Assembly (NCBI GenBank): GCA_035623825.1
Contig: DASPSR010000042.1
Coordinates: 11,669-75,668, forward strand
Direction: 5' to 3'
Length of the DNA stretch: 64,000 nt
Origin: Nitrospirota bacterium
Lineage (GTDB): Bacteria; Nitrospirota; UBA9217
In this document: piece by piece, positions 1 through 64,000 of the stretch
Layout: each line of letters begins with the position of its first letter
Position numbering within the stretch: position 1 is the stretch's first letter
The notes under the pieces: generated by a model
Database searches by the model: none
What the model was told of the DNA's origin: nothing
What the model saw: the letters and a program-made list of their open reading frames with translations, nothing else
Translations under genes and position numbers: made by a program

Positions 1-396
1 GCGTGCGATCGTCTTCATGATCTTGTACATCATGTTCTTATCGCTGTGCTCAAATGCCTTGAAATCTTCCGTCGTGAGACGATAGACTTCGGTGGCATCG
101 ATTGCTGTTGCATCCGCGCCGTGGGTCTTTTTGTCCTCAATGACTGACAGCTCACCGAAGATCTGATTCTCCGACAGGATGGCCAGCGTCTGCTTCCAGC
201 CATCGGGAGTGGTCTTTGAAATTTCCACCCTCCCCTTCTTGAGGAGGTAGATGCCCTTGGTGGACTCGCCTTCTTTAAAGATCGGCTTTCCTTTGATATA
301 GCTTTCGACGGAGATCTTATTTGCGATCATACCGAGCTCGGCGTCGGTCAAGTCGCTGAAAAGAATCTGCTTCTTGAGTTCAGATTTGTCGGCCAT
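1..396 (-). CDS. cyclic-nucleotide-binding (cNMP/Crp-type effector) domain protein; 3' end runs off the window
   Basis: Absent from the ORF track because no stop lies in the window. Minus-strand ATG at 394-396 is preceded by GAGGAGGA (rc of 401-408). My hand translation is MADKSELKKQILFSDLTDAELGMIANKISVESYIKGKPIFKEGESTKGIYLLKKGRVEISKTTPDGWKQTLAILSENQIFGELSVIEDKKTHGADATAIDATEVYRL. It shows the FxEGE...GxxYxxxxGxV...FGEL pattern of cNMP-binding beta-barrels. Confidence 0.7.
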   Translation of the reverse strand, partial: MADKSELKKQILFSDLTDAELGMIANKISVESYIKGKPIFKEGESTKGIYLLKKGRVEISKTTPDGWKQTLAILSENQIFGELSVIEDKKTHGADATAIDATEVYRLTTEDFKAFEHSDKNMMYKIMKTIAR

Positions 397-448
397 CGTT
401 TCCTCCTCTTCGGGAATCTCAAAACATAACCCTACCGTTTCACAGAAG

Positions 449-530
449 TCAGAGAACGCAGAGAGAAAGCCAATTTAAATTCCTAGCTCCGAGCTTCCTG
501 TGTGCTCTGCGGTTACCAGTTCCAAGAGAA
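449..530. repeat. intergenic imperfect-palindrome element, copy 1 (after the fdhA stop)
   Basis: CGCAGAG (457-463) pairs with CTCTGCG (505-511). CAGAGAACGCAGAG (450-463) is the exact reverse complement of 19542-19555. The tail CTTCCT...CTCTGCG...AAGAGAA (494-530) parallels 19538-19569. Confidence 0.45.
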
Positions 531-3203
531 TCATGCCTTTTCTATCCGTACCGCTGAGACCTTAAGCGATGGGATCTTTGCCACGGGGTCGAGCGAGCTG
601 TTGCTCGTGAGCGCATTGGCTGCCGCTTCCTTAAAATGAAAGGGGATGAACACCACGCCCTTCGCCGGTCGCTTCGTCACGACCGCCTTTACCGTGATGG
701 AGCCTCTGCGCGAGATCACTTTCACCTTCGCGCCGCTCTCGATCGCAATAGCCTGGGCATCTTCAGGGTTGATCTCGATATACGATTCCGGAGATATTTT
801 GTCGATCGGCTTCACCCTCCGCGTCATACTGCCGGTATGGTACTGGAACAGCTGCCTGCCGGTAGTGAGGATGTAGGGATATTCCTTATCTGTTTGCTCA
901 GCAGACGGTTTGTACATGACAGGGGTGAACTTACCCTTGCCGCGCGGGAACCCGCCCTTGAACAAGAACGGTGTGCCCGGGTGATCCGGCGTAGGGCATG
1001 GCCACTGGAGACCGCCGTCTTCAAGCCTGGCGTAGCTTATGCCGGCGAGTGCAGGCCAGACCTGCCCCATCTCGCGAAATATCTCGACAGTATGCGTATA
1101 GGACATCTCATAGCCCATCTTCTTGGAAAGCTCCATGATGATGAGCGAATCCTTCATGGCAGCTCCTGGAGAGTTCACTGCCCTTCTGACCCTCTGCACA
1201 CGCCGCTCGGTATTCGTGAACGTCCCGACCTTCTCGGCAAATGATGAACCCGGCAGGACCACATGCGCAAGCTCGGCCGTCTCTGTCATAAAGATATCCT
1301 GGACCACGAGTAAGTCGAGAGCCTTGAGCGCCTTAATCGTATGTGCCATGTTGGGGTCGGAAAGAACCGGATTCTCACCCATTATGTACATGGCCTTGAG
1401 CTTCCCCTTCTCAGCTGCCGCAAGCATCTCTGGAGCGGTTAGTCCCTCTTTGTCCGAAAGCTTTGCGTTCCAGAGCGCCTCGAACTTTTGCTTTATCGCC
1501 GGTATGTTTACCCGCTGATATCCGGGATACATGTTCGGGATGCAACCCATGTCCGTGGAGCCCTGGACGTTGTTCTGTCCACGCAAAGGGTTAACGCCGG
1601 CGCTCTCCTTGCCGAGGTTCCCGGTCATCAACGCAAGGTTAGCAATGGCAAAGACGTTCTCTGTGCCGTGGGCATGCTGAGTAATTCCCATCGTATAGTA
1701 AATGCCGGCCTTCTCCGATCCGGCGTAGAGGCGCGCCGCACGCACGATCGTTTCGGTGGGAACACCCGTGATTTTCGATGCGGCTTCGGGTGCGTACTCC
1801 TCGAGGTTTTTCTTGAACTCATCGTCAAAGCCCTCGGTCATGGACGAGACGAATTCTTCTTTGACGAGACCCTCTTTCACGATCACGTGCATCATTCCGT
1901 TCAGGAGCGCCACGTCCGTGCCTGGCTTATGCTGCATCCAAATGTCGGCGAACCTGACGAGCGGAACACGTCTCGGATCGGCGATGATGAGCTTCGCCCC
2001 TTTCCGCTTGGCCTTGATCATCCTGAGCGCGATGATTGGATGGTTCTCCTTTGTGTTCGAGCCGATGATAAACAGCAAATCGTTGTTCTCGATCTCCTGG
2101 ATCGAGTTCGTCATCGCCCCGGAACCAAACACTGTGGCCAGACCGGCCACCGTCGCGCTGTGTCAGAGGCGGGCGCAGTGATCTACATTGTTCGTGCCGA
2201 TTGCGGCACGGATGAATTTTTGGAAGAGATAGTTCTCCTCGTTGGTGCACCGGGCAGAGGACAGGCCGCTGATGGCATCAGGGCCATGCTTCTGCCTGAT
2301 GGCGCTGAACCGCTCGGTTATATATCCGAACGCCTCATCCCAGGATGCCTCGATAAACTTTCCGCCTTTCTTGATGAGAGGTGTCTTAAGCCGGTCCGGA
2401 CTGTTGATGAAATTATATCCGAACCGCCCCTTGACGCAGAGCCAGCCCTCGTTGATCGTATCCGGTCGAGAGGTGACTCGCACCACTTCGTTCCTGCTCA
2501 CGTGCAAGGTAAGGTTGCACCCGCACCCGCAATAGGGGCAGACGGTCTCGACTGCCTTGACGTCCTTTTGTCTGCCCTTGCCGAGCGACTGCTTGCTTAT
2601 GAGCGCTCCAGTAGGGCAGACGCTGACGCACTGGCCGCAAAACTCGCAGTCGAGATCTTTTTCGAAGGGCGGCGACACTTTAGCGCTGAATCCCCTCCCT
2701 GCGATATCGATTGCACCGAGCCCCTGAACCTCGTCGCACACGCGTACGCACTTGCCGCAGAGGATACACTTCTCCATGTCACGCTCGATGAAGGGGTTCA
2801 TGTCCTTCTTGGTGTACTGCCGTCGCTCTCCGTAGAAGCGGTTCGACCGGAGGTCGTAGAAGTAGGCCAGTTCCTGAAGCGTGCAATCGCCCGCACGCTC
2901 GCAGACCATGCAGTCGTTCGGATGGTCGGAGAGGAGGAGTTCAACAATGGTGCGGCGCTGGCGTTCTACCTGATCGCTCGATGTCTCCACATCCATTCCC
3001 TCAGAGACCGGCGTTGTGCACGCAGTCACCGGCCTGGGCATGCCTTTCACCTGGACCAGGCAGAGCCTGCACCCGCCGTACGGCTCGAGCCGCGCATCGT
3101 CGCAGAGCGTGGGGATATGTATGTCATTACGCCGTGCTGCATCGAGGACGGTTGTTTCATTTGGTACGGATATCCGTTTGCCGTTTATTGTCAGATTAAT
3201 CAT
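531..3203 (-). CDS. fdhA: formate dehydrogenase catalytic subunit, selenocysteine-containing, with a fused NuoG-like N-terminus ([2Fe-2S] plus several [4Fe-4S]); 890 aa with UGA=Sec
   Basis: Track ORFs 2163..3203 and 531..2150 are in the same frame. They are separated only by TGA (2163-2165) plus 4 codons. Reading through gives [30 protein letters not shown], the conserved Sec/Cys active-site block of molybdopterin formate dehydrogenases. N-terminal cysteine clusters include CxxxxCxxC...C and CILCGKCVRVC and CEFCGQCVSVCP. The C-terminus is a molybdopterin dinucleotide-binding domain. Confidence 0.9.
2125..2165 (-). promoter_or_regulatory. UGA recoding site plus bacterial SECIS hairpin
   Basis: The minus-strand RNA reads UGA CAC AGC GCG ACG GUG GCC GGU CUG GCC ACA. 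GUGGCC (2145-2150) pairs perfectly with GGCCAC (2134-2139) around the loop GGUCU. The hairpin starts 12 nt after the UGA. Its spacing and GGUCU apical loop resemble the E. coli fdhF SECIS. Confidence 0.8.
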
Positions 3204-3206
3204 ATG

Positions 3207-4985
3207 CTACCCTTTTTTTATCGCTTTGAACTTGCAGGTCTCGAAGCAGGCGCCGCACTTGATGCAGATGTCTTGGATGATCTTGTGCGGTTTTTTCTTC
3301 TCGCCGACAATAGCGCCAGCGGGGCAGACGCGCATGCAGGCAGTGCAACCCTTGCAGAACTCATCGAGGATGCTGTACGACAAGAGGTCTTTGCACACGC
3401 CCGCGGGACAGCGTTTCTCGTAGATATGCGCTTCATACTCATCACGGTAATACTTGATCGTGCTCAAAATAGGATTTGGCGCTGTCTGACCAAGGCCGCA
3501 GAGCGATGATGTTTTGACATCGCTGCTCAAGGTTTCGAGCAGGTCGATGTCCCCTTCCCTCCCTCGGCCTTCAGTGATGCGGGTCAGGATCTCGAGAAGG
3601 CGCTTGGTCCCGACCCTGCATGGCACGCATTTGCCGCAGGATTCGGATTTGGTGAACTCGAGAAAATACTTGGCAACGTTCACCATGCAGTCGGTCTCGT
3701 CGAGGACCACCATTCCGCCTGAGCCCATGATGGAGCCAACCTTGCCGAGCGATTCGTAATCAACCGGTGTGTCGACGATGCTCGCGGGGATACAGCCGCC
3801 GGACGGACCTCCGGTCTGGACCGCCTTAAGCCTCCTCCCGCCCTCGATTCCGCCGCCGATATCGTAAATGATCTCTTTAAGCGGGATTCCCATGGGCACT
3901 TCGATCAAGCCTGAATTCAGGATCTTGCCGGTAAGCGCAAAGACCTTGGTCCCCTTACTTTTCTCCGTGCCCATGCTTGCATACCACGCAGCGCCCTTCG
4001 TCATGATGTACGGCACGTTTGCGAGCGTCTCGACATTATTGATGATCGTGGGTTTGCCCCAGAGGCCTTTCTGGACCGGGAACGGCGGCTTGGCGCGCGG
4101 CTGTCCGCGCTTGCCTTCGATTGAGGCGATGAGCGCCGTCTCTTCCCCGCAAACGAATGCGCCTGCGCCAAGCTTGACCTTAATGTTGAAATCAAATCCT
4201 TTGCCGAGTATGTTCTTGCCGAGTAAACCTCGCTCCTTCGCCTGCCTGAGGGCGAGATGGAGCCGGTCAACCGCTAGCGGATACTCTGCCCTAATGTAAA
4301 CGTATCCATAGGGTGCACCGATCGCATAAGCACCGATGATCATGCCCTCGATCACGGCATGTGGGTTTCCTTCTACCACCGAACGGTCCATGAACGCGCC
4401 AGGATCTCCCTCGTCGGCGTTGCAGATGAGGTACTTGACGGGGCCAGGGGCCTTGATCGCCATATCCCATTTCACTCCAGTTGGGAAGCCGGCGCCTCCG
4501 CGGCCGCGAAGGCCCGATGCCTTGATGACCTCTATCGTCTCTTGGGGGGTCATGGTCGTGAGGACCTTCTTCGTCGCCTCGTATCCTCCACGGCTGATGT
4601 AGGAATCGATGTCTTCGGGGTCCACCTCGCCGCAGTCTGAGAGCACCACCTTGACCTGTTTGTCGTGAAAGGTGTGGTAATCGTCTTTCACGAGCCAGTC
4701 GCTCACGGGCGCGCCTTCTAAAATGTGCTCGGTCACGATCCGCTCGACCATGTCAGGTTTGATGTACTGATACGTTGATTTGTCTCCATTGATGATCACA
4801 TCGACGAGAACGTCGCGAGCGCAGAAGCCGCGACAGCCGACCTTATGCACCGAGCAATTTTTCTCTACCGACGCCTTAATACCGGCGGCCGCAAGCGTCT
4901 TCTCGAAGGAGGACATCACCTGCACGCCTCCGGCGGCGATTCCCCCCGTGCCCATGCACACTTTAATCGAGATATCTTTATTCAT
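3207..4985 (-). CDS. NuoF/HydB-like NAD(P)H-binding flavoprotein subunit (N-terminal thioredoxin-like [2Fe-2S] domain, FMN/NADH core, C-terminal 2x[4Fe-4S])
   Basis: Motifs present are GRGGAGFPTGVKW (FMN), ICNADEGDPGAF (NADH), ESCGKCVPCR (N3 cluster), and C-terminal CKGCTACMRVCP plus CIKCGACFETC. I prefer the start at MNKDISIK (ATG 4983-4985) because GGAG lies 7 nt upstream. The track ORF extends to 5006. The stop lies 3 nt before the fdhA start. Confidence 0.88.
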   Translation of the reverse strand: MNKDISIKVCMGTGGIAAGGVQVMSSFEKTLAAAGIKASVEKNCSVHKVGCRGFCARDVLVDVIINGDKSTYQYIKPDMVERIVTEHILEGAPVSDWLVKDDYHTFHDKQVKVVLSDCGEVDPEDIDSYISRGGYEATKKVLTTMTPQETIEVIKASGLRGRGGAGFPTGVKWDMAIKAPGPVKYLICNADEGDPGAFMDRSVVEGNPHAVIEGMIIGAYAIGAPYGYVYIRAEYPLAVDRLHLALRQAKERGLLGKNILGKGFDFNIKVKLGAGAFVCGEETALIASIEGKRGQPRAKPPFPVQKGLWGKPTIINNVETLANVPYIMTKGAAWYASMGTEKSKGTKVFALTGKILNSGLIEVPMGIPLKEIIYDIGGGIEGGRRLKAVQTGGPSGGCIPASIVDTPVDYESLGKVGSIMGSGGMVVLDETDCMVNVAKYFLEFTKSESCGKCVPCRVGTKRLLEILTRITEGRGREGDIDLLETLSSDVKTSSLCGLGQTAPNPILSTIKYYRDEYEAHIYEKRCPAGVCKDLLSYSILDEFCKGCTACMRVCPAGAIVGEKKKPHKIIQDICIKCGACFETCKFKAIKKG

Positions 4986-5071
4986 GACTACTCCAGACGA
5001 AACCAAGCCCCACGCCCAGCATTTTCATATGACACCATACACCGCTCATGCCATGAATTCTCAGCTTTTCC

Positions 5072-5554
5072 TTAAATATAGTCAGTGTACTCCCGCTTCC
5101 CTTCCTTGAGTGTCTTGATCTCCTTCATGAGCTTGTCCGGCGTCATCTTGCCGTTGACGGTTTTATTAATGATGATGACCGGAGCTATGCTGCAAGCCCC
5201 CACGCAATTGACTTTTTCAACGGTAAACTTAAGGTCTTCTGAGGTATCGTCGCCCTGCGCGATACCGAGCTCTTTCACAAGACTGTTTATCAGCCGCTCT
5301 GAGCCCTTGACGTGGCAGGCGGTACCGCAGCATGCGGTGATTACGTTCTTGCCCCTGGGTCTGAGATGAAACTGGGCGTAAAACGTCGCAATACCGTAAA
5401 ACTTGGCTGGCGGAACATCGAGCCGTTCCGAGAACCAGTAGATCGCGTCCTCGCGGAGAAAACCGAATTCGTTCTCGATGTCCTGCAGGATTGAGATCAA
5501 GTTTCCTTCGTTTTCCTGGTACCGCGCAAGTATGCCTTCGAGTTTTTCTTCCAT
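5072..5554 (-). CDS. NuoE/HydC-like [2Fe-2S] thioredoxin-fold subunit
   Basis: The sequence MEEKLEGILARYQENEGNLISILQDIENEFGFL...CCGTACHVKG...CVGACSIAP is the NuoE pattern. The start is chosen at ATG 5552-5554, preceded by GAGGAAGGGA. The 81-aa N-terminal extension in the track ORF (to 5797) covers hairpin-rich non-coding sequence. Confidence 0.85.
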   Translation of the reverse strand: MEEKLEGILARYQENEGNLISILQDIENEFGFLREDAIYWFSERLDVPPAKFYGIATFYAQFHLRPRGKNVITACCGTACHVKGSERLINSLVKELGIAQGDDTSEDLKFTVEKVNCVGACSIAPVIIINKTVNGKMTPDKLMKEIKTLKEGKREYTDYI

Positions 5555-5571
5555 CGTCCCTTCCTCTTGAG

Positions 5572-5604
5572 ATAAAAAAGGCCGCCTAATTTTTCCCGGC
5601 AGCC
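5572..5604 (-). terminator. Rho-independent terminator/attenuator-like hairpin about 20 nt upstream of the nuoE-like start
   Basis: The minus strand reads GGCUGCC-gggaaaaauua-GGCGGCC, a 7 bp stem with one G-U pair, followed by UUUUUUAUC. Then come the RBS GAGGAAGGGA and the ATG. Confidence 0.5.
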
Positions 5605-5839
5605 CAGTCTTGAAAATGTCCCCGTCGTGAGTCTGGTGTGTGCCCGTTTGGCACGCTCTCGGCCGCGACAATTCAGCGGCATGTAGCTCTGCCGCCACTT
5701 TCAATTGCTTCCACACATTGGAAAAGACCGCTATTCCCCAGTGAAGAATACTGGTCTTTTCTTGATCGTGAGACCACTCATGGAGCCTGCCCCGCATTGC
5801 AAGGCTCAGGATGAACGAGAAATACCGTCTTCCAGCCTA

Positions 5840-8041
5840 TCAGAACATCGGGTCCATGGTGAGCGCCGGATGCCCCTTCTCGGTCAGGAAGGCCAGCAGT
5901 TTCTCGGAGTCCTCCGCCACGGATTCGTCCGCAATCTTGTCCAAGAGATCCGGGACGCCCTCTTCCTCGGCACGTTTCTTGAAGGCCTCGGCGAACGATT
6001 CCTTCAGGTTCTTGGTCATCCAGACGATGCGCTTGAACCCACCGTCAGCAGAGAGAAACTTCTTGCTCGTGAGGAAGAACCTGCCGATACCCATGAAGCC
6101 GGGCGTCTGAGCGCCGCCGCCCACAGTGCCTGCCAGGGTGGAGAACTTCATGCCGATGGGCGTCATGCCGGTATAGCCGCGGTTCACAACCATTACGCCA
6201 TTGGCCTCGGGCACGATGGCGACAATGCACTCAAAGCACCCGCAAGAGGTCATCGGTGCGTCCATGATGGTGTAGGCGTTGAAATACTCGAGTGCCTGGT
6301 GCGAGTTAGTGTATACGTATTCGTCCACGCCCTTCCATCTGCCCTTCAGTGCATCGAGGACTTCTCCCTTGGCGACGGGCTGGTTTGCGCCGTTGGGATC
6401 GATCTCGAATGCCGCCTTCGCATCAAGCCAGTTGTAGGCCCCACAGAGACCCAGACGTTCAGGTGACACCACGCACACGTGGTTCGGCGCAAAACTCTGG
6501 CAGAGAATGCAGGAGTAGAATATGTCCACGGACTCGTCCGTCATCGTAGCAAGGCGTACGTCGCGTTCGAGATATGCCTTCCGCGCTTCTTCAAGCTTTG
6601 CTTTTACATCGGAGTCATCAACGTAGAAGGTCACCTGAGCCTTATCGACGATGTTCGCAAACTTGTGCTTCATCTGCGTCGTCAGAATATCTCCAAAATG
6701 CTTGAGCACGAAACCTTCCTTCATGGCGTTGATGCTCACCCTGAGCCAGTTCTGATCGCGCTGTCCCATATGCCAGATGCCCTGCGCTTCATTGATAAAG
6801 TGGTGGATCTTGCGCTCGAGCACTGGCTCGAAGTCCTTTTGCATCTTGCGGCCCGCCACCTCGACCATGATTCCGAGCGGCATCTGGCCGCCCTTCTGAT
6901 ACCGACCGTCGGCATCGGTACCAACGATCATGACCTTGCCGTCCTCCACCTTGTCGAGATCGACAGTATGGAGCCATTCAAACGCGGGCGTACGCTGGCC
7001 GCCGAACTCAATGTGCATATCTTCTTTGCGGATACGCTCGCCTTCGAATGCCGGACCATAGGCAACGGGAATCGGCGGCTTTGAGACCGTGATCTTGAGG
7101 CCGCGCACCTCGATGCATTTCTCCACGAGCTTCTTGGGGTCGAGTTCCTTGGCCACTTCTTCATAGATAGTGACGCCCGTGGGATGGATGGTCGGTATAT
7201 CCGTGTTCGCGATAGCGGGGAAACCCATATTGATAGCGCCTGCTCCTGTGGTCCAGATGCGATCGTTCAAGGGACCTAGAACCATGGCGAAGGCGAACAC
7301 CTTGTCCTTGGAATATTTCAGGATCTTCCTGAAGTCCCCGCCCTTCATGCCGCCGAATGTGATTCCTGCGCGGGCCGCCCAGTCAAGCGCATAAATGGCG
7401 TGCTCGACCTCGGGTCCGAGCGGGACGAGGCGGGTGTCCCAGCCGAGTTGCACACCCTTCCGGAGGAGTTGCTTGGTCATGCTCTCGCCGTTCACGTTAC
7501 CGCACAGGAAAGTGAGGATATTTTTCTGCTGGAGGTCCCTGGCGATCTCAAAAGCCTGGTCATCACTATCAGCAGCGCCAATGATGCAGACGTAACCCGG
7601 CATGGATCCGTCCACGAGCTGAACTCCCAGGTTCCGGAGTATGGTATCAGATATGAATCCATTGTAGGTAAGTCCGATAGAGTCGTCCCTTACCGGTTCC
7701 TGCCCATAGATGTACCGGATCGCCATGATGATCTCCTGGGCGAAGAGGGCTGCCATGCCGGCGTCGAGCGCCTCGCCCAGATAGGGCTTGTACAGTTTGT
7801 CTTCCGGCGCATTCGTGAGGAGCGGCTTCACGTGCTGTTCAAGCGCTGTCTTCATGTCGCCTACGGTTCGCACCTCGTACCCCGTCATGGAAAAGATTTG
7901 GGGGAGGAAATATCCGGTATCCGGAAACTCGAACTTGAAGTCCGGGCCTTTCTCGGAGATGGCCTTCTCGACGAGGGCCTCCGCCTGCTTGACGTAGTAG
8001 TGGGAGCCCAGAATGGCCCCGGTTGCAATCACTTTTGACAT
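5840..8041 (-). CDS. acsB: acetyl-CoA synthase (CODH/ACS A-cluster subunit), bacterial full-length type
   Basis: The 733-aa protein is collinear with my memory of Moorella AcsB. Shared blocks include GPAFEGERIRKEDM, RKMQKDFEPVLERKIHHFIN, FYSCILCQSFAPNHVCVVSPERLGLCGA, MTSCGCFECI, and the C-terminal EKGHPALTMDPMF. Confidence 0.95.
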   Translation of the reverse strand: MSKVIATGAILGSHYYVKQAEALVEKAISEKGPDFKFEFPDTGYFLPQIFSMTGYEVRTVGDMKTALEQHVKPLLTNAPEDKLYKPYLGEALDAGMAALFAQEIIMAIRYIYGQEPVRDDSIGLTYNGFISDTILRNLGVQLVDGSMPGYVCIIGAADSDDQAFEIARDLQQKNILTFLCGNVNGESMTKQLLRKGVQLGWDTRLVPLGPEVEHAIYALDWAARAGITFGGMKGGDFRKILKYSKDKVFAFAMVLGPLNDRIWTTGAGAINMGFPAIANTDIPTIHPTGVTIYEEVAKELDPKKLVEKCIEVRGLKITVSKPPIPVAYGPAFEGERIRKEDMHIEFGGQRTPAFEWLHTVDLDKVEDGKVMIVGTDADGRYQKGGQMPLGIMVEVAGRKMQKDFEPVLERKIHHFINEAQGIWHMGQRDQNWLRVSINAMKEGFVLKHFGDILTTQMKHKFANIVDKAQVTFYVDDSDVKAKLEEARKAYLERDVRLATMTDESVDIFYSCILCQSFAPNHVCVVSPERLGLCGAYNWLDAKAAFEIDPNGANQPVAKGEVLDALKGRWKGVDEYVYTNSHQALEYFNAYTIMDAPMTSCGCFECIVAIVPEANGVMVVNRGYTGMTPIGMKFSTLAGTVGGGAQTPGFMGIGRFFLTSKKFLSADGGFKRIVWMTKNLKESFAEAFKKRAEEEGVPDLLDKIADESVAEDSEKLLAFLTEKGHPALTMDPMF

Positions 8042-8198
8042 CGCTAGCTCCTTTAATAAGTATCTTTACGCAGAGGCTGCAGGAAATCATGATGATCAGT
8101 GCTAAGGGAAATCCTGCAATCTCCCGTTCTGTGGTTTCTGCCCCCGATGCGGGCTTTATTTTTTCTCCGCGTCTTTTTTGGTAAATCTCCTCATTAAA

Positions 8199-9539
8199 TT
8201 ACGCCCGACCCTTAAGGAAGGTCGGGAGCTGGTTTGCTTCACGCGGACCGACGGTGATCTTCCAGCCCGGCATCTTTTCTTCAAGAGAGCCGGATAGGAC
8301 GGCCACATAACCGGGAATAATGAGCTCTTTGTGGCTCACGTTCTTCTCTACGCCGCTTTCGGCGATAAACTGTGCGATTTTACTTGCCGTGAACTTCCCG
8401 GCCGCCCAAGCCGTAAGCACCGACAGCCCTTCGTTGTCCATGACCGCTAACCACGACGGGACCTTGCTGTTCTCTACTTCGCCTCGGACGATGAAATAGG
8501 ACAGCGAGAAGTTGGTCGTTATCATGAGGGGCGAATTCTCTTTAGCGTCGCCGACCTTGTAGATGTTCTGGGCGACCTGCATCGGCACCTGCGGGTCGGT
8601 GTAGATATTTTGCCGGAGAGACAGAAGCGCCAGCATCTTCCATTTCTCGACATTGTTCACGATGATGATGGAGGCGTACTTCATTGTACCGATGGCCGCA
8701 GCGATGGTCTCGGAAATGGAATTATCGCGGGTTGCAAATGAAATAACTGGATATCCCAGAGGCTTGAAGTTCTTTTTGATGGCAGCCCGCCGGATGATCG
8801 TGAAGTGCTCGATCATGTCCTTAGCCGTGCGCGCGCCGGAGTCAAGCACCAGGTCGTCTATACCGAGACCCTTGACCCTTTCGGCAAGGGCGGTGAGAGC
8901 GTCAAGCCCTTCTGCTGCCACAGCAAGAGACGCCTTTTTCTCTTTCGCGATTTTTGCCATGGCATCGGCGTTCTCTGCCGTCGCCGCGTAGATCAGGGGC
9001 TTTTTGTCCGCGCAGTGCGCGATGCCCGCCTCGATGGTGGCAGGAGCCTTACTAACAAGGATCAGGGGAACGCCCGGCGCTCCATCCACGACCTGCTTAA
9101 CGACTGAGGAAAACTTCGCTGCATCGCCTCCTTCGTCGGTCACTGCGATGGCGTCGACACGTAGCTTCTGGCCTACACGGTCGATCTCGGAGGTCTTGAC
9201 AGCTGCGATCTTGTTGGCTGCGGCGTCACCGGCCTCGGACGCCTTGATTGCAACAGCGAATATGTTGGGGTTGAAGAATTTCTTTTCGTGGCGGAACATG
9301 CAGATCTCATCGCCTACCTTCACGGCCTTGTCGCCCGACCCGATTGTGATTCCGCGGATCGGCGGTGCCGCGGCCTCGCCGAGGAGTTTCTTCGCGTCCT
9401 CGGATGCATCCGGGCAGGAATCGAGACTCGCCTGCTTGGCCGCGAGTTTCATGGCAAAGGCAAGGCACGTTGGGTGACCGCACTTCTTGCAGTTGGTCTT
9501 CGGGAGATACTTGAATATTTCAACACCAGAGAGTGCCAT
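8199..9539 (-). CDS. acsC: corrinoid iron-sulfur protein, large subunit
   Basis: The N-terminal [4Fe-4S] motif is YLPKTNCKKCGHPTCLAFAMKLA. The protein is 446 aa and sits between acsB and acsD. Confidence 0.9.
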   Translation of the reverse strand: MALSGVEIFKYLPKTNCKKCGHPTCLAFAMKLAAKQASLDSCPDASEDAKKLLGEAAAPPIRGITIGSGDKAVKVGDEICMFRHEKKFFNPNIFAVAIKASEAGDAAANKIAAVKTSEIDRVGQKLRVDAIAVTDEGGDAAKFSSVVKQVVDGAPGVPLILVSKAPATIEAGIAHCADKKPLIYAATAENADAMAKIAKEKKASLAVAAEGLDALTALAERVKGLGIDDLVLDSGARTAKDMIEHFTIIRRAAIKKNFKPLGYPVISFATRDNSISETIAAAIGTMKYASIIIVNNVEKWKMLALLSLRQNIYTDPQVPMQVAQNIYKVGDAKENSPLMITTNFSLSYFIVRGEVENSKVPSWLAVMDNEGLSVLTAWAAGKFTASKIAQFIAESGVEKNVSHKELIIPGYVAVLSGSLEEKMPGWKITVGPREANQLPTFLKGRA

Positions 9540-9665
9540 TCTTTGTGCTCCTTTCGGAAGATCGAATCACATTTATCGTCTATCGTCGGGCACGCAAATA
9601 GCCTTGGGCATTTCCCAGAGCATCTTGCGGCCCCCGCTGCGTCCTTCTGCGGTGAATGAAGCTTG

Positions 9666-10607
9666 TTAACCTGCCAGCTCGGCGATGAACTCCTTCGCCT
9701 TTGCCGCAGCCCCGGGATGGCGCATGATCAGCAGGTCAGCGCCGGCCGTCAGCATTGCCCCGGCAGTCACCGCCTCCCATGCCAAGGCACGATCCTCAAG
9801 GCTGCCCCACTCCGGCATTTCTGCATCAGGCGCGATGGTTTCCTTGACCTTCCAGACGTTCGCGCCGATATCGCAGACTATCGGGGTCTGCATCATGGGA
9901 TCGTTCTGAAGAAGGGCTGCCAAGCGGATGCGCTCCATGACACTGTAGGTATATTCGAGGCCATATCCCAGAGCAGACGACATGGGGTCCATAATGATGC
10001 GTTCTTTGTCGAAGCCCATCTGGGTCAGCAGGATGTTGAGCTGTTTTGCCAGGTTCACATCAAGCTGGCTCATGGCAATTAGCTTGTGGTCGTTTGCCAT
10101 AGCTGCTGCCGCGATGGTTTTATAGTTCTCTTCCAAGGCCTTGCCAATTGCGCAATTCTTGCCTCGCGTTGCCGCTGCCGCGGCCTGGAGCACCTGGGTG
10201 TCCTTTTCCACGTGTCCGCTGCCGAGGATTACAAGCGGGATGTCAATGGCCGCCGCGACTTCAGCTGCAACCTTAGCCGCCTCTTCGGGGCTCTTGTTCT
10301 TCTGGTCCGGGTGCGTGCCTACCAACCGGAGCGCTACCGCGTCGGCGCCGCTCTGCTGGCAATACTTGGCCCACTGCACCGGGCTTGCCGAAGCACCGCT
10401 AAGCGCTTTCTTCAAAGTCTCAGGCCAGTCATCGGGAGTGATGTCCATAACCTCGAGCGCTATGGCTGGCTTATTCGGGAATGTACCCTCGAACCCCAGG
10501 AAGGGAAGGGCTGAAGCGCCACCGATAGTCACGGCCTTTGCGCCGGTGCCTATCTGTACGTTGAAAATCTTGCCGCTATAGGTCTCCTTAGGTATTACGA
10601 GCGCCAT
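9666..10607 (-). CDS. acsD: corrinoid iron-sulfur protein, small subunit
   Basis: A 313-aa TIM-barrel-like protein adjacent to acsC/acsE. The N-terminus MALVIPKETYSGKIFNVQIGTG is typical of AcsD/CdhD. Confidence 0.85.
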   Translation of the reverse strand: MALVIPKETYSGKIFNVQIGTGAKAVTIGGASALPFLGFEGTFPNKPAIALEVMDITPDDWPETLKKALSGASASPVQWAKYCQQSGADAVALRLVGTHPDQKNKSPEEAAKVAAEVAAAIDIPLVILGSGHVEKDTQVLQAAAAATRGKNCAIGKALEENYKTIAAAAMANDHKLIAMSQLDVNLAKQLNILLTQMGFDKERIIMDPMSSALGYGLEYTYSVMERIRLAALLQNDPMMQTPIVCDIGANVWKVKETIAPDAEMPEWGSLEDRALAWEAVTAGAMLTAGADLLIMRHPGAAAKAKEFIAELAG

Positions 10608-10797
10608 GAAAACCTCCTCAAAAAGTAGTGCACATAGTAACAGATTTCCCTGTTCAGAACAAGAGCTAAATGGTGCTGATTAACATTAAACCATGAAAGA
10701 ATATCCGGGCTCAAAAAGTTCAAAATTAACAAGGAAAAAGGTCTCGGTTGTCGATTTGGCTTCGCTTGTTATTTTTGCTTAAAATGAGTGCTTCCCT

Positions 10798-11586
10798 CTA
10801 CATCTCCAGATACGAATGGGCATACATTTTCTTTCCCATAATCATCTCAACGGTCTTGACAGTGTCCATCATATCCTTGTCAAGCGGGTCAATGATGGCA
10901 GCGGAAAGCCCTTCGTAAATGAGCATAGTAAGGAAGTTCCTGTTGATGATGGGACGAACATGCTTGGGCGCCCCGTTGGAGATATTCGAGAGACCTACGA
11001 CGGTCTGCATAGGCGGATCGTTCAGCTCTTGGAACATCTTGATTGCTCGAATTGCCTGCCGGCCCTGATCCTGCATGGTGCAAATCTGGAGAATAAGCGG
11101 GTCCAAGAACAGGTTCTCCATGGGCACACCGAACTCCATGGCACGAGCCATAATCTCGGAAGCGATGACGCAACGATCCTCGGCATCTGCCGGGATGCTG
11201 CCCTTGCCCAGGGTAAGCGCGATAATCTTGGCGTTGTACTTTCCGGCGAGCTCCATCATGGGATACCGCTCAGGCTCGTTGGAGGTAGAGTTAATGATCG
11301 GTGCACCCCAATCGTTGTTGTGAGCCTTAAGACCCGCTTCCATTGCTTTCAGGTTAGTCGTATCGAGGCAGAGTGGCTTCTGCACCACTTCATGCACGAC
11401 CTTTACCGCCCAATCCATGAGCTGCTGCCCGTTCTCTTCGGCTGGTCCGATGGAAACGTCGATATAGTGCGCACCTGCCTTTGCCTGCGCCACGGCGAGT
11501 TCCTGGAGCGGCTTGGGGTCAAGCTTCTGAAGCGCCTCACGCACCTTCTTTGCAATAACACTGATTTTTTCTCCGATTATAATCAT
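10798..11586 (-). CDS. acsE: methyl-THF:corrinoid iron-sulfur protein methyltransferase (pterin-binding domain)
   Basis: A 262-aa protein with MIIIGEKISVIAKKVREAL...GAHYIDVS...CLDTTN...INS pterin-binding barrel motifs. Confidence 0.9.
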   Translation of the reverse strand: MIIIGEKISVIAKKVREALQKLDPKPLQELAVAQAKAGAHYIDVSIGPAEENGQQLMDWAVKVVHEVVQKPLCLDTTNLKAMEAGLKAHNNDWGAPIINSTSNEPERYPMMELAGKYNAKIIALTLGKGSIPADAEDRCVIASEIMARAMEFGVPMENLFLDPLILQICTMQDQGRQAIRAIKMFQELNDPPMQTVVGLSNISNGAPKHVRPIINRNFLTMLIYEGLSAAIIDPLDKDMMDTVKTVEMIMGKKMYAHSYLEM

Positions 11587-11703
11587 GCTCTATAACATCT
11601 CCTTTCGAATCTGACTCGATCAATGCATCATGCAGGACGCCGATTTGCGCGGATAAACGAAGATGTAAAATCGCTATTTTTGTTCATCGGCGTCCATCAG
11701 TTT

Positions 11704-12621
11704 TTATCCGCATCCAAAAGGTTTTTCTTGCTTATCGACTACCAGTTTCAACAGTTCCTCTGCCTTGTCCTGGCTGATGCTCCCCCGCTCCCTGGCCACG
11801 GAGACGGTCTGACGCGCCAAATCCTTATAAAGACTCAAAAGATCTGGCGCACGTCTCCGCATGGCTTCAACGTGATCGAGCACGGTCTGCGTGTCTCCTC
11901 GCATGATCGGGCCGGTGAGTGCATCCGGTATCCCGAGAGTCTCTATATTGTGAAGCGTCCCCCGGATGAGCGGAAGCACGGCCTTGAGCGCTTCTTTCTT
12001 GTCGGCGCCCAGCGCTTGGTAAAATTTAAGCCCGTAATCGACGAGCGCAACAAAGTAATTTGAGACCGCCACAGCGCCTGCGTGGTACAGTGCGGCAGAG
12101 TCTTTGTGAGAGCTCCACTTCGGCATCACAAGCTCGATGCCTCCCAGAGCCTTCACGATGTCCTTCGCCGCCTTGAGCACCTCGGGATCAGCTTCGATTC
12201 GAAAATAAGACCCCGGGAGCATTTTGGCGCCCTGCTCGCAGCTCGCCAGCGACTGAAGCGGATGAAGAACTGCTCGATAGGCCCCGGTTCTTCGCGCCGC
12301 GTTAAGGAGGTCAAGCTCGTGAGCGCCGGACATGTGTATAACCAGTGCGCCTGGCCTGAACCCCGCAGCTGCCGCGATCTTATCGCAGACTTCTTTTATA
12401 ATCCCGTCAGGAGTCGTGATGAAAACAAGCTCAGCACCGGCTGCAGCCATCACCGCATCTGTCGCAGGCTTCCCCTCGCCGATGAAGCCAGAGGCCCGCA
12501 CCGCAGAAGCCATGGTCCTTGCAACAACCGCAGTCACGGGATACCCTGCCCGCTTGAGCAGGTAGCCCACGGAACTGCCCACGCGACCTGCGCCTATGAT
12601 GGCCACGGTTTTTATGTTCAC
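11704..12621 (-). CDS. Rossmann-fold oxidoreductase of the DUF2520 type (possible PanG-like ketopantoate reductase)
   Basis: GTG start with GAGGGAG upstream. IAIIGAGRVGSSVG is the dinucleotide-binding loop. The C-terminal half (YHAGAVAVSNYFVAL...TGPIMRGD) matches my recollection of the DUF2520 domain. The function is an inference. Confidence 0.6.
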   Translation of the reverse strand: MNIKTVAIIGAGRVGSSVGYLLKRAGYPVTAVVARTMASAVRASGFIGEGKPATDAVMAAAGAELVFITTPDGIIKEVCDKIAAAAGFRPGALVIHMSGAHELDLLNAARRTGAYRAVLHPLQSLASCEQGAKMLPGSYFRIEADPEVLKAAKDIVKALGGIELVMPKWSSHKDSAALYHAGAVAVSNYFVALVDYGLKFYQALGADKKEALKAVLPLIRGTLHNIETLGIPDALTGPIMRGDTQTVLDHVEAMRRRAPDLLSLYKDLARQTVSVARERGSISQDKAEELLKLVVDKQEKPFGCG

Positions 12622-12714
12622 CTTGAAATCTCCCTCACCCTGACCCTCTCCGCGAGGGGCGAGGGAGCAATCCCTCCCTGACGGGAGGGATAAAGGGAGT
12701 GCAATGCTTTCGCT

Positions 12715-13485
12715 TTACGGGATCAATTTGTCCAGCATAGCAAAATAACGCATAAGCGCCTTTGACTCTGCCGGAAGCTGGATAAGCGGCTTACCGTTTA
12801 AGTCATACTCAAAGATCAGATGATCCGCGGGAACGAATCCCGCGAACTCCACGCCCTGTTGCTTAATCGCCTGCTGGAGGGCTTTGTCCTCGCCCGTCCC
12901 ATCCTGCACACGGTTCACGATTAGGACCGAGCGCTTGACGTTCAACCCCAGCTCTTTTACCAGCTCGCCGATGCGACCGGCGGTCATAATCCCGCGAACA
13001 GACGAATCGCTGATAATGAGGAGCAGGTCTGTGTCCTGGGTCGTGCGGCGCGAAAGGTGTTCGAGGCCGGCCTCGTTATCCATGACCGTATACGAGTACG
13101 AGTCCGCCAGCTTGTCCATATATTTTCGGATGATGTTGTTCGCTGCGCAGTAACAGCCCGCACCCTCAGGCCTGCCCATGACCAGCAGGTCGAAACCCTT
13201 TGCCTCAATGAGCGCCTGTTGAATCTGGTAGTCGAAGAGCTGCTCCATGCTCATACCGCCGGGCCGGGGCGCCGTAGACTTGACCGCTTCAAGAGAGGTC
13301 TCCCTCAGCGCGCCCACGGTAGCATGGACATTGACACCGAGGACGTCGTTCAGATTCGCGTTGGCGTCGGCATCGACAGCGAGCACCGCACGGTGCTTTT
13401 TTTCCGTCAAATATCGTATGGTAAGGCCGCAGAGGCTGGTCTTGCCCGTGCCGCCCTTGCCTGCTACTGCTATTGAAAAACCCAT
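12715..13485 (-). CDS. cooC: CooC/AcsF-type Ni-insertion ATPase (MinD/ParA-fold), copy 1
   Basis: The deviant Walker A is AGKGGTGKTS, and the CxC metal motif is GAGCYCAANN. The protein is 256 aa. Confidence 0.85.
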   Translation of the reverse strand: MGFSIAVAGKGGTGKTSLCGLTIRYLTEKKHRAVLAVDADANANLNDVLGVNVHATVGALRETSLEAVKSTAPRPGGMSMEQLFDYQIQQALIEAKGFDLLVMGRPEGAGCYCAANNIIRKYMDKLADSYSYTVMDNEAGLEHLSRRTTQDTDLLLIISDSSVRGIMTAGRIGELVKELGLNVKRSVLIVNRVQDGTGEDKALQQAIKQQGVEFAGFVPADHLIFEYDLNGKPLIQLPAESKALMRYFAMLDKLIP

Positions 13486-13553
13486 GTGACCTCAACTACA
13501 GGATTTGGGGGACGAGGTCAAGGATACGGCCTATCCTGATTCTGACCCCCCTC

Positions 13554-14291
13554 CTAACTCACCGCTTTCTTTACTCTGTACTTCTTTCTGACTTCTTCTA
13601 TTTTGCCGCACGTCATCTTGCCTTCGGGACAAGCGGCATATAGACAGCCAGGACCTGACTTGGCGAAGATTGTAGGAGCCACGCCCTTTACGAGGGCGAG
13701 CATGCGCTCGGCCATTTCCCGGATCTCCCACTGCGCCCGGTTACAGCATCGCACGCGGAAAAAGTGCAGAAGCTCACGTGCGTTCATGGTGACGACTATT
13801 TTCGTCTCCGCCGCGTTCGGCAGCAGATACCTCGCATCCTGTTGCCCCGACTCACCCTTAAACCCGAGCTCGTCGAGGCGCCTTAGAACCCTGGTGTAAT
13901 TCTCCTGAGCCTCGGCCATGCATTTCTCGAACTCTTTCGCAAGCGCCGGATCCTGCTTGATGCTCGGCGGAATTACATAATCGAACTGCTCTTCCTTCAC
14001 ATACCGCTGGCTCTGCTGCGAGTACGAGGCCACGCGGTGTCGGACGAGCTGATGAGAACAGGCCCGGGAGATTCCCTCGATACCGAAGGAGAAGGAAACA
14101 TGCTCAATGGGAGAAAGGTGCCCGATGGACGCCAATTTCTCCACGAAGGCTGCTTGATCCTTGGCCTCGATCTTCTCTTTGAGTTCCTCTACACCAGACG
14201 GGCTGTAGCAAAGCTTCGCAGCCATTGCCACAACCTCTTCGGGTTCCGGAGTATACCGAAGGAGAACAACATTCAAAGCTGTTTCAGGCAT
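13554..14291 (-). CDS. thyX: FAD-dependent thymidylate synthase
   Basis: The ThyX signature RHRVASYSQQSQRY (RHRxxSxxxxSxR) is present. I prefer the start at MPETALNV (ATG 14289-14291), which has GGGGAG upstream. The track ORF extends to 14333. Confidence 0.9.
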   Translation of the reverse strand: MPETALNVVLLRYTPEPEEVVAMAAKLCYSPSGVEELKEKIEAKDQAAFVEKLASIGHLSPIEHVSFSFGIEGISRACSHQLVRHRVASYSQQSQRYVKEEQFDYVIPPSIKQDPALAKEFEKCMAEAQENYTRVLRRLDELGFKGESGQQDARYLLPNAAETKIVVTMNARELLHFFRVRCCNRAQWEIREMAERMLALVKGVAPTIFAKSGPGCLYAACPEGKMTCGKIEEVRKKYRVKKAVS

Positions 14292-14506
14292 GCTGTCGTC
14301 TCCCCTCGGAATGCCCCCGGCTGCATGGCGCAAGAATGAGATAAAGAGGGAAAATACGAATGCCGGGGAAGAATATTATATCCAGCGCGTATCCCATGAG
14401 TCAAGGAAAAATCAGAACGGTACTGTGAATTTTTTTAATTAACATATAAATTTCATTGATGAAATCGACCTGCTCCGCAAGATGCGGCCGGCCGTTTGCT
14501 GTCTGA

Positions 14507-15307
14507 TTATTTAAAACTATGCTCCTCCGCTGGGAATTTGCCGTCTTCCACATCCTGTCTGTATTCTTTGACCGCTTTGAGCGCCTGGTCCTTGAGGTTC
14601 ACATACTTCTTTACGAATTTCGGGGTGAATCGGTCAAAAAGCCCCAAAAGGTCATGAATGACGAGGACCTGTCCATCGCAATCCGGACCAGCGCCAATTC
14701 CAATGGTTGGGATGCGGAGGATGTCATGAATCTCCTTTGCAAGTGAAGCAGGCATAGCCTCGAGCACAACTGCGAAGGCTCCCGCGTCTTGAACTGCGCT
14801 CGCATCAGCCAGGATCTTCTCCCGGGCCTCCTCGTCCTTGCCCTGGACCTTGAATCCGCCGAGGGCATGCACATACTGGGGGGTGAGCCCGATGTGTGCC
14901 AAGACCGGAATACCGGCGTTCACGATCGCGCGAATGACATCGGCCATCTGTGTGCCGCCTTCCAACTTCACAGCTTCGGCACCTGCCTCCTTTAAAAACC
15001 GGCCAGCGTTTAACACAGCATCGGAAACGCTGGTCTGGTAAGAGAGGAACGGCATATCGCCCACAACCATTGCGGATTGCGTCGCTCGAGAAACGAGTTT
15101 AGTGTGGTAGAGCATCTCGTCCATCGTAACCGGGAGCGTGCTCGCTACACCTTGAACCACCATGCCGAGGGAATCCCCAACGAGAATTATATCGATCCCA
15201 GCCTGGTCCACGATCTGAGCAGTGGGGAAGTCGTAGGCCGTGAGTACGGTGATTTTCTTGCTTTCGGCTTTTTTCTTATATATATCGAGGATGGTTATCT
15301 TCCGCAT
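14507..15307 (-). CDS. panB: 3-methyl-2-oxobutanoate hydroxymethyltransferase (ketopantoate hydroxymethyltransferase)
   Basis: The sequence [36 protein letters not shown]...KLEGG is the classic PanB pattern. Confidence 0.92.
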
Positions 15308-15517
15308 ATTTCCCCCTAGTGGGGCAAGCTTAAATTTTCAGATCCAGGCGTAAACCTGGCTTAAAAAATAATGTCTAATATGCAGTGTCATGGTCTCTTT
15401 TGGCACTCCATCATCCATTTGGATTTTGAGATTTGATATTTGTAATTATCTCAGGCAGCTATTCTAATACTTCGCGATTTAGTTTTTTCCCAAATCCCCG
15501 ACCCGTGACTTCGCAAT

Positions 15518-16489
15518 TCACACCTGTGGCCTCGGATAAAGTCCGGCTGCCTTCACAATCCCTTCGATGGCGCTCTCCCACTCGATGGCCTGGATGTGCA
15601 CGCCCTTCACGCCGGGCGTCTCCAGGGCTTGATGAATGAGTTCTACCGTGATCTTGAGTCCTTCCTGCTCCTGCAGTTCCTTGGCCTTCTTCTTGTCCTC
15701 GCCCGCGGCTGCCTTGGCCTTGTTCATCCGGTCGATCATGGACTTCGGAACTGAAACGCCCGCAACGGAGGAATCCATGTATTTTAGCATCATGGCGCTC
15801 TTGGGCACGATGATGCCAGCGAGGATTGCTGTCCTCTCGTGGAGGCCCATATTCCGGATCTTGGCCATCTGCTCGCGAAAAAGCGACATATCGTAAATGC
15901 CCTGGGTCTGAATAAAGTCTGCGCCTGCGTTCACTTTTTTGAGAAGATTGATCGGCCGGAAGTCAATGGGATCTCCCATGGGCGTCCAGGAAGCGCCGAT
16001 AAAGAATTTCGGCGCGACTTCCAAGGGATCACCGCCTTCCTGCGTGCTCTCATCGCGCATCTTCTTCAGGATGCCGACGAGCTGGCAGGTGTCGACATCG
16101 TAGACGTTCTTTGCCCCGGGATGCCCCTTGAGTTTTCCCGCTGCGCTGAACTTCTGATGGTCGCCGGCCAGGCAGAGACAGTTCTTGAGGCCCAGAGCTG
16201 AAGCGCCCAGGAGGTCGGCCTGCATCGCGATCCTGTTCCGGTCGCGACAGGTCATCTGCATCACCGGCTCGAGTCCGTTCTGGAACGCGATGGCTGCGGC
16301 TGCGATGCTCGATATTCGCACAACCGCGGTCTGGCAGTCGGTGATATTCGCCGCATCGCAGAATCCCCTGAGCATCTGAGCTTTCCTGACGACCTCATGG
16401 CCGTCGGCGCTCATGGGCGGTCCGAGTTCAGCGGTAACCGCGGGCTTGCCGCTTGAAATGACTTTTTCCAGATTGCTTCCGCTCTTCAT
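15518..16489 (-). CDS. metF: methylenetetrahydrofolate reductase, acetogen-type catalytic subunit
   Basis: A 323-aa protein with VTAELGPP...ANITDCQ...MTCRDRNR...LCLAGDH, the MTHFR barrel pattern. It is adjacent to metV. Confidence 0.88.
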   Translation of the reverse strand: MKSGSNLEKVISSGKPAVTAELGPPMSADGHEVVRKAQMLRGFCDAANITDCQTAVVRISSIAAAAIAFQNGLEPVMQMTCRDRNRIAMQADLLGASALGLKNCLCLAGDHQKFSAAGKLKGHPGAKNVYDVDTCQLVGILKKMRDESTQEGGDPLEVAPKFFIGASWTPMGDPIDFRPINLLKKVNAGADFIQTQGIYDMSLFREQMAKIRNMGLHERTAILAGIIVPKSAMMLKYMDSSVAGVSVPKSMIDRMNKAKAAAGEDKKKAKELQEQEGLKITVELIHQALETPGVKGVHIQAIEWESAIEGIVKAAGLYPRPQV

Positions 16490-16603
16490 TAATCCAAACC
16501 TCCAAAAGGATTGTCCACGTTATTTTTTTTTATGGGATTACGGGATAAAATCGGATTGACAAAAATCCTCTCAATCCCGGCGTTCCGTAAAAAGATTTTT
16601 ATC

Positions 16604-17311
16604 TCACTTCCCGGTCTTCGCCGCTTCTTTCTCCTCGTACTCCTGGATGTGCTCAAGCGATACCCTGCGCGGCCCCCCGTCGCGCGAGGTGGCCCAATTC
16701 CGTGGCGGCAGGACCTTGGTCAACTTGTCGAGCTGGCCAAGCTTGGTCATGCGCTCCACGATGAGGTACCAAGCGCAGTCGATCTCGCCCGACACCTCGC
16801 ACTTGCCCTTGTTCGTGCCTCCACAGGGGCCGTTCATCAGCGTCTTGGCGCACCGCGCAATGGGGCAGATACCGCCGGTTAGGTGCAGGATGCAGTCCCC
16901 GCATCCGGCGCAAAGCTCCTTGAACTTGCCCGGTGCCTCAACGGCTCCGTAGAAGGAAGTGTTGATGCCCGGGACCACGGGCACCGTACCGGTCCTGTCG
17001 GAAAGGAAGTTCACGCCCACTCCGCAGGCCGTGGAGACCACAATATCGTACTTCTTTACGTCTTCGATTACAGGATCGAAGTACTCGGGCTCGCAGTGAC
17101 GCATCACGCCCATATGGTCTATCTCCATAGTTTTCCCCTCCTGGGAAGCCTTCATCCGGAGGAGGGATGCAATGGTCTCGGCCTCCTTCTCACCTCCGGC
17201 ATGGCAGATTGCCACGCATGTGTTGCAGCCGAACACCAGCACCTTCTTCTTGTCCTTCACCATGTTCCAGATCTCATCGATTGGCTTCTGCGATCCGACG
17301 ATCATGATCAA
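16604..17311 (-). CDS. metV: MetV-like iron-sulfur/zinc-ribbon subunit (MTHFR C-terminal-domain family)
   Basis: The Cys-rich block is CAGCGDCILHLTGGICPIARCAKTLMNGPCGGTNKGKCEV...CAW. The gene lies immediately upstream of metF. Confidence 0.8.
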   Translation of the reverse strand: MIMIVGSQKPIDEIWNMVKDKKKVLVFGCNTCVAICHAGGEKEAETIASLLRMKASQEGKTMEIDHMGVMRHCEPEYFDPVIEDVKKYDIVVSTACGVGVNFLSDRTGTVPVVPGINTSFYGAVEAPGKFKELCAGCGDCILHLTGGICPIARCAKTLMNGPCGGTNKGKCEVSGEIDCAWYLIVERMTKLGQLDKLTKVLPPRNWATSRDGGPRRVSLEHIQEYEEKEAAKTGK

Positions 17312-17350
17312 TGCTCCTTTTCATTTGTACTCGCTGCGGGGACAGGACCG

Positions 17351-19453
17351 CTATCTTGTCCTGATCCCCAGCACCTTCACCGCTTCTGAGAATTCCGTGC
17401 AGACGTGTGTGTACGGATGCCCTCCATCGCCCGAGGGCACTGCTGTCAGGACTGCGATGCGCTCCGGTTCCATCCCGAGCGCCTTGATCAGATCCTGACC
17501 GCGCTTAACCCTGGCGTTCACCCGGGGCTCGACCTTGATGTACTTGCAGGAATCAATGCCGCAGCGAACGACAGCTACGGCGTCCGCTCCGTGCTCAAAG
17601 GCCTTCAGCATGTCCAGAACATCCACTCGGCTGGTGCAGTGAACCGGGAAGGGCCGGTAATTGGCCGGCAGGTCCGCACCATGCACGCCAAGACGGTTCG
17701 TGCAGACGAAAGCGACGATGAGCGGCTCGGTACGCGACCCATCAACACAGCCCACGGTCGTTGCCATGGACCCACGAATCTCCTTCACGTCATAGGTAAC
17801 CATGCTAATAGCCTGGGCAGGGCACTCCGGCGCGCAGAGACCGCAGGCCTGACAGTAGTCAGGCCGGATCTCGGACCATGCCTTGACCACCGGCGCGCCA
17901 TAGGGGCAGACACGGAGGCAGGTGAGGCAGGCCATGCACTTGTTCGGGTCCACCACAGCACCGCCGCCGCACCCGCGGCACCGCGCTGCCTCGGCCAGCG
18001 CTTCCCGCTCGGTGTAGGCGATTTCGAAATGGTCCATGGTTTTGACGCGTTCAGCTGGCGCCACGTGCCGGATCTTCTCGCGCGGGATCTTGCAGATCTT
18101 CGCCAGAACCTCCTGCGGCATCTGGTTGAGGCTGTCCTTCTCCTGCTGCGGCAGCTTGCCCTCGATGGTTTCGCCCTGCAAGAAGAGGTGCATAGCAAGC
18201 GCCGCGCGGTGGCCGTTCTCCACGGCGGCAATCGCAGAGCCGGGCCCAGTCACGACCTCGCCGGCAACAAAGACGTTCTCGGCGCTGCTCCTTTGCGTCT
18301 TCGGGTCCCACTCCACCCGGCCGCGCTCATCAGCTTTCACCCTACTATCCTTGAGTGGCGACAGGTTCGCCATCTGGCCAATGGTGATGATTATCGTGTC
18401 AGCCTCGAACAGGGTTATCTGGTTCTCATCGAATGTCGGGCTAAAGCGCTTGTTGGAGTCGAACACCGACAGGACCCTTTTCGCCTCCAGGCCCAGCACT
18501 TTGTCTCCGTCGCGCTTGACCGCCTTGGGTCCCCAGCGGAAGTTGATCTTAATCGCCTCTTCCACGGCCTCGTCCACTTCCCATTTCCACGCCGGAATCT
18601 CCTGCTCGTTCTCGAGGCAGACCATCTCCACATTCTCCACACCGAGCCGCCGGGCTGTGCGGGCCACGTCCATGGCGACGTTACCTCCGCCGATGACGAG
18701 CACCTTCTTGCCGAGATTCGGTTTCCTATTAAAGGCAACATCCTCGAGAAAAGGGATCGCGAGCAGCACGCCTGGACCATTCACGCCCGGGATCGGGATC
18801 GAGCGGCTGAGTGACAGGCCAATGGCCAGCAGCACGGCATCATGCATCCTGGCCAGGTCGTCGAGCTTGGCGTCCTTTCCGACCTCGAAGTTCGTCTTGA
18901 CGTCGATGCCGCGGCTGACCACATCATCGATATCTTCCTTGAGAATTTCGCGGGGAAGCCGGTATGGCGGAATGGCGCTGGCTAACATGCCGCCGAGCAC
19001 GGGGTGTCGCTCGTAGATCGTTACCGTATAGCCCAGATCTGCCAAGTCCCGGGCTGCGGTCAAGCCCGACGGGCCGGAACCGATGACACCTACGCTCTTG
19101 CCCTTGTTCTTCTCGACGAGCTTGCGCTTGTTCCGGCGGTATTCCTTCGCCTGCTCGATGGCGAACCGTTTCAGGTGGCGCACCGCAACGGCCTCGTCGA
19201 TGCCACAGCGGCGGCAGGACTGTTCGCAGGGATGGTGGCAAATCATGGAACAGACCGACGCGATGGGGTTAGGCGCCGTAATCACCTCGAAGGCCTCGGT
19301 GTAACGGCCTTGAGCGATGAGGCCCACATAGGCTTGCACGTCGGTATGTGCCGGGCAGGCGGCCCGGCAGGGGGAGTAGGGCCTCGTTTCCTTGATTTCT
19401 GCGCCGTAAGGCCGATACGGCTCCAACAGTGTGCAGCTGTCTTGCTTCGCCAT
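17351..19453 (-). CDS. fusion protein: GltD/NfnB-like NAD(P)H-FAD oxidoreductase + 2x[4Fe-4S] ferredoxin domain + MvhD-like domain
   Basis: The N-terminus is CRAACPAHTDVQAYV...CHHPCEQSCRR (GltD-type Fe-S). Two Rossmann loops follow: VGVIGSGPSGLTAARDLA and VLVIGGGNVAMDVA. Next come CMACLTCLRVCP and CQACGLCAPECP. The C-terminal block IVAFVCTNRLG...VHCTSRVDVLDMLKAFEHGADAVAVVRC is typical of MvhD. Confidence 0.8.
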   Translation of the reverse strand: MAKQDSCTLLEPYRPYGAEIKETRPYSPCRAACPAHTDVQAYVGLIAQGRYTEAFEVITAPNPIASVCSMICHHPCEQSCRRCGIDEAVAVRHLKRFAIEQAKEYRRNKRKLVEKNKGKSVGVIGSGPSGLTAARDLADLGYTVTIYERHPVLGGMLASAIPPYRLPREILKEDIDDVVSRGIDVKTNFEVGKDAKLDDLARMHDAVLLAIGLSLSRSIPIPGVNGPGVLLAIPFLEDVAFNRKPNLGKKVLVIGGGNVAMDVARTARRLGVENVEMVCLENEQEIPAWKWEVDEAVEEAIKINFRWGPKAVKRDGDKVLGLEAKRVLSVFDSNKRFSPTFDENQITLFEADTIIITIGQMANLSPLKDSRVKADERGRVEWDPKTQRSSAENVFVAGEVVTGPGSAIAAVENGHRAALAMHLFLQGETIEGKLPQQEKDSLNQMPQEVLAKICKIPREKIRHVAPAERVKTMDHFEIAYTEREALAEAARCRGCGGGAVVDPNKCMACLTCLRVCPYGAPVVKAWSEIRPDYCQACGLCAPECPAQAISMVTYDVKEIRGSMATTVGCVDGSRTEPLIVAFVCTNRLGVHGADLPANYRPFPVHCTSRVDVLDMLKAFEHGADAVAVVRCGIDSCKYIKVEPRVNARVKRGQDLIKALGMEPERIAVLTAVPSGDGGHPYTHVCTEFSEAVKVLGIRTR

Positions 19454-19483
19454 AAATTACTCCATAACGGGAAATGAATCTTT

Positions 19484-19569
19484 CGCAGAGGCGCAAGAGG
19501 CTTAGTGTAAAGAGGCATTGAAACTCTTTGGAACTTTCTTCCTCTGCGTTCTCTGCGTCACCAAGAGAA
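19484..19569. repeat. intergenic imperfect-palindrome element, copy 2 (after the folE stop)
   Basis: CGCAGAGG (19484-19491) pairs with CCTCTGCG (19541-19548). CTCTGCG is tandemly repeated at 19542 and 19551. See copy 1. Confidence 0.45.
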
Positions 19570-19579
19570 ACGTGTACAT

Positions 19580-20143
19580 TTACTCTTTCTTCGTAAGCAG
19601 CTCCAGCATTTCCATGCGAGTGGACTCTTTCGTGCGGAAACTGCCGCGCACCGCGGACGTGACCACCCGGGATCCGGGTTTTTTCACGCCACGCATGCTC
19701 ATGCACAAATGCTCTGCGTCGATGACCACCATCGCCCCCTTTGGCTTGAGACGCTCAACGATCAGGTCAATGAACTGGGACGTAAGACGTTCTTGCACTT
19801 GAGGCCGCTTAGCAAACGCCTCCAGGGCCTTGGCGAGTGCGCTGATGCCCACAATCTTCCCTGCGCCCGGGATATAGGCGATGTGCGCTTTGCCAAAGAA
19901 CGGCAGCAGGTGGTGCTCGCACACGGAGTAGAACGGGATGTCCCGGATCATCACCATTTCATCGTGGCTTTCGCCCGCCATGGGGGTGAGCAGTTTCTCG
20001 GTCTCCATGGAGATCCCGGAGAAAATCTCCTCGTACATCTCGGCTACACGCTGTGGCGTGCTCTTGAGCCCCGGCCTGTCAGGGTCCTCGCCAATTCCCT
20101 CAATGAGCAGCCGGACGCCCTTTTCGATTTTTTTTATATCCAT
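19580..20143 (-). CDS. folE: GTP cyclohydrolase I
   Basis: The sequence [20 protein letters not shown]...[20 protein letters not shown] is the canonical FolE motif. Confidence 0.93.
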
Positions 20144-20188
20144 GATAAAATAAAATAACCAATGACCAAACTTGTGATTTGGTGCTCG

Positions 20189-20746
20189 TTACTTGGCATT
20201 CGTTTCTATTACCCTTTTTTCCGTCACTATCTTTTCCATCGGTACATCATGAGGATCAGCGTGAATCCGCGGCACGATTTGATTTTCGAAGGCCAGGGCC
20301 ACAATCGCCTTTGTGAATGCATGCAAAAGCCTATCGTAAAACCCCGCTCCATAACCAAGCCGGTTCCCTCGGCCATCAAAGGCTACCCCGGGAACTACAA
20401 TAAGATCTATTTCTGCCAAATCAATCGGGTTAGACGCAACGGGTTCCGGAATACCCCAAGCACCGGGAGAAACGTCTTTTTGAAAATCTCTGATCTCAAA
20501 GAGTGCCAGATCTTTCCCTTTTACTTTTGGAAGGATTACCCTCTTGCCGGAGGTCAGTGCATGCCTGATCATCGGACCGGTGTCGACCTCGCTTCGGAAT
20601 GAAGCAAAGAACATCGCGACTCGTGCTGACTTGAACTCAGGAAGAGCAAAAAGCCGCTCTCCGATCTCCCGGCTTTTTGCTGCTCGCTGTTCCGGCGGCA
20701 TGCCGTCTCGTGCCGCCAATACCTGTTTTCTGATTTTTGTTTTCAA
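20189..20746 (-). CDS. 5-formyltetrahydrofolate cyclo-ligase
   Basis: A 185-aa protein with VVPGVAFDGRGNRLGYGAGFYDRLL, the family signature. Its ATG overlaps the stop of the upstream cooC-like gene (ATGA at 20743-20746). Confidence 0.85.
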   Translation of the reverse strand: MKTKIRKQVLAARDGMPPEQRAAKSREIGERLFALPEFKSARVAMFFASFRSEVDTGPMIRHALTSGKRVILPKVKGKDLALFEIRDFQKDVSPGAWGIPEPVASNPIDLAEIDLIVVPGVAFDGRGNRLGYGAGFYDRLLHAFTKAIVALAFENQIVPRIHADPHDVPMEKIVTEKRVIETNAK

Positions 20747-21534
20747 GAGTAGGATTTATTTTTCATCAACTCATCAAGCGAGGCCTTGATCGCCCTTGCT
20801 TCTTCTACTGCGCGGGGCGAGGCGTCATATGCGGATTTGCCTTCCACGTCCGCTCTGACCGTATCGTTGCTGTAACTCATAAACCCAAGGACTTTCATGC
20901 CCTGAAGGTGCTGCCTGAGAAAGTCTTTGTCCGCTTCCTGCTTGATTTTGTTGCCGACGACGAAAACATCCTTGATCCCGAGGCCATGTGCCAGGCCTTC
21001 CACGTGCCGAGCGGTCTGAAGGCTCCGTTGGCCCGGTTCAACGACTACAATGAACGCATTCACGCCGCTGGCAGTGCCCCGCGTCAGGTGCTCAATGCCT
21101 GCCTCCATATCGAGGATGACCACCTCGTTCAGTTTGAGGATGAGATGGCTGATCAGGCGGCGCAGGAGCACATTCTCGGGGCAGTAACAGCCGGAACCCG
21201 CCTCCTTGGACTTCCCCACGACCAGCAGGCGGACTCCTTCATGCTGTACGCTATAAGCATCTGGGATGTCGTCTACTTTGGGGTTGATTCTGAACATTCC
21301 ACCCGGTGCACCGGGTCTCGAGCCGGTACGCTCCTCAATCAGGTCTGCCTGTTCGGCAAGCGGCAGAGCGCGGGAGGCCATTTCGGGTGATATGCCGAGC
21401 GCTGAAGCAAGATTCGCATCTGGATCAGCGTCAACGGCCAGTACTTTCATGCCCTCCGAGGCATAAAGGCGAGCTAAAAGGCCGGCCAGCGTGGTTTTTC
21501 CCACGCCGCCCTTGCCTGTAATAGCGATTTTCAA
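20743..21534 (-). CDS. cooC: CooC/AcsF-type Ni-insertion ATPase, copy 2
   Basis: The protein begins KIAITGKGGVGKTTLAG and carries the CxC motif GSGCYCPEN. I place the start at TTG (21532-21534) because AGGAGA lies 6 nt upstream. The 77-aa extension in the track ORF (to 21768) has no family support. Confidence 0.8.
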   Translation of the reverse strand: MKIAITGKGGVGKTTLAGLLARLYASEGMKVLAVDADPDANLASALGISPEMASRALPLAEQADLIEERTGSRPGAPGGMFRINPKVDDIPDAYSVQHEGVRLLVVGKSKEAGSGCYCPENVLLRRLISHLILKLNEVVILDMEAGIEHLTRGTASGVNAFIVVVEPGQRSLQTARHVEGLAHGLGIKDVFVVGNKIKQEADKDFLRQHLQGMKVLGFMSYSNDTVRADVEGKSAYDASPRAVEEARAIKASLDELMKNKSYS

Positions 21535-21561
21535 GCAAAATCTCCTGGAAAATAGTAGGAC

Positions 21562-21591
21562 AAAATAACATCTATCAAGCGAGGGTGTCAA
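21562..21591 (-). promoter_or_regulatory. candidate sigma70 promoter for the cooC-...-acs/fdh gene string
   Basis: The minus strand reads TTGACA (21586-21591), an 18-nt spacer, then TATTTT (21562-21567) with TG one nt upstream (extended -10). This lies about 28 nt upstream of the TTG start. Confidence 0.4.
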
Positions 21592-21637
21592 GGGTTTTTT
21601 GCTGCTGTGCCAGAAGAGACAAATCGTAATCTCTCCC

Positions 21638-21691
21638 GGCAGGCATGGGGAAGGAGGCTGGGATTTACGGAGGGAAATGCCTGCCTTTTTT
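21638..21691 (+). terminator. orphan plus-strand terminator-like hairpin with a purine/GGA-rich loop
   Basis: GGCAGGCAT (21638-21646) pairs with ATGCCTGCC (21677-21685), followed by TTTTTT (21686-21691). The 30-nt loop is GGGGAAGGAGGCUGGGAUUUACGGAGGGAA. No plus-strand gene lies upstream. Confidence 0.3.
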
Positions 21692-22126
21692 ACCATGTTC
21701 ACTGTAATGCTAAAGTACTGAGCGCGTTTGCTGGTAGAATATGTCCGATTATACTGAGAAAAAACCACAGATGCTTTTTCTCTTTCTTGTAATATCCATT
21801 CTCCTTCCTGTCACTTGACGGCAATCTCTTCCGGTGGAAGCATGGACGGCAGGATTGGCGGACCCGGTGTTCCCGATCTGCTCAAAACTTCCCGCGCAGT
21901 TTCCGTGCATCCTGAAATACCTCCCTGCAATTCATTCCCTTTTGGCGGCCTTCCTGAAGCGTTCAATGCATTCACGTCGGCATAGTCCGTATGACCATGC
22001 CACGGAAGCCCAAGTCCTGTCACAACTATAGAAAAGAAAAGTTGCTTTCCAATCCAAAGACAAGCAATGTTGCTTTTCCTCACAAAAGGTGTTAATGTTT
22101 TATGAAAGATTTTTTATATCTAACGG

Positions 22127-23227
22127 ATGATCCCTTCGAAGTCAAACATAAAGAGCTTTACTCCCGATGAACTTGCATTACGCTTGGTCGCAATGGGCCT
22201 CAAGAAGTACCGCGCAGCGCAAATATGCGAGTGGATATACCGCAATCAAGCGACTTCGTTCGAGGAGATGACAAATATCGCGAATGCAGAGCGCGGTTTG
22301 CTCGCGACCACCTTTGTCATTTCGTCCCTCAATAAGCTTCATGAGGAGCGTGCTGCCGATGGTACGCGGAAGTTTCTGTTCGGGCTTGAGGACGCCCATA
22401 CCATCGAAAGTGTCCTCATCCCCGATGAAGACCGCTTGACACTCTGCATCTCGTCACAAGTGGGATGCGCACAGGCCTGCCGGTTCTGTCTGACCGGAAA
22501 AAGCGGATTCATGAGGGATCTCAGGGCCAATGAAATATCCGACCAAGTACTTGAGGTTTCGCGCATCCGGAGAAATGAGGGGGGACGAAGCATCACCAAC
22601 ATTGTGCTCATGGGCATGGGAGAACCGCTCGCGAACTTCGACGAAGTGATGCGAGCACTAAAAATTATTACCTGGGACCGGGGGCTTGGTTTTTCACCGC
22701 GCAAGGTGACGCTCTCCTCCGCTGGGCTTGTTCCGGAGATTGAACGACTTGGAAAAGCAGACGTTCGGATAAACCTTGCGATATCGCTGAACGCATCGAC
22801 GAACGAGGTGCGGAATAGAATTATGCCCATAAACCGACGGTATTCAATTGAAGAGCTTCTGTCTGCTTGTAAACGATTCCCTCTCGAGCCGAGAAGGAGA
22901 ATCACTTTTGAGTATGTGATGTTAAAAGATGTGAATGATACCCCGGATGATGCCGTGCGACTTGCAAAGCTGCTGAAGGGCATCAAATGCAAGGTAAACC
23001 TTATCCCGTTCAATCCATTTCCGGGGAGCGAGTTCGGCAGACCTGATGATGCAGCCGTCAAACGCTTCCAGAAAACACTGTTGGACCACCACTATACCGC
23101 TCCGGTGCGCGAGTCGCGCGGAAGGGACATCTCGGCGGCATGCGGACAGCTGAGGGAGAGGAAAACTGAAAATACCGTCTCTCCGCCTCTCGGAAGCGCG
23201 AATGTCAGAGTGTCGGAACGCATATGA
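22127..23227 (+). CDS. rlmN: 23S rRNA/tRNA adenine-C2 methyltransferase, radical SAM
   Basis: The radical-SAM motif is CISSQVGCAQACRFCLTG, with the C-terminal ACGQL. This is the only well-supported plus-strand gene. Confidence 0.92.
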   Translation: MIPSKSNIKSFTPDELALRLVAMGLKKYRAAQICEWIYRNQATSFEEMTNIANAERGLLATTFVISSLNKLHEERAADGTRKFLFGLEDAHTIESVLIPDEDRLTLCISSQVGCAQACRFCLTGKSGFMRDLRANEISDQVLEVSRIRRNEGGRSITNIVLMGMGEPLANFDEVMRALKIITWDRGLGFSPRKVTLSSAGLVPEIERLGKADVRINLAISLNASTNEVRNRIMPINRRYSIEELLSACKRFPLEPRRRITFEYVMLKDVNDTPDDAVRLAKLLKGIKCKVNLIPFNPFPGSEFGRPDDAAVKRFQKTLLDHHYTAPVRESRGRDISAACGQLRERKTENTVSPPLGSANVRVSERI

Positions 23228-23241
23228 ACGATTCTCCTGCA

Positions 23242-23280
23242 GAATAAAAAAGGACGAGAACCCATGTTGTCTCTCGTCCT
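23242..23280 (-). terminator. Rho-independent terminator ending the chemosensory gene string (may also serve convergent rlmN)
   Basis: The minus strand reads AGGACGAGA-gacaacatgggt-TCTCGTCCT (23251-23280), followed by TTTTTTAT (rc of 23242-23250). It lies 41 nt after the cheY stop. Confidence 0.7.
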
Positions 23281-23320
23281 TCACCGCTCATTACTCTTCT
23301 CTTCCCGCTTGTCTCGCCCG

Positions 23321-23701
23321 TTATCCTTTGTTTCCCAATATCTGATTGACAATGTTCAGGAGGTCGGCGGTCTGAATGGGCTTTGGGATGTAGGCGTTGG
23401 CGCCTAAAGCGAGACCGCGCTTGCGGTCTTCCTCGGCGCCTTCGGTCGTAATGATGATGATCGGGATGGATTTGTGTGCGGGGTCGTTTCGAACCATTGA
23501 CACGAGCTTTAAGCCGTCCATGATTGGCATGTTGATATCTGTCAGGATGATGTCGAACTTCTGGGTCGAAAGTTTTTTGAGCGCGTCGATTCCATCATTG
23601 GCTTCAACGATTTTGCTCCCCGGAATACGCTTGAGCGCAAAGGAGATTAGCTGCCTCATCGTCGGGGAATCTTCAACCACCAGAAAATTATGCTCGGGCA
23701 T
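23321..23701 (-). CDS. cheY: CheY-like single-domain response regulator
   Basis: A 126-aa receiver domain with VVEDS...DIILTDINMPIMDG...IIIITTEG...KP. Confidence 0.88.
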   Translation of the reverse strand: MPEHNFLVVEDSPTMRQLISFALKRIPGSKIVEANDGIDALKKLSTQKFDIILTDINMPIMDGLKLVSMVRNDPAHKSIPIIIITTEGAEEDRKRGLALGANAYIPKPIQTADLLNIVNQILGNKG

Positions 23702-23713
23702 TTCCTACCTCCG

Positions 23714-24535
23714 TTATTTTTCTTTGAGCAGATCAAGAAAGCTCTGGATCGTGGTAAGCTTGCGCTCGGACTGAGAATAGAGTTTCGAAGAAAAGAGCGC
23801 CGTGGCGGCGTGTCCAGCAAGCATAGAGAACAGCTCATAGTCAACGTTCGAAAACTCGCTTTTCTGGACGAGGAGTTTGTAGATCACAATAGCCCCGATC
23901 ACGTGTTCCTTGATCTTGAGGGGGATGCAGACCAAGGGGTGAGTGTAGTCCACTCCCTTGAGATCTGTTGGATCTCCGTTCCGATAGTATGCCTCACCGC
24001 CTTTGACTGACTGCCCGATGACCCCATCCCCCAATTTGATACTTGATCGCGCCTCTGGTCCCATGCCTTCCTGGGCCACGATCGACAGCTCATTCGTCTT
24101 TTCATCGACGAGCATGATCGAGAACTCTTCCGCGCCAATCAGGTTCATGACGATCTCGAGGATGATCTTGAGCGATTCGTTGAAATCCAAGGTGGAATGG
24201 AGCTGGTAGCTCGCCACATAGAGGTTCGCGAGGTTATTGTTCTCTGCCTCCACCTCGACATATCGGTTGGCAAAATCCTTGTTCTCTTCTTCTACCTGGT
24301 GGTAACGGTCGAGAAGATTCTTGTTCTCCTCCTCAAGGAACTTCACCCTTTCTTCGAGGCCATGAAATTTGAAGTTCTCTTCCCTGCCTGAGAACTTGGC
24401 GACTTCTTCGAGTTGCGCGACCTTGTACCTGAGCTTTTCGTTCTCCTTCAGCAGTTCCTGAGTGAACTCTTCGCCCTTCCTGAAGACCTGGAGAAACTCT
24501 TCAACTTTTTTCGTGATCCCTATTTCCTTTTCCAT
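23714..24535 (-). CDS. coiled-coil + GAF domain protein
   Basis: The N-terminal heptad-rich region is LRYKVAQLEE...LEEENKNLLDRY. The C-terminal GAF-like block is IMNLIGAEEFSIMLVDEKTNELSIVAQEGMG...LVCIPLKIKEHVIGAIVIYKL. The start is taken at MEKEIG (24535), which has GAGGAGGG upstream. Confidence 0.7.
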   Translation of the reverse strand: MEKEIGITKKVEEFLQVFRKGEEFTQELLKENEKLRYKVAQLEEVAKFSGREENFKFHGLEERVKFLEEENKNLLDRYHQVEEENKDFANRYVEVEAENNNLANLYVASYQLHSTLDFNESLKIILEIVMNLIGAEEFSIMLVDEKTNELSIVAQEGMGPEARSSIKLGDGVIGQSVKGGEAYYRNGDPTDLKGVDYTHPLVCIPLKIKEHVIGAIVIYKLLVQKSEFSNVDYELFSMLAGHAATALFSSKLYSQSERKLTTIQSFLDLLKEK

Positions 24536-24729
24536 CAAACCCTCCTCGCATTTGCCGGGGTTACTGTCCCGCTCACACCGCATCTATCCGGAACGAAGAG
24601 AAAACTTCTCGTGCAACTGCATCCGTAGCTTGTTGCACCGACAGCGGAATAGGACAAGCCCTCATCTGCAAAAGAACCAGATAAGTTTTTTTATTATAGT
24701 CAAGTCCGCTGAAATTATCAAGGTCGATT

Positions 24730-25821
24730 TCACGATACAGAGCTCCCGCCGTCGCTTCTGCCCCAGCGGCATCGTTCGATTATTTCTTCCGCCATCCTGC
24801 TGAGCGGCAGTACCTTGTCCACAGCGCCGGTGCGGATTGCCTCCCGCGGCATGCCGAAAATGACCGCGCTTTCTTCGCTCTCGGCGAGGCACTGCCCTCT
24901 TTTACGTTTAATCGCATTAACTCCCTCGACGCCGTCTCTTCCCATCCCGGTAAGCACTACGCCGAGGGCAGCTGGGCCGCAGGCATCTGCGATGGAAACC
25001 ATCATGCGATCCGCAGACGGCACATACTTGTCCTCCGGGCTCCGGGCAACGAGCTCCGCAATGAACCCCGTGCGGTCTTTTTTTACAATCAGATGGTGGC
25101 CCCCGGGCGCTATGAGCACGGTTCCCGGACCGATGCGGTCGCCTGCTGAAGCCTCGCTCACCACAAGGGATGTCAGCTTGTTCAACCGCTCCGCGAAGCT
25201 CTTCGTAAAACCCGGAGGCATGTGCTGCGAAATCATAATGGCTGCGCCAAAGTCAGGTGGCAATGAGGTGAGAATTGCCTGAATCGCGGGCGGTCCTCCC
25301 GTAGACGACGCGATGGCCACCATTTCGATGGGGCTTCTCTCGACGCGCTCATCATCTTCTTTCCGCGCCGGAAAGGTAACTCGTTCCCGGGAAATGAGCG
25401 CGATCGTCGACTTGACCTTGTCCATCTCCAGGTTCAGGACGGCGTGAACCTTGGACACAAGCTCGTCCCGGATACTCTCGATACTCTTCGAGATCCGTGC
25501 CTCGGGCTTGGCAAGAAAATCCACAGCGCCAAGTTCCATGGCGCGGAAGACGCTGCGGCTGTCAGAGCGAGAGGAGAGCACGAGCACAGGCGTCGGGCAT
25601 TCCTTCATGAGCCACCGCAGGAAGGTAAACCCGTCCATGTTCGGCATTTCAAGATCAAGGGTAATCACGTCCGGCTGGAGCCGAAGCGTCTTCGCAATGG
25701 CATCCACTCCGTCATTTGCGCTCCCGATGACCTCAATCTCTTCATCGCTTGTGAGCATTCGGGTGATGACCGTTCGGTTGTATGCGGAATCGTCTACCAC
25801 CAGGGCCTTGATCTTGTCCAT
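24730..25821 (-). CDS. cheB: chemotaxis response regulator protein-glutamate methylesterase
   Basis: A receiver domain (VVDDSAYNR...VITLDLEMPNMDG) is followed by the CheB catalytic domain (IASSTGGPPAIQ...GMGRDG...). Confidence 0.92.
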   Translation of the reverse strand: MDKIKALVVDDSAYNRTVITRMLTSDEEIEVIGSANDGVDAIAKTLRLQPDVITLDLEMPNMDGFTFLRWLMKECPTPVLVLSSRSDSRSVFRAMELGAVDFLAKPEARISKSIESIRDELVSKVHAVLNLEMDKVKSTIALISRERVTFPARKEDDERVERSPIEMVAIASSTGGPPAIQAILTSLPPDFGAAIMISQHMPPGFTKSFAERLNKLTSLVVSEASAGDRIGPGTVLIAPGGHHLIVKKDRTGFIAELVARSPEDKYVPSADRMMVSIADACGPAALGVVLTGMGRDGVEGVNAIKRKRGQCLAESEESAVIFGMPREAIRTGAVDKVLPLSRMAEEIIERCRWGRSDGGSSVS

Positions 25822-25944
25822 TAAAGACTCTCCGTGATGAAGCTCGAATCATGAACGAACATCATATGAACGTCAAGTGCCGAGCACAAAGCTCCAAGCG
25901 TCCTGAAATGCGCGCCCTTGAGCTTGTGATTTATTGCAGATTCA

Positions 25945-26823
25945 CTATTTGAAACTTGGGATTCCAATTTTCGTCCTCACAGGCTTCTCGTACACCATAT
26001 CGTTCTTAAGCGTGCGCAGCGCAAAGGCGTTCGAGATATTAATCAGGGATTCCGAGTGCCCCAAGAGGAGATACCCGCCCTCACGGAGCTTTTCGTAAAA
26101 ACTCTCGATCACCTTTTTCTTCGCCTCCTTGTCGAAATAGATGATGACGTTCCGACAGAAGATGACATCCATGTTACTAATCAGGCTGGTTTTATGCGGG
26201 TCAAGAAGGTTCAGGTAGCTGAACGAAACGAGCTCGCGCACCCGGTCGGCGATGCGGTAATTCCCTTTTTCCTCTTCAATGAAGTATTTCGCCAGCATCT
26301 CCGGGCTTGTCACCCGGTGCGCGCTTTTTTTATAGACTCCCTTGCGTGCGGTATGTAGAACCCTCTGGTTGATGTCGCTTCCCAGGATCTCCACACGCCA
26401 GTCGCGCCACCAGTCCCCGGACTCGAACAGGAGGATAGCGATGGTATAAGGCTCCTCCCCGGTGGAGCATCCGGCGCTCCATATCCGAAGAACCTTGCGA
26501 TCAGCAAGTGTCTCACGTAAGTCGGGCAAGATTTCCTCGGAAAAGGCGCGGAGCTGCGGGCCCTCGCGGAAAAAATAGGTCTCATTCGTGGTGAGGTTGT
26601 CCACGAGAATGGCGAGTTCCTCTTCCCTCTTCCGGTCATAGCGGAGAAAATGGTAATACTCTTCGAAGCTCTTGAGCTGACGCTGCTCGAGCCGGCGCGT
26701 GAGCCTGCGCTCCAGCAGGAACTTGGAGCCGTCGTCAAAGTAAATGCCGCAGTATCCGTGGATGAACTCCCGGAGAAGCCTGAAGATGTCGTCAGGCAGC
26801 GGAATTGTCATTTCTTCTAGCAT
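25945..26823 (-). CDS. cheR: chemotaxis protein methyltransferase
   Basis: Motifs are TTNETYFFRE, RIWSAGCSTGEEPYTIA and DVIFCRNVIIYFD. Confidence 0.92.
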   Translation of the reverse strand: MLEEMTIPLPDDIFRLLREFIHGYCGIYFDDGSKFLLERRLTRRLEQRQLKSFEEYYHFLRYDRKREEELAILVDNLTTNETYFFREGPQLRAFSEEILPDLRETLADRKVLRIWSAGCSTGEEPYTIAILLFESGDWWRDWRVEILGSDINQRVLHTARKGVYKKSAHRVTSPEMLAKYFIEEEKGNYRIADRVRELVSFSYLNLLDPHKTSLISNMDVIFCRNVIIYFDKEAKKKVIESFYEKLREGGYLLLGHSESLINISNAFALRTLKNDMVYEKPVRTKIGIPSFK

Positions 26824-28818
26824 TTATCTCCTCAACGCATCCTTCGCGGCCTGTCGAACGGCCGTATCCGGATCTCCGTCGGCAATTCGCTCCAGCACAG
26901 GTTCGGCCGATGTGTCCTTTTTCTGCTTAACGATCTCTATCGCTGCCTTTCTCACGCTCCAGTGAGGATCGGACAATCGAGAAAAGATGATTTGCCGGAC
27001 AGAGGCCCAATGATAACCGGAAAGAGCCACGAGCACCGTTTTGCGCACCTCAGGATCGGCGTGGCTAGCGAGCCTGAGGAGCGGATCCAGCGCGAGCTCC
27101 GTTCTAAGCTTTCCCACGACATCCACGAGGGCAAGAAGAAAAATGTCCGTCGCTGTATCCAGATGCACCGCAAGAACCTCTCCGGCCTTCTCGCCGCCGA
27201 ACCTTCCCAGACCGCGTGCGGCAGCTGCCCGCACCCAGAGGTCGTCGTCCTCAAGGAGCGGGATGAGGATATCGGGAACTTCGGGGGCACTTGTATTGCC
27301 GAGCGCATCAGCGGCCATCATCCTGACCTCAGGGTCGTCATCGGTAACGGCGTGTATCAATGAACGTAGGGCCTTATCTCCCGAAATGTTGCCGAGAGCA
27401 CGGACAACGGCCTTTCTTACATCTGGCTCCTCGTCCTTGAGCGCAAAGGCAAGAGCATCGGCTGCCTTGTCGGTCGTGAATCTGCCGAGCAGGAGCGCGA
27501 TGTTCCTGCGCATGGGTGCGTCCCGAGACGTAAAGTCCTTTACAAGGTCATCGAGGGCGGACTCGTCGCCGATCTCCGCCAGTGCTCGTATTGCCGATTC
27601 CTGAACGCTCGGATATTCGTCTGTGAGCACATCAAGGAGTGGTTTGACGGCTTTCCGGCTCCTCAAGCGCCCGAGCGCCTCCGCTGCCGCGCTACGCACA
27701 TGACCGTTCTCGTCCATCAGTAGACCGATAAGGGGATCTTCAATATCCCGGCCCCCGGCGTCGCCGAGCACCCTCGCCACCGTCCTTCTCACGAGCGCAT
27801 TATCGTCGGAGAGATAACCCAGCAGAAAAGGCACACGGTCTCCGTCTATGTTCCTAAGCGCTTGTGCTATCGGTTCTTCCATGTCCTCATCTTTCAGAAG
27901 TGCAAGCAGTTTTTTGATGGAGGTCTCCCTCCCGGCCCACCCGAGCACCGCGACGGCCGACTTCTGGAGCTCTCCTGTGCTCGTGATGAGCATCTCTTCC
28001 AGAAGGTCTACTGCCCGGTCGTTCATGTTGGCACGAATAGTCCTTATCATGCGTTCCCGATCATCATGCGTGCTCTTTCGGTATATCGCAGTCAGTGCTA
28101 CCATAGCGACCTCGCGCACGATTCTAAGCGTATCGGCAAGGCCCGCGATGAGCGGCATAAGCGTATTGACATTACCAATCTTGCCGATTGATTCGATTAC
28201 CGGCTCTCTCAGGCTGCCCCGGCAGAGAGCTGCTATGAGCGGTCCGAGGGCTCGGTCGTCACCGATTTCTCCCAGAGCCTCGGCAGCGGCATAGTTAAGC
28301 CAGCTCTGGTGGTCTCGAGTCAGACAGGCAAGCAGCGGTTCGACTGCGCGGCGGTCCTTTATCTTGCCAAGCGCTTCGGCTGATGCCACACAGATATTAT
28401 CATCGGGGTCCTTTGCCAGTACCCCGATCAGGGCGGGTACGGCCCTTGAATCCCTGATATCTCCGAGGATGTCGACAATAAATTTGCGAACATCTGCATC
28501 CGGCGTTTCAAGGGATATAAGCAGGGCATCGACAGCTGGGGTGCCGATCTTGACCAGAGCTTCAATCGCCGAGTTCCGCGAACCGGCGTTGTCATCGGCG
28601 GAGAGGGACCGGATGAGCCCCTCGATGACATCATTGCTGCCGATTGCCACTAGTGCCTCGACTGCCGTCTTCCGGACTCGCCAGTCAGTATCACCCATGG
28701 CACTGAAGAGCAGGGGCACGGCATTCCGGCCTACGCGGCTAAGATCGACAGCCGCCTCCCGTCGCTCCTCCGCATCGCTATCCTGCAGTTTCTTCCTTAA
28801 AAATTCAAGATTCGGCAT
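26824..28818 (-). CDS. HEAT-repeat (PBS-lyase HEAT-like) protein, 664 aa
   Basis: The protein has about 20 tandem units of the form D.D..VR..AA.ALG.IGD..AV..L...L. It abuts the cheR start (no gap) and overlaps the cheW stop by 14 nt. Confidence 0.8.
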   Translation of the reverse strand: MPNLEFLRKKLQDSDAEERREAAVDLSRVGRNAVPLLFSAMGDTDWRVRKTAVEALVAIGSNDVIEGLIRSLSADDNAGSRNSAIEALVKIGTPAVDALLISLETPDADVRKFIVDILGDIRDSRAVPALIGVLAKDPDDNICVASAEALGKIKDRRAVEPLLACLTRDHQSWLNYAAAEALGEIGDDRALGPLIAALCRGSLREPVIESIGKIGNVNTLMPLIAGLADTLRIVREVAMVALTAIYRKSTHDDRERMIRTIRANMNDRAVDLLEEMLITSTGELQKSAVAVLGWAGRETSIKKLLALLKDEDMEEPIAQALRNIDGDRVPFLLGYLSDDNALVRRTVARVLGDAGGRDIEDPLIGLLMDENGHVRSAAAEALGRLRSRKAVKPLLDVLTDEYPSVQESAIRALAEIGDESALDDLVKDFTSRDAPMRRNIALLLGRFTTDKAADALAFALKDEEPDVRKAVVRALGNISGDKALRSLIHAVTDDDPEVRMMAADALGNTSAPEVPDILIPLLEDDDLWVRAAAARGLGRFGGEKAGEVLAVHLDTATDIFLLALVDVVGKLRTELALDPLLRLASHADPEVRKTVLVALSGYHWASVRQIIFSRLSDPHWSVRKAAIEIVKQKKDTSAEPVLERIADGDPDTAVRQAAKDALRR

Positions 28819-29332
28819 TGCCCGCCTCCGCCAGCGCTGAGCGCTCCTGCTGGCTTAAGATCTTGGTTATGTCAAGAAGAATTATAAGCCCGTCGGCCAC
28901 TTTCCCCATGCCGGTGATGAAATCGCCGCTCGCTCCCGTGGCCACTTCCGGCGCAGGTTCGATATCTTTTTTTGGAACATGGAGCACTTCGTTCACACCA
29001 TCCACGACCAGACCGATCAGACCTCTCCCGGTGCCATTAGCACCTTGGAGGGCGCCCCGCATGATCATCATGCGCATCTTCCGTGGATTGTCGTGAATCG
29101 TTGCCAGTGCAAAGCGCTTGCGCAAGTCAATGATAGGGATGATGGCTCCGCGCAAATTGATCACACCTTCTATAAACTTCGGCATCCGCGGAAGTGGTGT
29201 GATTCTGTGCGGGCGAACGATCTCGGTGATCGAATTGATCTCCAGCCCGTACACCTCCGGCCCTATGTGGAATGTAACGAGTTGAAGGGTTTCATCCGCA
29301 ACAACCGCCTGTTTTGCTTTCTTGTCGTTCAT
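28805..29332 (-). CDS. cheW: CheW coupling protein
   Basis: The sequence LVTFHIGPEVYGLEINSITEIVRP...EGVINLRGAIIPIIDLRKRF is the CheW pattern. Confidence 0.9.
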   Translation of the reverse strand: MNDKKAKQAVVADETLQLVTFHIGPEVYGLEINSITEIVRPHRITPLPRMPKFIEGVINLRGAIIPIIDLRKRFALATIHDNPRKMRMMIMRGALQGANGTGRGLIGLVVDGVNEVLHVPKKDIEPAPEVATGASGDFITGMGKVADGLIILLDITKILSQQERSALAEAGNAES

Positions 29333-29416
29333 ATTAAAAGTCTCTCACAATCAACGATAGATGCAAAAAACAATAACGGCTAACAGCAGTCAATATATAT
29401 CCTTCATCTCCCCGTC

Positions 29417-31504
29417 TTACATCCTGAATTTCTGGATCTCATTCTTGAGCGAACCAGCCTGGTCGGCCATAATTTCCACGGCACTGTTGAGCCCAGCAGC
29501 CTGACTTGCATTTTCCTTGGCTATTTGCTTGATGCGCTCGATTGCCTTTACGATCATATTGCTGCCGGTCTGCACCTCACCTGTCGCTCTGTTCACCAGA
29601 GTGATCTTTGCGCTCATGTTCTCGACCGCCGCCGTGATGTCTTTCCCGGCCTTTGCCTGCCCTTCTGTTGATGTTCTGACAAATCGCGTGATCTCGCTCA
29701 TTTTCTCGGATGCCCGCGCAATCTGCTCACTGGCCGATTTCTGCTCATTAGCGGCCTTGGCGATCTGGAGGGTCATCCCGCTGATCCGTTCGACGGCTTC
29801 GCTTACCTGCCTGATGCTCCGCACTTGTTCTGCAGCCGCGCGGTTGATGCTCCTGCTCATGTCACGAGACTGGTCCGCCCGTTCCAGGATCTTTCGAAGT
29901 GTCTGACCCGCATCCTTGGAAAGCCGCATTCCCTCTTCCACGATAGCGACCCCTTCCTGCATGACTCCGGCGGCTACTTTGGATTCTTCCTGCACAGAAG
30001 CAATGAGATTGCCGATTTCCTGTGTTGATGCGGCCGTACGGTTCGATAGGTCGCGTATTTCCGCAGCCACCACCGAAAAACCCTTGCCGTGCTCTCCCGC
30101 CTGTGCCGCGAGGATCGCGGCATTCAGGGCAAGAAGGCCTGTCTGATCCGTAATATCCTCAATGACAGTAAGAATGCTCCCGATACTCTCGACGCGACCG
30201 ACGAGACGGTTCACCACATCGGCGGTCCGCCGCGCTGCTGCATCGATTCTGCCCATGCCCTCGATGGTCTTGTCGATAGAGTGCATGCCAAGTTGCTGGG
30301 CATCAGAGGCAACCGCCTCCGAAAGAGCAAGAGACTGTCTTGCGGTCTCCTCGACCTCTTTTACCGATGTGCTAATCTCGGACGATGACGCCGCTGTATC
30401 CGCTGCAGCAGCTGAAAGCAACTCGACGTTTCCAGCGATCTGCCGGATCGCGACGGACATCTGGGCTATAGCCGAAGTTGTTTCCTCGATAGATGCCGAA
30501 AGTTCGTGCATAGTCCGTGCCACCTCGTCCACAGAGGCGACCGTTTCGATCACGGATGAGGAGGTCTGCGTCGACGTTGCAAACAGGTCTTGAGCGGTTC
30601 CTGCGATTTCCTTGAGGGCAAAATGCATCTCGTTTACAGATGATGCCGCCTCGTCGACGGACTCGGCCTGCGTGCGGCTCCCGGTTGCTATCCGGGCGGA
30701 AGCTCCCTTGACTTCGGTTGAGACCGACTCCACATTCATCGCTGCCTGCTGTACATTTCCGATCATGCCCTTGAGTCCGGTGATCATGCGATTTAGTCCC
30801 CTCCCGAGCATCCCGAATTCGTCATGGGATGCGATGCGTACGCTCTGCGTGAGGTCTCCGGCGGCGATGTTCGATGCCACGGACACCGCTTCCTTCGTCG
30901 GCACAACGATCATCTTCCGCGCCATCATATAGACCATCGCAGCCAACGCGAGCACGATCGCAACGCTCGTTCCGAGCAGCAGGAATACTATTCCTCGGAC
31001 GTTCTGCTTCGCCCCAGTCCTCGAGAACCCCATCCAGACCGTGCCTAGCTTGGTTTCTCCGGTCTTGATGTCGACCGGGATTTCAAGGACATCGAACTGC
31101 GCCTTCACCTTGGCTGCAAGTGCGGGCGCGCTGTCCGATGTGTTCTGCAAGAGGAATTCATGCAGTTCGGGATTCTCCCGGTTGAAACTGGTTACGACAT
31201 TGTTCAAGACCGCGTCCGACGAATCCGTAACATAGGTGTAAAGCATATCCTGAGTTTTGACCGCATCGGCAACAAGGCTTTCAAGCTTTTTCATGTCTTT
31301 CTGGAGAATTGGGTCCGTTACTGCCTTGCCGAGGAACATTCCCAGATCCTTCCCGTGCGTCTCGATATGCCGGTACTGATCGGCTGACATGGTCCGGGCT
31401 ACAAAGGCCGTGCCCAGAACCATAAGCGCAAGAATAACACCGGTGATTACGACGGCGAGCTTTAAGCCCATGCTTGCCTCGATCTTTTCCTTCAGATCCA
31501 GCAT
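29417..31504 (-). CDS. methyl-accepting chemotaxis protein (2 TM, periplasmic sensor, HAMP, long signalling domain)
   Basis: Contains the HAMP sequence (AAGDLTQ) and the highly conserved MCP tip DQTGLLALNAAILAAQAGEHGKGFSVVAAEIRDLSNRTA. Confidence 0.92.
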   Translation of the reverse strand: MLDLKEKIEASMGLKLAVVITGVILALMVLGTAFVARTMSADQYRHIETHGKDLGMFLGKAVTDPILQKDMKKLESLVADAVKTQDMLYTYVTDSSDAVLNNVVTSFNRENPELHEFLLQNTSDSAPALAAKVKAQFDVLEIPVDIKTGETKLGTVWMGFSRTGAKQNVRGIVFLLLGTSVAIVLALAAMVYMMARKMIVVPTKEAVSVASNIAAGDLTQSVRIASHDEFGMLGRGLNRMITGLKGMIGNVQQAAMNVESVSTEVKGASARIATGSRTQAESVDEAASSVNEMHFALKEIAGTAQDLFATSTQTSSSVIETVASVDEVARTMHELSASIEETTSAIAQMSVAIRQIAGNVELLSAAAADTAASSSEISTSVKEVEETARQSLALSEAVASDAQQLGMHSIDKTIEGMGRIDAAARRTADVVNRLVGRVESIGSILTVIEDITDQTGLLALNAAILAAQAGEHGKGFSVVAAEIRDLSNRTAASTQEIGNLIASVQEESKVAAGVMQEGVAIVEEGMRLSKDAGQTLRKILERADQSRDMSRSINRAAAEQVRSIRQVSEAVERISGMTLQIAKAANEQKSASEQIARASEKMSEITRFVRTSTEGQAKAGKDITAAVENMSAKITLVNRATGEVQTGSNMIVKAIERIKQIAKENASQAAGLNSAVEIMADQAGSLKNEIQKFRM

Positions 31505-32097
31505 CAGATCCTCCCGAGTGCACGCACCGCATGAAGCGGGCCCGTCACGTTCCTCATCTCATGATTTCCGCGCGCATACCTCATGCGCTCTGGACGGCTG
31601 ACAATCCGAGATACTGACAGTCTGAGAAAGAGTATAAGAATGATAAAAATGGCGGGATACTCGAACAGGGCGCCCGCTGCATAGGCCGCAGGCTTGCTGT
31701 CGAGATCGGCGGGGTATACGGAGATGCGGTTTTCTCCCGGCCTTCTCTGGTCCAGAGAGATCGGAAGCGGCCCAATCGTGATGCGTTTGTCGGCGAGAAC
31801 TGGCTTTCCGATATGACCGAGCGATTTCCTGCTGATGTCGGTTACTGTCAGCTCCTGAGCATCGGGCCGAGACAGAAAATTTTGATCCATGATGTCTTTC
31901 CCGCTGAGGTTCGTCATCAGCAGATACGGCGCGGCACGCTCAGGTATGAGCTTAAAGAACTGTTCCCCATTGATCCGGGTATTTGCCAGAATATTCCGTG
32001 TCTCCGCGAAATACCGGCCAGTCCCGATCAGGCTCATGGTCACAAAAAGCCCCGAAACGGTCAGAAAAATGATGCTTTGTCGAACACCAATCTGCAT
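31504..32097 (-). CDS. hypothetical 2-TM protein with a roughly 125-aa periplasmic segment
   Basis: TM1 is IIFLTVSGLFVTMSLIG and TM2 is YPAIFIILILFLRL. I recognised no family. Its stop overlaps the ATG of the downstream MCP (TGATG at 31502-31506). Confidence 0.5.
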   Translation of the reverse strand: MQIGVRQSIIFLTVSGLFVTMSLIGTGRYFAETRNILANTRINGEQFFKLIPERAAPYLLMTNLSGKDIMDQNFLSRPDAQELTVTDISRKSLGHIGKPVLADKRITIGPLPISLDQRRPGENRISVYPADLDSKPAAYAAGALFEYPAIFIILILFLRLSVSRIVSRPERMRYARGNHEMRNVTGPLHAVRALGRI

Positions 32098-32201
32098 ACG
32101 CTATCTCTGTTGATCCTCGCAACGAAGTACAGGAGTCAGACATATCACGATGAGTCATGCTTTCTCGGGGCTGCTGTTGTTATCGATCTCTAAAGTCCCT
32201 C

Positions 32202-34295
32202 TTAAAACTTGAAACCTTGCAACTCCGCCTGGAGCGCATCTGCCCGCGACTTCAGCGTCTGCGCTGCCATATCCATCTCGACCGACACATCGACGTTTTC
32301 CCGGGTGATATTCTGGATGCGGTTGACCGCGTTGCTAATCTGCTGCGCCCCGACGCTCTGTTCTGATGTGGAGCGAGCGACCTGGGTGGCCTGCGTCTTC
32401 ACTGAATCGATGGTATTGGCAATATGCCTGCTTCCAGTGGTCTGTTCTTGGATTGCTATCTTCATCTGCCGGGTGATGTCACGCATCTTTTCCGAGGCGT
32501 TAGCTATCCGCTCGCTACCTCTCCGCTGCTCTTGCATTGCGCCTGCGATCTGCTCGATCTGGCTTGCGATACTGACAGCGGCCTCCGTGATCTGGGAAAT
32601 ACCCCTGGTCTGTTCCGCTGTCGTCCTCTCAATGGCACGGGCCATGTCCGCTGACTGCTTCGAGCTGTCCGAAACCTGCTGCAGCACGTCGCTGGTCACG
32701 TGCACGAGAGCGGAGCCGGTCTCAACGGCCTTGAGACCTCTATCCATGGCCTGCATGCTTTGTTCCGTTTCTTCCCGCACAGCGACGATCAGGCTCGTGA
32801 TCTCCTGGGTCGAGGCCGCGGTGCGCTCGGCCAGGTCCTTGATCTCTTCGGCCACCACCGCGAATCCTTTCCCGTGTTCTCCAGCCTGAGCAGCGAGAAT
32901 AGCGGCATTCAACGCGAGGAGGCTCGTCTGATCCGTTACTTCGTCAATGACCTTCAATATCTGGCCGATCTCTTGGGAGCGTTTGCCGAGGCGGTTTACC
33001 ACGTCCGCTGTCGCCTCGACAGTTTCCTTGATGTTGTTCATCCCCCGTATCGCCTCTTTTGCCGCGTTCATCCCGCGGTCCGAGGCCTCTGTCGAGACCC
33101 GTTCCGCCAGCTGGGCAGCTTCCAAAGCGCGTTGTTCGACTTCTTTCACCGTGGAACTCATCTCAGTGATGGACGACGACGTCTGTTCCGCTGATGCTGA
33201 GAGCGTCTCCGTATTTTCAGACACCTGTTTAATGGAAGCAAGCATCTGCTCGATGGACGACGCCGTGTCCTCGGCCGCCGCGGAGAGTACGCCAGCGTTT
33301 TTTGCCACCTCTTCGACCGATGAGGCCATTTCCGACGCTGACGATGAGACATCCGTTGCTGCTTGGGACATTTCACTTGCATTTTCCGCGACTCCCTTGA
33401 TCGAGGCGTTCATCTGATTCACGATCGTCGCGGTCTGTTCGGTGGCCTCCTGCTGGACCTTGGCGCCTTCACCCATCTTCACCGTGGCGCTAGTCATGAG
33501 TTTCATGGCGTCGCCCAGGCTCCCGCTCGTCTGCTTGATCTTACCAAGCATCTCCCGCAGGTTCGATGACATCGTGTTGATTGCCGACCCGAGGGACATA
33601 ATCTCGGACCCTCCCGCGGCAGTGATCTCCCGAGAGAGGTCTCCTGCGGCCATCATGGCCGCAGTCTTCGACATATCTGTTATCGGCTGAGTGATTTGCC
33701 TATCAACAAACAGGTTGACTAGAGCCAAGGCCACCAGAAAACTGATGACACCTACCACCAGGGACCACATGAGCAGGCTGTGGACCTGTCTGTTGACCGC
33801 CGACTCTTTCAACGCAATGCGGAAAACCCCGATCTTCTTTCCATCGACACTCATAAGAGGAATGACTTGCTCATAGTGTCCCCCGTGGGCATCTGAATAC
33901 GAATGGACCATGGGCGCTGTTGCCGCGATCGCGTTCCTAGTGGGCTCATCGTTTAACACCGTGCTCTCCATTGTCTTGTCGCTCGAATAGAGCACCTTGC
34001 CATCCGTGTCCAAAACCATGGCCCGCGAGAGGTCCTTGTCTTCATCCGCCAGTCCGCGAAGTTTGTCCCCCATGCCGTCAAGCGCGTTCAGGGGAAGTCC
34101 GAACCCCACGGCCTTGGTAATGTCCTTCTTGATGCCATCGGCAAGAGAAGCGGTCCTGGCGATGAGCGCTTCCTTGTACCTGCTTGTTGCACTATAAATG
34201 TTGATCAGCGTATTGAACGCCAACACCAGCAGGAGGATGCTGGACGTCACAAGCACGGCTCTGTTCTTCAGATTCATTGAGGTTAGTATTTTCAT
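32202..34295 (-). CDS. methyl-accepting chemotaxis protein (2 TM, periplasmic sensor, HAMP)
   Basis: The MCP tip is DQTSLLALNAAILAAQAGEHGKGFAVVAEEIKDLAERTA, with the HAMP sequence AAGDLSRE. Confidence 0.92.
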   Translation of the reverse strand: MKILTSMNLKNRAVLVTSSILLLVLAFNTLINIYSATSRYKEALIARTASLADGIKKDITKAVGFGLPLNALDGMGDKLRGLADEDKDLSRAMVLDTDGKVLYSSDKTMESTVLNDEPTRNAIAATAPMVHSYSDAHGGHYEQVIPLMSVDGKKIGVFRIALKESAVNRQVHSLLMWSLVVGVISFLVALALVNLFVDRQITQPITDMSKTAAMMAAGDLSREITAAGGSEIMSLGSAINTMSSNLREMLGKIKQTSGSLGDAMKLMTSATVKMGEGAKVQQEATEQTATIVNQMNASIKGVAENASEMSQAATDVSSSASEMASSVEEVAKNAGVLSAAAEDTASSIEQMLASIKQVSENTETLSASAEQTSSSITEMSSTVKEVEQRALEAAQLAERVSTEASDRGMNAAKEAIRGMNNIKETVEATADVVNRLGKRSQEIGQILKVIDEVTDQTSLLALNAAILAAQAGEHGKGFAVVAEEIKDLAERTAASTQEITSLIVAVREETEQSMQAMDRGLKAVETGSALVHVTSDVLQQVSDSSKQSADMARAIERTTAEQTRGISQITEAAVSIASQIEQIAGAMQEQRRGSERIANASEKMRDITRQMKIAIQEQTTGSRHIANTIDSVKTQATQVARSTSEQSVGAQQISNAVNRIQNITRENVDVSVEMDMAAQTLKSRADALQAELQGFKF

Positions 34296-35221
34296 TTGAT
34301 CACCTTCGTCGCGTCTGTAAGTAGATCGATGGGCACCTTGATTCCCATATCATTCGCTTCCTTGAGGTTCAGCACGAGCTCAACCAGCCGAGGGACCTGC
34401 GGGGGAATGCTCGCTGGGTTTTCGCCTTTGAGAAGACGCGCGACGATATGCGCCGCTGCTTCACCTTGTTCCACAGGGCTCGCCGCGAGCGTCAGGATAA
34501 CCCCCTTCTCAGCTGAACCGCCGGTCTGGCTGATCGTGGGTATCTTGGTTCCATGCGCCGTTTTCACGATGGTATCGATCGCCTCGTTTGCGGCCGCGCT
34601 GACAGATATGAACACTGCATCCGCCTTGCCTGCAAACACAAGCTTTCGGGCATCGTCGACCTTTTTAATCGGCATTCTCACCGTCTGGAATCCGTACTGG
34701 CTCTCAAGCTGAGCCAGCTCATCTGCCTGCTTCATGGAATCGGGTTCCGATTCATTGTAAATAATAGCGACCTTCGTGAAGGGCGTGATTTTTTTCAGGT
34801 ATTTTAACAAGCTTGTCATCGGCACCTTTGAGCTTATGCCCGTCATATTCCTTGCCGAAACACCAACTGATCCCGGATCATAGACGCCTGCATACACGAG
34901 CGGAATATCCTTTGTCTCCTTGATCGATGCGAGTGCCGCCGGCGCGCCGTAGGTCACGAGCACATTGACATCGGCCACCACCAGCTTCCGGGCTGAGTTC
35001 GTCCAGGACATCGGATCGGGCGAGGGCATCTGCAGCACCGTGTCGACCTTTCGGAAGTCGAACCCCTCCTTGGCCAGGGTGCCTACGAAGGTCTTATGCA
35101 CTTCCTGATAGTACCCGACGTTCCCGGACATGATCACGCCTACGGTCTTGTCCGCCGCCTCGACCGTCGCTGCGCAGCACACCAGCGTAATCGTTAATAA
35201 CCAGTTTAGTCGTCTCATCAT
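34292..35221 (-). CDS. periplasmic substrate-binding protein, ABC_sub_bind (PF04392-like) architecture
   Basis: It has a signal peptide (LLTITLVCCAATVEA). The body is collinear with my memory of the family: KTVGVI...YGAPAALA...DIPLVYAGVYDP...NMTGIS...KVAIIYNESEPDS...IPTIS...LNLKEANDMGIKVP. Its stop overlaps the MCP ATG (ATGA). Confidence 0.7.
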   Translation of the reverse strand: MMRRLNWLLTITLVCCAATVEAADKTVGVIMSGNVGYYQEVHKTFVGTLAKEGFDFRKVDTVLQMPSPDPMSWTNSARKLVVADVNVLVTYGAPAALASIKETKDIPLVYAGVYDPGSVGVSARNMTGISSKVPMTSLLKYLKKITPFTKVAIIYNESEPDSMKQADELAQLESQYGFQTVRMPIKKVDDARKLVFAGKADAVFISVSAAANEAIDTIVKTAHGTKIPTISQTGGSAEKGVILTLAASPVEQGEAAAHIVARLLKGENPASIPPQVPRLVELVLNLKEANDMGIKVPIDLLTDATKVIK

Positions 35222-35228
35222 CCCTCCC

Positions 35229-37187
35229 TTACCATTTCATGGACAGGGTGGCCAATAGAGTTGCAAACTCGCCGTCCTGGGTGTTGTCAATTTTATCGTC
35301 ATACTGCTGATACTGGTAGCGGATCTCTCCGTCCGTGTTCTTGCCGAGCCCCATTTGAACACCGAAAGCATAGACGGTGTCGACGACCCTCATATTCGAT
35401 AACTCAGGGATTCCTCCCACGTTGGTCACGCTGCTCGTCCCTGTAAGGCAGAAATTGCCCCGCGAGTAGCTCCTGCTTCCCGATGCCGTGAGATTCATTC
35501 TATCTATCGGAGAATAAGTCAGTGCAAGTGATCCTACGTGGGCAATGTCTGCGTAAGGGACACCTGGTTCGAGCGACAAAGCGCCTGTCCCGTCTTGAAA
35601 GGTGACGGTCTGATTGACATTGTTTTGGAAGTAGGAGTAGCTCGCCGTGATCGAAGAGCGGTTGCCGACCAAGAGCGTAACGCTGGCAAGGCCCTGATCG
35701 CGTCTGACCTCCCTGCTCCCGCCGGCCAGAGGCGCCACCAGATCATTCCGGCTCTCCCGCACAGTACTGTAACTGAGCAGGGTATTGATCCTCGTCGCAG
35801 GCGTCCAGGTGAGCGATGCCTGTCCAGACTGCGCCCGGTCAGGGTCGGTATCGTAGGCCGGGTTGTTAATCGCCGTATAAGCATAATCCCCGCGGAAGGT
35901 AAGCCTATTCATGATGCGGTACGCAAGTTCTATCCTCGCTGTTCCCTTGGTGGTCTTATCCGGCAGGTCCCAGAATGCCTGGCCGCCTGGAGGAAATGGC
36001 AGAGAGGTCCCAGGAACCCCTACGGAGCGGTCAATCATGTCCAAGACATACTGGCCCTTAAATGTCAGACGGTCGGTTGCCCGGTAACGGATTGTTCCAT
36101 CCACAACGTCCCGTGTCGAAGAGATGGCGTCCCTGACACTGTTCGGGCCACTGACTATGGTGGGGACTGGGGTTATGTTATTGACCATGCTGGGGTTGCT
36201 TTCATCCTTATCGTAGTGCCGATATTTGAGGACGAACATCACGCTGGTCACGGGCAATAACATAAGGTCGCCCCCCGCATTCCAGTATTGCACCTTCGCT
36301 CCGCTGGAGTCATTTTTTGAGTCCCCGTTCGTGACAGTACCCGCAGCAACTACTTTCCCTGAATACATCGTGTGGATCTTCACCGTATCGGACGAGGATT
36401 CAAGAGTGGGAGTTAAATTATGCGGGACCGGATTGGACCCTGGGGCGTACGTGTCGTACAGTACGTTGCTGTCGTACGATGTGAACCGCTTATCCATGTG
36501 GCTGTAATCAACTTCTACCGGTCCGAGGTGGCTGTTCGCGCCAACCGTAACCTCCCGTGTAAACCAATCGATATCCCTGGACTCTGAGATCTTGTTGAGG
36601 CCACCGGAAAATCCGCGCAAGAATATCTGCTGTATGGTCCCTTCCCGCTCGACGGTCCGCAGGTCTGCGTACAGGTGGAAAGGATAGTCCGGCGTCTTAA
36701 AGCGGATGAATCCATTCTCCAGCCTGTTCTCAGCGCCATACATGGCCCCGGGGTTTAAGTCGGTGAAGGTCGGCGTGCCTGGCGGCGCTGGTGCGGGAGG
36801 AAGATTTTCGGTTAAATGATTAAGATTATGGAACATGTCTCTCGCAACCCAGTTAAAGAGCACGATATCCTTGAAGGCGTAATCCGTCTCAACGAAGTAA
36901 TCCTTGGTATTCAAATAATAGGACTCAACTGCAACGCGGTGAGGCAGCGGGTCCCATTCCAGGTCCAGCGCGCCGATGGCAGAAGACCTGAGATAATCAT
37001 ACTCTCCGGCGTGAGCGGGATTCCCTTCCTGATCTATAGTCCGATAGCCCAGGCTGATCCTGCCTTCAAAGGCCTCCAGACGCTCCCCCGCAGCGGTCTC
37101 TGCCGTGCTTGTCCCCGAGGGTTGCTGTGCTAGAACCGGGGAGGCCCAGAGCATCAAAAATGCGATTATGAGAATGGTCTTTTTCAT
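35229..37187 (-). CDS. outer-membrane beta-barrel, MtrB/PioB-like porin candidate
   Basis: It has a signal peptide ending VLAQQ and is 652 aa long. It shows pervasive alternating-polarity strands rich in Y/T/S/G and a terminal aromatic (LSMKW). It starts 13 nt downstream of the MtrA-like decaheme gene. The family call is inferred from size, composition and synteny. Confidence 0.6.
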   Translation of the reverse strand: MKKTILIIAFLMLWASPVLAQQPSGTSTAETAAGERLEAFEGRISLGYRTIDQEGNPAHAGEYDYLRSSAIGALDLEWDPLPHRVAVESYYLNTKDYFVETDYAFKDIVLFNWVARDMFHNLNHLTENLPPAPAPPGTPTFTDLNPGAMYGAENRLENGFIRFKTPDYPFHLYADLRTVEREGTIQQIFLRGFSGGLNKISESRDIDWFTREVTVGANSHLGPVEVDYSHMDKRFTSYDSNVLYDTYAPGSNPVPHNLTPTLESSSDTVKIHTMYSGKVVAAGTVTNGDSKNDSSGAKVQYWNAGGDLMLLPVTSVMFVLKYRHYDKDESNPSMVNNITPVPTIVSGPNSVRDAISSTRDVVDGTIRYRATDRLTFKGQYVLDMIDRSVGVPGTSLPFPPGGQAFWDLPDKTTKGTARIELAYRIMNRLTFRGDYAYTAINNPAYDTDPDRAQSGQASLTWTPATRINTLLSYSTVRESRNDLVAPLAGGSREVRRDQGLASVTLLVGNRSSITASYSYFQNNVNQTVTFQDGTGALSLEPGVPYADIAHVGSLALTYSPIDRMNLTASGSRSYSRGNFCLTGTSSVTNVGGIPELSNMRVVDTVYAFGVQMGLGKNTDGEIRYQYQQYDDKIDNTQDGEFATLLATLSMKW

Positions 37188-37200
37188 TTATGAGCCTCCT

Positions 37201-38226
37201 CTACTGTATGAAATGGCCCTGGCCGCTTGGTGACGGCAGGTCCGAACCGTGTATCTGTGAATGGCAGTCCGTGCACCGCGTATAGAATGCTGTCTTCTGC
37301 GCGGCAGTCGTCGCTGCAGCCGGGGGCGCACTGACGATCGGGTGGGTCGGATGGCACTGCAGGCAGAGGAACGGCTCGCGCAGGAGGAGCAGGTTGCTGT
37401 TCACCGACCCGTGCGGCGTATGGCAGGCGCGGCAATCGTCGGTAAGGTCAGCATGCTCGTACACAAACGGGCCCTGCTTCTCCGCATGGCACTGGGTGCA
37501 GGTTGCCTTCACCGTTTCCCGCCTCAGGTTCCTCTCTCCGCCTCCGCCATGCGGATCGTGGCAGTCGGTGCAGAACACCTTCTTTTCCGGCACGGGATGG
37601 TGGTTCGGCAGGGAGAACGCAGCCTGCACGTCCTGGTGACAGCGCTCGCACATTTCTGCTGTGTCTTTGAGCTTGACCTTGAGGTTGTGTCCTCCGTGGA
37701 TCTTATGGCAGTCGGAACACGACACGTCGGCAACGTTGTGGATGCTCGAATTCCAGTTATGCAGGTTGAACGTCGCGTTGGCCGTATGGCACTTCAGGCA
37801 GATAAGTGATTTTGCCTGGGCGGGCAGGTTCTTGATGTCGATTAGGGTCTTGAAGTCGCAGGCCGTCTTCTTTCCGGCCTTGGCATCGGCAGCGAGCCTC
37901 TGCGGTGTCAGAGGATCTATGGCGAGGCTGCCCGGACCGTGGCAGCTCTCGCAGTTCACCAGCGGCAGACCCGATTCCCTCGAGAGCTGAGCGCCCATGG
38001 TCGAGAGGTCGAAATCGCGCCTCTTCTGGTCGTGCTCGTGGCATGCCTTGAGGCAGTTATCCGTGCCTACATAGTCGGCGTCGAGCCGGCCGGCAATCAT
38101 CTTCTCGTAATCCTTGATCGGGAAAATCGGCCTTGCTTCCTTGAGAGCCGCACATCCAGCGGCAAAGAAGGCGCCGAGAATCCCGATTGCCAGCCATTTC
38201 TTCCATGTGAATAGTCGTTCCATCAT
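37201..38226 (-). CDS. periplasmic decaheme c-type cytochrome, MtrA/DmsE-like
   Basis: A 341-aa protein with a signal sequence. I counted exactly 10 CxxCH motifs: CLKACH, CESCH, CLKCH, CSDCH, CERCH, CTDCH, CTQCH, CRACH, CLQCH, CTDCH. Size and heme number match MtrA-type proteins (about 330 aa, 10 hemes). Confidence 0.8.
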   Translation of the reverse strand: MMERLFTWKKWLAIGILGAFFAAGCAALKEARPIFPIKDYEKMIAGRLDADYVGTDNCLKACHEHDQKRRDFDLSTMGAQLSRESGLPLVNCESCHGPGSLAIDPLTPQRLAADAKAGKKTACDFKTLIDIKNLPAQAKSLICLKCHTANATFNLHNWNSSIHNVADVSCSDCHKIHGGHNLKVKLKDTAEMCERCHQDVQAAFSLPNHHPVPEKKVFCTDCHDPHGGGGERNLRRETVKATCTQCHAEKQGPFVYEHADLTDDCRACHTPHGSVNSNLLLLREPFLCLQCHPTHPIVSAPPAAATTAAQKTAFYTRCTDCHSQIHGSDLPSPSGQGHFIQ

Positions 38227-38252
38227 CTAGCCTCCTTTACCTAAGCGTTGGG

Positions 38253-40187
38253 TTAGGGCCGTTCTGCCTCGCTTCCGAATCCACCCGGGTATGCGCCATT
38301 CCAGAGCGGCCCGTTTGGAAGAAGATATGCCTTGGCTCCCTGGCACCAGGCGGGCGGTGTGCCGCCGCTGCACGCGGTGCTGAGAGTCGCACCGACCGAA
38401 TAGTTCATTATCCCGTCATCGAGCCAGTCGAGAGAGTCGTAGATCAATCTTTTCGCAAACCTGCTGTTATGCACATAGGCGCCCCATTCATGAGTGAGGA
38501 GGCTGAAGTTAAACGCGGCACCCAGATTGTTTTTGCCGGTCGTGTTGCCCGTTATATCCGCATCACCGGCGGAAAGCCAGTTTTTGTTGGCGAAATACGG
38601 ATAATTGGTGGTGAATGTATAACCGGATATAATGAGCTCTGCTTGGAGTGCCTGCAAGGCAGAATCGAAGTTGTTCTTTTCGTCCTGCACTACCGTACCA
38701 AAATCTATGCTGGAACCGGCATGGCAGGCAAAACAAACCGCGCTCGATACAACGATGTTCCCCATATTCGTACTGATTGGCTCAAAGAGATGGTTGCCAC
38801 TCATGCCCGTCCGGTCCATATGGCATCCGACGCAAGGGCCGTTCGAGCCGGTGTTCGGGGCATTTGGCGTGCCGATCTGATTGTGCTTGAACGAAGCGGG
38901 GTCAGCATAGTTCCTCCCGGCATATACGTACGGCGTGCCCTTGAACATCGTTCCGCCTGCGGAGAGGTAGTGTCCGTCAGGGAAACTGAAATTGCTGAAA
39001 TTCACGGTTGCTGTCTGTCCGGTATTCAAATCGCTGACCGCCGTGCCGTTTACGCGCCCCGTGTGGCAGGGAATACAGACATTCGAGATGGATAGATCAG
39101 GGTACTGGAAATATGCTGTAGAGCTCGGGGCGGAGCCGATCGTATACGTTGCCTTATAGGCTCCCGGATTCCTGAGGTCACCCGCATTGTCTGTGTGACA
39201 GCCTCTGCACTCGAGCATTTCGGGCTTGAAGTTCAAAGCAGAGGGTACAAGCGCTATGCCGCCGGCTACAATGGTTGCGGCCAATGATTGGTTTCCCGCC
39301 TGAAGCGCATCGGCATACGTCGCAAAACCGGTTGTCGTATGACAGCGCTGACAGGCGGTCCTGCTCGCCAGCGACCAGTCGTAATGAGCCCAGGCATCTG
39401 CCGCAAGCATATCCGCATGCTTCGAACTGGCCCAATCTCTGTTGATGTCGGCATTCTTATGCGGATTGTGGCAGTCGGTACAGACGGTATCGCTCGCAAA
39501 ATTCATGGCATAACCGGTAATATTATTGCTATTTTGACTAGTTCCTGACGCCCCCCAGTTGCCGGGGGTGGCAAAGTGCGTGTCAGTGATAACGTATTGA
39601 GTTCCATTGGGGGCAGGTGCCCCTGCTAAATGGGTCGGCGAAGCATTAAGAGCTCCTGTTGAGGTATCGAGCAGATTATGACAAGCCGTGCACATGACGA
39701 ATTGTCCAGAGACCGCTACGGCGCCGAAGCTTGTCCCCGTCGTGTTCGAAAGGAGGGATATCGGCCCGGCCCCGCCGGCATCTGCATGCAGGCTCCCGGG
39801 ACCGTGGCAAGCCTCGCAGCCGACCACCGGACGAGGAACATTCCCCGTGTATCCTGCTGTGAGATTGTTGCTGTCCCCGTCAGGGTCATGACAACTGATG
39901 CAGCCTGAGCCGCCTGCCTGGACAAGACCCACTGTCGGAACGCCTGCACTGTACAGGTTACCTGCAGGATCGAGATTCCCGTGTTTGCTCATAAGCCAGT
40001 CGGCTGTTTCGGTGGTATGACATCCTGCGCACCTATTCAGTCCTGCAGTCGTAGTCGCTGCAGAAAGAACGCTTGAAGTCGCCGGCCCGATAGCCGAATC
40101 GGACTTGCCGCAACCTCCGAGCATGGCGATACATGCAAGCATGAAAAGAAAAACGAGGACTGTTCTGCTTCCCTTCTTTGTATTCAT
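38253..40187 (-). CDS. decaheme c-type cytochrome lipoprotein (MtrC/OmcA-like by size, lipobox and position)
   Basis: The lipobox is IAMLGGC. The protein is 644 aa. I counted 10 CxxCH motifs: CAGCH, CISCH, CEACH, CTACH, CTDCH, CQRCH, CRGCH, CIPCH, CVGCH, CFACH. Confidence 0.75.
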   Translation of the reverse strand: MNTKKGSRTVLVFLFMLACIAMLGGCGKSDSAIGPATSSVLSAATTTAGLNRCAGCHTTETADWLMSKHGNLDPAGNLYSAGVPTVGLVQAGGSGCISCHDPDGDSNNLTAGYTGNVPRPVVGCEACHGPGSLHADAGGAGPISLLSNTTGTSFGAVAVSGQFVMCTACHNLLDTSTGALNASPTHLAGAPAPNGTQYVITDTHFATPGNWGASGTSQNSNNITGYAMNFASDTVCTDCHNPHKNADINRDWASSKHADMLAADAWAHYDWSLASRTACQRCHTTTGFATYADALQAGNQSLAATIVAGGIALVPSALNFKPEMLECRGCHTDNAGDLRNPGAYKATYTIGSAPSSTAYFQYPDLSISNVCIPCHTGRVNGTAVSDLNTGQTATVNFSNFSFPDGHYLSAGGTMFKGTPYVYAGRNYADPASFKHNQIGTPNAPNTGSNGPCVGCHMDRTGMSGNHLFEPISTNMGNIVVSSAVCFACHAGSSIDFGTVVQDEKNNFDSALQALQAELIISGYTFTTNYPYFANKNWLSAGDADITGNTTGKNNLGAAFNFSLLTHEWGAYVHNSRFAKRLIYDSLDWLDDGIMNYSVGATLSTACSGGTPPAWCQGAKAYLLPNGPLWNGAYPGGFGSEAERP

Positions 40188-40229
40188 GGTTCATACCTCC
40201 CCTAATGGCTTCACCTGCTGAACCCGGGT

Positions 40230-40276
40230 TGCTGAATGAAAGCTCATCACTTTACTCTCCTATTCCGAATTCAGCA
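40230..40276. promoter_or_regulatory. 8-bp perfect inverted repeat in the cheW-mtrC-like intercistronic gap
   Basis: TGCTGAAT (40230-40237) pairs with ATTCAGCA (40269-40276) across a 31-nt spacer. A third TGCTGAA lies at 40216-40222, and the palindrome AACCCGGGTT lies at 40221-40230. Confidence 0.25.
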
Positions 40277-40292
40277 TGTTTATATCGGCGAT

Positions 40293-40955
40293 CTACGCCC
40301 CTACCGCTTTGTGCAAGTCCAGCAGGATGTAGAGCCTGTCGTCTTTTCGCGCTATCCCCTTTAGGAACTCTGCACCTTGTTCGATGGTCTCCGGTGCAGG
40401 ACGGACGGCGTCCGGTGAGATCCGTACCACCCCGGTCACCTGATCCACGAGAATTCCCGCGTTCTCGTCATCTGGGCTTATAATGATAATCCGCGCCTTC
40501 TCGTCCCTCACGGCGGGCGGAAGGCCTAGCCGCCTTCCGAGATCCAGTACTGGCAGGACCGTTCCCCGGATCGATGTCACCCCGATGACATGTGACGGTG
40601 AATTGGGGACCATGGTGAGCTCCCTGCTTTTCAGCACTTCCTGTACATCATCTACGGGCAGGACATACTCTTCACTGCCGAGGCGGAACGAGAGCATCTC
40701 GATCTCCTGTGTGTGAATTCCACTTGCCACTCCTTCTTCAGGCTCCGGCGTGTCCCTTCTTCCGATTTCTTCCACTGCGGCGTGTTTGGCCGCTTCCGGT
40801 TGTTTCCCGACAGCTGGAGATGACGGCACAGGGCTCGCGCTGCCAGAGGGCTTTTCCGTCTGGGCAGGTTGAGCAGGGGCCGTTTCTTCGGTCTCGAGTT
40901 TGTTTTGTGTGCGTGTCCACTCCGCTGCCTTTTTCCGCGCTGCCAAGATATCCAT
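40293..40955 (-). CDS. cheW: CheW coupling protein with an 80-aa low-complexity N-terminal extension
   Basis: The C-terminal core is MLSFRLGSEEYVLPVDDVQEVL...IGVTSIRGTVLPVLDLGRRLG. The N-terminus is P/A/E/S-rich. Confidence 0.85.
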   Translation of the reverse strand: MDILAARKKAAEWTRTQNKLETEETAPAQPAQTEKPSGSASPVPSSPAVGKQPEAAKHAAVEEIGRRDTPEPEEGVASGIHTQEIEMLSFRLGSEEYVLPVDDVQEVLKSRELTMVPNSPSHVIGVTSIRGTVLPVLDLGRRLGLPPAVRDEKARIIIISPDDENAGILVDQVTGVVRISPDAVRPAPETIEQGAEFLKGIARKDDRLYILLDLHKAVGA

Positions 40956-40984
40956 AGGTCGCTAACGCTCCTACCGAAAAAAAC

Positions 40985-41866
40985 TTACAGAGAGCAGAGG
41001 ACATGGGACATATGGGAAACCATGGCCCCTCTTCTCTTTGCCTCATGCCGAATGCCCTTTCCGTCCTTCGCCCGCCCTTCTCTCACTATGCTCTCGATGA
41101 TCTCCTGGTCTATTATCTTGAGGCCCTTGCCGAAACCTTCAACGAGCGCATTGCCCGCAATGGTGTTGATAATGCGCGGAACGCCTCCTGAACGCTCGAA
41201 CAAAGCCGTGTTCGCTTCTTCATCAAAGAGCAGCGTTTCCCTCCCCGCTACCCGGAGCCGGTGCTTCACGTACTCTCGTGTCTCGTCCTCGTCAAGCGGG
41301 CCCAGGTGATACTGCATTCCGATCCTCTGCCGAAGCGCCCTGTACTGGCGTCGGTCGAGCCGCTCCCCGAGCTCTGTCTGGCCGATAAGCAGGATCGCGA
41401 GAAGGTTGCGGTCATCGAGCTGGAAATTCGTAAGCAACCGCAGTTCCTCGAACGTGGCCTTGCCGGAGATAAGCTGCGCTTCGTCAATGATGACCACCGG
41501 TCGCTTCCCGGCCTCGAAGAACTCATACAGCTTTGCATTGATTCCCTCAATGATGCTGTGGCAATCCCGGCTCGAGCACTCCATCTCGAGGCCGAGGGCC
41601 ACGGTTCTCAGAAGATGTAGCGGCGAAAGCCGCGGGTTGATTATCAGCATCGGATGAAAGCTCCCGTCCAGCGAATCGATGAGCGCACGGGAAATCATCG
41701 TCTTGCCCGTACCGATATCGCCGGTCAACAGGGCAATGTCCTGGTCCTCTGCCGCAAGCTGTAGCCGGGCGAGGGCCTCGGCATGCTTGGCGCTCTGGTA
41801 GAAAAAACGCGGGTCAGGCGTCTTTTTGAACGGCTTTTCGCTCAGTCCGTAAAATTCTTCATACAT
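40985..41866 (-). CDS. ExeA/GspA/MshM-like AAA ATPase
   Basis: The N-terminus is YEEFYGLSEKPFKKTPDPRFFYQSAKHAEALARL. Walker A is GDIGTGKT and Walker B is VVIIDEAQ. Confidence 0.75.
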   Translation of the reverse strand: MYEEFYGLSEKPFKKTPDPRFFYQSAKHAEALARLQLAAEDQDIALLTGDIGTGKTMISRALIDSLDGSFHPMLIINPRLSPLHLLRTVALGLEMECSSRDCHSIIEGINAKLYEFFEAGKRPVVIIDEAQLISGKATFEELRLLTNFQLDDRNLLAILLIGQTELGERLDRRQYRALRQRIGMQYHLGPLDEDETREYVKHRLRVAGRETLLFDEEANTALFERSGGVPRIINTIAGNALVEGFGKGLKIIDQEIIESIVREGRAKDGKGIRHEAKRRGAMVSHMSHVLCSL

Positions 41867-41998
41867 AATTTAAGTCCCCGGGCCAGACGACAGGTACTAG
41901 ATTGAAGCTTTTCTTTTTGCCCGCTTATTCTGTCTGAAGTCCATTATCTGTTATCTGCCCTCGTTCCTTATTCCCCCGTCTTTGCCTCCGCCCGTGGT

Positions 41999-44008
41999 CT
42001 ACTGTCTGCTGACAACGACCGATCTTTTGAGAGCCCCTTCGATGAGTGATTCAACATCCAGCACGAGCACAACGCCGCGTCTGTCTCCCAGCTCCGTGGC
42101 GCCAGCAATGCCCGGTATCTCCGATATCCGCTTTCCAAGAGGCTTGATGACGATCTCCTGCTGGTCCCGGAGACCGTCAACCATGATCCCCAAGCGGCGC
42201 TCTGCGAGACCCACGAGGATGAGGTAGAATGAGTTGCTGCTGGGCTTCGGGGTCAGTTTGAACGCCTTCGTAAGCCGATAGAGCGGTATCGTGTCGCCAC
42301 GGATGGCCATCACCTCGCGTGTCTCCACGGTCTCTACCTGGTCATGCGTCGCCTGAATGATCTCGAGCACGGCGCTGAGAGGCACGGCAAACACCTCTCC
42401 GCCGGCCTCCACTACGAGTGCCTTGATGATGGCAAGGGTTATGGGAAGCGTGATGATGAATTTCGTTCCCATACCCGTCTCGGTATCGATATCAATCATA
42501 CCGGACAGCTTGGAGACATTCCGTTTCACCACGTCCAAACCCACACCACGGCCCGAGATTTCGGTTACGGTCTCGCGGGTGGTGAAGCCGGGAAGGAAAA
42601 TGATATCCAGAATCTCTTTGCGGTCGGTCTCAGGATCAAGGCCATGGTCCGAGGGGAGAACCGCTTTCTGCACTGCCTTGGCCAGGATATTCTTCGTTTC
42701 TATCCCCGCTCCGTCGTCTTCGACGGTGATCACCACATGGTTGCCCTTGGGGAATGCCGCGAGCTTTACCACACCGTGTTCCGGCTTTCCCTGCTGTTTC
42801 CGTATTTCGGGGAGTTCGATGCCGTGGTCAATGGCATTCCTTATGAGGTGCATGAGCGGGTCGGCAAGGTCCTCGATCATAAGCTTGTCGAGTTCGGTCT
42901 CTTCTCCCGAAAGATGGAGATCGATCTCCTTTCCCACTTCTTTCGCGTACTTTCTGACCATCTGTGAAAGGCGCGTAAAAATCTGGCCGATTGGAACCAT
43001 TCTAACCTCAAGGATCCCCTCCTGGAGGTCGTTCAGCTTCCTCTCCAGGCTGCGCTGCGCCTTGTGCAGATCCACGGAAAGTCCTGCGAATCCGTGCATG
43101 GATCTCAACTCACGCGCGATGCGACCGATGATGTTCTTGGTGAGGTGCATCTCACCGACTACGTTCATAAGGCCGTCAAGCTTGTAGATATCCACGCGGA
43201 CAGTATTGCTCACCGACTTGATCGCACCCGTTTCCGATACCGCCCGTTGCTCTTCCACCTTCCGCCCCTCGACGTACGTTATCGGGTCGAAGGACACCTT
43301 TGGCATATTGATCGCCGACATGAGCTCGTCACGTCCCATTGCGGTGCCGGCCACAATGGTAAATCCGATGCCGCCTGCGGCCGCGCCGGCCGTGGGCAGG
43401 GTGCAGATAATTTCAGCGTTCTTTTTGAGCACATCATTGAGGTTCTTGATGCCTTTTTCGAAATCGGTAAGCTCGAACAACGCCTTAATGGTGAAAAGGT
43501 TTTTGTGCTCCCTGATATTTTCCTTGAGTCGGTATTCTTCGTATTCCGTAAGGACTTGGAGGAGCCCGCGGTCAATTTCTATCTGATCCAGGATAGACCG
43601 GTCAGCGGCTGTGGAAGGCTTGGCTTTGAGGATTCCGTCGATGCGGTCAAGCGCGGCCGCTATGTCTTCCGGCTGCTCCTTGTTGCCCACTTGCTGCACA
43701 TGCCGTCCGAGCAGGGCCACGGTCTCGAATAGCACATCGAGGACGTCCCGGCTGAGCGCTGTTTTCCCGAGACGGACCTCGTCGAGGAGGAACTCCAGTT
43801 TGTGTGAGAGCTCTGAGGGGGCCTTGAGCCCGAACATCCCGGCGAGTCCCTTGAAGGAATGGATTGCGCGAAAAAGGCCGTTCACCAGATCCGGAGCCGA
43901 GCGCCCTGCGGCCTGTTCGGACTCAAGCGAGAGCATCGTCTGGTTGGCCGTTTCGAGAATGTCTTCCGCCTCGGCTAGAAAATCCTTTATAGAACGGTCT
44001 GATTTCAA
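41999..44008 (-). CDS. cheA: chemotaxis histidine kinase
   Basis: The Hpt motif is FRAIHSFKGLAGMFG. The HATPase block is DHGIE...GRGVGLDVV. A C-terminal CheW-like domain is present. Confidence 0.93.
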   Translation of the reverse strand: MKSDRSIKDFLAEAEDILETANQTMLSLESEQAAGRSAPDLVNGLFRAIHSFKGLAGMFGLKAPSELSHKLEFLLDEVRLGKTALSRDVLDVLFETVALLGRHVQQVGNKEQPEDIAAALDRIDGILKAKPSTAADRSILDQIEIDRGLLQVLTEYEEYRLKENIREHKNLFTIKALFELTDFEKGIKNLNDVLKKNAEIICTLPTAGAAAGGIGFTIVAGTAMGRDELMSAINMPKVSFDPITYVEGRKVEEQRAVSETGAIKSVSNTVRVDIYKLDGLMNVVGEMHLTKNIIGRIARELRSMHGFAGLSVDLHKAQRSLERKLNDLQEGILEVRMVPIGQIFTRLSQMVRKYAKEVGKEIDLHLSGEETELDKLMIEDLADPLMHLIRNAIDHGIELPEIRKQQGKPEHGVVKLAAFPKGNHVVITVEDDGAGIETKNILAKAVQKAVLPSDHGLDPETDRKEILDIIFLPGFTTRETVTEISGRGVGLDVVKRNVSKLSGMIDIDTETGMGTKFIITLPITLAIIKALVVEAGGEVFAVPLSAVLEIIQATHDQVETVETREVMAIRGDTIPLYRLTKAFKLTPKPSSNSFYLILVGLAERRLGIMVDGLRDQQEIVIKPLGKRISEIPGIAGATELGDRRGVVLVLDVESLIEGALKRSVVVSRQ

Positions 44009-44099
44009 TCGTCGCTACGCTCCATTGAAAAATGTAAAAAGAATATTAATATTTTGATTTCTGATCTTTACTATATAACCCGGCACGCAACGCCGCCGT

Positions 44100-44471
44100 C
44101 TATTCACCCTCCAACGCCTTGTTCACTGCAGCCATTAGATCTTCCTTCTTGAAAGGTTTAACTACATATCCGGTAGCCCCGAGCGCTATGCCCCTTTTTT
44201 GGTCTTCCTCGCTCTTTTCGGTGCTCACGATGATTAGGGGAATGTCCTTATAAGCGGCATTCGACTTTACAAAGCTGATCAACTCAAGGCCGTTGATGTC
44301 GGGCATATTGATGTCAGTGATTATCAGGTTGAAGCGTCGTGTGGGAAGGGTTTTGAGGGCTTCAAAGCCGTTCCCGGCTTCCACCGCAAAGAACTCTCCC
44401 ATTTCCTCGAGAGAGACCCGCATCATCGAGCGTATGGCCTTGGAATCCTCCACGATAAGGACGTTCTTCAT
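44100..44471 (-). CDS. cheY: CheY-like single-domain response regulator (intact copy)
   Basis: A 123-aa receiver domain with IVEDS...LIITDINMPDINGLE...IIVSTE...KPF. Confidence 0.9.
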   Translation of the reverse strand: MKNVLIVEDSKAIRSMMRVSLEEMGEFFAVEAGNGFEALKTLPTRRFNLIITDINMPDINGLELISFVKSNAAYKDIPLIIVSTEKSEEDQKRGIALGATGYVVKPFKKEDLMAAVNKALEGE

Positions 44472-44606
44472 TTTCGCTCCTTCTGAAGGTCGGCAGGTCT
44501 CTTTTCCAGCAGGCCCTTTTCCAAGACCATCCCCGCCTGATTGATGAATATCTCGAGAGTATCCACGCCTTTGATCGGTTTCTGATCGGGCAAGTTGTCT
44601 CCCTAT
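44289..44606. repeat. segmental duplication, copy A (5' half of intact cheY + relic 3' end of the DUF4388 gene)
   Basis: My hand alignment to 45017-45333 gives about 21 differences including one 1-nt indel over about 315 nt, roughly 93% identity. Confidence 0.85.
44468..44606 (-). pseudogene. relic 3' fragment of the DUF4388/GAF-like gene (last ~45 codons)
   Basis: It translates to NLPDQKPIKGVDTLEIFINQAGMVLEKGLLEKRPADLQKERK*. The intact gene ends NLPNQKPIKGVDTLEIFMNQAGMALEKALLEKRLADLQKERK*. It keeps the ATGA stop/start overlap with cheY. Confidence 0.75.
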
Positions 44607-44708
44607 GCGTTATCAACGCCCAAGATTCTCTTCATTTTGTTCCAAGCGCTATTACTGTTTTTTTATCGCATCCTTATGAATCCATCCTATGCTCGACTTG
44701 CAATATTT

Positions 44709-44738
44709 ATACTAAATTTATATTTTAAAATATGTCAA
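44709..44738 (-). promoter_or_regulatory. possible sigma70-like promoter inside the AT-rich insert, pointing at intact cheY-cheA
   Basis: The minus strand reads TTGACA (44733-44738), an 18-nt spacer, then TAGTAT (44709-44714). The AT-rich context makes chance matches likely. Confidence 0.2.
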
Positions 44739-45016
44739 TAAATCAATTTGTTACAGCGCGTGAAACGCTTTCCCCAGTGTTGGAAAATACTACACTGATG
44801 GAATCTTAACGGACAAAATTTGACAGAGCAGTCTTGGCTCTTTAAAAATCTCGGGGCGCTTTTCGAGAGAACAGCGGCTCCCGGTTGAGCTTGGCTAAAC
44901 TGGGTTCAGATATTTCTTGGAAGAGCAGGGAAACAGCTTCGTATTCAATCGCGATCACTTGGTGACGGTGTACGTCGTATGCGACGGAACAGGCGTTACA
45001 AAGCTGATTGGAAAAA

Positions 45017-45198
45017 GCCGTTGATGTCGGGCATATTGATGTCAGTGATGATCAGGTTGAAGCGGTTTGCGGGAAGAGTTTTGAGGGCTTCAAAGCCGTT
45101 CCCGGCTTCCACCGCAAAGAACTCTCCCGTTTCCTCGAGAGAGACCCGCATCATCGAGCGTATGGCCTCGAATCCTCCACGATAAAGACGTTCTTCAT
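45017..45198 (-). pseudogene. cheY fragment: frameshifted and 3'-truncated
   Basis: It starts with ATGA overlapping the stop of the upstream gene. A 1-nt deletion relative to copy A (GGCCTCGAATCC versus GGCCTTGGAATCC) gives MKNVFIVEDSRPYAR*. Homology ends after the DINMPDING codons. Confidence 0.8.
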
Positions 45199-45333
45199 TT
45201 TCGCTCCTTCTGGAGGTCGGCAAGTCTCTTTTCCAGCAGGGCCTTTTCCAGGGCCATCCCTGCCTGGTTCATGAATATCTCGAGAGTATCCACGCCTTTG
45301 ATCGGTTTCTGATTAGGCAAGTTGTCACCATAT
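45017..45333. repeat. segmental duplication, copy B (truncated cheY fragment + genuine 3' end of the DUF4388 gene)
   Basis: See copy A. The offset between copies is 727-728 nt. Confidence 0.85.
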
Positions 45334-46340
45334 ACAACCAGCGCTATCTTTCCGTCCACAATCAGCGGTATTGCGAGTACCATATCGGGCTTGACCCCGC
45401 CGAGCTCATTGACGAGGTAGTTGTTGCTCTCATTCGATGCAAGCTGACCGAGAAAACTTCGTCGGTTTTCGATCACCGTAAGGAACAGCGACGGTTGATT
45501 GAGCGGGATTTTGATATTGCGGACGACCTGGTCGGCGGACATGTTCTTGAGGTCTATCCCGAACTGGCCGAGACCTCGAACCTCGTCCTTCTTCACCATG
45601 AACAAGATAGCACGGTTGACAACCTCGCTCGCATACCGCAGGATGAGGAGCGTCACCTCTGCCGTTGCTGTGGGGAACCTTAGTTCGTCGAACATGGACT
45701 TGAGCACAGTGATCTCTCTGCGCGGTACTTCTGTCTCTATGCGGGTGAGGAACTCTTCTTTGGCCGGTTCGTAGCTGACGCGGTGAGTGGCCGGAGCTTT
45801 TGATGACGGGGCGGCTGTCTTGTGCATGCCTTTCCGCTTCTCATCGAGGATCCGCGTTCCCTCCATGAGGAGATACTCGGCACTGATGCCGGACTTGAGC
45901 AGGAACTCCTGGGTGTCTATCTCGAAATTGTCCTTTGAGGCTATATCTCCGAGCTCGAAGTTGAAAAAGCCCTCTTCCCACGCAAGCAGATCATAGATGA
46001 TCTCCTCAATCTGTTTACGGACGACGGTCTCGAGCGTTTGTGCGGGCACGACCCCCATCTCCACGAGGATCATGCCGAGTGGCTTGTCGACTTTCTCCTT
46101 TTGCAGCGCCAGCGCCTGGGACAGCGCCGTTTCGGTCAGCATTCCCTGCGAGACAAGGATATTTCCAAGGGAATCGCGGATACTGTCACTAGCGGCCTGA
46201 ATTACCTGGCCGCCCTTGAATACGACCATCCCTGTTCCCTTGCGGCTACGCACAAGGAGGGTGCCGGTTTTCTTACTCAGACTAATGATCTGGAAGATAT
46301 CGGGTAAAGCAAGATCTTCCAGCCTGCCAACAAGGCTCAT
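45195..46340 (-). CDS. DUF4388 (PatA-N-like) + tandem MshEN/T2SSE_N-like motifs + GAF-like C-terminal domain
   Basis: The N-terminus LEDLALPDIFQIISLSKKTGTLLV...VVFKGGQVIQA is the DUF4388 pattern. SLGNILVSQGMLTETALSQALALQ and PLGMILVEMGVVPAQTLETVVRKQ fit xLGxx(LVI)(LVI)xxG(LVI)(LVI)xxxxLxxxLxxQ. Confidence 0.7.
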   Translation of the reverse strand: MSLVGRLEDLALPDIFQIISLSKKTGTLLVRSRKGTGMVVFKGGQVIQAASDSIRDSLGNILVSQGMLTETALSQALALQKEKVDKPLGMILVEMGVVPAQTLETVVRKQIEEIIYDLLAWEEGFFNFELGDIASKDNFEIDTQEFLLKSGISAEYLLMEGTRILDEKRKGMHKTAAPSSKAPATHRVSYEPAKEEFLTRIETEVPRREITVLKSMFDELRFPTATAEVTLLILRYASEVVNRAILFMVKKDEVRGLGQFGIDLKNMSADQVVRNIKIPLNQPSLFLTVIENRRSFLGQLASNESNNYLVNELGGVKPDMVLAIPLIVDGKIALVVYGDNLPNQKPIKGVDTLEIFMNQAGMALEKALLEKRLADLQKERK

Positions 46341-46379
46341 GCACTCTCCCTGTTACTCATTTTCAACAAATTATATCAA

Positions 46380-46407
46380 CTTGAAAAAAAGAAGCAAGTT
46401 TAATCAT
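46380..46407 (-). promoter_or_regulatory. candidate sigma70 promoter for the chemosensory gene string
   Basis: The minus strand reads TTGCTT (46402-46407), a 16-nt spacer, then a perfect TATAAT (46380-46385). This lies about 40 nt upstream of ATG 46340, whose RBS is GGGAGAG. Confidence 0.45.
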
Positions 46408-46462
46408 CGGTCAGGTAGACAGGAGCTTCCGCTCAAAAAAACCGGAATGCAGATATGAACTC

Positions 46463-46960
46463 CTATGTGCTCCGGTAATTCGTAAACTGAAGCTCAAGGC
46501 CAAACTCTTTTTCTTTTAGGAGCTGAATGACAGCCTGGAGGTCGTCCCGGTTCTTGCCGGATACCCTGACCTGGTCTGCCTGGATCGACGCCTGGACCTT
46601 GACCTTGGAATCCTTGATAGCTTTCACGATCTCCTTGGCCTTATCCGTCGGAATCCCCTGCTGGAGCTTCGCATGTTGCCGTACGGCGCCACCCTGAGCA
46701 GGCTCCACTTTGCCGAAGGAAATATTCTTGATCGGCACTCTACGCTTGACGAGCTTGCCCTCAAGAATATCGACCACGCTCTTGAGCTTGTACTCGTCAT
46801 CGGAAACGATTACAAGCGCATCCTTCTCCTGCGTAATGTTTGATTTGCTTCCTTTGAAATCGAACCGCTGGCTGATCTCCTTTAGAGCCTGGCTCACCGC
46901 GTTCGTTACCTCGGCCATATCAATTTTCGAAACAACATCGAATGAGTTTTCCGCCGCCAT
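46463..46960 (-). CDS. yajQ: YajQ-family nucleotide-binding protein (UPF0234)
   Basis: A 165-aa protein with [33 protein letters not shown], the characteristic YajQ N-terminus. Confidence 0.88.
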
Positions 46961-47032
46961 GAGTCCTCCTTAGTAAAGCAGAAGTCCGTCTGAAGTTTCA
47001 TTAGTCGATCCTCTATTTGCTGTGTCCTGAGG

Positions 47033-47722
47033 TTACTGCTCGATAGTCTCCGTGCCCTTGGGAGCCGTGAAGGTGAACAGCTTGCTGTCGAGACCCGTAT
47101 CTTCCCTAAGGTCCGTAAATTCTATCTCGGTGATATTGCCCGTAATGCCGAATATGATCAACCTGACGATGCGCCCAACCTCATCAGTCTGAATCCTGAG
47201 CTTCCTCATGGCTGCACTCGTCTTCTTCGGAGTAAGCTCGACAAGGCGGGGATTTTTCACCTCCGGCTGAAATGCCTCGAAATCATCCCGGATATGTGCG
47301 GCGCCGAGCAGGAATGCAACGGGTATGTTCATCTGTTCAATGTCCGTGAAGGTTTTTTTAACCACCTGCTCGGTGTTCTTCGAATAGAAAAGGGCCGCTT
47401 TGCCGTCAATAAGTATGAGCTGGCCATTCGTGTATTTGAGCCTGAGTTTACCCGGTTTTTTGATCCAGAGCATCCCTTCGAAAATCTGCGTCTTGTCGAT
47501 GGCTTTTAGAAAATTCTTCTGGGTCACCTTTGCCGTGAGGTCCCTGAGCTCCTGATAATGATTTTCAACGACGGGGACCACTTGGTCAACGCTTTGGGCG
47601 AAGGCATGATTCGCCGCAGAGGACGCAAAAAAACCGATCAACAGACCCCAAAAAACAAAGATTCGATCAAGACTGCGCTTAACTCCCGGATGCATCATCA
47701 GCAACCCACAACCGCTAGTCAT
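47033..47722 (-). CDS. lolA: LolA-like periplasmic lipoprotein carrier
   Basis: It has a signal peptide (FFASSAANHAFAQ) and is about 200 aa when mature. It sits directly after ftsK, a common ftsK-lolA synteny. The start is ambiguous between 47722 and 47698. Confidence 0.65.
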   Translation of the reverse strand: MTSGCGLLMMHPGVKRSLDRIFVFWGLLIGFFASSAANHAFAQSVDQVVPVVENHYQELRDLTAKVTQKNFLKAIDKTQIFEGMLWIKKPGKLRLKYTNGQLILIDGKAALFYSKNTEQVVKKTFTDIEQMNIPVAFLLGAAHIRDDFEAFQPEVKNPRLVELTPKKTSAAMRKLRIQTDEVGRIVRLIIFGITGNITEIEFTDLREDTGLDSKLFTFTAPKGTETIEQ

Positions 47723-49901
47723 TAAGACTCCTTGTTGTGCCGTCCATATTCTTGCGTACCAGCACTTCCCGCGGTTTGGCGCCGTCTGCCGGTCCGACGA
47801 TTCCGTCCTCTTCCATCATCTCGATCATACGGGCGGCACGGTTGTACCCCACGCGCAGTCTGCGCTGGATGAAGGACGTCGATGCCTGGCCGTTCATCTG
47901 GACGAGATCCACGGCTCGCGCGTACAGCTCATCGCGCTCGCTGTCCTCGACTTCCGCGACTTGGGCCTCGGCAACTTCCCTCACGCGCTGGGCCAAGAGC
48001 TCGTAGTTGGGCTTTGCCTGCTTCTTCACGAACTCAACCACGCGTTTGATCTCGGTCTCGGATACGAAGCAACCGTGCACACGGATGAGATGGGCAGTGC
48101 CAGGCGGCAGGAAGAGCATGTCGCCCATGCCGAGGAGGTTTTCCGCTCCGTTCGCGTCGAGGATGGTGCGTGAATCTGTCTTGGACGAGACCTGGAAGGA
48201 GATCCTCGCCGGAAGGTTGGCTTTTATAAGTCCTGTAATCACGTCGACGCTGGGGCGCTGGGTGGCCACGATGAGATGAATACCCGCGGCACGCGCCATC
48301 TGGGCCAGGCGCATGATGGAGTCCTCAACCTCGCGCTGGACTGTCATCATAAGGTCAGCGAGCTCATCGACGATCACGACGATGTACGGAAGGCGCTCTG
48401 CCTCGGTCACCGCTTTGTTATAGGAATCAACGTTCTTAGACCCTTTTTCAGCGAGTTGCCGGTATCTGCGCTCCATCTCGGCCACGAGCGCTCGGAGTGT
48501 TTCAGCGGCGCGCCTGGGTTGGGTAACCACGGGCGATAGAAGATGAGGGATATCATTATAGAGGGAGAGCTCGAGCATCTTGGGATCAACTAGTATGAGC
48601 TTCACCTCGCTCGGCCGTGTGTTGTACAGGAGTGCGAGGATGATGGTGTTGATGGCGACGCTCTTTCCTGATCCCGTTGCGCCGGCAATGAGGAGGTGAG
48701 GCATCTTGTCGATACTTGACACCACGGAAGTGCCGAAGATGTCCTTGCCCAGAGGCACCTTGAGCTTGCTTTTCTGAGACACGTACTCCGGCGATTCGAG
48801 GATTTCGCGGAAGTAGACGGTCTCGCGCGTGTTGTTCGGCACCTCAATGCCCACGGCGCCCTTTCCCGGGAGCGGCGACACAATCCGGACAGAAGACGAC
48901 TTCATTGCCAAGGCCAGGTCGTCAGCGAGATTCACGATCCTGCTAACCTTCACACCTGGCGCGGGTTCGAACTCAAACATGGTCACTACGGGGCCAGGGT
49001 AGACCTGGGTCACGCGGCCCTGAATGTCGAAGTCGAGCAGCTTGTGCATCAAGAGCTCGGACTGGGCGAGCATATCCTCTTTCGAGACCTTTTTCGCTGC
49101 CGGCGGAAGCGGATCCAGCAGGCCGGGAGAGGGGAGTTGGTACGTTCCTTTGGACTCTTTGCTCTCCATGAAATCGAATGCTGCCTGAGACGGTTTGGTC
49201 AGCTTTGGCTCGCGCGACGACGCAGGTTGTTGTTTCTGCGTTTCTATGATCTTGGGCGGTTCTTTCGGGAGCACAGGCCGCCGCATCGCCTCTTTGGCCT
49301 TTTCCTTACGTCCCCGGTATACTGTGATCAGGATTTCGACCTGCTCCGCGAGGCGACCGGAGAGAGCATGCAGCCACGCGATGGCCTTGAGCAGTGAGAA
49401 CGGTGTGAGCAGCATGAGCCCGATGACTAGTGCGGTAATCGTGATGATGTACGCGCCAGTGGCGGAAAAACCCCGAAGCAGTAGCGTGGAGATGAAACCT
49501 CCAAGCATTCCGCCAGAAGGCAGGTCCTCTCCGAACAGCCGGGTAGTCCCGCTTCTGAGCCCGAAGAACGCCGAGGCGGAGAAAAACAGAACGATACCGC
49601 CGACTTTTTTGAGGTACGGATGCACTGCCTCTCTGCCAACCACAAGGAACACTGCGTACCCGAAGAAGAAGAGCGGGATGAAGTAAGCGGACAGGCCGAA
49701 AAGACGCAGGAGCGCGTCGGAGAGATACGCGCCGATGATCCCGATGAAGTTTTTCGTTTCGGCGCCGGTGCCAGAGGCGCTGAAGCACGGGTCAGATGCA
49801 CTGTACGAAACGAGGCTGAGCGAAATCAGGAGTCCAATGGCGAATAGGAGCAAGCCTGTCATCTCGTTCCAGTGCCTATGTTTTTCTGATGTGCCCGCCA
49901 T
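47715..49901 (-). CDS. ftsK: DNA translocase FtsK
   Basis: It has N-terminal TM helices and Walker A IAGATGSGKS. Also present are VVIVDELADLMM, ATQRPSVDVITG and the C-terminal gamma domain ASTSFIQRRLRVGYNRAARMIEMME. Confidence 0.93.
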   Translation of the reverse strand: MAGTSEKHRHWNEMTGLLLFAIGLLISLSLVSYSASDPCFSASGTGAETKNFIGIIGAYLSDALLRLFGLSAYFIPLFFFGYAVFLVVGREAVHPYLKKVGGIVLFFSASAFFGLRSGTTRLFGEDLPSGGMLGGFISTLLLRGFSATGAYIITITALVIGLMLLTPFSLLKAIAWLHALSGRLAEQVEILITVYRGRKEKAKEAMRRPVLPKEPPKIIETQKQQPASSREPKLTKPSQAAFDFMESKESKGTYQLPSPGLLDPLPPAAKKVSKEDMLAQSELLMHKLLDFDIQGRVTQVYPGPVVTMFEFEPAPGVKVSRIVNLADDLALAMKSSSVRIVSPLPGKGAVGIEVPNNTRETVYFREILESPEYVSQKSKLKVPLGKDIFGTSVVSSIDKMPHLLIAGATGSGKSVAINTIILALLYNTRPSEVKLILVDPKMLELSLYNDIPHLLSPVVTQPRRAAETLRALVAEMERRYRQLAEKGSKNVDSYNKAVTEAERLPYIVVIVDELADLMMTVQREVEDSIMRLAQMARAAGIHLIVATQRPSVDVITGLIKANLPARISFQVSSKTDSRTILDANGAENLLGMGDMLFLPPGTAHLIRVHGCFVSETEIKRVVEFVKKQAKPNYELLAQRVREVAEAQVAEVEDSERDELYARAVDLVQMNGQASTSFIQRRLRVGYNRAARMIEMMEEDGIVGPADGAKPREVLVRKNMDGTTRSLND

Positions 49902-50144
49902 GTCAGAACTTCCATCCCCTTTGCCAGTAAGATCCCGGCAGAGAGACGGCCATGAACTCGATTTTCCCTTCCACGACGCCCAAAATCGGACCTTTTATAA
50001 AGAAGGATAAGATACACATCTCCCGAAAGCCACTCAGTAACAGGGCGCGGAAAACCGCTGCTCCGAGAATTTTCCCAATAAAGATTGTCTGACAGTCATC
50101 CGTCTGCCTGCCGGCAATTGTTCCGCAATCACGGTCCAGGCATA

Positions 50145-50654
50145 TCAGCCATGTCCGAACCACACGCCTCCGGCAACGGCAGACATGCTGATGACCAGCA
50201 AAGCCCAGTGCATTCCGTTTATAATCTTGAGTGCATTGTTCATATCGATCTTTTCAGGATCGGCAAAGATCTTGCTAAATATTTTTCGCTCGGACAGCAG
50301 GATCACTGTATAGAGCGTCCAGGCAAAAATCATGATGAGGATGCCTATGCCCTGCCGCTGTGCCAATATCCCAAAGCCATATTTGGAATACAACAACCAA
50401 AACCCTGTTACGCCCACAATCGCGATAAGCCACCGGACCATCCCGGCGAACCGATGCTCGACACGCTGGAACAGGAGCGCTTTCTCGAGGGACCCCTCGG
50501 TCTGATACATCATGGGGAAGATCACCATGGTCACAAAAGCCACCCCACCGATCCAGATGATGACACCGATGACGTGGATGATAAGCAGGATTGTAAGTAA
50601 CATGGTTGTCCCCAAGGCTGCGAGAAAATCAAGACTATACCATTGCGTGAGCAC
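50145..50654 (-). CDS. integral membrane protein (about 4 TM), unknown function
   Basis: Hydrophobic segments include LLTILLIIHVIGVIIWIGGVAFV, WLIAIVGVTGFWLL, IGILIMIFAWTLYTVILL and WALLVISMSAVAGGVW. Confidence 0.55.
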   Translation of the reverse strand: MLTQWYSLDFLAALGTTMLLTILLIIHVIGVIIWIGGVAFVTMVIFPMMYQTEGSLEKALLFQRVEHRFAGMVRWLIAIVGVTGFWLLYSKYGFGILAQRQGIGILIMIFAWTLYTVILLSERKIFSKIFADPEKIDMNNALKIINGMHWALLVISMSAVAGGVWFGHG

Positions 50655-50821
50655 ATTATTTCACAAAGCTGTATGGATTTCAAGATGTTTTGAGAGCGAG
50701 ATAGAAGAAAATAGCAAATAACGATTAAAAGCAGTCAATGAGAGAAAGAAATCCGCCGTGATGGGGCTAACGTAGTGCGGTATCAGGCTTCTTTGCTCTT
50801 GGTTAGGTCAGGCTTATATGT

Positions 50822-51850
50822 TCACCAGATCTTTACGACGATCTTCCCGAAAAACTGCCTGCTTAAGAGCTTTTCATAAGCCTTCTGAGCATCGGCAAAC
50901 TTAAAAACGGAGTCGACGACGGTCTTGAGCCGATGAGGGAAGAGCCTGAGATATTCTTGCACCGCGGCTTTCGGCCCGACGTAAATCCCATGCAATGAAA
51001 TGTTTTTACCGAATATGTAACGGAGGCTCAGCGGCACTTCATCCCCGCTTGTGGCGCCAAATGTCACAATCCTTCCACCTTTCTTGAGGCATGACAAAGA
51101 CTTGTTGAACGTGGCAACGCCCACGTGATCTACTGCGATATCAACCAGATCGCCCTTCGTTATACGCTTCACCGCCTCAGAGAAATCCTCTTTCTGGTGA
51201 TTGATGACAAAGTCCGCGCCGAGCTCTTTCGCCTTCTGAATCTTCCACTCATCACCCACCGTGGTGATGATCGTGGCATTATACAGCTTTGCCACCTGGA
51301 TGAGGGCCGTGCCCACGCCGCTTCCTGCCGAATGGATCAATATTGTATCACCTTGCCTGATGCCCCCGCGAAGCACGAGCGAGTTCCATGAGGTTGTGTA
51401 GGTTACACCGATGCCCGCTGCCTCTTCAAACGAGAGGCCTTCCGGTTTCTTAAAGATATTCGATGCGGGGACACTCACATATTCCGCGGACACACCATTA
51501 TTCTTGACCCCAAGAATGGAAAAATCCTTACACTCATTGTCGTGCCCGCTCATGCATCGATCACAGTGTCCGCACGACAGCCCGGGAAAGACGATCACTT
51601 CATCCCCAGCCCGGATGTGCTGTATATTCTTTCCGACCTTCTCGATGATCCCTGACGCGTCGGAGCCGAATACATGGGGAAGAGGAACCTGGACCGGGTA
51701 TTTCCCATCCATGACCCAGACGTCGAGATGGTTGAGTGAGAAGGCCTTGACTCGGACCAAAACTTCGTTCTCGGTAGTCTCCGGAACAGGCACGTCGCCG
51801 GTCTTGATTCCCCTGTATCCATTCAGTTCTTCGTAGTAGAGTGCTTTCAT
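50822..51850 (-). CDS. zinc-type alcohol dehydrogenase/quinone oxidoreductase (MDR superfamily)
   Basis: Contains GSDASGIIEKVG, CGHCDRCMSGHDNEC (structural Zn loop) and IHSAGSGVGTALIQ (Rossmann). Confidence 0.8.
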   Translation of the reverse strand: MKALYYEELNGYRGIKTGDVPVPETTENEVLVRVKAFSLNHLDVWVMDGKYPVQVPLPHVFGSDASGIIEKVGKNIQHIRAGDEVIVFPGLSCGHCDRCMSGHDNECKDFSILGVKNNGVSAEYVSVPASNIFKKPEGLSFEEAAGIGVTYTTSWNSLVLRGGIRQGDTILIHSAGSGVGTALIQVAKLYNATIITTVGDEWKIQKAKELGADFVINHQKEDFSEAVKRITKGDLVDIAVDHVGVATFNKSLSCLKKGGRIVTFGATSGDEVPLSLRYIFGKNISLHGIYVGPKAAVQEYLRLFPHRLKTVVDSVFKFADAQKAYEKLLSRQFFGKIVVKIW

Positions 51851-52137
51851 GTCAGTGCCACTTTTATTAGTGCTCCACTGCTTTTACTTTCCACGCGGTC
51901 TCGGTGTATTTACGGATGGTACGGTTGCTTGAAGACGGCCATAACCAGCCATGATCAGGATAGCCCGTCCGGTCCACTCTCTTCGGAATCGTAGCACGGT
52001 TCATCCACTTCGTCCTGACGCGGCAACGTTAGGAGGCTCAGTCCGAAAGCGCATGAAATGATCGCCGTATCCGATAAACAGATCGACACAATTCTTGCGT
52101 CCGGTCAACCTCCCTGCCTGCCGATCCATCGATTCCG

Positions 52138-53874
52138 TCATATTTCCATGATAATGGGCAGAATCATGGGCCTGCGCTCCATGCGCTTGTATATGAACTT
52201 CTTGAGCGCACTCCGCACCCGGGCCGAGACAAGAGACCATTCGCCCTTTGCCTCGGGAATCATGAGGAGGAGGGTGTCCATGACCACATCCTTGACCTCG
52301 GCCAGAAGCTCCTGCGACGCATCTTCAAACACGAAGCCTCGCGACACAATATCCGGCCCCGAGACCACCTTGCCCGAGGTCTTCTCGATGCCCAGGATCA
52401 CGATCACCACTCCGTCATGGGCCAGCTTCATGCGGTCCCGGAGAACGACCGTATCCACGCCGGTGTCCGCAGTGGATCCTGCGGTTTTCCCGTCGATATA
52501 CACCCGGCCGATGTTCACCACGCCGGCGCGAAGCGCCGTGTTCTCAGTGAACTCCATCACCTCCCCGTTTTCGAGGATGAAGATGTTCTCCTCGGGAATG
52601 TTTACCTTCCTAGCGAGCTGAGCATGGTATACAAGATGACGGTACTCGCCGTGCACGGGAATGAAATATCTCGGTTTGATGAGGCTCAGCATGAGCTTGA
52701 GCTCTTCCTTGGACGCATGTCCAGAAACATGGATCTCGGACACCTTTTCGTAGAACACTTCCGCACCGTGCTTGAACAGGTGGTTGATGATCCGTGTTAT
52801 GCCGCGTTCGTTCCCGGGAATCATCTTCGACGAGAGCACGATGGTGTCCCCTTTCTTGATCTGGAAGTGCTTGTGCTCATTAGCGGCCATACGCGAAAGC
52901 GCGCTCATAGGCTCGCCCTGGCTTCCGGTGGTTATCATCACGATCTGGTCGTCAGGCAGGGTCTTGAGCGCGTCGATCCGGTGCCATGTGTCTGGCGGGA
53001 TCTTGAGGGAGCCGAGGTCGAGCGCAATCTGGGCGTTCGCGATCATGCTCTTTCCATTCAGGATCACCTTCCTATTGTACATCACGGCAACGTCGATGAT
53101 CTGCTGCACGCGGTGGATGTTCGAGGCGAAGGTCGCGACGACGATCCTGCCTCGGGCGCGCCCGAATATTTCCTCAAGCCCACGCCGCACTTCCTTCTCC
53201 GAAAAGGTGTATCCGCCCTGCGACGCGTTCGTGCTGTCCGACAGAAGGACAAGGGTCCCTTTGTCGCCGTACTCTGCAAAGGTACGAAGGTCCATGACCT
53301 CGCCGTCAACGGGGGTGGGGTCGATCTTGAAGTCCCCCGTGTGGACCACGCGGCCCACAGGCGTCGTGATGCCGAAACCGCAGCCGTCGACAATGCTATG
53401 AGTCACGCGGATGAACTCCACACGGAAGCAGCCGAGATCCACTACGTCACGGGGCCGGACAGAAATAAGCTGAATCTCGCTGTCCAGGCCGTGTTCTTTG
53501 AGCTTTTCTCTGACAAACCCGAGCGTGAGCCGGGTGCCGTAGACCGGAACCCGTATCTCTCTAAGGAGGAAGGGAAGCGCCCCGATGTGGTCCTCGTGCG
53601 CATGGGAGAGCACCACCCCGCGGATGCGGTTCTTGTTATCGGTCAGATAGGAGAAATCAGGGATCACAATGTCAACGCCGAGCATCTCGGCATCAGGGAA
53701 CATGAGGCCCGCGTCGATGACCAGGATATCGTCCCCACATTCGAGCACGGTCATGTTCAAGCCGATCTCACCGACACCTCCGAGCGGGATAATGGTGAGC
53801 ACGGGGTCGTTTGTGGCCGAGGGGAGAGTGGAAGCGGATGGATCTGACACCGGAGTCGATTCTCCTCGTTTCAT
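52138..53874 (-). CDS. rnj: ribonuclease J (metallo-beta-lactamase/beta-CASP)
   Basis: Contains LSHAHEDHIGALPFLL, the beta-CASP motifs and HVSGHASKEELK. Confidence 0.9.
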   Translation of the reverse strand: MKRGESTPVSDPSASTLPSATNDPVLTIIPLGGVGEIGLNMTVLECGDDILVIDAGLMFPDAEMLGVDIVIPDFSYLTDNKNRIRGVVLSHAHEDHIGALPFLLREIRVPVYGTRLTLGFVREKLKEHGLDSEIQLISVRPRDVVDLGCFRVEFIRVTHSIVDGCGFGITTPVGRVVHTGDFKIDPTPVDGEVMDLRTFAEYGDKGTLVLLSDSTNASQGGYTFSEKEVRRGLEEIFGRARGRIVVATFASNIHRVQQIIDVAVMYNRKVILNGKSMIANAQIALDLGSLKIPPDTWHRIDALKTLPDDQIVMITTGSQGEPMSALSRMAANEHKHFQIKKGDTIVLSSKMIPGNERGITRIINHLFKHGAEVFYEKVSEIHVSGHASKEELKLMLSLIKPRYFIPVHGEYRHLVYHAQLARKVNIPEENIFILENGEVMEFTENTALRAGVVNIGRVYIDGKTAGSTADTGVDTVVLRDRMKLAHDGVVIVILGIEKTSGKVVSGPDIVSRGFVFEDASQELLAEVKDVVMDTLLLMIPEAKGEWSLVSARVRSALKKFIYKRMERRPMILPIIMEI

Positions 53875-54354
53875 TTAAAAGCTTCTCGCACCCGGATACA
53901 AGGATACCGTATTTTTCGCAGCAGTTCAAGGTGATTTTGGCGGGTAGTTTTCTTCAAGCGAAACTTTTGACGATTGCGGGAATCACGCTGCTTTTCGGGA
54001 GAGCACCTTGTTGCCGGCTTCCGTGAAACCGGACTTGTCAGATTTTTTGGTGCCCTTTCGAGGCGACAGATACCCGAAGGTCACCTGGGTCAGGGAGCAA
54101 AAAGCCTCATAGCCGAGGAAATCCGCATCGTGGCGGACCTCGTTTTCCATATGGGCCAGCTTCAGGAGGCGCCGTAGACAACCACCGGCTCTATTGAAGT
54201 AGTGTTTCACACTATTCTTATCGGAATCGATTTAAGGAACTTTAGCAGCCCCCTGGGTTGCCCCACGCGAACGTAACGGGCCGAATCATCAAAGAGAGAG
54301 GTCATGGCTGTCTTTGCGCAGACACGCATTTCTTTGAAGCCGCATATTTTCATC

Positions 54355-56442
54355 TTAACGGGCCATCTGCAACTTTTCGATCACAAAAAGGAGCTGGCCT
54401 TCCTGAACGGTGTCGTTGATCTTGATACAAACCTCAGCAACCTGTCCTTCGAGTGGAGCGAGAATCGCATTCTCCATCTTCATGGCCTCAAGATTCGCGA
54501 TCTCCTCTCCCTTGTGAACGATATCGCCAACCTTGATGGTCCCTCGTTCGGGGTTGCCGATTCTCCAGATATTGCCGCTGATCGGCGCGCCGACATCGCT
54601 CGGATTCTTTGCCACCCTAACTTCAGCCTTTTTTGCTCTTGGCGTCGCGACGGTATACACCCGTGTCTTGTTGTTCACTCTCATCACCACATAGACAAAG
54701 CCCTCATGTTCAGCGCCAACCGACACCAGCTCAAGTGAATACGGCTTGCCCCAGAGATCGAAATTCACCCGGTCTCCCGGTTTTTTTAGCCCTTCCCGCC
54801 ATACACCCGTTGGAAGGGCCAGCGGCGCATCTCCGTACTTGTCCCTGAATGCGATGAATTCCAGGGCGTCCTTCGGATGCATAAGATACAGGACAAACTC
54901 TTCTTCTGTTGCCGCCCGCGCGAGGTTGTCCGAAAGCTCCTTTCTTAACCTGTCGAGGTCGTCGTCCGGTACCGAATCGAGCGGGGAAAGCTCTTTTCGT
55001 TCTCTCATCTTGGTAGCCCATTCTTCTCCGAAGGCGCTTCGATATACCCATTCTGCAGGCCAGCCTACTGGGAGTTTTCCATAATTTCCTAGCAGCAGAT
55101 TCTTGAAGTCTCCGGGCGCGTTCCTGAAGAGCAGAAGCAGTTCTTCCCGCTCATCATTCGTCATGTCGTCAAAATCCTGCCCCTTATCCTCTACAAATTT
55201 TATCATGAGTTCGATGATATGCTTAACGCCTGCGTCACCGCGTTCTTTGGCATACCTGTTGATGATTCCGCTGCAGGTGACCCACGTAATCTGAGAGCCG
55301 GGCGTAACATCAAAATATTTCACAATCCTGTTGTACAGGGACATGAGCTTCAAGATCGCTGGCATGAGATGGAGGAACTCAGCCTTTTGAGCCTGCTCAA
55401 AAGAGCTGGGAAATGCGCCACCGGGCATTTTGTGAAGCGTCACCGTGTGATCAAGGCCTTTGAAAGGTGATTCGGCCCATTCGTATTGCCCTATCCATTC
55501 GCGCACCTGTCGGACCGCGCCTTCCGCTTCTGATCGCTTGAGGTGTACGGGAATCCCCGATTCCTCAAAAATGGCGTGAACAGCAAGTATAGGCGAGTGG
55601 CCGTAGAAGCGAACCAGGGAGTCTTCTTCCACATCAAATATCTTAGCGCCAGCCTTCGCTGCCGATAGAAGGGCAGGTATTGCAAGCCCGTCGGTAATGT
55701 GACGGTGATAATTTATCACCAATCCCGGATAGGCTTGTTTGATCGCATCAACGAGATTGCCAATTCGGGTCACGTCGCCGACACCGGCCATGTCCTTCAC
55801 GCACAGGACAATCTCATCAATTCCTGAGCACAGGTCGACGATATCCCTGATAACCTTTAGATAGTATTCGTTGGTTGCCCAGTCCGCCGTCGTAAAAGAA
55901 ATGGTCGGTTCGAAAAGCCGACCTCTCTTCATGACGACTTCAGCGACGCTGCGCATGTTCCTTACATCGTTCAGGAACGAGAAGCATCTCCAGACATCGA
56001 TGTCCACCTGTGAGACGGCGTGCTCTATCACGTTTTTGGGATAGGGCCTGTAGCCCCAGAGATTCGTCTCCCGTATGAGGGTTTGGAGGAGTACGCGTGG
56101 CATGAGTCCCCGAAGAAGAGCGGTCTCTTCAAAGGGGCTTTCCCTTCTATTCATGATGCCTACATGCCACCGTGCGCCGCCGTGACACTCGGAGCTGAAT
56201 AGACCCATATTGTTGTAGAAAGGTGCAAGGGTTTTCAGGTCGTACATGCGGTGTCGGTTTTTAAAATCTGATTGGCCGGCATCCCGCATTCCTACAGAGG
56301 TCAGACAAACCCCCGAAAGTCCGCGGACTGCCTTGATAATCTCTTTGGGCGTCATCTCTGGCCGCGCAAAGGTGCCTTCCGGGCTTCGTACGGCCTTATT
56401 GGAACTTGTTATATCTTTCTTCTGTCCCTTGTCCTCTGCCAT
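54355..56442 (-). CDS. pycB: pyruvate carboxylase subunit B / oxaloacetate decarboxylase alpha-type carboxyltransferase with C-terminal biotinyl domain
   Basis: It has a carboxyltransferase TIM-barrel region and the biotin attachment motif EAMKMEN near the C-terminus. It is adjacent to the biotin carboxylase gene. Confidence 0.82.
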   Translation of the reverse strand: MAEDKGQKKDITSSNKAVRSPEGTFARPEMTPKEIIKAVRGLSGVCLTSVGMRDAGQSDFKNRHRMYDLKTLAPFYNNMGLFSSECHGGARWHVGIMNRRESPFEETALLRGLMPRVLLQTLIRETNLWGYRPYPKNVIEHAVSQVDIDVWRCFSFLNDVRNMRSVAEVVMKRGRLFEPTISFTTADWATNEYYLKVIRDIVDLCSGIDEIVLCVKDMAGVGDVTRIGNLVDAIKQAYPGLVINYHRHITDGLAIPALLSAAKAGAKIFDVEEDSLVRFYGHSPILAVHAIFEESGIPVHLKRSEAEGAVRQVREWIGQYEWAESPFKGLDHTVTLHKMPGGAFPSSFEQAQKAEFLHLMPAILKLMSLYNRIVKYFDVTPGSQITWVTCSGIINRYAKERGDAGVKHIIELMIKFVEDKGQDFDDMTNDEREELLLLFRNAPGDFKNLLLGNYGKLPVGWPAEWVYRSAFGEEWATKMRERKELSPLDSVPDDDLDRLRKELSDNLARAATEEEFVLYLMHPKDALEFIAFRDKYGDAPLALPTGVWREGLKKPGDRVNFDLWGKPYSLELVSVGAEHEGFVYVVMRVNNKTRVYTVATPRAKKAEVRVAKNPSDVGAPISGNIWRIGNPERGTIKVGDIVHKGEEIANLEAMKMENAILAPLEGQVAEVCIKINDTVQEGQLLFVIEKLQMAR

Positions 56443-56451
56443 CTGGCTACC

Positions 56452-57909
56452 TCACATCCATTTCTGCGGCCCGAGAGCTGATATCTCCGCCACATATCGT
56501 GCAATCTTGAGAACCTCATCCTCGCTGTTCTTTTCCCTGAACATTGAGATAAGCTCGTCCATATGCTCCTCGATGAACCGTGTTGAGAATTCCCCGGAGA
56601 TGAAGGATGGGTGCCGAATGATGGAGAGTAGCAGAGGCTGAAGCGTCTTCACCCCCTCTACCCTAAGGTTCCTGCCGAGAGAGCGGTCCATGACCCTGAT
56701 TGCGTCCTTGCGGTCCGCACCGGCGGTCATGAGCAGCATAAACAGAGAATCGTAGTATGCGGGAATGTCTCCACCCTCGTAAACTCCCGAGGCCACGCGC
56801 ACGTTCGGTCCCATCGGGATCTGAAGTCTGGTGATAGAGCCGAAGGAGGGGCTGAAGCTCTTCGGGTCTTCGGCGTTCAGCCGAACCTCGAGCGCCCATC
56901 GGTTCGGCCGGATGGCGGACTGCTTGAAGGGCAGCTTCTTGCCCAGGGCCACATCGATCATGATGCCGACGATGTCCAATCCAGTGATCAGCTCCGTGAT
57001 GCCGTGCTCGACTTGGAGGCGAGTGTTCACTTCGAGGAAGTAAAATTTTCTCGTTGCGGAATCAAAAATGTACTCGACGGTTCCGGCCGTTGTGTAGCCA
57101 ATCTCACGCATCAGCTGCGTCGCGGTGGAACAGATCTCGTTCCGGAGGTTCTCATCGAGGCTGGGCGATGGCGCCTCCTCGATGATCTTCTGATTCCTGC
57201 GCTGGAGCGTACACTCCCTCTCGTAGAGGTGAACTACATTCCCATGGGCGTCGGCCACGATCTGGACTTCGATATGCCTGCCACGCTCGATGTACTTCTC
57301 CACGAGGATGGTATCGTCGCCGAATGACTTCTTGGCCTCGGACCGGGCTCGGGACAGCGCCTGCGACAGCTGCTCGTCGTTCTCTACCTTGACCATGCCC
57401 TTCCCGCCGCCACCTGCTGCGGCCTTGATCATGATGGGATAGGCCACATCGTCCTTCTTCATCCAGATCTTGATCTGCTCGACGTTTGTGACTGCGTCGA
57501 TGCCTGGAATGATGGGCACATTGGCCTTCTTGGCCAGTGCCTTGGCCCCGATTTTGTCTCCCAGCTTGCCGATGACCTCGTGAGAAGGTCCGATCCAGGT
57601 GAGGCCCGCATCAGTCACCTTTCGCGCGAATTCCGCATTTTCCGCAAGGAACCCCCAGCCCGGGTGGATCGCGTCAGACCTGCTCTCAAGGGCAGCCCGG
57701 ATCATCTTGTCCATGTTGAGATAGGACTCTGCCGGTGGCGCCGCTCCGATGTGGACTGCCTCGTCAGCCATAAAAACATGGTGGGCAAGACGGTCGGGAT
57801 CGCTATAGACCGCAATGGTCGGAATCTTCCGGTCCCTGCATGTGTGCATAACTCTGACCGCAGGGACCCCTCGGTTCGCAACCAAGATTTTATTTATCTT
57901 TCTGTCCAT
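56452..57909 (-). CDS. pycA: biotin carboxylase (pyruvate carboxylase subunit A type)
   Basis: Contains KILVANRGVPAVRVM, the ATP-grasp motif GGGGKGM, and EVNTRLQVEHGITE. Confidence 0.9.
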   Translation of the reverse strand: MDRKINKILVANRGVPAVRVMHTCRDRKIPTIAVYSDPDRLAHHVFMADEAVHIGAAPPAESYLNMDKMIRAALESRSDAIHPGWGFLAENAEFARKVTDAGLTWIGPSHEVIGKLGDKIGAKALAKKANVPIIPGIDAVTNVEQIKIWMKKDDVAYPIMIKAAAGGGGKGMVKVENDEQLSQALSRARSEAKKSFGDDTILVEKYIERGRHIEVQIVADAHGNVVHLYERECTLQRRNQKIIEEAPSPSLDENLRNEICSTATQLMREIGYTTAGTVEYIFDSATRKFYFLEVNTRLQVEHGITELITGLDIVGIMIDVALGKKLPFKQSAIRPNRWALEVRLNAEDPKSFSPSFGSITRLQIPMGPNVRVASGVYEGGDIPAYYDSLFMLLMTAGADRKDAIRVMDRSLGRNLRVEGVKTLQPLLLSIIRHPSFISGEFSTRFIEEHMDELISMFREKNSEDEVLKIARYVAEISALGPQKWM

Positions 57910-58384
57910 AACTGTCCCCCGTGCCTATCAGAAAAAAAGACCTTTACCCGACGAATAGCAGGTCCCGATTCTATTCACCCTGGCAAAGGTCTTGATTGTC
58001 AAACTACACCAGTCTACAGCATCGCCGGACGGCATCTTTATGATTGTATGTCCGCAGGCTGAAGATATTCCCATATCGGCTGCGCCGCTACAGGTAAGGT
58101 TCATAATATTTGAGTATCCCGCTATTTGTCAAGTTATAATTTGGTCCTCTATTCCTTCTTCTCTCGATACTTCAGGGCTCAGTATCCTAAGAAACATGGC
58201 CTGAAAGGATTAATCTCTTGCTTCACTGACCGGTGCGGTGCCGGCGACCGCAAAGACGCGGCTGCAGGCATCTGCGATAAGGCATAGGTTCATTGCCCAA
58301 TCAATCAGGGTCTGGCGGCCTGCGTATAAAAAAGGAGAATGCAGGACGGGAGCAAGAATGGTCAAATTAGATTGCTAAGGTGAG

Positions 58385-59998
58385 TTAATCCTCGAAACGC
58401 GTCACGAACGCGCCGATGAAGTGCATCGAATGAACATAGTCTGTGAAGGGAACCTCTTTCACTGCACCGCCGCCGGGATTTCCCTCTTTTTCCTTGACGC
58501 CGGCGGCGTGAATCAGGTAAGGCTTGCCGGATTTAATGTGGACGATCGAGAGGTGGGCGATAATTTCCTCGACAGTGCGCTTCTTCGGATCCTTGGCCCA
58601 GTAGATGATGTCGCCATCCTGAAGTTTTTTCTGAAAGGATCTCGTCGCAAGAACAGACTTCGGGAGGATGTCCACGGTGTCCTTGCCGCGGGAACCGGGA
58701 ATCGTTCTCGGGGTCCCGAGCTCAGCAGTGATGTTCTTTCCCCACTTGCCGCTGAAGACCATGTCTTCGCCGTATTGGAAGCGGTCGTCATAGTTCGTGA
58801 CGAGGCCGTCGGAGAGCTTGCCTTGGGTTTTGAACCGTAGCGTGAGCGCCTGTTCTATAGCTTCAGCCGGCGTACTGCTCTTGGCTAGTTCGACGGAGCG
58901 GAAAGCATGGTACATGCAGTCGACCTTTTCGTCCGCCACGATACGGTTCGTGCGCACATAGAGGCCCAGGGGGTCAGGGTCGTACGGCGTGCCGATGAAG
59001 CGGCTTGCCCAGTACGAGATTCTTTTGCCGAGCGGAAGCCTGGCGGTCCGCGCCTGCGTAATGAGGATCTCATCAGCGGTCATCTCTGACGTCGTCTTCT
59101 TTTGGTCCGGATCGGCACCGATGATACGAAGCCCGTACTGGAGGGCGTTGGCATATCTCCGATCGTAGATGCCAGCAAGCTGAACGGAATGCTTTTTCGA
59201 AGATTGGAGAAACCTGCCGCTCCCGAGAAAGAGACCCTCATTCCCATCGTAGAATACAAGAATATCGCCGGGCTGGAGATCATGCTTCAGCACGCGTTCC
59301 GCTTTTGCCTTGAGCGATGCGCTGTCCGTGCCTATGGGGAAACCGTGAATACGGTAGGCAATGTGAATTAGCCCACGGGTATCCATGCCCTGAGCAGTGA
59401 GCCCGCCCGGAAGGTATCGCACGCCGAGGAACTTTCTTGCAGTCGTGGCGATCTCCTCGGGCGTGGTGTCGTTTACAATGGGATCGATGGGCTTAACGGG
59501 AATTGCATCTGACGGATCAATGATAGCGACAGAGCGGTCGGGGAACTGAACCGTGAACCCGTCCGACTTTTTTTCGAGCACGGGAAGACGCGTGCCGGCA
59601 TAGAGCGGAACCTTGTGATTGCCCGTCTTGTCCAGAATCAGCGCCTCGGTCTTGGGCACAGCAATCACGATCCACTGACGGTCGGCATTGAGATAGTGGC
59701 GACCCTTGTCCTTTGGAATGTGGACCGCCTCCTGCTGTATCCAGCCTTCACGGTTGTCTTGGTTCGGGATCGCGATCCGGTACCGGTAGTCCTGCTTTTC
59801 GAGGATGAGCACCTCATCAGCCATAAGCACCTGGGTCACGAGGCCTGATTTTGGAATCGGTTCCTCATGCACATTGGCGAGGGGCGCCGATATGATGCCG
59901 ATGATGGTGTTTTTGGTTTTTGGTTCCTGAGGAGATGCAGCAGCGGAAAGCAGCAGCGCGGTGCAAAGAATGATGAATATATGGGAAAGCTTTTTCAT
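58385..59998 (-). CDS. secreted SH3-like + degenerate NlpC/P60-like + DUF1460-like protein
   Basis: It has a signal peptide. ARKFLGVRYLPGGLTAQGMDTRGLIHIAY aligns to the NlpC/P60 xGGxSxxGxDCSGL block, but with T in place of the catalytic C. The C-terminal part (RFIGTPYDPDP...VDCMYHAFRSVELA) resembles DUF1460. Confidence 0.6.
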   Translation of the reverse strand: MKKLSHIFIILCTALLLSAAASPQEPKTKNTIIGIISAPLANVHEEPIPKSGLVTQVLMADEVLILEKQDYRYRIAIPNQDNREGWIQQEAVHIPKDKGRHYLNADRQWIVIAVPKTEALILDKTGNHKVPLYAGTRLPVLEKKSDGFTVQFPDRSVAIIDPSDAIPVKPIDPIVNDTTPEEIATTARKFLGVRYLPGGLTAQGMDTRGLIHIAYRIHGFPIGTDSASLKAKAERVLKHDLQPGDILVFYDGNEGLFLGSGRFLQSSKKHSVQLAGIYDRRYANALQYGLRIIGADPDQKKTTSEMTADEILITQARTARLPLGKRISYWASRFIGTPYDPDPLGLYVRTNRIVADEKVDCMYHAFRSVELAKSSTPAEAIEQALTLRFKTQGKLSDGLVTNYDDRFQYGEDMVFSGKWGKNITAELGTPRTIPGSRGKDTVDILPKSVLATRSFQKKLQDGDIIYWAKDPKKRTVEEIIAHLSIVHIKSGKPYLIHAAGVKEKEGNPGGGAVKEVPFTDYVHSMHFIGAFVTRFED

Positions 59999-60062
59999 CA
60001 GATGAATTCAGGAAAGCGATATGGCGTATGGTGCTGCCTGCTGCCGCGAACGGTGAACAGAG

Positions 60063-60147
60063 TGGTGCCGAAGGGGGGACTCGAACCCCCATGGGTTGCC
60101 CCACACGCCCCTCAAACGTGCGTGTCTACCAATTCCACCACTTCGGC
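60063..60147 (-). tRNA. tRNA-Leu (anticodon GAG), 85 nt with encoded CCA
   Basis: My hand fold of the minus strand is: GCCGAAG/CTTCGGC acceptor, GTGG-AATTGGTAG-ACAC D-arm, CACGT-TTGAGGG-GCGTG anticodon arm (GAG), a 13-nt variable arm, GGGGG-TTCGAGT-CCCCC T-arm, then ACCA. It is collinear with E. coli tRNA-Leu. Confidence 0.9.
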
Positions 60148-60256
60148 ACTTGAAAACACTATATAACCACAGATGAAAACGGAAACGGACCTACGGCAAT
60201 CCATTCGGCTTGCCGCGCTACCGGTTACTCAGTGTCCATCCGCGGGAAATCAATTT

Positions 60257-61207
60257 CTACTTCTTCACGGCAGGCTGCTTCGCATAGACAAACGTGAGCC
60301 AGTCCTCGTGCCGGTTATGCCTGCCGTTCACGATATCAAAAAACGCGGCCTGGAGCTCCGCGGTGACCCGTCCGGGCTTGCCTTTCCCGATCTGCCGGTT
60401 GTCCACTTCACGAATCGGCGTAATCTCAGCCGCCGTGCCAGTAAAGAACGCCTCGTCGGCAATGTAGAGCTCGTCCCTCGTGAACCGCTCTTCCACGAGA
60501 CGCATGCCACGCTCCGCAGCAAGGTGGATGATCGTGTCCCGGGTGATGCCTTCGAGGATGGACGTGAGGGGCGGTGTCTTGATCAAGCCCTTGCGCACAA
60601 TAAAAATGTTCTCACCGCTTCCTTCCGCGACATAGCCGTCGGTATCGAGCAGTATTGCTTCGTCATAGCCATCCTTGAGCGCTTCCCGTTTGGCAAGAAG
60701 GGAGTTCGCATAATTGGCCGCGGTCTTGGAGCGCACCATTGTAGCGTTGACATGTGGCCGGACAAAGGATGAGATCTTGACACGGATCCCGTTCTTGATC
60801 CCTTCCTCGCCCAGATAGCTGCCCCAGGGCCAAACGGCAATGGCAAGGTCAACCGGATTATCTTTAGGAAAGACCCCCATGGCGCCGTAGCCTATATATG
60901 CGAGTGGCCTGATGTAGCATGCGTCGATCTTGTTCTCGCGGATGGTTTCGAGAATCGCCTCGGCGACGGCTTCGCGGGCAAACGGGATCTGCATCTGCAA
61001 GATGTGCGCGGAATCGAAGAGACGGTCCACGTGCTCATGCAGCCTGAAGACCGCCGGTCCATCATTGGCCTTGTAGCAACGGATGCCCTCGAACACCGCG
61101 GTGCTGTAGTGAAGCGAATGAGTCAGGACGTGAACCTTTGCGTCATCCCACTTCACGAACGCACCGTTCATCCATATTTTTTCCGTGGCTTGCAGCATAG
61201 GAAACAT
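60257..61207 (-). CDS. ilvE: branched-chain amino acid aminotransferase
   Basis: Contains IWMNGAFVKWDDAKVHVLTHSLHYSTAVFEGIRCY and EGSGENIF and TPPLTSILEGITR. Confidence 0.9.
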   Translation of the reverse strand: MFPMLQATEKIWMNGAFVKWDDAKVHVLTHSLHYSTAVFEGIRCYKANDGPAVFRLHEHVDRLFDSAHILQMQIPFAREAVAEAILETIRENKIDACYIRPLAYIGYGAMGVFPKDNPVDLAIAVWPWGSYLGEEGIKNGIRVKISSFVRPHVNATMVRSKTAANYANSLLAKREALKDGYDEAILLDTDGYVAEGSGENIFIVRKGLIKTPPLTSILEGITRDTIIHLAAERGMRLVEERFTRDELYIADEAFFTGTAAEITPIREVDNRQIGKGKPGRVTAELQAAFFDIVNGRHNRHEDWLTFVYAKQPAVKK

Positions 61208-62060
61208 TTATAACAGCCTGTATTAAAATTGTCAATCGTTTTTTCCGTTCTTCGTTTTCACTCACGGCCAATGGCGCGCCCGGTGGCTCGAATCCTGAGA
61301 ATGTGAACCAGATGAAAGGCGCAGCGAGTACTGCTTCGCAGGGATAGTTCTCATGATTACAGAGGTTCGCAAATACGCCTCAATAGGCTAATACGGCTGC
61401 CCAGAATGCGCTCGATGCGGTTATGGGGAAACATTAAACATTATCATCAATTCTGTGGTAACGGAGACGACGAAGTCATGGAGGGCAACTTCGAGAAGTT
61501 TCCTTGCCGAACATATAACATATGATGTTAAGATGTATTCGAAATACACGAAATCTGATCTATGATCTCATAATTTATAGGGATTTAGAGAAACCTGCTT
61601 CCCATAACGCGCTCTTTCAATAAATTTATACCGTTGTGATGAACGCTCGTCTGTTTTAAATAAACACTGCTGATAACCATTCGAATATAGTGGAAGGTCA
61701 GTAACTTGTTGATATTTTATGCTTTTTCATCTTATTTGCAATATATGATGTGCTACCACTAGCGTTCACAATTAGTCCTATGATTAGTGAATGTTTAGGA
61801 AACATTATTTTTCAAAATGTTTTTTTTTAGAGGTCTTGACAATTCACATTCGTTCAGAGCTTATGCGCTAACCTGAATTCGCTGAAGGCGTCTTGCAGGA
61901 AGGCCCGAAAGGGTGGGACCTTTGGTCGGTCCCATTATGAAGATTGTGGCAGATTGTTGTTGACGTGGGGAAGCGTCTGCAAACACAGAGTCGAGGTTAC
62001 CATTCCTGCGTATATTATTGTTAGAAAATGGGTATAAGCGTTTTTTGGATGATCGTCAGG

Positions 62061-62279
62061 CTAGCCGACCGTGTCTTTCTTCTCCAGATAGTCCCTCTTA
62101 GTTGCCGCAGGACCCTTTTCTGCTTCAAGCAAATAGAGTATTTCCTGGATACGCTTCTGTAAACGGGACACTGCCCTCTGAATTTCTGCGTCTTTTTCCT
62201 GTTCGCTCATGAGAAGGTATTTTTCCAGGCTCGTTCTCTTTTCTTCTGTCTTCATATTTATTGTGTGTTCTGCTTCCAC
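62061..62279 (-). CDS. small charged coiled-coil protein, unknown function
   Basis: Track ORF 62061..62336. I prefer the GTG at 62277-62279 because AGGAGG lies 7 nt upstream. The product is VEAEHTINMKTEEKRTSLEKYLLMSEQEKDAEIQRAVSRLQKRIQEILYLLEAEKGP... I recognised no family. Confidence 0.35.
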   Translation of the reverse strand: MEAEHTINMKTEEKRTSLEKYLLMSEQEKDAEIQRAVSRLQKRIQEILYLLEAEKGPAATKRDYLEKKDTVG

Positions 62280-62564
62280 CGCCGTCACCTCCTGATGTGT
62301 TGTTTCCAACTGATATCTGCAACACACAAAACGCAAGGCGCAAGCACTTTGTTCCAGTCAGCCGATCGAGGCTTGCGAGATCTACAAACAAAAGTCTACG
62401 TCAAAGCTACTTGAGTTTATAATCAAAGTAAATCGCCTGATATGGGTATTTTCGGGGTATGACGAGAAATTACAGGAGCAGCAATGGAAATCGTTATGAA
62501 ATACCGGTATAGAAACGAGGATTCCGCAGAATTTTGCAAGATTCTGATGCGTAATGCGTTCGCG

Positions 62565-63191
62565 TCATATGATGCCTGTTTTCCTGGCCTTGAGGAGAGC
62601 TTCGCCCCTGTCTTTGGCCTGCAGCTTTTCGTAAATGTTCTTGATATGGGTGTGCACCGTGTGCGAACTTATTTTTAATTTTATCGAAATCTCCTTGTAA
62701 GTCAAACCCTCTTCAATGCACCTGACAACGTCTTTTTCACGTTGGCTCAAGATGTATTGCTCACTGGTTATACTCTCATCTTGAAATTCGTGGATTACCT
62801 TACGTGCTATTTTGGGGCTCATGGGAGCGCCGCCTTTATGAAGTTCGTGAATGGCTTCAACGATCTCTCTAGGACTGCTTCCTTTCAGGATATACCCAGA
62901 TGCCCCCGCTTTTATTGCGGAAAAGACATTTTCCCGGTCTTCAAACACCGTATGGGCCATGATTTCTACTCCTGGAATCTCTTCCTTTGCTTTTTTGATA
63001 AGTTCTATTCCCGACATGCCCGGTAGGCCCAAGTCGACAAGCATGATTTCCGGGGCAGCCTTCCCAAGGGCTTGCAGGGTATCCTCCGCTGAACTGAAGG
63101 CGCCCACAACAGCAATGCCCGACTCTCCGCTCAGGAGCAGCTTGAGGTTTTCCAACAAAAGTGGATCATCTTCAACGATCATTAATCGCAT
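62565..63191 (-). CDS. NarL/FixJ-family response regulator (receiver + LuxR-type HTH)
   Basis: The receiver is MIVEDDPLL...IMLVDLGLPGMSG. The C-terminus is LSQREKDVVRCIEEGLTYKEISIKLKISSHTVHTHIKNIYEKL. Confidence 0.9.
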   Translation of the reverse strand: MRLMIVEDDPLLLENLKLLLSGESGIAVVGAFSSAEDTLQALGKAAPEIMLVDLGLPGMSGIELIKKAKEEIPGVEIMAHTVFEDRENVFSAIKAGASGYILKGSSPREIVEAIHELHKGGAPMSPKIARKVIHEFQDESITSEQYILSQREKDVVRCIEEGLTYKEISIKLKISSHTVHTHIKNIYEKLQAKDRGEALLKARKTGII

Positions 63192-63216
63192 GAGATTAAC
63201 CTTATCATAAAATTAC

Positions 63217-64000
63217 TTATAATACCACTCCTTTGTCGTTGTATTTCACAGGGATGGGCAGTTCGACGAGAACCCGGGTGCCGGAGTCTGAGAGTATAGT
63301 TATCTTTCCACCTAGTTCCTCAGCCCTGGTCCGCATATTGGACAATCCCCTGCCGCTCTTAATTTGTCCCAACCCAACGCCATCGTCTTCGATGGAAAGC
63401 AAAAGTTTCCCCGTCCCGATCTGAAGGTTTGCGTTAACGGTCCTCGCCCGCGAATGCTTTATGACATTTGTCAGCGCTTCCTTGTAAATCTTGAATAGAT
63501 TCACCCAGAGAAGGCTGCCGGGCGGCTCAAGCGTCTCATCGAAGGAAGTTTTCAGGTCAAAGGCGATCGCGTGGGGTTCGACCATATTGGTGCCCTGATT
63601 CCGGAGCTCTGCCGTTAAAGTCCGCCAGTTGAGGTCTGTGTAGTCAAGGCTGTGCATGAAGCCCCGAATCTCCGATATACCCTCTTTGGAAAGCCTGGAT
63701 ATGACGGACACGGTATTCTTGATTTCAGGGAGGGATGGCGCCTTTTGTGCGAGTTCGGCGAGAATGCTGATGTTGGTCGTTATGCCTCCGATGCCGTCAT
63801 GGAGGTCCATGAGGATTTTCTCTTTTTCTATCCGGAAGCGCTTCTCTTCTTCAATTCTTTTCTGATACTGCTTGACACTCTCTTCGTAAAAATTCTCCTT
63901 TTCTTCCTCCGCCTGTTTGCGTGCGGTAATATCGAAGAGCGTAGCGATGATCGCAGGCTCTCCTTGATACTCGATGATTCCCGCGGTAAGATTGACCCAG
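63217..64000 (-). CDS. sensor histidine kinase, HisKA_3/HATPase_c (NarL-partner type); 5' end beyond window
   Basis: The track ORF starts at 63810. My upstream translation stays open to the window edge: ...GEPAIIATLFDITARKQAEEEKENFYEESVKQYQKRIEEEKRFRIEKEKILMDLHDGIGG. This shows a PAS-domain end, a coiled coil, and the H-box LHDGIGG. The C-terminus has GRGLSNMRTRAEELGG. Confidence 0.85.
   Translation of the reverse strand, partial: WVNLTAGIIEYQGEPAIIATLFDITARKQAEEEKENFYEESVKQYQKRIEEEKRFRIEKEKILMDLHDGIGGITTNISILAELAQKAPSLPEIKNTVSVISRLSKEGISEIRGFMHSLDYTDLNWRTLTAELRNQGTNMVEPHAIAFDLKTSFDETLEPPGSLLWVNLFKIYKEALTNVIKHSRARTVNANLQIGTGKLLLSIEDDGVGLGQIKSGRGLSNMRTRAEELGGKITILSDSGTRVLVELPIPVKYNDKGVVL

Follow-up and report, generated by a model that had tools for sequence, protein, structure and literature searches.

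Gene content of the locus

The window, a 64,000-nt stretch of DNA that was analysed as a whole, comes from an uncultured anaerobic Nitrospirota bacterium. It contains a cluster of eighteen open reading frames (ORFs), all on the minus strand at the coordinates given in the original prediction, and Pfam and NCBIfam searches bore out the domains assigned to them there. The genes are listed here in 5′ to 3′ order, together with the other features of the cluster.

46370–46397, minus strand: promoter candidate TTGCTT-N16-TATAAT, 5′ of the first gene; a consensus match only, read directly
45195–46340, minus strand: PATAN/DUF4388 protein with a c-di-GMP-binding motif of the MshE type and a weak GAF match (PF14332, 112.6 bits)
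44286–45333, minus strand: direct duplication of ~320 nt around an AT-rich insert (copies 44286–44606 and 45014–45333)
44100–44471, minus strand: CheY-like single-domain response regulator (PF00072, 95.3 bits)
41999–44008, minus strand: CheA histidine kinase with Hpt, dimerisation, HATPase and CheW-like domains (Pfam); TTG start
40985–41866, minus strand: AAA_22 P-loop ATPase, between cheA and cheW (PF13401, 74.9 bits)
40293–40955, minus strand: CheW with an N-terminal extension of ~85 aa (PF01584, 130 bits, residues 86–217)
38253–40187, minus strand: surface decahaem lipoprotein, 644 aa, with ten conserved CxxCH motifs and an LGGC lipobox
37201–38226, minus strand: MtrA/DmsE-family decahaem, 341 aa, with a conserved lipobox (TIGR03508, 251.4 bits; cutoff 192.2)
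35229–37187, minus strand: predicted MtrB-like 26-strand outer-membrane barrel, 652 aa (PF11854, 27.7 bits; cutoff 23)
34292–35221, minus strand: orphan periplasmic PF04392 solute-binding protein (SBP; 130 bits)
32202–34295, minus strand: MCP1, 2-TM, with an sCache_3_2-like periplasmic domain and HAMP; 4-nt overlap with the SBP gene
31504–32097, minus strand: apparent remnant of a third (‘middle’) MCP, 197 aa, with TM1, periplasmic domain and TM2 only (likeness to the relative L003)
29417–31504, minus strand: MCP2, 2-TM chemoreceptor with HAMP and a periplasmic domain without assignment (Pfam)
28805–29332, minus strand: second CheW (PF01584, 123.5 bits)
26824–28818, minus strand: HEAT-repeat protein (HEAT_2, 366 bits)
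25945–26823, minus strand: CheR methyltransferase (Pfam/NCBIfam)
24730–25821, minus strand: CheB methylesterase with receiver domain (Pfam/NCBIfam)
23714–24583, minus strand: GAF-domain protein (GAF_3, 52.9 bits)
23321–23701, minus strand: second CheY-like response regulator, the final gene (PF00072, 99.8 bits)
23243–23280, minus strand: intrinsic-terminator-like hairpin (9-bp stem, 12-nt loop), then TTTTTATT, a T-run; read directly

All of the junction lengths that had been claimed were reproduced exactly when recomputed. The gaps within the cytochrome/porin trio are 26 and 13 nt, and 7 nt separate the barrel gene from the SBP gene, which runs into MCP1 with a junction of -4. Further downstream the junctions are -1 (2-TM ORF to MCP2), -14 (second cheW to HEAT) and 0 (HEAT to cheR); the first cheW and the surface cytochrome are 105 nt apart.

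The terminator proposed at ~23.25 kb was found as a hairpin and T-run at 23280–23243, and our scan had not listed it because its 12-nt loop exceeds the scan's loop limit of 8. The proposed promoter is present in the sequence (46397–46370), but its -35 element is weak; it went unlisted by the promoter scan because this element matches the consensus at only 3/6 positions. Promoter-like sites also occur inside the cluster, at 24721–24693 (TTGATA-17-TATAAT, an 11/12 match 5′ of the GAF gene) and at 44738–44709, with counts of such sites not clearly above those in shuffled sequence. Given these internal sites, it is only plausible that the cluster forms one transcription unit. As predicted, the flanking ORFs scanned include no flagellar or pilus gene, and no cheZ, cheC or cheD.

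The PATAN gene opens the cluster in all long relatives. Its product, a candidate output or effector protein, also matches NF053729 (46.6 bits, cutoff 38), while its GAF_2 match (21 bits) is under cutoff. The cheY fragment and AT-rich insert described downstream of this gene proved to be a direct duplication flanking an AT-rich segment. The two ~320-nt copies are 92–95% identical, each consisting of the 3′ end of the PATAN gene and the 5′ end of cheY, and the insert of ~400 nt (44607–45013) contains a TTGACA-18-TAGTAT site. Close relatives (L001, L011 and L012) also carry the cheY fragment; in remoter ones the PATAN gene runs into cheY with a 4-nt overlap. NCBIfam CheA models match the cheA product under their equivalog cutoffs, and the AAA_22 ATPase scores 227 bits against TIGR03015 (under the cutoff of 324.5).

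Conduit, binding protein and chemoreceptors

The cluster had been said to enclose an MtrCAB-like module, and HMM searches and structure comparisons upheld the MtrA-like and MtrB-like identities. The 341-aa decahaem is truly related to MtrA/DmsE, matching chain A of PDB 6R2Q (MtrA of the Mtr complex) with E = 1.2e-42; its score against NF041028 (GSU2203 family) is 245 bits, under 325. Its haem motifs are nine CxxCH and one CX3CH (CLKACH), and the lipobox is present in 57 of 60 distinct homologues. The barrel scores under threshold against NF041027 (GSU2204 family; 120 bits, under 350) and TIGR03509 (30.9 bits, under 240). Its AF2 model (pLDDT 79.7) has 26 long strands, and the best Foldseek match to this model is MtrB (6R2Q_B, E = 9.8e-17; the second is at 1.6e-6), so that the protein is predicted to be a 26-strand barrel most like MtrB. 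The MtrC part of the module did not stand: the surface decahaem was considered as MtrC-like and rejected, its fold being nearest to NrfA/OcwA. This cytochrome is an accessory part of the cassette, missing from three relatives that retain everything else. Neither a quinol dehydrogenase nor a periplasmic shuttle cytochrome was found in the cluster (Pfam, NCBIfam) or in any cluster inspected.

The SBP gene lies 3′ of the barrel gene in nearly all 90 loci, and the protein appears to be a core partner of the conduit and the first MCP. There are no transporter genes near it, and the cluster has no ABC permease or ATPase (Pfam, NCBIfam). Its PDB relatives include 3LKV, 3LFT and 6HNI, and the PF04392 proteins of known structure have L-Trp, L-Tyr or L-Phe as ligands (PMC10443332). 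Cysteine is absent from the mature SBP, and no histidine is conserved at ≥90% across homologues; the conserved aromatic and charged residues of the SBP are Y37, Y38, F45, W73, Y91, Y114, R78, E102 and D161.

MCP1 scores 25.3 bits for sCache_3_2, just under the cutoff of 28.4, a value exceeded by the equivalently placed MCPs of L059 and L084 (44.2 and 42.7 bits). The prediction that both MCPs lack CxxCH was correct, as the motif is in neither MCP1 nor MCP2. The ORF between them had been listed as a 2-TM protein. The ORF and its two TMs are present, without a Pfam match, but residues 1–169 are 50% identical to the N-terminal part of the middle MCP (674 aa) in L003. Judging from this likeness, the ORF is what remains, at the N-terminal end, of a third MCP that is truncated here and intact in relatives.

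Relatives inside and outside che clusters

All searches for relatives were seeded with the barrel, so that the Nitrospirota che backbones sampled are those that carry the cassette. Twenty-six distinct related contigs had enough upstream sequence to be informative, with barrel identities of 37–77% and CheA identities of 61–89%; all of the named ones are Nitrospirota. Every one (26/26) has the same backbone, in which the cassette lies between the two cheW genes and cheW is directly 5′ of the cytochrome gene(s); contigs reaching far enough 3′ continue with SBP, MCPs, cheW, HEAT, cheR and cheB. Their gaps are 12–14 nt between periplasmic cytochrome and barrel, 8–32 nt between barrel and SBP, and -4 or 14–16 nt between SBP and MCP. 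L001 and L006 share the -14 and 0 junctions of the HEAT gene, and L003 and L004 share the -14 one. Within this che-embedded clade the MtrA-like protein is 68–87% identical. In L008, an MCP carries a fused PhnD-like domain. The cytochrome/porin genes are thus integral to the che array, as had been claimed. Because order and tight junctions recur in all sufficiently long related contigs, the alternative put forward with that claim, a passenger insertion, was rejected.

Loci with 24–35% barrel identity have no nearby che genes and retain the decahaem, the barrel and the PF04392 SBP. A membrane sensor follows in 26 of the 29 informative non-che loci. In thirteen of these it is an MCP, with sCache_3_2 significant in both MCPs scanned. 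The other thirteen have a PhnD-like SBP, then a HAMP histidine kinase wherever the contig allows (10 loci), and a periplasmic-loop CxxCH was present at residue 89 in 8/8 such kinases inspected. In L069 there are also a tetrahaem protein and an MCP whose haem sensor domain is of the Geobacter type. From the kinase motif and the L069 haem sensors it follows that in part of the family the conduit has haem-based periplasmic sensors as partners. At the kinase-type loci with examined flanks, no DNA-binding response regulator was adjacent; L076, a locus of this type, is followed by amtB-glnK-glnD-glnA, and a hybrid kinase is present in L068. An adjacent sensor is missing from three non-che loci: L089 (from cultured Desulfuromonas versatilis) and L092 retain the SBP, and L067 lacks both. 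The cassette of conduit, SBP and sensor thus recurs with three kinds of sensor. Where the original prediction treated the trio as the unit, its genes are indeed conserved, but the real unit is decahaem, barrel, PF04392 SBP and membrane sensor.

Possible roles of the conduit

The che backbone is of a known type, like Geobacter Che5/Esn and Myxococcus Che7. Its AAA_22 ATPase is placed like the ‘ATPase’ GSU2221 between GSU2222 CheA and GSU2220 CheW in Geobacter, where esnB, GSU2221 and esnC (CheW, ATPase and CheA) are needed for electrode colonisation (PMC5585712). The MCPs and conduit lie between two cheW genes here. In the Geobacter beta group, the clusters lack an mcp gene in cis (PMC2577667). 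The original prediction knew of no described precedent for such a che and conduit arrangement, and our full-text literature searches found none.

The recurrent cassette of wire, binding protein and sensor suggests a cell-surface redox sensor. Our preferred reading, which we hold tentatively, is that a trans-outer-membrane redox or surface sensor has the conduit as its input end and feeds a Che5/Esn-like, Che7-like pathway. In this non-flagellar chemosensory pathway the cytochrome(s), barrel, SBP and MCPs would be the receptor module, with the lipid-anchored MtrA-type decahaem threaded through the 26-strand MtrB-like barrel and capped outside, in most genomes, by the NrfA/OcwA-like decahaem lipoprotein. 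We infer that electrons would pass through this conduit across the outer membrane, allowing it to equilibrate with outside redox material (mineral or electrode-like surfaces, humics, metal chelates or partner cells). Its periplasmic state would be read by the co-translated orphan SBP and the Cache-type MCP1, and probably MCP2; the SBP might dock directly on the conduit or, alternatively, recognise a small redox-active aromatic ligand that takes its state from the conduit. The MCPs would control CheA via the two CheW proteins, with adaptation through CheR and CheB, and phosphorylated CheY would act on the HEAT, PATAN/c-di-GMP-binding, GAF and AAA_22 proteins. The output would be surface-associated behaviour (attachment, matrix or pili) and not flagellar rotation.

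This sensory role is favoured by the invariant placement, the conserved junctions, the che-free cassettes, the haem-bearing sensors and the operon position. The lack of respiratory partners in the cluster also argues for it, though the gene for a quinol dehydrogenase could lie at another place in the genome. Against it, MCPs without a haem motif and an SBP without cysteine or conserved histidine mean that redox-reading chemistry is not visible, and since PF04392 relatives bind aromatic amino acids the SBP–MCP pair could be an ordinary small-molecule chemoreceptor. The three sensor-less loci also weigh against it, as do precedents of the TorT/TorS type (an SBP and a sensor kinase), an example of the common case of sensors encoded beside the respiratory genes that they regulate. 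There is functional precedent for a sensory role in Shewanella, where congregation around insoluble acceptors requires mtrBC/omcA, a Cache MCP and CheA-3 (PMC5789149), and in the Geobacter requirement for esnB, GSU2221 and esnC named above.

The main rival, which we consider possible but on the whole unlikely, is that the conduit works in respiration or lithotrophy, reducing metal oxides, oxidising Fe(II) or passing electrons between species. Together with the Che-like pathway, the SBP and the MCP or kinase would then form a dedicated control system that senses a periplasmic cue and regulates expression, assembly or placement of the conduit, or steers the cell and attaches it at sites where the conduit can function; the pathway would act on the conduit and not read it. 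MtrA and MtrB relatives have a known role as respiratory conduits, the MtrA-like protein scores above the DmsE-family cutoff, and TorT/TorS-type pairs fit such control. Geobacter Che5/Esn mutants show altered extracellular-matrix expression and electrode colonisation (PMC2577667; PMC5585712), and the conduit relatives GSU2203 and GSU2204 are induced with iron-oxide minerals (PMC4070692). However, a position between cheW and the MCPs, translationally coupled to a receptor, is unexpected for a regulated target. The missing response regulators at kinase-type loci, the missing quinol dehydrogenase and shuttle cytochrome, and the three relatives that lose only the surface cytochrome count against control as well. 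Of these two readings, the comparative data favour the conduit as sensory input over a pathway that controls it, without being decisive.

It is improbable, in our view, that the SBP–MCP or SBP–kinase pair is a conventional sensor of a small aromatic or metal-chelate ligand, with the MtrAB-like pair supporting the chemistry of this ligand and not reporting external potential. In such a scheme a shuttle or chelate at the cell surface would, for instance, be oxidised or reduced by the MtrAB-like pair to give the form sensed in the periplasm. The ligands of solved PF04392 proteins and the conserved aromatic and charged SBP residues are consistent with this reading, as are the PhnD-like second SBP of the kinase-type cassettes and the PhnD-like domain of the L008 MCP; Cache domains are typical small-molecule sensors. 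However, in solved MtrB (6R2Q) MtrA fills the barrel lumen and leaves no obvious solute path, no ligand can be named, and the conserved periplasmic haem motif of the kinases would go unexplained. The GC content of the cassette is like that of its flanks, and composition is uninformative either way. The cassette exists alone elsewhere and hence was captured by the che cluster at some point; that it is a neutral passenger there, with no functional tie, is nonetheless very hard to credit, given its identical position across contigs with barrel identity down to 37% and CheA identity to 61%, the conservation of the MtrA-like protein and of translational coupling, and its junction to a sensor in most loci outside che clusters.

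Gene order and signals of the che cluster

ORF calling recovered eighteen co-directional minus-strand ORFs at 23321-46340, matching the coordinates of the original prediction, and Pfam and NCBIfam upheld its domain assignments apart from those of the surface cytochrome and a two-transmembrane (2-TM) ORF. The cluster begins with a PATAN/DUF4388 protein, in which Pfam and NCBIfam place an MshE-type c-di-GMP-binding motif and a weak GAF domain, followed by CheY, CheA, an AAA_22 ATPase, and CheW. Next come a 644-aa decahaem lipoprotein, a 341-aa decahaem, a 652-aa barrel, and a PF04392 binding protein (SBP); then an MCP, the 197-aa 2-TM ORF, and a second MCP; and last CheW, a HEAT-repeat protein, CheR, CheB, a GAF protein, and CheY. 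CheA, CheW, MCP, CheR, CheB, and CheY are all found, making a complete chemosensory set. Linked flagellar, cheZ, cheC, and cheD genes were indeed absent from the cluster and from the scanned ORFs of the 64-kb window, in which we also saw no cheV or other sign of motor output.

Features of the che cluster.
46397-46370 (-): promoter candidate
44286-45333 (-): direct duplication of ~320 nt
44738-44709: promoter-like site
38253-40187 (-): surface decahaem lipoprotein, 644 aa
37201-38226 (-): MtrA-like decahaem, 341 aa
35229-37187 (-): barrel, 652 aa
24693-24721 (-): TTGATA-17-TATAAT promoter-like site
23280-23243 (-): terminator hairpin

The short junctions described earlier were confirmed: 26 and 13 nt within the cytochrome and barrel trio, 7 nt between barrel and SBP, overlaps of 4 nt (SBP and MCP), 1 nt (2-TM ORF and second MCP), and 14 nt (cheW and the HEAT gene), and 0 nt between the HEAT gene and cheR. 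The 105-nt spacer between cheW and the first cytochrome gene gave an alignment of ~70% with close relatives, and no element was seen there; an Rfam scan of the window returned tRNA only and no other RNA element. Both predicted boundary signals are legible in the sequence, although the -35 of the promoter candidate agrees at just three of six positions. Further promoter-like sites lie within the cluster (24721-24693 and 44738-44709), in an abundance not clearly above that of shuffled sequence. A single transcript over the whole cluster is plausible. The site near the cheB end matches at 11 of 12 positions, is the best sigma-70-like match of the region, and lies within cheB, close to its 3' end and next to the cheB-GAF gap. 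Given this site, the last two genes (GAF and CheY) may also own a separate promoter.

The duplication is 92-95% identical and comprises the 3' end of the PATAN gene and the 5' end of cheY. Between its copies is an AT-rich segment of ~400 nt that holds a strong promoter-like TTGACA-18-TAGTAT. The duplication and insert occur in the window and its closest relatives, and three related loci (L001, L011, L012) also carry the cheY fragment; in more distant relatives PATAN and cheY instead overlap by 4 nt.

Cytochromes and barrel

The 341-aa decahaem belongs to the MtrA/DmsE family, as the NCBIfam subfamily model indicates (TIGR03508, 251.4 bits against a cutoff of 192.2). Among solved structures it matches MtrA in the Mtr complex (6R2Q_A, E = 1.2e-42 across residues 53-332). 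Nine of its ten haem motifs are CxxCH, and the first is CX3CH (CLKACH). The GSU2203 family model NF041028 scores 245.1 bits, under its cutoff of 325, which places the protein as a close relative of that family and not a member. A lipobox (..FFAAGC|AALKESRP..) is kept in 57 of 60 distinct homologues (loci L001-L063). Shewanella MtrA is a soluble periplasmic protein; given the conserved lipoprotein signal, the present family may be lipid-anchored.

The original prediction called the barrel MtrB-like. Its predicted fold and the adjacent decahaem gene, present in all loci, bear this out; the subfamily model does not (TIGR03509 for MtrB/PioB, 30.9 bits, far under 240). Pfam PF11854 passes its cutoff (27.7 bits against 23) over residues 289-448 only, and NF041027, the GSU2204 family, scores 120.1 bits against a cutoff of 350, spanning residues 8-443 only. 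A profile search of PDB sequences returned nothing at E <= 1. An AlphaFold (AF2) model built from seventy homologues (pLDDT 79.7) has twenty-six long strands, and its best Foldseek match is MtrB (6R2Q_B, E = 9.8e-17, TM 0.42); the next match, at E = 1.6e-6, is ten orders of magnitude weaker. By sequence, then, the barrel appears marginally MtrB/PioB and nearer the GSU2204 model, although the window barrel has no CxxCH, unlike the CXXCH-containing (seleno)protein of the GSU2204 family. One homologous protein of 996 aa (P0179), whose residues 380-978 fit the barrel profile, is a candidate cytochrome-barrel fusion.

The 644-aa lipoprotein has an LGGC lipobox and ten CxxCH motifs, all kept in fifty-six homologues. 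The likeness to MtrC/OmcA that had been suggested for it did not survive: NCBIfam gave no OmcA/MtrC match, and the protein is NrfA/OcwA-like. Pfam PF22113 scores 53.4 bits, with its best stretch at residues 43-132 only, and a sequence search of the PDB found cytochrome c554 only. Foldseek with a modest model (pLDDT 65.8) returned nothing at E < 1. The predicted module is MtrAB-like with a different cap.

Binding protein and receptors

The SBP scores 130.3 bits with PF04392 (cutoff 25.9). There is no permease or ATPase beside it in the window cluster or next to the cassette (decahaem, barrel, SBP, and membrane sensor) in the relatives' gene tables that we inspected; MlaE/ABC_tran genes upstream in two loci (L089, L092) are part of an Mla system. 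The PF04392 protein behaves as a sensor-associated orphan. PF04392 proteins of solved structure bind aromatic amino acids. We considered whether the SBP might itself be a redox protein and ruled this out, as the mature protein has no Cys and its His are not conserved.

Neither window MCP has a CxxCH haem motif, as first noted. The 2-TM ORF had been counted as a separate component; it corresponds to the first 169 residues of a middle MCP that is intact in relatives (50% identity in L003). It is what a truncation has left of a third MCP, and no distinct component. The window has two intact MCPs and one remnant, where relatives have two to four. Sequence searches of solved structures found no match in the periplasmic domains of MCP1 or of the haem kinase from loci outside che clusters.

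Conservation within che clusters

Over 240 relatives of the barrel are in the database, and a full HMMER scan gave 463 representatives at 50% clustering. All organism-named homologues are from Nitrospirota, except one MAG protein labelled Betaproteobacteria. Gene contexts were taken from ninety-two loci: seven from barrel homologues in a contig index, one from a genome-contig search with a single barrel sequence (a Nitrospirota MAG, its one locus), eighty from metagenomes by barrel alignment, and four from a second walk. ORFs in these relatives were labelled by BLASTP against the window proteins.

All twenty-six distinct contigs with a barrel of at least 37% identity and enough upstream sequence carry PATAN, CheY, CheA, AAA_22, and CheW directly followed by the cytochrome gene(s), as the neighbourhood check of the predicted arrangement called for. 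LolA and YajQ usually precede PATAN, and relatives that extend far enough downstream continue with the SBP, the MCPs, CheW, HEAT, CheR, and CheB. The junctions are similar to those in the window: 12-14 nt between periplasmic cytochrome and barrel, 8-32 nt between barrel and SBP, -4 or 14-16 nt between SBP and MCP, -14 nt between cheW and HEAT (-8 in L008), and 0 or -4 nt between HEAT and cheR. Identity across these relatives falls to 61% for CheA and 37% for the barrel and is 68-87% for the MtrA-like protein. One suggestion had been that the mtr-like genes are a passenger insertion. Because their position is fixed and the coupling conserved through this divergence in contigs that were all found by way of the barrel, we rule it out. 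The parts that vary are the surface cytochrome (missing from L006, L035, and L036), the number of MCPs, and the PATAN-cheY junction.

Individual loci show further differences. L008, a 53%-identity relative, stands out at 7018-9887 and 15125-17899. Its surface and periplasmic cytochrome genes look fragmented, through decay or assembly error, and its middle MCP (924 aa) has a PhnD-like PF12974 domain, the family shared with the second binding protein of kinase-type cassettes. The SBP-MCP pair of L025 is tandemly duplicated (SBP-MCP-SBP-MCP).

The cassette outside che clusters

Where barrel identity drops to 24-35%, no che genes lie within 10 kb, and the loci sit in unrelated housekeeping surroundings. 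They retain the decahaem, the barrel, and the PF04392 binding protein, and a membrane sensor is nearly always next.

Genes that follow the conduit (decahaem and barrel) and SBP in loci outside che clusters.
13 loci: MCP, often overlapping the SBP gene
13 loci: PhnD-like second binding protein, with a HAMP histidine kinase next wherever the contig allows (10 loci)
3 loci: no adjacent sensor (L067; L089, the cultured Desulfuromonas versatilis; L092)
7 loci: contig too short to tell

Both MCPs that we scanned from the MCP-type loci (L059, L084) have a significant sCache_3_2 domain, and in each of the eight kinases that we inspected the periplasmic loop carries a CxxCH at residue 89. The che-embedded cassette is nearer the stand-alone MCP type (45-51% identity for the SBP and 40-43% for the MCP, in the four longest loci) than the kinase type (SBP 38-43%). 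What has stayed stable in evolution is the unit of conduit, binding protein, and sensor, which the lineage of the window put into a che operon together with further MCPs and, as a rule, a surface cytochrome.

One locus, L069, continues after the decahaem, barrel, SBP, and MCP with a 163-aa tetrahaem cytochrome and a second MCP (7928-10313), which has a Geobacter-type Mcp40H-20 haem sensor domain with CxxCH at residue 165. Among more distant relatives, the barrels of a Desulfuromonadota clade (loci L089-L092, proteins P0237-P0276) bear a CxxCH at about residue 200, like the GSU2204 family, and the clade includes the cultured D. versatilis (AP024355.1, 2.305-2.327 Mb). A walk from one such barrel (P0247) reached barrels of Desulfuromonas and none of Geobacter, and no barrel that it reached is above the GSU2204 cutoff. 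In two of the four loci the SBP gene is followed by an MCP gene, and both of these have an Rrf2 regulator upstream. The Desulfuromonas MAG L091 encodes the decahaem, the CxxCH-barrel, the SBP, and an MCP, and the Desulfuromonas cassette is not near che genes.

Comparison with known systems

The cluster shares the C-A-B order of Shewanella MtrCAB (6R2Q), with a decahaem lipoprotein gene upstream of genes for an MtrA/DmsE-family decahaem and a predicted twenty-six-strand barrel of ~650 aa. The two differ in that the cluster's barrel is far below the MtrB/PioB cutoff, its MtrA-like protein has a conserved lipobox and a CX3CH, its surface cytochrome is NrfA/OcwA-like, a PF04392 protein and a membrane sensor come next in all or nearly all cases, and the cassette lies within a che operon. 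PioAB and MtoAB are two-gene conduits of decahaem and barrel only. In this they resemble the non-che cassettes and three che-embedded ones, which hold decahaem and barrel alone; to our knowledge no PioAB or MtoAB locus has been described with an obligatory binding protein and sensor. An orphan binding protein encoded next to a membrane sensor is an arrangement like that of TorT-TorS (MBP-Tar is another SBP-dependent sensor), although TorT-TorS controls a soluble-substrate reductase and not an outer-membrane conduit. Known haem-c receptors (the Geobacter MCPs GSU0582 and GSU0935, and Desulfovibrio DcrA) carry covalent haem in the periplasm, like the CxxCH of the kinase-type cassettes; they are stand-alone, without an outer-membrane conduit, whereas the window's MCPs are free of haem motifs.

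The che genes around the cassette appear to form a backbone of known, non-flagellar kind, with putative orthology to Geobacter drawn from domain content and gene order. The Geobacter Che5/Esn system is non-flagellar and tied to electrode colonisation and matrix. We take the rest of that cluster to be CheW, HEAT, CheR, CheB, GAF, and CheY. Its genes GSU2224-GSU2220 have the order of the first five window genes when domain content is compared with the published annotation. In G. sulfurreducens these are a response-regulator-like protein (GSU2224), CheY (GSU2223), CheA (GSU2222, EsnC), an 'ATPase' (GSU2221), and CheW (GSU2220, EsnB) (PMC5585712, PMC8242959), and the esn genes are needed for electrode colonisation and not for Fe(III) oxide reduction (PMC5585712). 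The Geobacter cluster is of the 'beta group' of Tran 2008; such clusters, also found in Myxococcus, reportedly have no mcp genes and affect the extracellular matrix (PMC2577667); the window cluster, in contrast, has MCPs and cytochrome/porin genes, none of which are reported within beta-group clusters. The type genes of GSU2203 and GSU2204, the nearest named families of the conduit, are about ten locus tags from the Geobacter Che5/Esn cluster. We offer this proximity, read with the published annotation, as a lead only; we found no paper on the intervening genes GSU2205-2211.

In Myxococcus xanthus Che7, a large HEAT-repeat protein (Cpc7) is encoded next to cheR and cheB, as is the window's 664-aa HEAT protein (HEAT_2, 366 bits), which lies between cheW and cheR. 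The single-domain CheY7 works by binding the HEAT protein (PMC11514114, PMC9040617). Che7 has no known cytochromes, porin, or binding protein, and the likeness is one of domain content. Shewanella congregation, with energy taxis toward insoluble electron acceptors, requires mtrBC/omcA, the Cache-domain MCP SO_2240, and CheA-3 (PMC5789149), and these three part types (conduit, Cache MCP, and CheA) also occur together in the window cluster. In Shewanella, unlike here, the genes lie apart from one another, the proposed route of sensing is an indirect one (by way of proton-motive force or 'self-sensing'), and the output is flagellar.

A possible receptor role for the cassette

Best supported, at slightly less than an even chance, is the reading in which the cassette serves the che pathway as its receptor module. 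The haem wire across the outer membrane would signal to the periplasm what redox conditions prevail outside, a Cache-type MCP and the co-translated binding protein would turn that signal into control of CheA, and the CheYs would act on the HEAT, PATAN/c-di-GMP, GAF, and AAA_22 proteins and not on flagella. A receptor role is favoured by the position of the cassette among receptor and CheW genes with conserved translational coupling; by its recurrence with three sensor types, of which two bear haem; by the absence of transporter, quinol-dehydrogenase, and shuttle genes; and by the Shewanella and Geobacter precedents. The weakest step, which we purely infer, is how the wire, at its periplasmic end, would pass its signal to a binding protein that has no haem.

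Several points weigh against a receptor role: the window MCPs and SBP show no redox chemistry, and three loci have no sensor. Sensors are also often encoded next to respiratory genes under their control, and the sensors and Che pathway might likewise control a respiratory conduit. The missing quinol-dehydrogenase and shuttle genes count on the other side, and we regard such control as less likely than a receptor role, though well worth considering. The aromatic amino acids bound by PF04392 relatives are a further objection to redox sensing; in a variant, the conduit would process a ligand that the sensor reads. We think this improbable. That cytochrome and porin genes came to lie in a che operon by chance is hardly credible, as the arrangement is constant across deeply diverged relatives.

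Extending the receptor reading to the whole family, we propose tentatively, and with some doubt, that MtrAB-type haem wires have been recruited as receptors: the widespread four-part cassette would read the redox state of solids, shuttles, or neighbour cells beyond the outer membrane, and the signal would pass to a chemosensory pathway (in Nitrospirota and some Desulfuromonas) or to a haem-containing histidine kinase. If true, bacteria would possess a class of trans-envelope 'electroreceptor' that has so far gone unrecognised, with a logic like RcsF/OMP or FecA-type cell-surface signalling in which electrons are the signal.

Novelty and significance

We found no description of a porin-cytochrome conduit in a che operon, or of a cassette of conduit, SBP, and sensor, in a full-text literature that covers few subscription journals; the first accords with what had been suspected. 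The largest mtrCAB survey (PMC8805035) contains no mention of histidine kinase, methyl-accepting, substrate-binding, sensor, two-component, or Nitrospir-. All parts of the cluster come from known families; a receptor role for the wire, if borne out, would make the mechanism itself one of a new kind.

At issue is the way in which bacteria locate insoluble electron acceptors, donors, or electrically connected partners and commit themselves to them. Shewanella and Geobacter require both chemosensory genes and conduits, yet the two are unlinked there, and the sensing step has only been inferred. Here the link is built into the operon, with conduit, binding protein, and receptors translationally coupled inside a Che5/Esn-type pathway, and elsewhere the pair of conduit and binding protein is joined to haem-bearing kinases. 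Surface sensing by outer-membrane cytochromes would thereby move from a vague idea to a defined four-protein module that can be expressed, titrated electrochemically, and tested. Genetics is feasible, as the conduit and its binding protein occur in a cultured Desulfuromonas and the related GSU2203/GSU2204 family in Geobacter. In metagenomes, MtrAB-like genes may sometimes stand for something other than respiratory metal reduction or oxidation. Should the receptor reading hold, the module would offer bioelectronic sensing a candidate component.

Genomic surroundings

The cluster is flanked upstream by housekeeping genes (FtsK, LolA, YajQ) and downstream by RlmN, a MinD-like ATPase, folate enzymes, and a full Wood-Ljungdahl block. 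We considered whether the trio had arrived by recent horizontal transfer and ruled this out: its GC is like that of the flanks, which are housekeeping genes with conserved LolA-YajQ synteny.

Other features of the window.
5840-19453 (-): complete Wood-Ljungdahl block
531-3203 (-): formate-dehydrogenase-like molybdopterin oxidoreductase
62565-63810 (-): LuxR/GerE-type response regulator and HisKA_3 kinase fragment
60066-60147 (-): tRNA gene

The Wood-Ljungdahl block encodes ACS/CODH beta, two CdhD-type subunits, a pterin-binding methyltransferase, MetF- and MetV-like MTHFR, and a 700-aa HdrA/MvhD-like fusion, and marks the host as an anaerobe using the acetyl-CoA pathway. The oxidoreductase is read as two ORFs split by an in-frame TGA at 2163-2165, with NuoF- and NuoE-like genes next. 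Since CARL-[TGA]-HSATVAGL is a classic selenocysteine site, the two ORFs probably make up a single selenoprotein gene rather than a pseudogene. The regulator and kinase fragment, at the window edge, and the tRNA gene have no evident tie to the cluster.

Follow-up and report, generated by a model that had tools for sequence, protein, structure and literature searches.

A putative porin-cytochrome gene trio within a chemosensory operon of an uncultured Nitrospirota bacterium

Gene content of the locus

The window, a stretch of 64,000 nucleotides (64 kb) from an uncultured Nitrospirota bacterium, contains three adjacent genes encoding a decaheme lipoprotein presumed to be the outer cytochrome (C644), a second decaheme protein (A341) and a large outer-membrane barrel (B652). 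A first-pass annotation had described them as a counterpart of Shewanella mtrC-mtrA-mtrB, and all three ORFs were recovered on the minus strand with exactly the coordinates it had assigned (Table 1). No ORF with heme motifs other than C644 and A341 was found in the 64 kb. The immediate neighbours of the trio are chemotaxis-type genes on both flanks, which that annotation had left unmentioned.

Table 1. Positions of the trio, the surrounding chemosensory genes and the formate dehydrogenase in the window.
Feature	Position	Strand	Length	Basis or remark
PATAN/DUF4388 protein, MshEN-type c-di-GMP-binding motif	45195-46340	-		PF14332; NF053729 46.6 bits (cutoff 38); head of cluster
CheY	44100-44471	-		Pfam
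CheA	41999-44008	-		Pfam
AAA_22/ExeA-like ATPase	40985-41866	-		Pfam; NCBIfam TIGR03015-like, 227 bits
CheW1	40293-40955	-		Pfam; directly upstream of trio
C644, decaheme lipoprotein, presumed outer cap	38253-40187	-	644 aa	Apparently NrfA/OcwA/c554 type, not MtrC type
A341, MtrA/DmsE-family decaheme, predicted lipoprotein	37201-38226	-	341 aa	CxxxCH as first heme site
B652, heme-less outer-membrane barrel, probable member of MtrB/PioB superfamily	35229-37187	-	652 aa	OmcL (GSU2204)-related branch
Periplasmic solute-binding protein (SBP)	34292-35221	-		PF04392, E=1e-37
MCP1, two-TM chemoreceptor	32202-34295	-		Periplasmic (weak sCache_3_2) domain, HAMP, MCP signalling domain
197-aa ORF	31504-32097	-	197 aa	Truncated N-terminal remnant of second, PhnD-domain-fused MCP of relatives
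MCP2, second two-TM chemoreceptor	29417-31504	-		HAMP + MCPsignal
CheW2	28805-29332	-		Pfam
HEAT-repeat protein	26824-28818	-		Pfam
CheR	25945-26823	-		Pfam
CheB	24730-25821	-		Pfam
Sec-containing formate dehydrogenase	513-3203	-		In-frame TGA in CARL-U-HSATV

The genes follow the order CheY-CheA-ATPase-CheW-[trio]-SBP-MCP-MCP-CheW-HEAT-CheR-CheB, all on one strand and with gaps of at most 146 nt, and Pfam assigns CheA, CheW, MCP, CheY, CheR and CheB, all six, to this one cluster. C644 and A341 are separated by 26 nt and A341 and B652 by 13 nt, while the SBP gene begins 7 nt after B652 and overlaps MCP1 by 4 nt (a gap of -4 nt). Spacing is also tight among CheW2, HEAT, CheR and CheB (-14, 0 and 123 nt), whose order is repeated in Nitrospirota relatives, and the PATAN/DUF4388 protein is likewise kept at the cluster head in relatives. 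Promoter, terminator and sigma-54 signals showed no enrichment over shuffles. The trio lies at the centre of a single chemosensory operon, all of whose genes point the same way, and does not form a respiratory operon of its own.

The unusual CheA-AAA ATPase-CheW order is also that of the Geobacter Esn or 'beta-group' Che cluster (esnC GSU2222, GSU2221, esnB GSU2220), to which these genes are likened by gene order only; a c-di-GMP link (here the PATAN protein with its MshEN-type motif) and an association with users of extracellular electron acceptors are further points in common. On electrodes esn mutants fail, whereas on Fe(III) oxide they do not. Geobacter beta clusters have been described without mcp genes and with no conduit reported inside them, whereas both are present here.

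On the receiving side, the SBP matches a TrpX-like NCBIfam family at 122 bits, which is below the cutoff, and has relatives in the PDB (3LKV, 3LFT, 6HNI). Its solved and named relatives are TrpX-like binding proteins, known as binders of aromatic amino acids. The 197-aa ORF between the two chemoreceptors shares 50% identity over 167 aa with the N-terminus of a 924-aa MCP in a related locus (L005:15125-17899), and the truncation recurs in three independent assemblies. The SBP, MCP1, MCP2 and the 197-aa ORF contain no heme motif and neither MCP contains a Cys, so that no redox cofactor is evident among these proteins.

The decaheme proteins and the barrel

A341 is a true MtrA/DmsE-family decaheme. 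It matches TIGR03508 at 251.4 bits (cutoff 192.2), with residues 54-331 covering profile positions 1-257 of 258, and aligns with MtrA of Shewanella baltica (6R2Q_A) at E=1.2e-42 (phmmer). The ten CxxCH motifs previously counted in this protein are in fact nine CxxCH and one CxxxCH (CLKACH, residue 58); the count of ten heme sites nonetheless stands, because CLKACH lies in register with the first heme motif of S. baltica MtrA, CLMCH. The earlier suspicion that FFAAGC might be a lipobox was borne out in that the sequence fits the PROSITE lipoprotein pattern, and lipobox, CxxxCH and the 9+1 heme sites are all found in 117/117 full-length homologs (63-100% identity). With this PROSITE-type lipobox (..FAAGC), A341 is predicted from its sequence to be lipid-anchored and would thereby depart from the soluble periplasmic state of Shewanella MtrA, a signal peptidase I substrate. 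Against NF041028, the OmcK family (GSU2203), it scores 245.1 bits, below the cutoff of 325.

B652 has a signal peptide and ends in ...SMKW, as had been noted, and contains a single Cys but no heme motif, CxxCH or Sec. Its match to PF11854 (27.7 bits, cutoff 23) is restricted to residues 289-448; TIGR03509 gives 30.9 bits against a cutoff of 240, and NF041027, the GSU2204/OmcL family of CXXCH-containing (seleno)proteins, gives 120 bits (E=1e-34), below its cutoff of 350. No sequence match in the PDB was obtained for B652, even with a 22-sequence profile. Two structure models were available, both of low to moderate confidence (pLDDT 64 for B652 and 57 for the other). In the AF2 model of B652, the N-terminus of which is low-confidence, about 25-26 long strands can be counted, and the top Foldseek match in the PDB is MtrB (6R2Q_B, E=1.4e-9, TM 0.40), followed by 22-strand TonB receptors (E>=2e-6). 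Judged by family scores, B652 appears nearest to Geobacter OmcL/GSU2204, and its modelled fold is best matched by MtrB; by analogy with MtrAB, it would house the A341 decaheme. Twelve distant representatives of this barrel family carry one CxxCH near residue 200, an OmcL-like trait.

The best named matches of A341 and B652 are Geobacter sulfurreducens OmcK and OmcL (GSU2203/GSU2204) and their HotSeep-1 homologs, which share the core of a decaheme and a barrel. The present genes differ from them in that both NCBIfam scores stay below their cutoffs, B652 has neither CXXCH nor Sec, and an extra outer cytochrome is present.

For C644, the ten CxxCH motifs and the lipobox (MLGGC, PROSITE-type, at Cys26) of the first-pass annotation were confirmed; among 29 homologs, conservation of Cys26 reaches at least 90%, and the ten CxxCH as well as ten further His are invariant. 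These additional His provide a candidate distal ligand for each of the ten hemes, indicating that there is no obvious open catalytic heme. As a candidate member of the MtrC/OmcA/MtrF/UndA group, C644 gave no match at E<=1 with the single sequence or at E<=10 with a 29-sequence profile; the same searches matched c554, OcwA and NrfA instead. The MtrC/MtrF pentaheme domain PF22113 scores 53 bits above its cutoff on C644, but through five short stretches over heme motifs. A341 also matches PF22113. The four domains of the MtrC type, two beta-barrel domains flanking two pentaheme domains, are not present in C644, which is built from c554-like and NrfA-like heme modules followed by a C-terminal helix bundle. 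Sequence and fold together point to a cytochrome of NrfA/OcwA type that is not MtrC-like. Compared with OcwA (Thermincola, 6I5B), OmhA (6QVM) and the NrfA/c554 family, C644 is distinguished by ten hemes, for each of which a candidate distal His exists, and by being a Gram-negative lipoprotein whose gene adjoins an MtrAB-like pair. We found no description in the literature of an NrfA/OcwA-type cytochrome partnered with such a pair.

The proposed likeness to Shewanella MtrCAB (6R2Q) thus holds for A341, as a clear MtrA homolog (TIGR03508, 6R2Q_A) with ten heme sites in register, and for B652, as a probable member of the MtrB/PioB superfamily (PF11854, fold) with a large modelled barrel close to the 26 strands of MtrB; it fails for C644, which appears unrelated to MtrC/OmcA and lacks beta-barrel domains. 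The cytochrome-decaheme-barrel gene order and an outer cytochrome that is a decaheme lipoprotein are also shared. On the other hand, A341 carries CX3CH at heme 1 and is predicted to be a lipoprotein, B652 is too diverged for a sequence match to MtrB in the PDB, and the trio lies inside a Che operon, followed by SBP and MCP. No genetic linkage of mtrCAB with chemotaxis genes is known to us.

It had been suggested that the trio is a Shewanella-type MtrCAB respiratory complex coupling Wood-Ljungdahl C1 metabolism to extracellular electron exchange. Gene order and protein sizes do mimic mtrCAB, and Wood-Ljungdahl genes are present on the same contig as reported (ACS/CODH, CFeSP subunits, AcsE, CooC, MetF, MetV and an HdrA-MvhD-like protein at 5840-19453), together with the Sec-containing formate dehydrogenase. 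However, they are at least 16 kb from the trio, with thyX, panB, folE and rlmN-type genes between, and co-residence in a genome is no evidence of metabolic coupling; with C644 outside the MtrC family, a barrel nearer OmcL than MtrB and a chemosensory operon around the trio itself, this suggestion is improbable.

Conservation of the core across related loci

Conservation was assessed in 95 dereplicated loci, retrieved by way of the barrel and spanning 28-100% barrel identity. Because of this mode of retrieval, and because nearly all loci belong to one phylum (28/29 labelled genomes are Nitrospirota), the counts that follow are not phylogenetically independent. Upstream, the barrel directly adjoins an MtrA-like gene in 69/69 loci and, downstream, a PF04392 SBP in 70/71. 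A membrane sensor follows the SBP in 49/50 (41 MCP, 8 histidine kinase), and the SBP gene overlaps its successor by 4 nt in 72/83 loci. The outer cytochrome, in contrast, occurs in only 23/50 loci, indicating that the conserved unit comprises decaheme, barrel, binding protein and sensor. CheA is found upstream of the barrel in only 22/40 loci, and one locus (L022) has the decaheme-barrel pair without SBP or sensor. The roughly half of related loci with decaheme and barrel but no outer cytochrome (including L015, L020, L021 and L063) resemble in this respect the two-component, Fe(II)-oxidising MtoAB and PioAB systems. No MtoC/MtoD/CymA or PioC-type partner genes are present.

The core recurs in three signalling architectures: i) embedded in Che genes; ii) with a stand-alone MCP, to which a sigma-54 regulator may or may not be added; and iii) with a PhnD-SBP and a HAMP-GAF kinase. 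This points to selection for the linkage and not to a frozen neighbourhood. Adjacency could also reflect gene order inherited within one phylum, with no functional link, and the near-exclusive occurrence in Nitrospirota and the LolA-YajQ-PATAN genes upstream, which are also syntenic in Che-type loci, are consistent with this. Yet the four-gene core is kept while its flanks change completely, from Phe-tRNA synthetase genes (L036) to ClpA/ClpS (L037) to the Che genes here, and it is retained, 4-nt overlaps included, at barrel identities as low as 28%, which makes mere inheritance very improbable.

Sensors beside their target operons are common, for example torTSR-torCAD, and the SBP and sensor might accordingly form a TorT/TorS-like pair that, on sensing a ligand in the periplasm, chiefly switches the adjacent conduit genes on or off. 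HAMP-GAF histidine kinases or a sigma-54 response regulator do follow the module in the kinase- and sigma-54-type loci. Here and in 41/50 loci, however, the sensor belongs to the MCP type and feeds CheA/CheY, with CheR/CheB adaptation, which is not a transcriptional output, and the sensor genes lie downstream in the conduit's own apparent transcript and not in a divergent regulatory unit, so that we hold such a switch to be unlikely. Between MCP-type and kinase-type sensors, homology of the periplasmic domains was undetected (hhalign probability 8%), indicating that no sensor input domain is shared.

Possible roles of the conduit

The linkage of conduit and sensor genes leads us to propose, tentatively and at somewhat less than even likelihood, that the porin-cytochrome conduit serves a signalling pathway as its extracellular-redox arm. 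Electrons would pass via C644 and A341 between the periplasm and an external partner, candidates being minerals, pools of humics or shuttles, Fe(II) and other cells. The state or activity of the conduit would be reported in the periplasm, through the SBP, to the chemoreceptor or, in other lineages, to a histidine kinase. From the chemoreceptor, the signal could run through CheA, CheW and the ATPase to CheY and the c-di-GMP-binding PATAN protein, with adaptation by CheR and CheB, and its output would be altered motility or attachment. If this reading is true, the conduit would help the cell to sense external redox partners or to steer toward them and is not a plain copy of Shewanella MtrCAB. 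The TrpX-like relatives of the SBP argue against it, since they fit ordinary small-ligand chemosensing. Further points against it are that SBP and MCPs show no evident redox cofactor, that MCP-type and kinase-type sensors share no input domain, that L022 has the pair alone, that the locus counts are not independent and that the structure models are of limited confidence.

The main rival, which we rate only slightly less likely, is a respiratory or energy-conserving EET conduit of OmcKL/MtrAB-like type, used to reduce minerals, to oxidise Fe(II) or electrodes, or to pass electrons between species. It would merely share its operon with ordinary SBP-dependent chemoreceptors, and any coupling would be behavioural, in the style of energy taxis, with no direct relay. 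The MtrA-family and MtrB-superfamily assignments favour this account, as do the closest named relatives, OmcK and OmcL, which are up-regulated on hematite and magnetite and whose HotSeep-1 homologs have been proposed as a DIET conduit. The resemblance of the SBP to small-ligand binders and the sensors without redox cofactors fit it as well, and Shewanella shows a functional link between EET and taxis with no physical relay known. Respiration alone, however, leaves unexplained why SBP and sensor are attached to the conduit so regularly, in three architectures and with translational overlap. Furthermore, about half of the loci lack the cell-surface cytochrome, which is important for Shewanella mineral respiration, and neither an inner-membrane quinol oxidoreductase (quinol dehydrogenase) nor a cytochrome beyond C644 and A341 was found in the 64 kb.

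The signalling reading can be extended to the decaheme-barrel pair in general, with or without a cap, as a dedicated 'electroreceptor', an outer-membrane conduit for signalling rather than respiration, in which a periplasmic binding protein, as adaptor, would inform arrays of chemoreceptors or histidine kinases whether an electron donor or acceptor is present outside the cell or what its redox state is; this wider proposal we consider rather unlikely. In favour of the first, narrower signalling reading, there is a functional precedent for a Che-dependent response to insoluble acceptors that requires outer-membrane cytochromes: the congregation (electrokinesis) of Shewanella at minerals and electrodes, which depends on MtrBC/OmcA, the Cache MCP SO_2240 and CheA-3 (PMC5789149). 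The Shewanella genes lie apart from one another and their sensing is regarded as indirect, by energy taxis, whereas in the present operon conduit and chemoreceptor genes appear, from their overlap, to be translationally coupled.

Identity of the three trio proteins

The three ORFs lie on the minus strand exactly where the first-pass annotation had placed them (see table), although its proposal of a Shewanella-type mtrC-mtrA-mtrB trio in a Wood-Ljungdahl context holds for some of these proteins and not for others. The 644-aa and 341-aa proteins (C644 and A341) are the only ORFs with heme motifs within the 64 kb, and the GC content of the trio (0.55-0.57) is that of its neighbours, giving no sign of horizontal transfer.

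A341 is a bona fide MtrA/DmsE-family decaheme. It scores 251 bits against TIGR03508 (cutoff 192), and in a phmmer search its residues 53-332 match Shewanella baltica MtrA (6R2Q chain A, E=1.2e-42), with the CLKACH site aligned onto the first CxxCH of MtrA. The total of ten heme sites agrees with the earlier count, the motifs themselves being nine CxxCH and one CxxxCH (CLKACH, residue 58) rather than ten CxxCH. Against the Geobacter GSU2203 (OmcK) model the score is 245 bits, under the cutoff of 325. Among 117 full-length homologs (63-100% identity), many of which carry the source name 'DmsE family decaheme c-type cytochrome', 117/117 have the putative lipobox ..FAAGC, CX3CH as first site and a 9+1 arrangement. 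These are clade features, and they bear out the earlier suspicion that FFAAGC in A341 may be a lipobox. Between the lipidated Cys and the heme core, a 32-residue linker is as well conserved as the core itself (mean column conservation 0.84 versus 0.83).

The 652-aa protein (B652) is a distant barrel of the MtrB/PioB superfamily. It had been read as a signal-peptide barrel ending in W, and indeed it has a signal peptide, a single Cys, a C-terminal W, no heme motif and, in an AlphaFold2 model with a poorly modelled N-terminus (pLDDT 64), ~25 long strands. It scores 27.7 against Pfam PF11854 (gathering score 23), in a match confined to residues 289-448, and among named families it comes closest to Geobacter GSU2204 (OmcL), with 120 bits (E=1e-34) under a cutoff of 350. 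As neither a sequence search nor a 22-sequence profile gave any match in the PDB, the link to MtrB comes from fold comparison only, the best PDB Foldseek match of the model being MtrB (6R2Q_B, E=1.4e-9, TM 0.40), followed by 22-strand TonB-dependent receptors that rank about a thousand-fold worse. A profile search of 1.84 billion representatives returned 454 clusters, 221 of them at E<=1e-30. Twelve distant members of this barrel family, including P0464, P0475 and P0478, have one CxxCH close to residue 200, a feature also described for OmcL/GSU2204, and B652 is therefore a heme-less relative of OmcL-type barrels. In the 996-aa member P0409 the N-terminus is extended by 380 aa that hold no heme motif.

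On the other hand, C644 is not an MtrC homolog as had been proposed, even though the ten CxxCH motifs and the lipobox (LGGC within MLGGC, Cys26) were both found. MtrC, MtrF, OmcA and UndA were not recovered among PDB sequences with either the single sequence or a 29-sequence profile, and the first heme motif follows the lipidated Cys by 27 residues, a spacing that leaves no room for the N-terminal beta-barrel domain of MtrC. The Pfam MtrC/MtrF pentaheme domain (PF22113) scores 53 bits on C644, in five short stretches over heme motifs, and also matches A341; this pattern was treated as multiheme cross-matching. The PDB matches obtained were cytochrome c554 (E=2.7e-7, residues 46-141), OcwA (6I5B, E=1.3e-7, residues 461-547) and, weakly, NrfA. 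The AlphaFold2 model of C644 is poor overall (pLDDT 57), but its C-terminal helix bundle is confident and beta structure is nearly absent. The same architecture has been described for OcwA, which combines a c554 and an NrfA module with a three-helix bundle (PMC6703420). Across the C644 family all ten CxxCH are invariant, as are ten His besides, a pattern that fits ten bis-His electron-transfer hemes. An MtrAB-like core paired with an NrfA/OcwA-type surface cytochrome appears to be undescribed in the literature searched and adds to the evidence for modular conduits.

Gene neighbourhood

The trio sits in a single co-directional minus-strand cluster that runs from PATAN/DUF4388, CheY, CheA, an AAA_22 ATPase and CheW through C644, A341 and B652 to a PF04392 solute-binding protein (SBP), a chemoreceptor (MCP1), a 197-aa ORF, a second chemoreceptor (MCP2), CheW, a HEAT-repeat protein, CheR and CheB. 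C644, A341, B652, the SBP and MCP1 are spaced successively by 26, 13, 7 and -4 nt. Scans for a separate trio promoter or terminator were uninformative either way, sigma-70 and terminator matches equalling shuffle expectation and sigma-54 motifs numbering 22 against 30±6 expected.

Features of the trio, its chemosensory cluster and the C1 genes
Feature	Position	Strand	Remarks
Selenocysteine formate dehydrogenase alpha subunit	513-3203	-	~890 aa; in-frame TGA, codon 347, 'CARL-U-HSATV'; N-terminal Fe-S domains
NuoF-like flavoprotein subunit	3207-5054	-	adjoins formate dehydrogenase alpha
Acetyl-CoA synthase, both CFeSP subunits, AcsE, CooC, MetF, MetV, HdrA-MvhD-like protein	within 5840-19453
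HdrA-like flavoprotein fused to MvhD-like domain	17351-19453	-	700 aa; directly upstream of MetV/MetF
HEAT-repeat (NblB/CpcE-like) protein	26824-28818	-	664 aa; between CheW2 and CheR, gaps -14 and 0 nt
197-aa ORF	31504-32097	-	between the two MCPs; N-terminal remnant of ~920-aa chemoreceptor
B652	35229-37187	-	652 aa
A341	37201-38226	-	341 aa
C644	38253-40187	-	644 aa
ExeA/PEP-CTERM-associated-type AAA ATPase	40985-41866	-	between CheA and CheW; TIGR03015-like, 227 bits, below cutoff
52-aa ORF	44996-45154	-	within 723-nt gap upstream of cheY
PATAN/DUF4388 protein	45195-46340	-	cluster head; MshEN-type c-di-GMP-binding motif, NF053729 46.6 bits, cutoff 38

The MshEN-type motif of the PATAN protein suggests that cyclic-di-GMP is an input or output of this Che pathway. 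The HEAT-repeat protein keeps its place between CheW2 and CheR in relatives and is similar to Cpc7, a HEAT protein that belongs to the Che7 system of Myxococcus. The parent chemoreceptor of the 197-aa ORF is intact in relatives, where it bears a C-terminal PhnD-type binding domain (50% identity over 167 aa to L005:15125-17899, in a related locus), and the truncation is the same in three independent assemblies. The 52-aa ORF, 91% identical to CheY residues 16-62, looks like a recent partial cheY duplication or pseudogene fragment.

The acetyl-CoA synthase, MetFV and selenocysteine formate dehydrogenase genes reported earlier for this stretch are all present, at least 16 kb from the trio and past thyX, panB, folE, 5-formyl-THF cyclo-ligase and an RlmN-like gene. 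The HdrA-MvhD fusion beside MetV/MetF is arranged as in the Hdr-coupled methylene-THF reductases found in certain acetogens and sulfate reducers. The formate dehydrogenase gene comes out in pieces when an ordinary ORF caller is used.

A conserved four-part unit

Comparison of related loci indicates that the conserved entity is not an 'Mtr trio' but a unit of decaheme, barrel, periplasmic binding protein and membrane sensor, which can occur with or without the surface cytochrome and the Che machinery. Scanning a single genome for each species gave 29 loci, 28 of them in MAGs labelled as Nitrospirota, Nitrospirae or Thermodesulfovibrionales, and 80 further loci came from metagenomes scanned with a broader barrel alignment; identical proteins are encoded on contigs of soil and peat metagenomes. 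Dereplication at 95% nucleotide identity left 95 clusters (barrel identity 28-100%), and all counts were drawn from contig flanks. An MtrA-like gene lies directly upstream of the barrel in 69/69 clusters, the PF04392 SBP directly downstream in 70/71, and a transmembrane sensor comes next in 49/50 (41 MCPs and 8 HAMP-GAF histidine kinases, all 8 kinase-type clusters carrying an extra PhnD-type SBP). The C644-type cytochrome is found in 23/50 clusters and CheA upstream in 22/40. The stop of the SBP overlaps the start of the next gene by exactly 4 nt (spacing -4 nt) in 72/83 loci.

Three architectures, with wholly different flanks, were distinguished: i) the Che-embedded type of the window, four loci of which do not have the outer cytochrome; ii) decaheme-barrel-SBP-MCP, in some loci with a sigma-54 regulator plus kinase behind it; iii) decaheme-barrel-SBP-PhnD SBP-histidine kinase. 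L022 is an exception, in that the genes after its decaheme-barrel pair encode HflX and heme biosynthesis. A periplasmic input domain shared between different outputs was considered and dropped, as the MCP-type and kinase-type periplasmic regions gave an hhalign probability of 8%, with TM2/HAMP alone aligned.

The one locus of the 29 with a non-Nitrospirota label (L014, JBLMWN010000142.1, a 'Betaproteobacteria bacterium' MAG) has cluster genes 51-81% identical to those of the window in the same order, so its label is likely due to mis-binning or mislabelling. Some relatives hold a second PF04392 SBP copy (L013:11941-17000, L054, L116), in L013 paired with the middle MCP, and it appears that an SBP and its MCP are duplicated together. 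The cytochrome or barrel ORFs are fragmented or contain stops on the long-read MAG contigs L005/L010, L017 and L035, for which long-read frameshift errors are more likely than real pseudogenes.

Sensing or respiration

The conservation of the four-part unit was taken as evidence that conduit (A341 and B652, with or without C644) and sensor work together. It has been shown that congregation of Shewanella at minerals and electrodes requires MtrBC/OmcA, a Cache MCP and CheA-3 (PMC5789149). In Geobacter, GSU2221 sits between esnC and esnB (CheA-ATPase-CheW) as the AAA ATPase of the window does between CheA and CheW, a putative link drawn from the unusual gene order and the literature, and these genes belong to the delta-proteobacterial 'beta group' of Che clusters (PMC2577667). 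With these two precedents, a role in sensing or behaviour becomes plausible. We tentatively infer, at somewhat less than even confidence, that the conduit serves a signalling pathway as its extracellular-redox arm; with lower confidence, the decaheme-barrel pair may even be a dedicated trans-outer-membrane 'electroreceptor'.

Several observations weaken a sensory relay. CxxCH motifs are absent from the SBP, the MCPs, the 197-aa ORF and every Che protein, and Cys is missing altogether from the MCPs; a redox cofactor at the sensor was therefore rejected. The SBP is most like TrpX-like binding proteins, which bind aromatic amino acids, the periplasmic domains of MCP-type and kinase-type sensors are not detectably homologous, and the loci cluster phylogenetically. 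The main rival reading, only slightly less probable, is a conduit of ordinary respiratory or DIET type, like its nearest named relatives OmcK/OmcL, that simply shares a transcript with an SBP-dependent chemoreceptor and so keeps behaviour and respiration in step.

A Che-, SBP- or kinase-coupled MtrAB/OmcKL module, in Nitrospirota or elsewhere, was not found described in the literature searched, which is weak evidence given the few subscription journals covered. The proteins themselves are of known kinds (MtrA-family decaheme, OmcL-related barrel, OcwA/NrfA-type cytochrome), whereas their near-invariant, translationally coupled porin-cytochrome/binding-protein/sensor linkage, including its insertion into a Che operon, appears undescribed there. 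How bacteria detect insoluble or extracellular redox partners such as minerals, electrodes and syntrophic cells is an open question, and what ties outer-membrane cytochromes to Che-type signalling in Shewanella and Geobacter is known only through scattered genes and phenotypes. The link in the window is physical, with conduit, candidate periplasmic adaptor and sensor translationally coupled and co-inherited (~95 loci, three architectures), and this small, defined gene set allows direct testing of 'sensing through the conduit'. Automatic annotation names these genes DmsE/MtrB-type, and Nitrospirota MAGs are credited in surveys with a potential for 'dissimilatory iron reduction', probably because of such genes; part of that signal may be sensory, not respiratory.

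Follow-up and report, generated by a model that had tools for sequence, protein, structure and literature searches.

The window, a 64,000-nt stretch of DNA from a Nitrospirota bacterium, carries a DUF4388 gene and a downstream located cheY on its minus strand, and the two are kept apart by remnants of each other (Table 1). In the direction of transcription, the intact DUF4388 gene is followed by a cheY fragment, a spacer, a DUF4388 relic and the intact cheY, an order that the original prediction had given and that the ORF layout bears out. The DUF4388 protein matches Pfam DUF4388 with E = 1.5e-32 and GAF_2 below threshold with 21 bits, and a homologue search returned 2150 homologues. The start of cheY overlaps the frame of the DUF4388 relic via ATGA, and the exact CheY protein is present on 11 contigs. 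Since cheA is the next gene of the operon, any promoter inside the spacer would drive its transcription.

Table 1. Features of the DUF4388-cheY-cheA locus (positions in the window)
Feature	Position	Strand	Basis
DUF4388 (PATAN) gene, intact, 381 aa, GAF-like C-terminal half	45195..46340	minus	ORF
Copy B, high-identity repeat: functional DUF4388 3' end (45195-45333) and cheY pseudogene 5' part	44996..45333	minus	
cheY relic, pseudogene fragment, cheY nt 1 to ~216	44985..45198	minus	cheY DNA profile and alignments
Spacer core, ~345 nt, non-coding	44640..44984	minus	
Most conserved non-coding block within the spacer, candidate regulator-binding region	44775..44839	minus	
AT-rich promoter-like segment	44700..44753	minus	promoter scan
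DUF4388 3' relic, last ~55-57 codons	44472..44636	minus	DUF DNA profile, ORF
Copy A, high-identity repeat: DUF4388 relic and functional cheY 5' 205 nt	44267..44606	minus	
cheY, intact, 123 aa receiver domain	44100..44471	minus	ORF; Pfam Response_reg E = 3e-27
cheA, 669 aa, next operon gene	41999..44008	minus	Pfam Hpt, H-kinase_dim, HATPase_c, CheW

Both redundant half-copies are disabled. The cheY relic has lost one nucleotide near 45170, which leads to a stop after 15 codons, and it is truncated at nt ~216, so that the 3' 40% of the gene is absent. The DUF4388 relic comprises only the last ~170 nt of the gene; its frame is broken by a TAG at 44606-44604, leaving a 41-aa ORF with a TTG start (44468-44593), while its final ~25 nt hold the Shine-Dalgarno sequence of cheY. 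In the lineages L075 and L088 the relic peptide is collinear without gaps. The stretch between the relics includes an AT-rich part with a GC content of 23-29% (44650-44800).

The direct-repeat search returned two adjoining families, 44443-44606/45170-45333 with 92% identity and 44286-44440/45014-45168 with 95%, spaced by 727/728 nt and separated by a 1-nt indel. These are merged by blastn into one 340-nt repeat (91.5% identity, 27 mismatches, 2 gaps, E = 1e-132), and a Smith-Waterman alignment of copies A and B agrees with this, confirming the duplication proposed from inspection of the sequence. Its proposed bounds (44289-44606 and 45017-45333) were correct for the ends on the DUF4388 side; at the cheY end the repeat continues for about 20 nt, past an 8-nt divergent patch, to 44267 and 44996. 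Profile searches detected decayed homology even further out, to ~44985 on the side of the cheY relic and to ~44636 on the side of the DUF4388 relic: in the window, the cheY DNA profile aligned over hmm positions 1-216 and the DUF4388 DNA profile over positions 305-453, the corresponding ranges in relatives being 2-207/226 for cheY (11 relatives) and 282-290 to 453 for DUF4388 (9 relatives). The unrelated DNA thus shrinks from the predicted 410 bp to ~345 nt (44640-44984), and the duplicated unit, originally put at about 315 bp, grows to ~390 nt, of which ~170 nt are the end of the DUF4388 gene and ~220 nt the beginning of cheY. One piece of the relic (MKRILGVDN / MKTILIVDD) had at first been read as the start of another response regulator gene. 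This reading was dropped, as the piece corresponds to the DUF4388 segment IPLIVDG, the DUF profile spans it in 9 taxa and it is collinear in L075 and L088. A weak similarity to cheY segments persists (E = 0.9-5).

A duplication of this kind could be mimicked by an assembly error, either a mis-resolved strain-variant bubble or a chimeric join, and several short-read contigs (L010, L013, L069, L072 and L082) indeed start or end in or beside the repeat, with the head of L010 looking hybrid. However, 10 loci share the 2.5-kb region with 100% identity and an eleventh matches it at 99.96%; their assemblies, from JGI and ENA, represent at least nine different samples and two pipelines, the source peat/soil samples including JGI 3300017961, 3300018058 and 3300017973. 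Orthologous structures are found in about 12 lineages, in which divergence at the species level extends over all segments, the spacer and the two junctions among them, and the relics of other species bear their own deletions (15 nt and 16 nt), which an assembler error would not conserve. In addition, the same architecture is present on a 957-kb contig of the MAG MFD10007.bin.2.19, the name of which fits the Nanopore Microflora Danica MAG set (PMC12313526), a long-read project. An artefact, to which we give almost no credence, is effectively refuted; the original prediction had argued against it but feared collapsed strain variation or a chimeric join, and the evidence from many assemblies and orthologues upholds the former and speaks against the latter.

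The duplication is real, old and of single origin. A full-length DUF4388 match was present in 43 outgroup loci, and in each of these the gene and cheY are unduplicated and separated by 0-6 nt, in agreement with the coupled ancestral state that had been proposed. The spacer and both relics can be aligned throughout about 12 Nitrospirota lineages (DUF4388 identity 87-100%), a small clade from soil and peat. In the DUF4388 protein tree, the lineages bearing the duplication form one clade without a single uninterrupted locus nested inside. The duplication is consequently older than the radiation of these lineages. We propose that in the ancestor of the clade ~390 nt over the overlap of the DUF4388 stop and the cheY start would have been copied in direct orientation, and ~345 nt of unrelated non-coding DNA would have come to lie where the copies meet. 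Each gene would have retained one intact copy, and the other half-copies would have become pseudogene relics.

The two copies did not simply drift apart. Their identity is 0.89-0.95 in the window, L085 and L082, but 0.65-0.78 in the remaining lineages. In both half-trees, which are neighbour-joining trees of short, fast-evolving relics, the relics of the window group with the functional copies of the window. Site-pattern counts point in the same direction. Between the window and L082, nine sites sort by genome and three by copy, all three of the latter at the edge of the tract; between the window and L014 the numbers are 20 and 3, and derived states, polarised with outgroups, are common to both copies within each lineage (9 + 9). 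Inside the L014 clade, 0-1 sites sort by genome versus 24-38 by copy. According to the counts and the trees, the relics are refreshed by gene conversion in the window subclade. Relics and live copies probably underwent non-reciprocal conversion in at least three separate episodes, and the one in the window subclade would be recent, which would explain why its copies are 92% identical with sharp tract edges (45333/44606 and ~45013/44284). The 7% divergence between the copies noted originally therefore fails as a measure of age: later conversion homogenised the copies of the window, while those of other lineages are only 65-78% identical and the duplication predates about 12 lineages.

The spacer has no detectable source. 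A spacer profile (nhmmer, both strands) run against the 64-kb window and 75 fetched loci matched nothing but the locus itself and about 30 nt of cheY; in the window and within 6 kb to either side of 55 related loci, significant homology was confined to its first ~30 positions, which are part of the cheY relic. No source was found among neighbouring genes, related loci, plasmids or phages, and a search of Rfam gave no family, its lone match (HgcG, E = 7.7) being due to chance and located outside the spacer. Across the compared lineages there is no ORF with a conserved frame in the spacer. It encodes no transposase, as had been noted originally.

One explanation would do without foreign DNA: a unit of ~728 nt would simply have been duplicated in tandem, and the spacer would be the decayed rest of cheY, the cheY-cheA intergenic region and the start of cheA. 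The offset of 727/728 nt corresponds roughly to the DUF4388 3' part, cheY, the intergenic region and ~40 codons of cheA, the relics on both sides exceed the high-identity tract, and weak matches can be seen by eye, such as GACGAGG against GAGTGAGG in cheY and, near the cheA start, GAGCATAG..ATAAGGAT against GAGCGTAG..ATAAAGGAT. Against this, the cheY profile alignment ends at nt 207-226 in 12 of 12 taxa, the cheA 5' profile has no match at the locus, and the spacer profile has no significant match in cheY 3' ends, intergenic regions, cheA, DUF4388 or yajQ of 55 genomes. Smith-Waterman scores of the spacer against the cheY 3' part, the cheY-cheA spacer, the cheA 5' part, yajQ, the yajQ-DUF spacer and the DUF4388 body did not exceed those of shuffled controls. 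The flanking relics, although of the same age, are still detectable (E = 1e-22 to 1e-54), thus equal decay cannot account for the silence of the spacer, and we regard a plain tandem duplication as quite improbable.

The spacer might also be the remnant of a mobile element (an IS, a MITE, or the stub of an integrated circle or prophage), the repeats being its target or attachment duplication. A Campbell-type integration of a circular molecule bearing a junction fragment would be one example, since a single crossover with a circle that carries an internal fragment yields pairs of intact and truncated genes around an insert. The arrangement found here, an intact 5' gene with a truncated copy, the insert, and a truncated copy with an intact 3' gene, is such an outcome. 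Furthermore, a 13-nt imperfect inverted repeat brackets the AT-rich part (44674-44686/44797-44809). However, its arms show no co-variation and one of them drifts, and this internal repeat is the only one, unlike in a transposable element or MITE. The ~390-nt duplication is far longer than the 2-15 bp of target duplications made by transposases, as the original prediction had already argued for a shorter unit. No transposase, integrase or other element gene lies between the repeats, where the 345-nt spacer is non-coding. Plasmid and phage databases contained no match. The conserved block of the spacer occurs once in the 64-kb window, and a scan of JGI metagenomes gave 14 matches, nine from this locus and five due to chance; the further copies that would have pointed to a MITE or mobile-element remnant were thus absent from both. 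A mobile origin therefore seems unlikely to us.

Within the spacer, a 65-nt block (44775-44839) stands out by its conservation. In the clade without gene conversion its mean pairwise identity is 0.90, compared to 0.76 for the relics and 0.93 for functional coding sequence, and it surpasses every 65-column window of the relics. An imperfect palindrome within the block, CTGTCAAATTTTG(Y)C, is invariant, and the sequence GATTCCATCAGTG..TTTTCCAACAC is present as well; recurrence of the two sub-motifs in the window is not above chance. It is located upstream of the AT-rich promoter-like segment, in which the promoter scan found TTGACA (44738-44733), an 18-nt gap, inside the 16-18 nt expected for sigma-70 promoters, and TAGTAT (44714-44709), matching the consensus at 10 of 12 positions; this is a consensus match only. 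This hexamer pair overlaps a conserved GTATAAATATTGC, and a sequence resembling the IHF consensus, AATCAATTTGTTA, is present at 44741-44753 on the plus strand. AT-rich DNA matches sigma-70 hexamers easily.

Promoter-like hexamer pairs had been predicted on both strands and both were recovered by the scan, but only the minus-strand segment is kept in all lineages. The -10 element of the plus-strand pair (TTGACA-N17-TAAAAA) is not conserved, and one close relative has a deletion in this region. The minus-strand segment itself is 86% identical, not significantly more than relic windows (18% of them are as high), and in some lineages its -35 element has degenerated to TTTAAT. In the alignments, as read by eye, the L014 subclade has TGGTATAAATATTGCT with a sigma-54-like GG-N10-GC (-24/-12) spacing, and the window subclade has TAGTAT... 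in the same region, lacking the first G.

Because none of the roughly 12 lineages found has reverted and the 65-nt block is conserved, the spacer has probably been selected as an internal promoter/operator for cheY-cheA. It would allow cheY-cheA-(AAA ATPase)-cheW to be transcribed and regulated apart from the DUF4388 gene. A terminator between the DUF4388 gene and the spacer was not found, so read-through from upstream probably persists and the uncoupling of the DUF4388 gene and cheY may be only partial. A rewired transcription of the downstream genes is thus putative, and the best arguments for it are the 65-nt block upstream of the promoter-like segment and the retention of the spacer in all these lineages. 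One could go further and see the spacer as a selected regulatory cassette with a 65-nt operator or activator site and a promoter, placed between two translationally coupled genes by the junction duplication and giving independent control of cheY-cheA-cheW, the relic repeats, whose similarity conversion maintains, offering a one-step route back: a crossover between them would excise the spacer and exactly restore the ancestral coupled operon. Copy-number variants, for instance a possible third copy at the head of contig L010 from sample ERZ27251256, could then tune expression. We put this forward tentatively, as a possible extension.

The duplication and the spacer might instead be a functionless, neutral scar that persists through slow drift and the rarity of deletions between diverged repeats of ~340-390 nt. 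With an identity of only 65-78%, the repeats of most lineages have reached a level of divergence that strongly suppresses homologous recombination. The missing significance for the promoter-like segment would fit such a scar, as would the small ORF across the DUF4388 relic, which is interrupted in part of the lineages. But the repeats do recombine, since gene conversion happened several times, yet none of the roughly 12 sampled lineages has fixed a deletion and become free of the spacer. The 65-nt block, 0.90 identical against a relic baseline of 0.76 and above all relic windows, is likewise not expected of a scar. We consider a neutral scar somewhat doubtful.

Alternatively, the spacer could encode a small RNA or a small protein, such as a 41-72-aa peptide of the DUF4388 C-terminal helix coupled to cheY. 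The window, L082, L085, L075, L088 and L079 have a frame that stays open for 44-72 codons and leads into the ATGA of cheY, and in several of them a Shine-Dalgarno-like GGGAG/GGAGG precedes an ATG. The frame is, however, broken in the L014 subclade by the 16-nt deletion, in L083 by a stop four codons upstream and in the window by the TAG in the relic. A small RNA is disfavoured by the lack of an Rfam match for the spacer and by the RNAalifold consensus, which amounts to -8 kcal/mol with a positive, that is penalising, covariation term; a candidate hairpin at the border of cheY relic and spacer is broken in three taxa without compensation. Such a product is in our view very improbable. Overall, we judge it reasonably probable that an old ~390-nt junction duplication was followed by gene conversion and that its spacer was selected as an internal promoter/operator.

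The event is of a known kind, a case of genome micro-evolution and no new type of molecular system. As in Campbell-type merodiploids, direct repeats surround unrelated DNA, each of the two genes being present once intact and once truncated, and a crossover between the repeats would regain the parent arrangement; here, however, vector or element genes are absent and the spacer has only ~345 nt. In addition, laboratory merodiploids are lost quickly without selection, whereas the structure described here has persisted while about 12 lineages diverged. Integration of phage 21 or e14 into icd supplies a diverged copy of the 3' end of the gene, and the outcome is similar in that a diverged direct repeat of more than 100 nt of gene-end sequence is present and the interrupted gene stays intact while the displaced fragment is a relic. 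In the locus described here there is no integrase or element body, the duplication spans a junction and preserves both genes, and the similarity of the repeats comes from conversion within the genome and not from a foreign copy.

Concerted evolution by gene conversion is known for duplicate tuf genes and rRNA operons. Here as there, copies within a genome hold the same lineage-specific substitutions, with a defined tract edge, and the process is recurrent, but conversion here involves dead relics, which derive from two different genes and lie within one short repeat. Unlike in pilE/pilS antigenic variation, there is no sign of conversion generating diversity, and conversion at this locus appears to be incidental. 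The outward-facing promoters of IS elements are an example of promoter gain within an operon via inserted DNA. The spacer resembles them as inserted AT-rich DNA with -35/-10-like hexamers directed toward the downstream genes. It differs in that no IS is present and the promoter is putative, and the conserved block upstream suggests that initiation is regulated and not constitutive.

The locus shows that two genes sharing an overlap can become separated while both stay intact. It also shows that gene conversion can keep dead gene fragments young-looking, which makes the divergence of repeats a poor clock, and that genuine, conserved repeats of such a length interrupt contigs built from short reads and can pass for collapsed strains. 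Regulation may come to use non-coding DNA that was inserted into an operon, and if the spacer is a promoter, a chemosensory-like pathway of these uncultured Nitrospirota would have undergone a regulatory change specific to the lineage.

The minus strand carries, in this order, yajQ, a DUF4388 gene, a duplicated region, cheY, cheA, a gene for an AAA_22 ATPase and cheW. A repeat search of the window revealed two adjoining direct-repeat families with an offset of 727/728 nucleotides, which blastn merges into one 340-nucleotide repeat (91.5% identity, 27 mismatches, 2 gaps, E = 1e-132). In both copies the DUF4388 gene and cheY overlap at ATGA (stop/start). The true DUF4388 3´ end lies in copy B, where it runs into a cheY fragment that a 1-nucleotide deletion near 45170 brings to a stop after 15 codons; in copy A a DUF4388 3´-end relic precedes the true cheY. 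In the stretch separating the copies the GC content drops to 23–29%. The original prediction had described repeat and junction correctly, except for about 20 nucleotides at one edge.

Features of the locus, and mean pairwise identities within the L014 clade of related lineages
Feature	Position	Strand	Method	Mean pairwise identity
yajQ	46463-46960	minus
DUF4388 (PATAN) protein, 381 aa, GAF-like C-terminal half	45195-46340	minus
Copy B	44996-45333	minus	blastn
Copy A	44267-44606	minus	blastn
cheY	44100-44471	minus
cheA	41999-44008	minus
Most conserved spacer block	44775-44839			0.90
Promoter-like block	44700-44749			0.86
Functional coding sequence				0.93
Relics (baseline)				0.76

With its C-terminal half (45195-45700, minus strand) the DUF4388 protein matched GAF_2 at 21 bits, below the cut-off of 28.6, and PF13185 is precomputed for some homologues; the piece that was duplicated forms the end of this GAF-like domain. 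The chemosensory-like cluster (38253-41866, minus strand), in which the AAA_22 ATPase gene lies between cheA and cheW, is followed by the gene for a 644-aa multihaem cytochrome; the loci fetched from the same species share this order.

The exact DUF4388 protein is encoded on seven contigs and the exact CheY on 11 (JGI and ENA assemblies, at least nine samples), and in every sufficiently long contig the 2.5-kb region, spacer and both copies included, matches the window at 100% identity, apart from one with 99.96%. An assembly artefact and collapsed strain variation are excluded. Some short-read contigs (L013, L082, L069 and L072; L numbers denote contigs or loci from related lineages or the same population) begin or stop within or beside the repeat; the duplicated structure breaks up assemblies, and partial contigs could pass for an unduplicated locus. 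Positions 1-110 of contig L010 (ENA ERZ27251256 k141_1163258) correspond to about 45260-45358 of the window and comprise about 24 nucleotides resembling the spacer end, then a DUF4388-relic-like piece unlike copies A and B; from there on, copy B, spacer, copy A and cheY follow at 100% identity. One population may have gained a third repeat unit of hybrid type by unequal-crossover amplification; alternatively, the contig end may be chimeric.

A comparison with orthologous loci, as suggested in the original prediction, was made with one genome per species and yielded 55 Nitrospirota loci. Of these, the closest two (DUF4388 identity 88%) share the architecture of the window, and in the remaining 53 cheY is located immediately 3´ of the DUF4388 gene, with a gap of 0, 3 or 6 nucleotides in the 43 outgroup loci with a full-length DUF4388 alignment. 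One of the two lies on a 957-kb contig of MAG MFD10007.bin.2.19, whose name fits those of the Nanopore MAGs from Microflora Danica (PMC12313526); on the strength of the name it probably belongs to that study. A metagenome scan with the conserved spacer motif, together with the loci of DUF4388 homologues looked up at 96, 92 and 87% identity, raised the carriers to about 12 distinct lineages; the locus of a homologue at 86% identity is without the duplicated structure. In the DUF4388 protein tree the carriers form a single clade with no uninterrupted locus nested within it, and spacer and both junctions can be aligned end to end across them, which indicates that the duplication was a single event in their common ancestor.

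DNA profiles, built from as many as 51 genomes for cheY, the 3´ end of the DUF4388 gene and the 5´ end of cheA, were run against the carriers. The cheY relic aligned from nucleotides 1–4 (where the start is on the contig) to nucleotides 207–226 in all taxa, which takes the alignment to about 44985 for the window. For the DUF4388 relic it started about 170 nucleotides ahead of the stop codon in nine taxa; in the window, homology is detectable from 44618, and by orthology the relic begins at about 44636. The relic peptides of L075 and L088 align collinearly and gap-free with the C-terminus of DUF4388. The duplicated unit is thus about 390 nucleotides long, and its two copies enclose an unrelated core of about 345 nucleotides (44640-44984). 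A sequence resembling a gene start, MKRILGVDN (MKTILIVDD in relatives), proved to be the IPLIVDG segment of DUF4388. The DUF4388 relic (44468-44636, minus strand) has an open frame into the cheY ATGA in several lineages, counting 55 aa from the first ATG in L082/L085 and 60 aa in L075/L088, with GGGAG/GGAGG ahead of it. It is disrupted by a TAG in the window, a 16-nucleotide deletion in the L014 subclade and a stop in L083, for which the gene caller lengthened cheY to 144 aa; a conserved ORF in the spacer/relic region found no support.

No source of the core was found in neighbouring sequence, fetched loci, plasmid and phage collections or Rfam: Smith-Waterman scores against all neighbouring sequence equalled those of shuffled controls, the spacer profile, run on both strands of the window and all fetched loci, matched only itself and about 30 nucleotides of cheY, and the cheA 5´ profile had no match in the carriers. 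A simple 728-nucleotide tandem duplication with a decayed interior is unlikely, since the flanking relics, which are as old as the core, can still be recognised at E = 1e-22 to 1e-54. The original prediction had also considered a MITE or mobile-element remnant, to be recognised by further copies; in the metagenome collection nine of 14 matches to the conserved spacer motif are this locus and the other five share the motif alone, and this restriction speaks against the remnant of a multi-copy MITE or IS. Such a layout would be expected if a circle bearing the junction fragment had entered by one crossover, and replication template switching with filler DNA would fit equally. A second, independent insertion with flanking repeats is present at the same operon in a relative with 92% identity (L083:2333-3000 and L084; JGI 3300057024 / 3300056895), where the yajQ-DUF4388 spacer has 668 instead of 122 nucleotides; these roughly 550 nucleotides lie just after a conserved upstream promoter-like TATAAT and are flanked by the direct repeat CCACATGCTTT(T)AGCGG.

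Copies diverging freely since the duplication should differ at least as much as orthologous relics do between species. Within genomes, identity between copies A and B is 0.65–0.78 in L014, L015, L074, L079, L081, L083, L086 and L088, 0.89–0.93 in the window and L085, and 0.95 in the available part of L082. In trees of each repeat half, the window relic is sister to the window functional copy and not to the relics of other species. Between window and L082, nine informative sites group by genome and three by copy, the latter all clustered at the 3´ edge of the tract (about 45013/44284). Against L085 the numbers are one and 15, so that the conversion is older than the window/L085 split, and against L014 they are 20 and three; polarisation of the latter comparison with true outgroups showed derived states common to both copies in each lineage (nine and nine). 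Within the L014 clade, 0–1 sites group by genome and 24–38 by copy. The simplest history would comprise at least three conversion episodes (L014-clade stem, window/L085 stem, L082), possibly with a further, older one on the window/L083 side. What the 7% divergence dates is consequently the last conversion and not the duplication.

Since the relics of the L014 clade evolved without conversion, this clade was chosen for the conservation test and its relics served as neutral baseline. The most conserved block exceeds all relic windows of equal length and holds an invariant imperfect palindrome, CTGTCAAATTTTG(Y)C, plus GATTCCATCAGTG..TTTTCCAACAC. About 37 nucleotides downstream, an AT-rich segment contains TTGACA-N18-TAGTAT and a conserved GTATAAATATTGC; its identity is not significantly above that of relic windows in this clade. 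An IHF-consensus-like AATCAATTTGTTA was read by eye at 44741-44753. At the TAGTAT position the L014 subclade has TGGTATAAATATTGCT, with GG-N10-GC spacing (sigma-54-type) and an extended -10 (TGnTATAAA), and the window subclade has TAG there but an intact consensus TTGACA; the type of promoter may thus not be the same in both. TGGTATAAATATTGCT is found at about 7600-7620 in L014 and at the same position in L015, L074, L079, L081 and L086, with the conserved block 40–100 nucleotides upstream and an IHF-like site in between. A 13-nucleotide imperfect inverted repeat (TTATGAATCCATC / GATGGAATCTTAA, 44674-44686 and 44797-44809) flanks the AT-rich segment. One arm is within the conserved block and the other drifts from GATGGATT to GATAGATT without compensation, making two protein-binding half-sites, or chance, more likely than an RNA stem. 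RNA structure in the spacer found no support, and no terminator was found between the DUF4388 gene and the spacer.

Recombination between direct repeats results in either conversion or deletion. Deletion would rebuild the ancestral coupled operon exactly, so no harm should follow from the deletion as such. For E. coli there is good documentation of RecA-dependent deletion mediated by repeats (e.g. PMC10669199). The spacer might be a neutral scar that escapes deletion because most lineages have repeats of low similarity; we regard this as rather improbable, since conversion was recurrent and yet none of the roughly 12 sampled carrier lineages has lost the spacer, and the 65-nucleotide block is conserved. 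The same observations favour selection for keeping the spacer, and would be compatible with the rewired transcription proposed originally. The plus-strand promoter of the original prediction was not upheld: the hexamers show no conserved -10 across the aligned carriers, and L082 has a deletion there.

The locus belongs to the partial direct duplications with pseudogene relics and to the cases of concerted evolution by gene conversion, and possibly to those of promoter gain through inserted DNA. Duplication length and copy number do not fit a transposon or MITE, element genes of an integrative element are lacking, and RNA families gave no match. The original observation holds, and its interpretation does so in part. 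The duplicated junction is a well-documented lineage-specific rearrangement with a concerted-evolution signature and not a new kind of system. A regulatory role of the spacer is plausible; it would most plausibly act as a promoter/operator for cheY-cheA-AAA-cheW.
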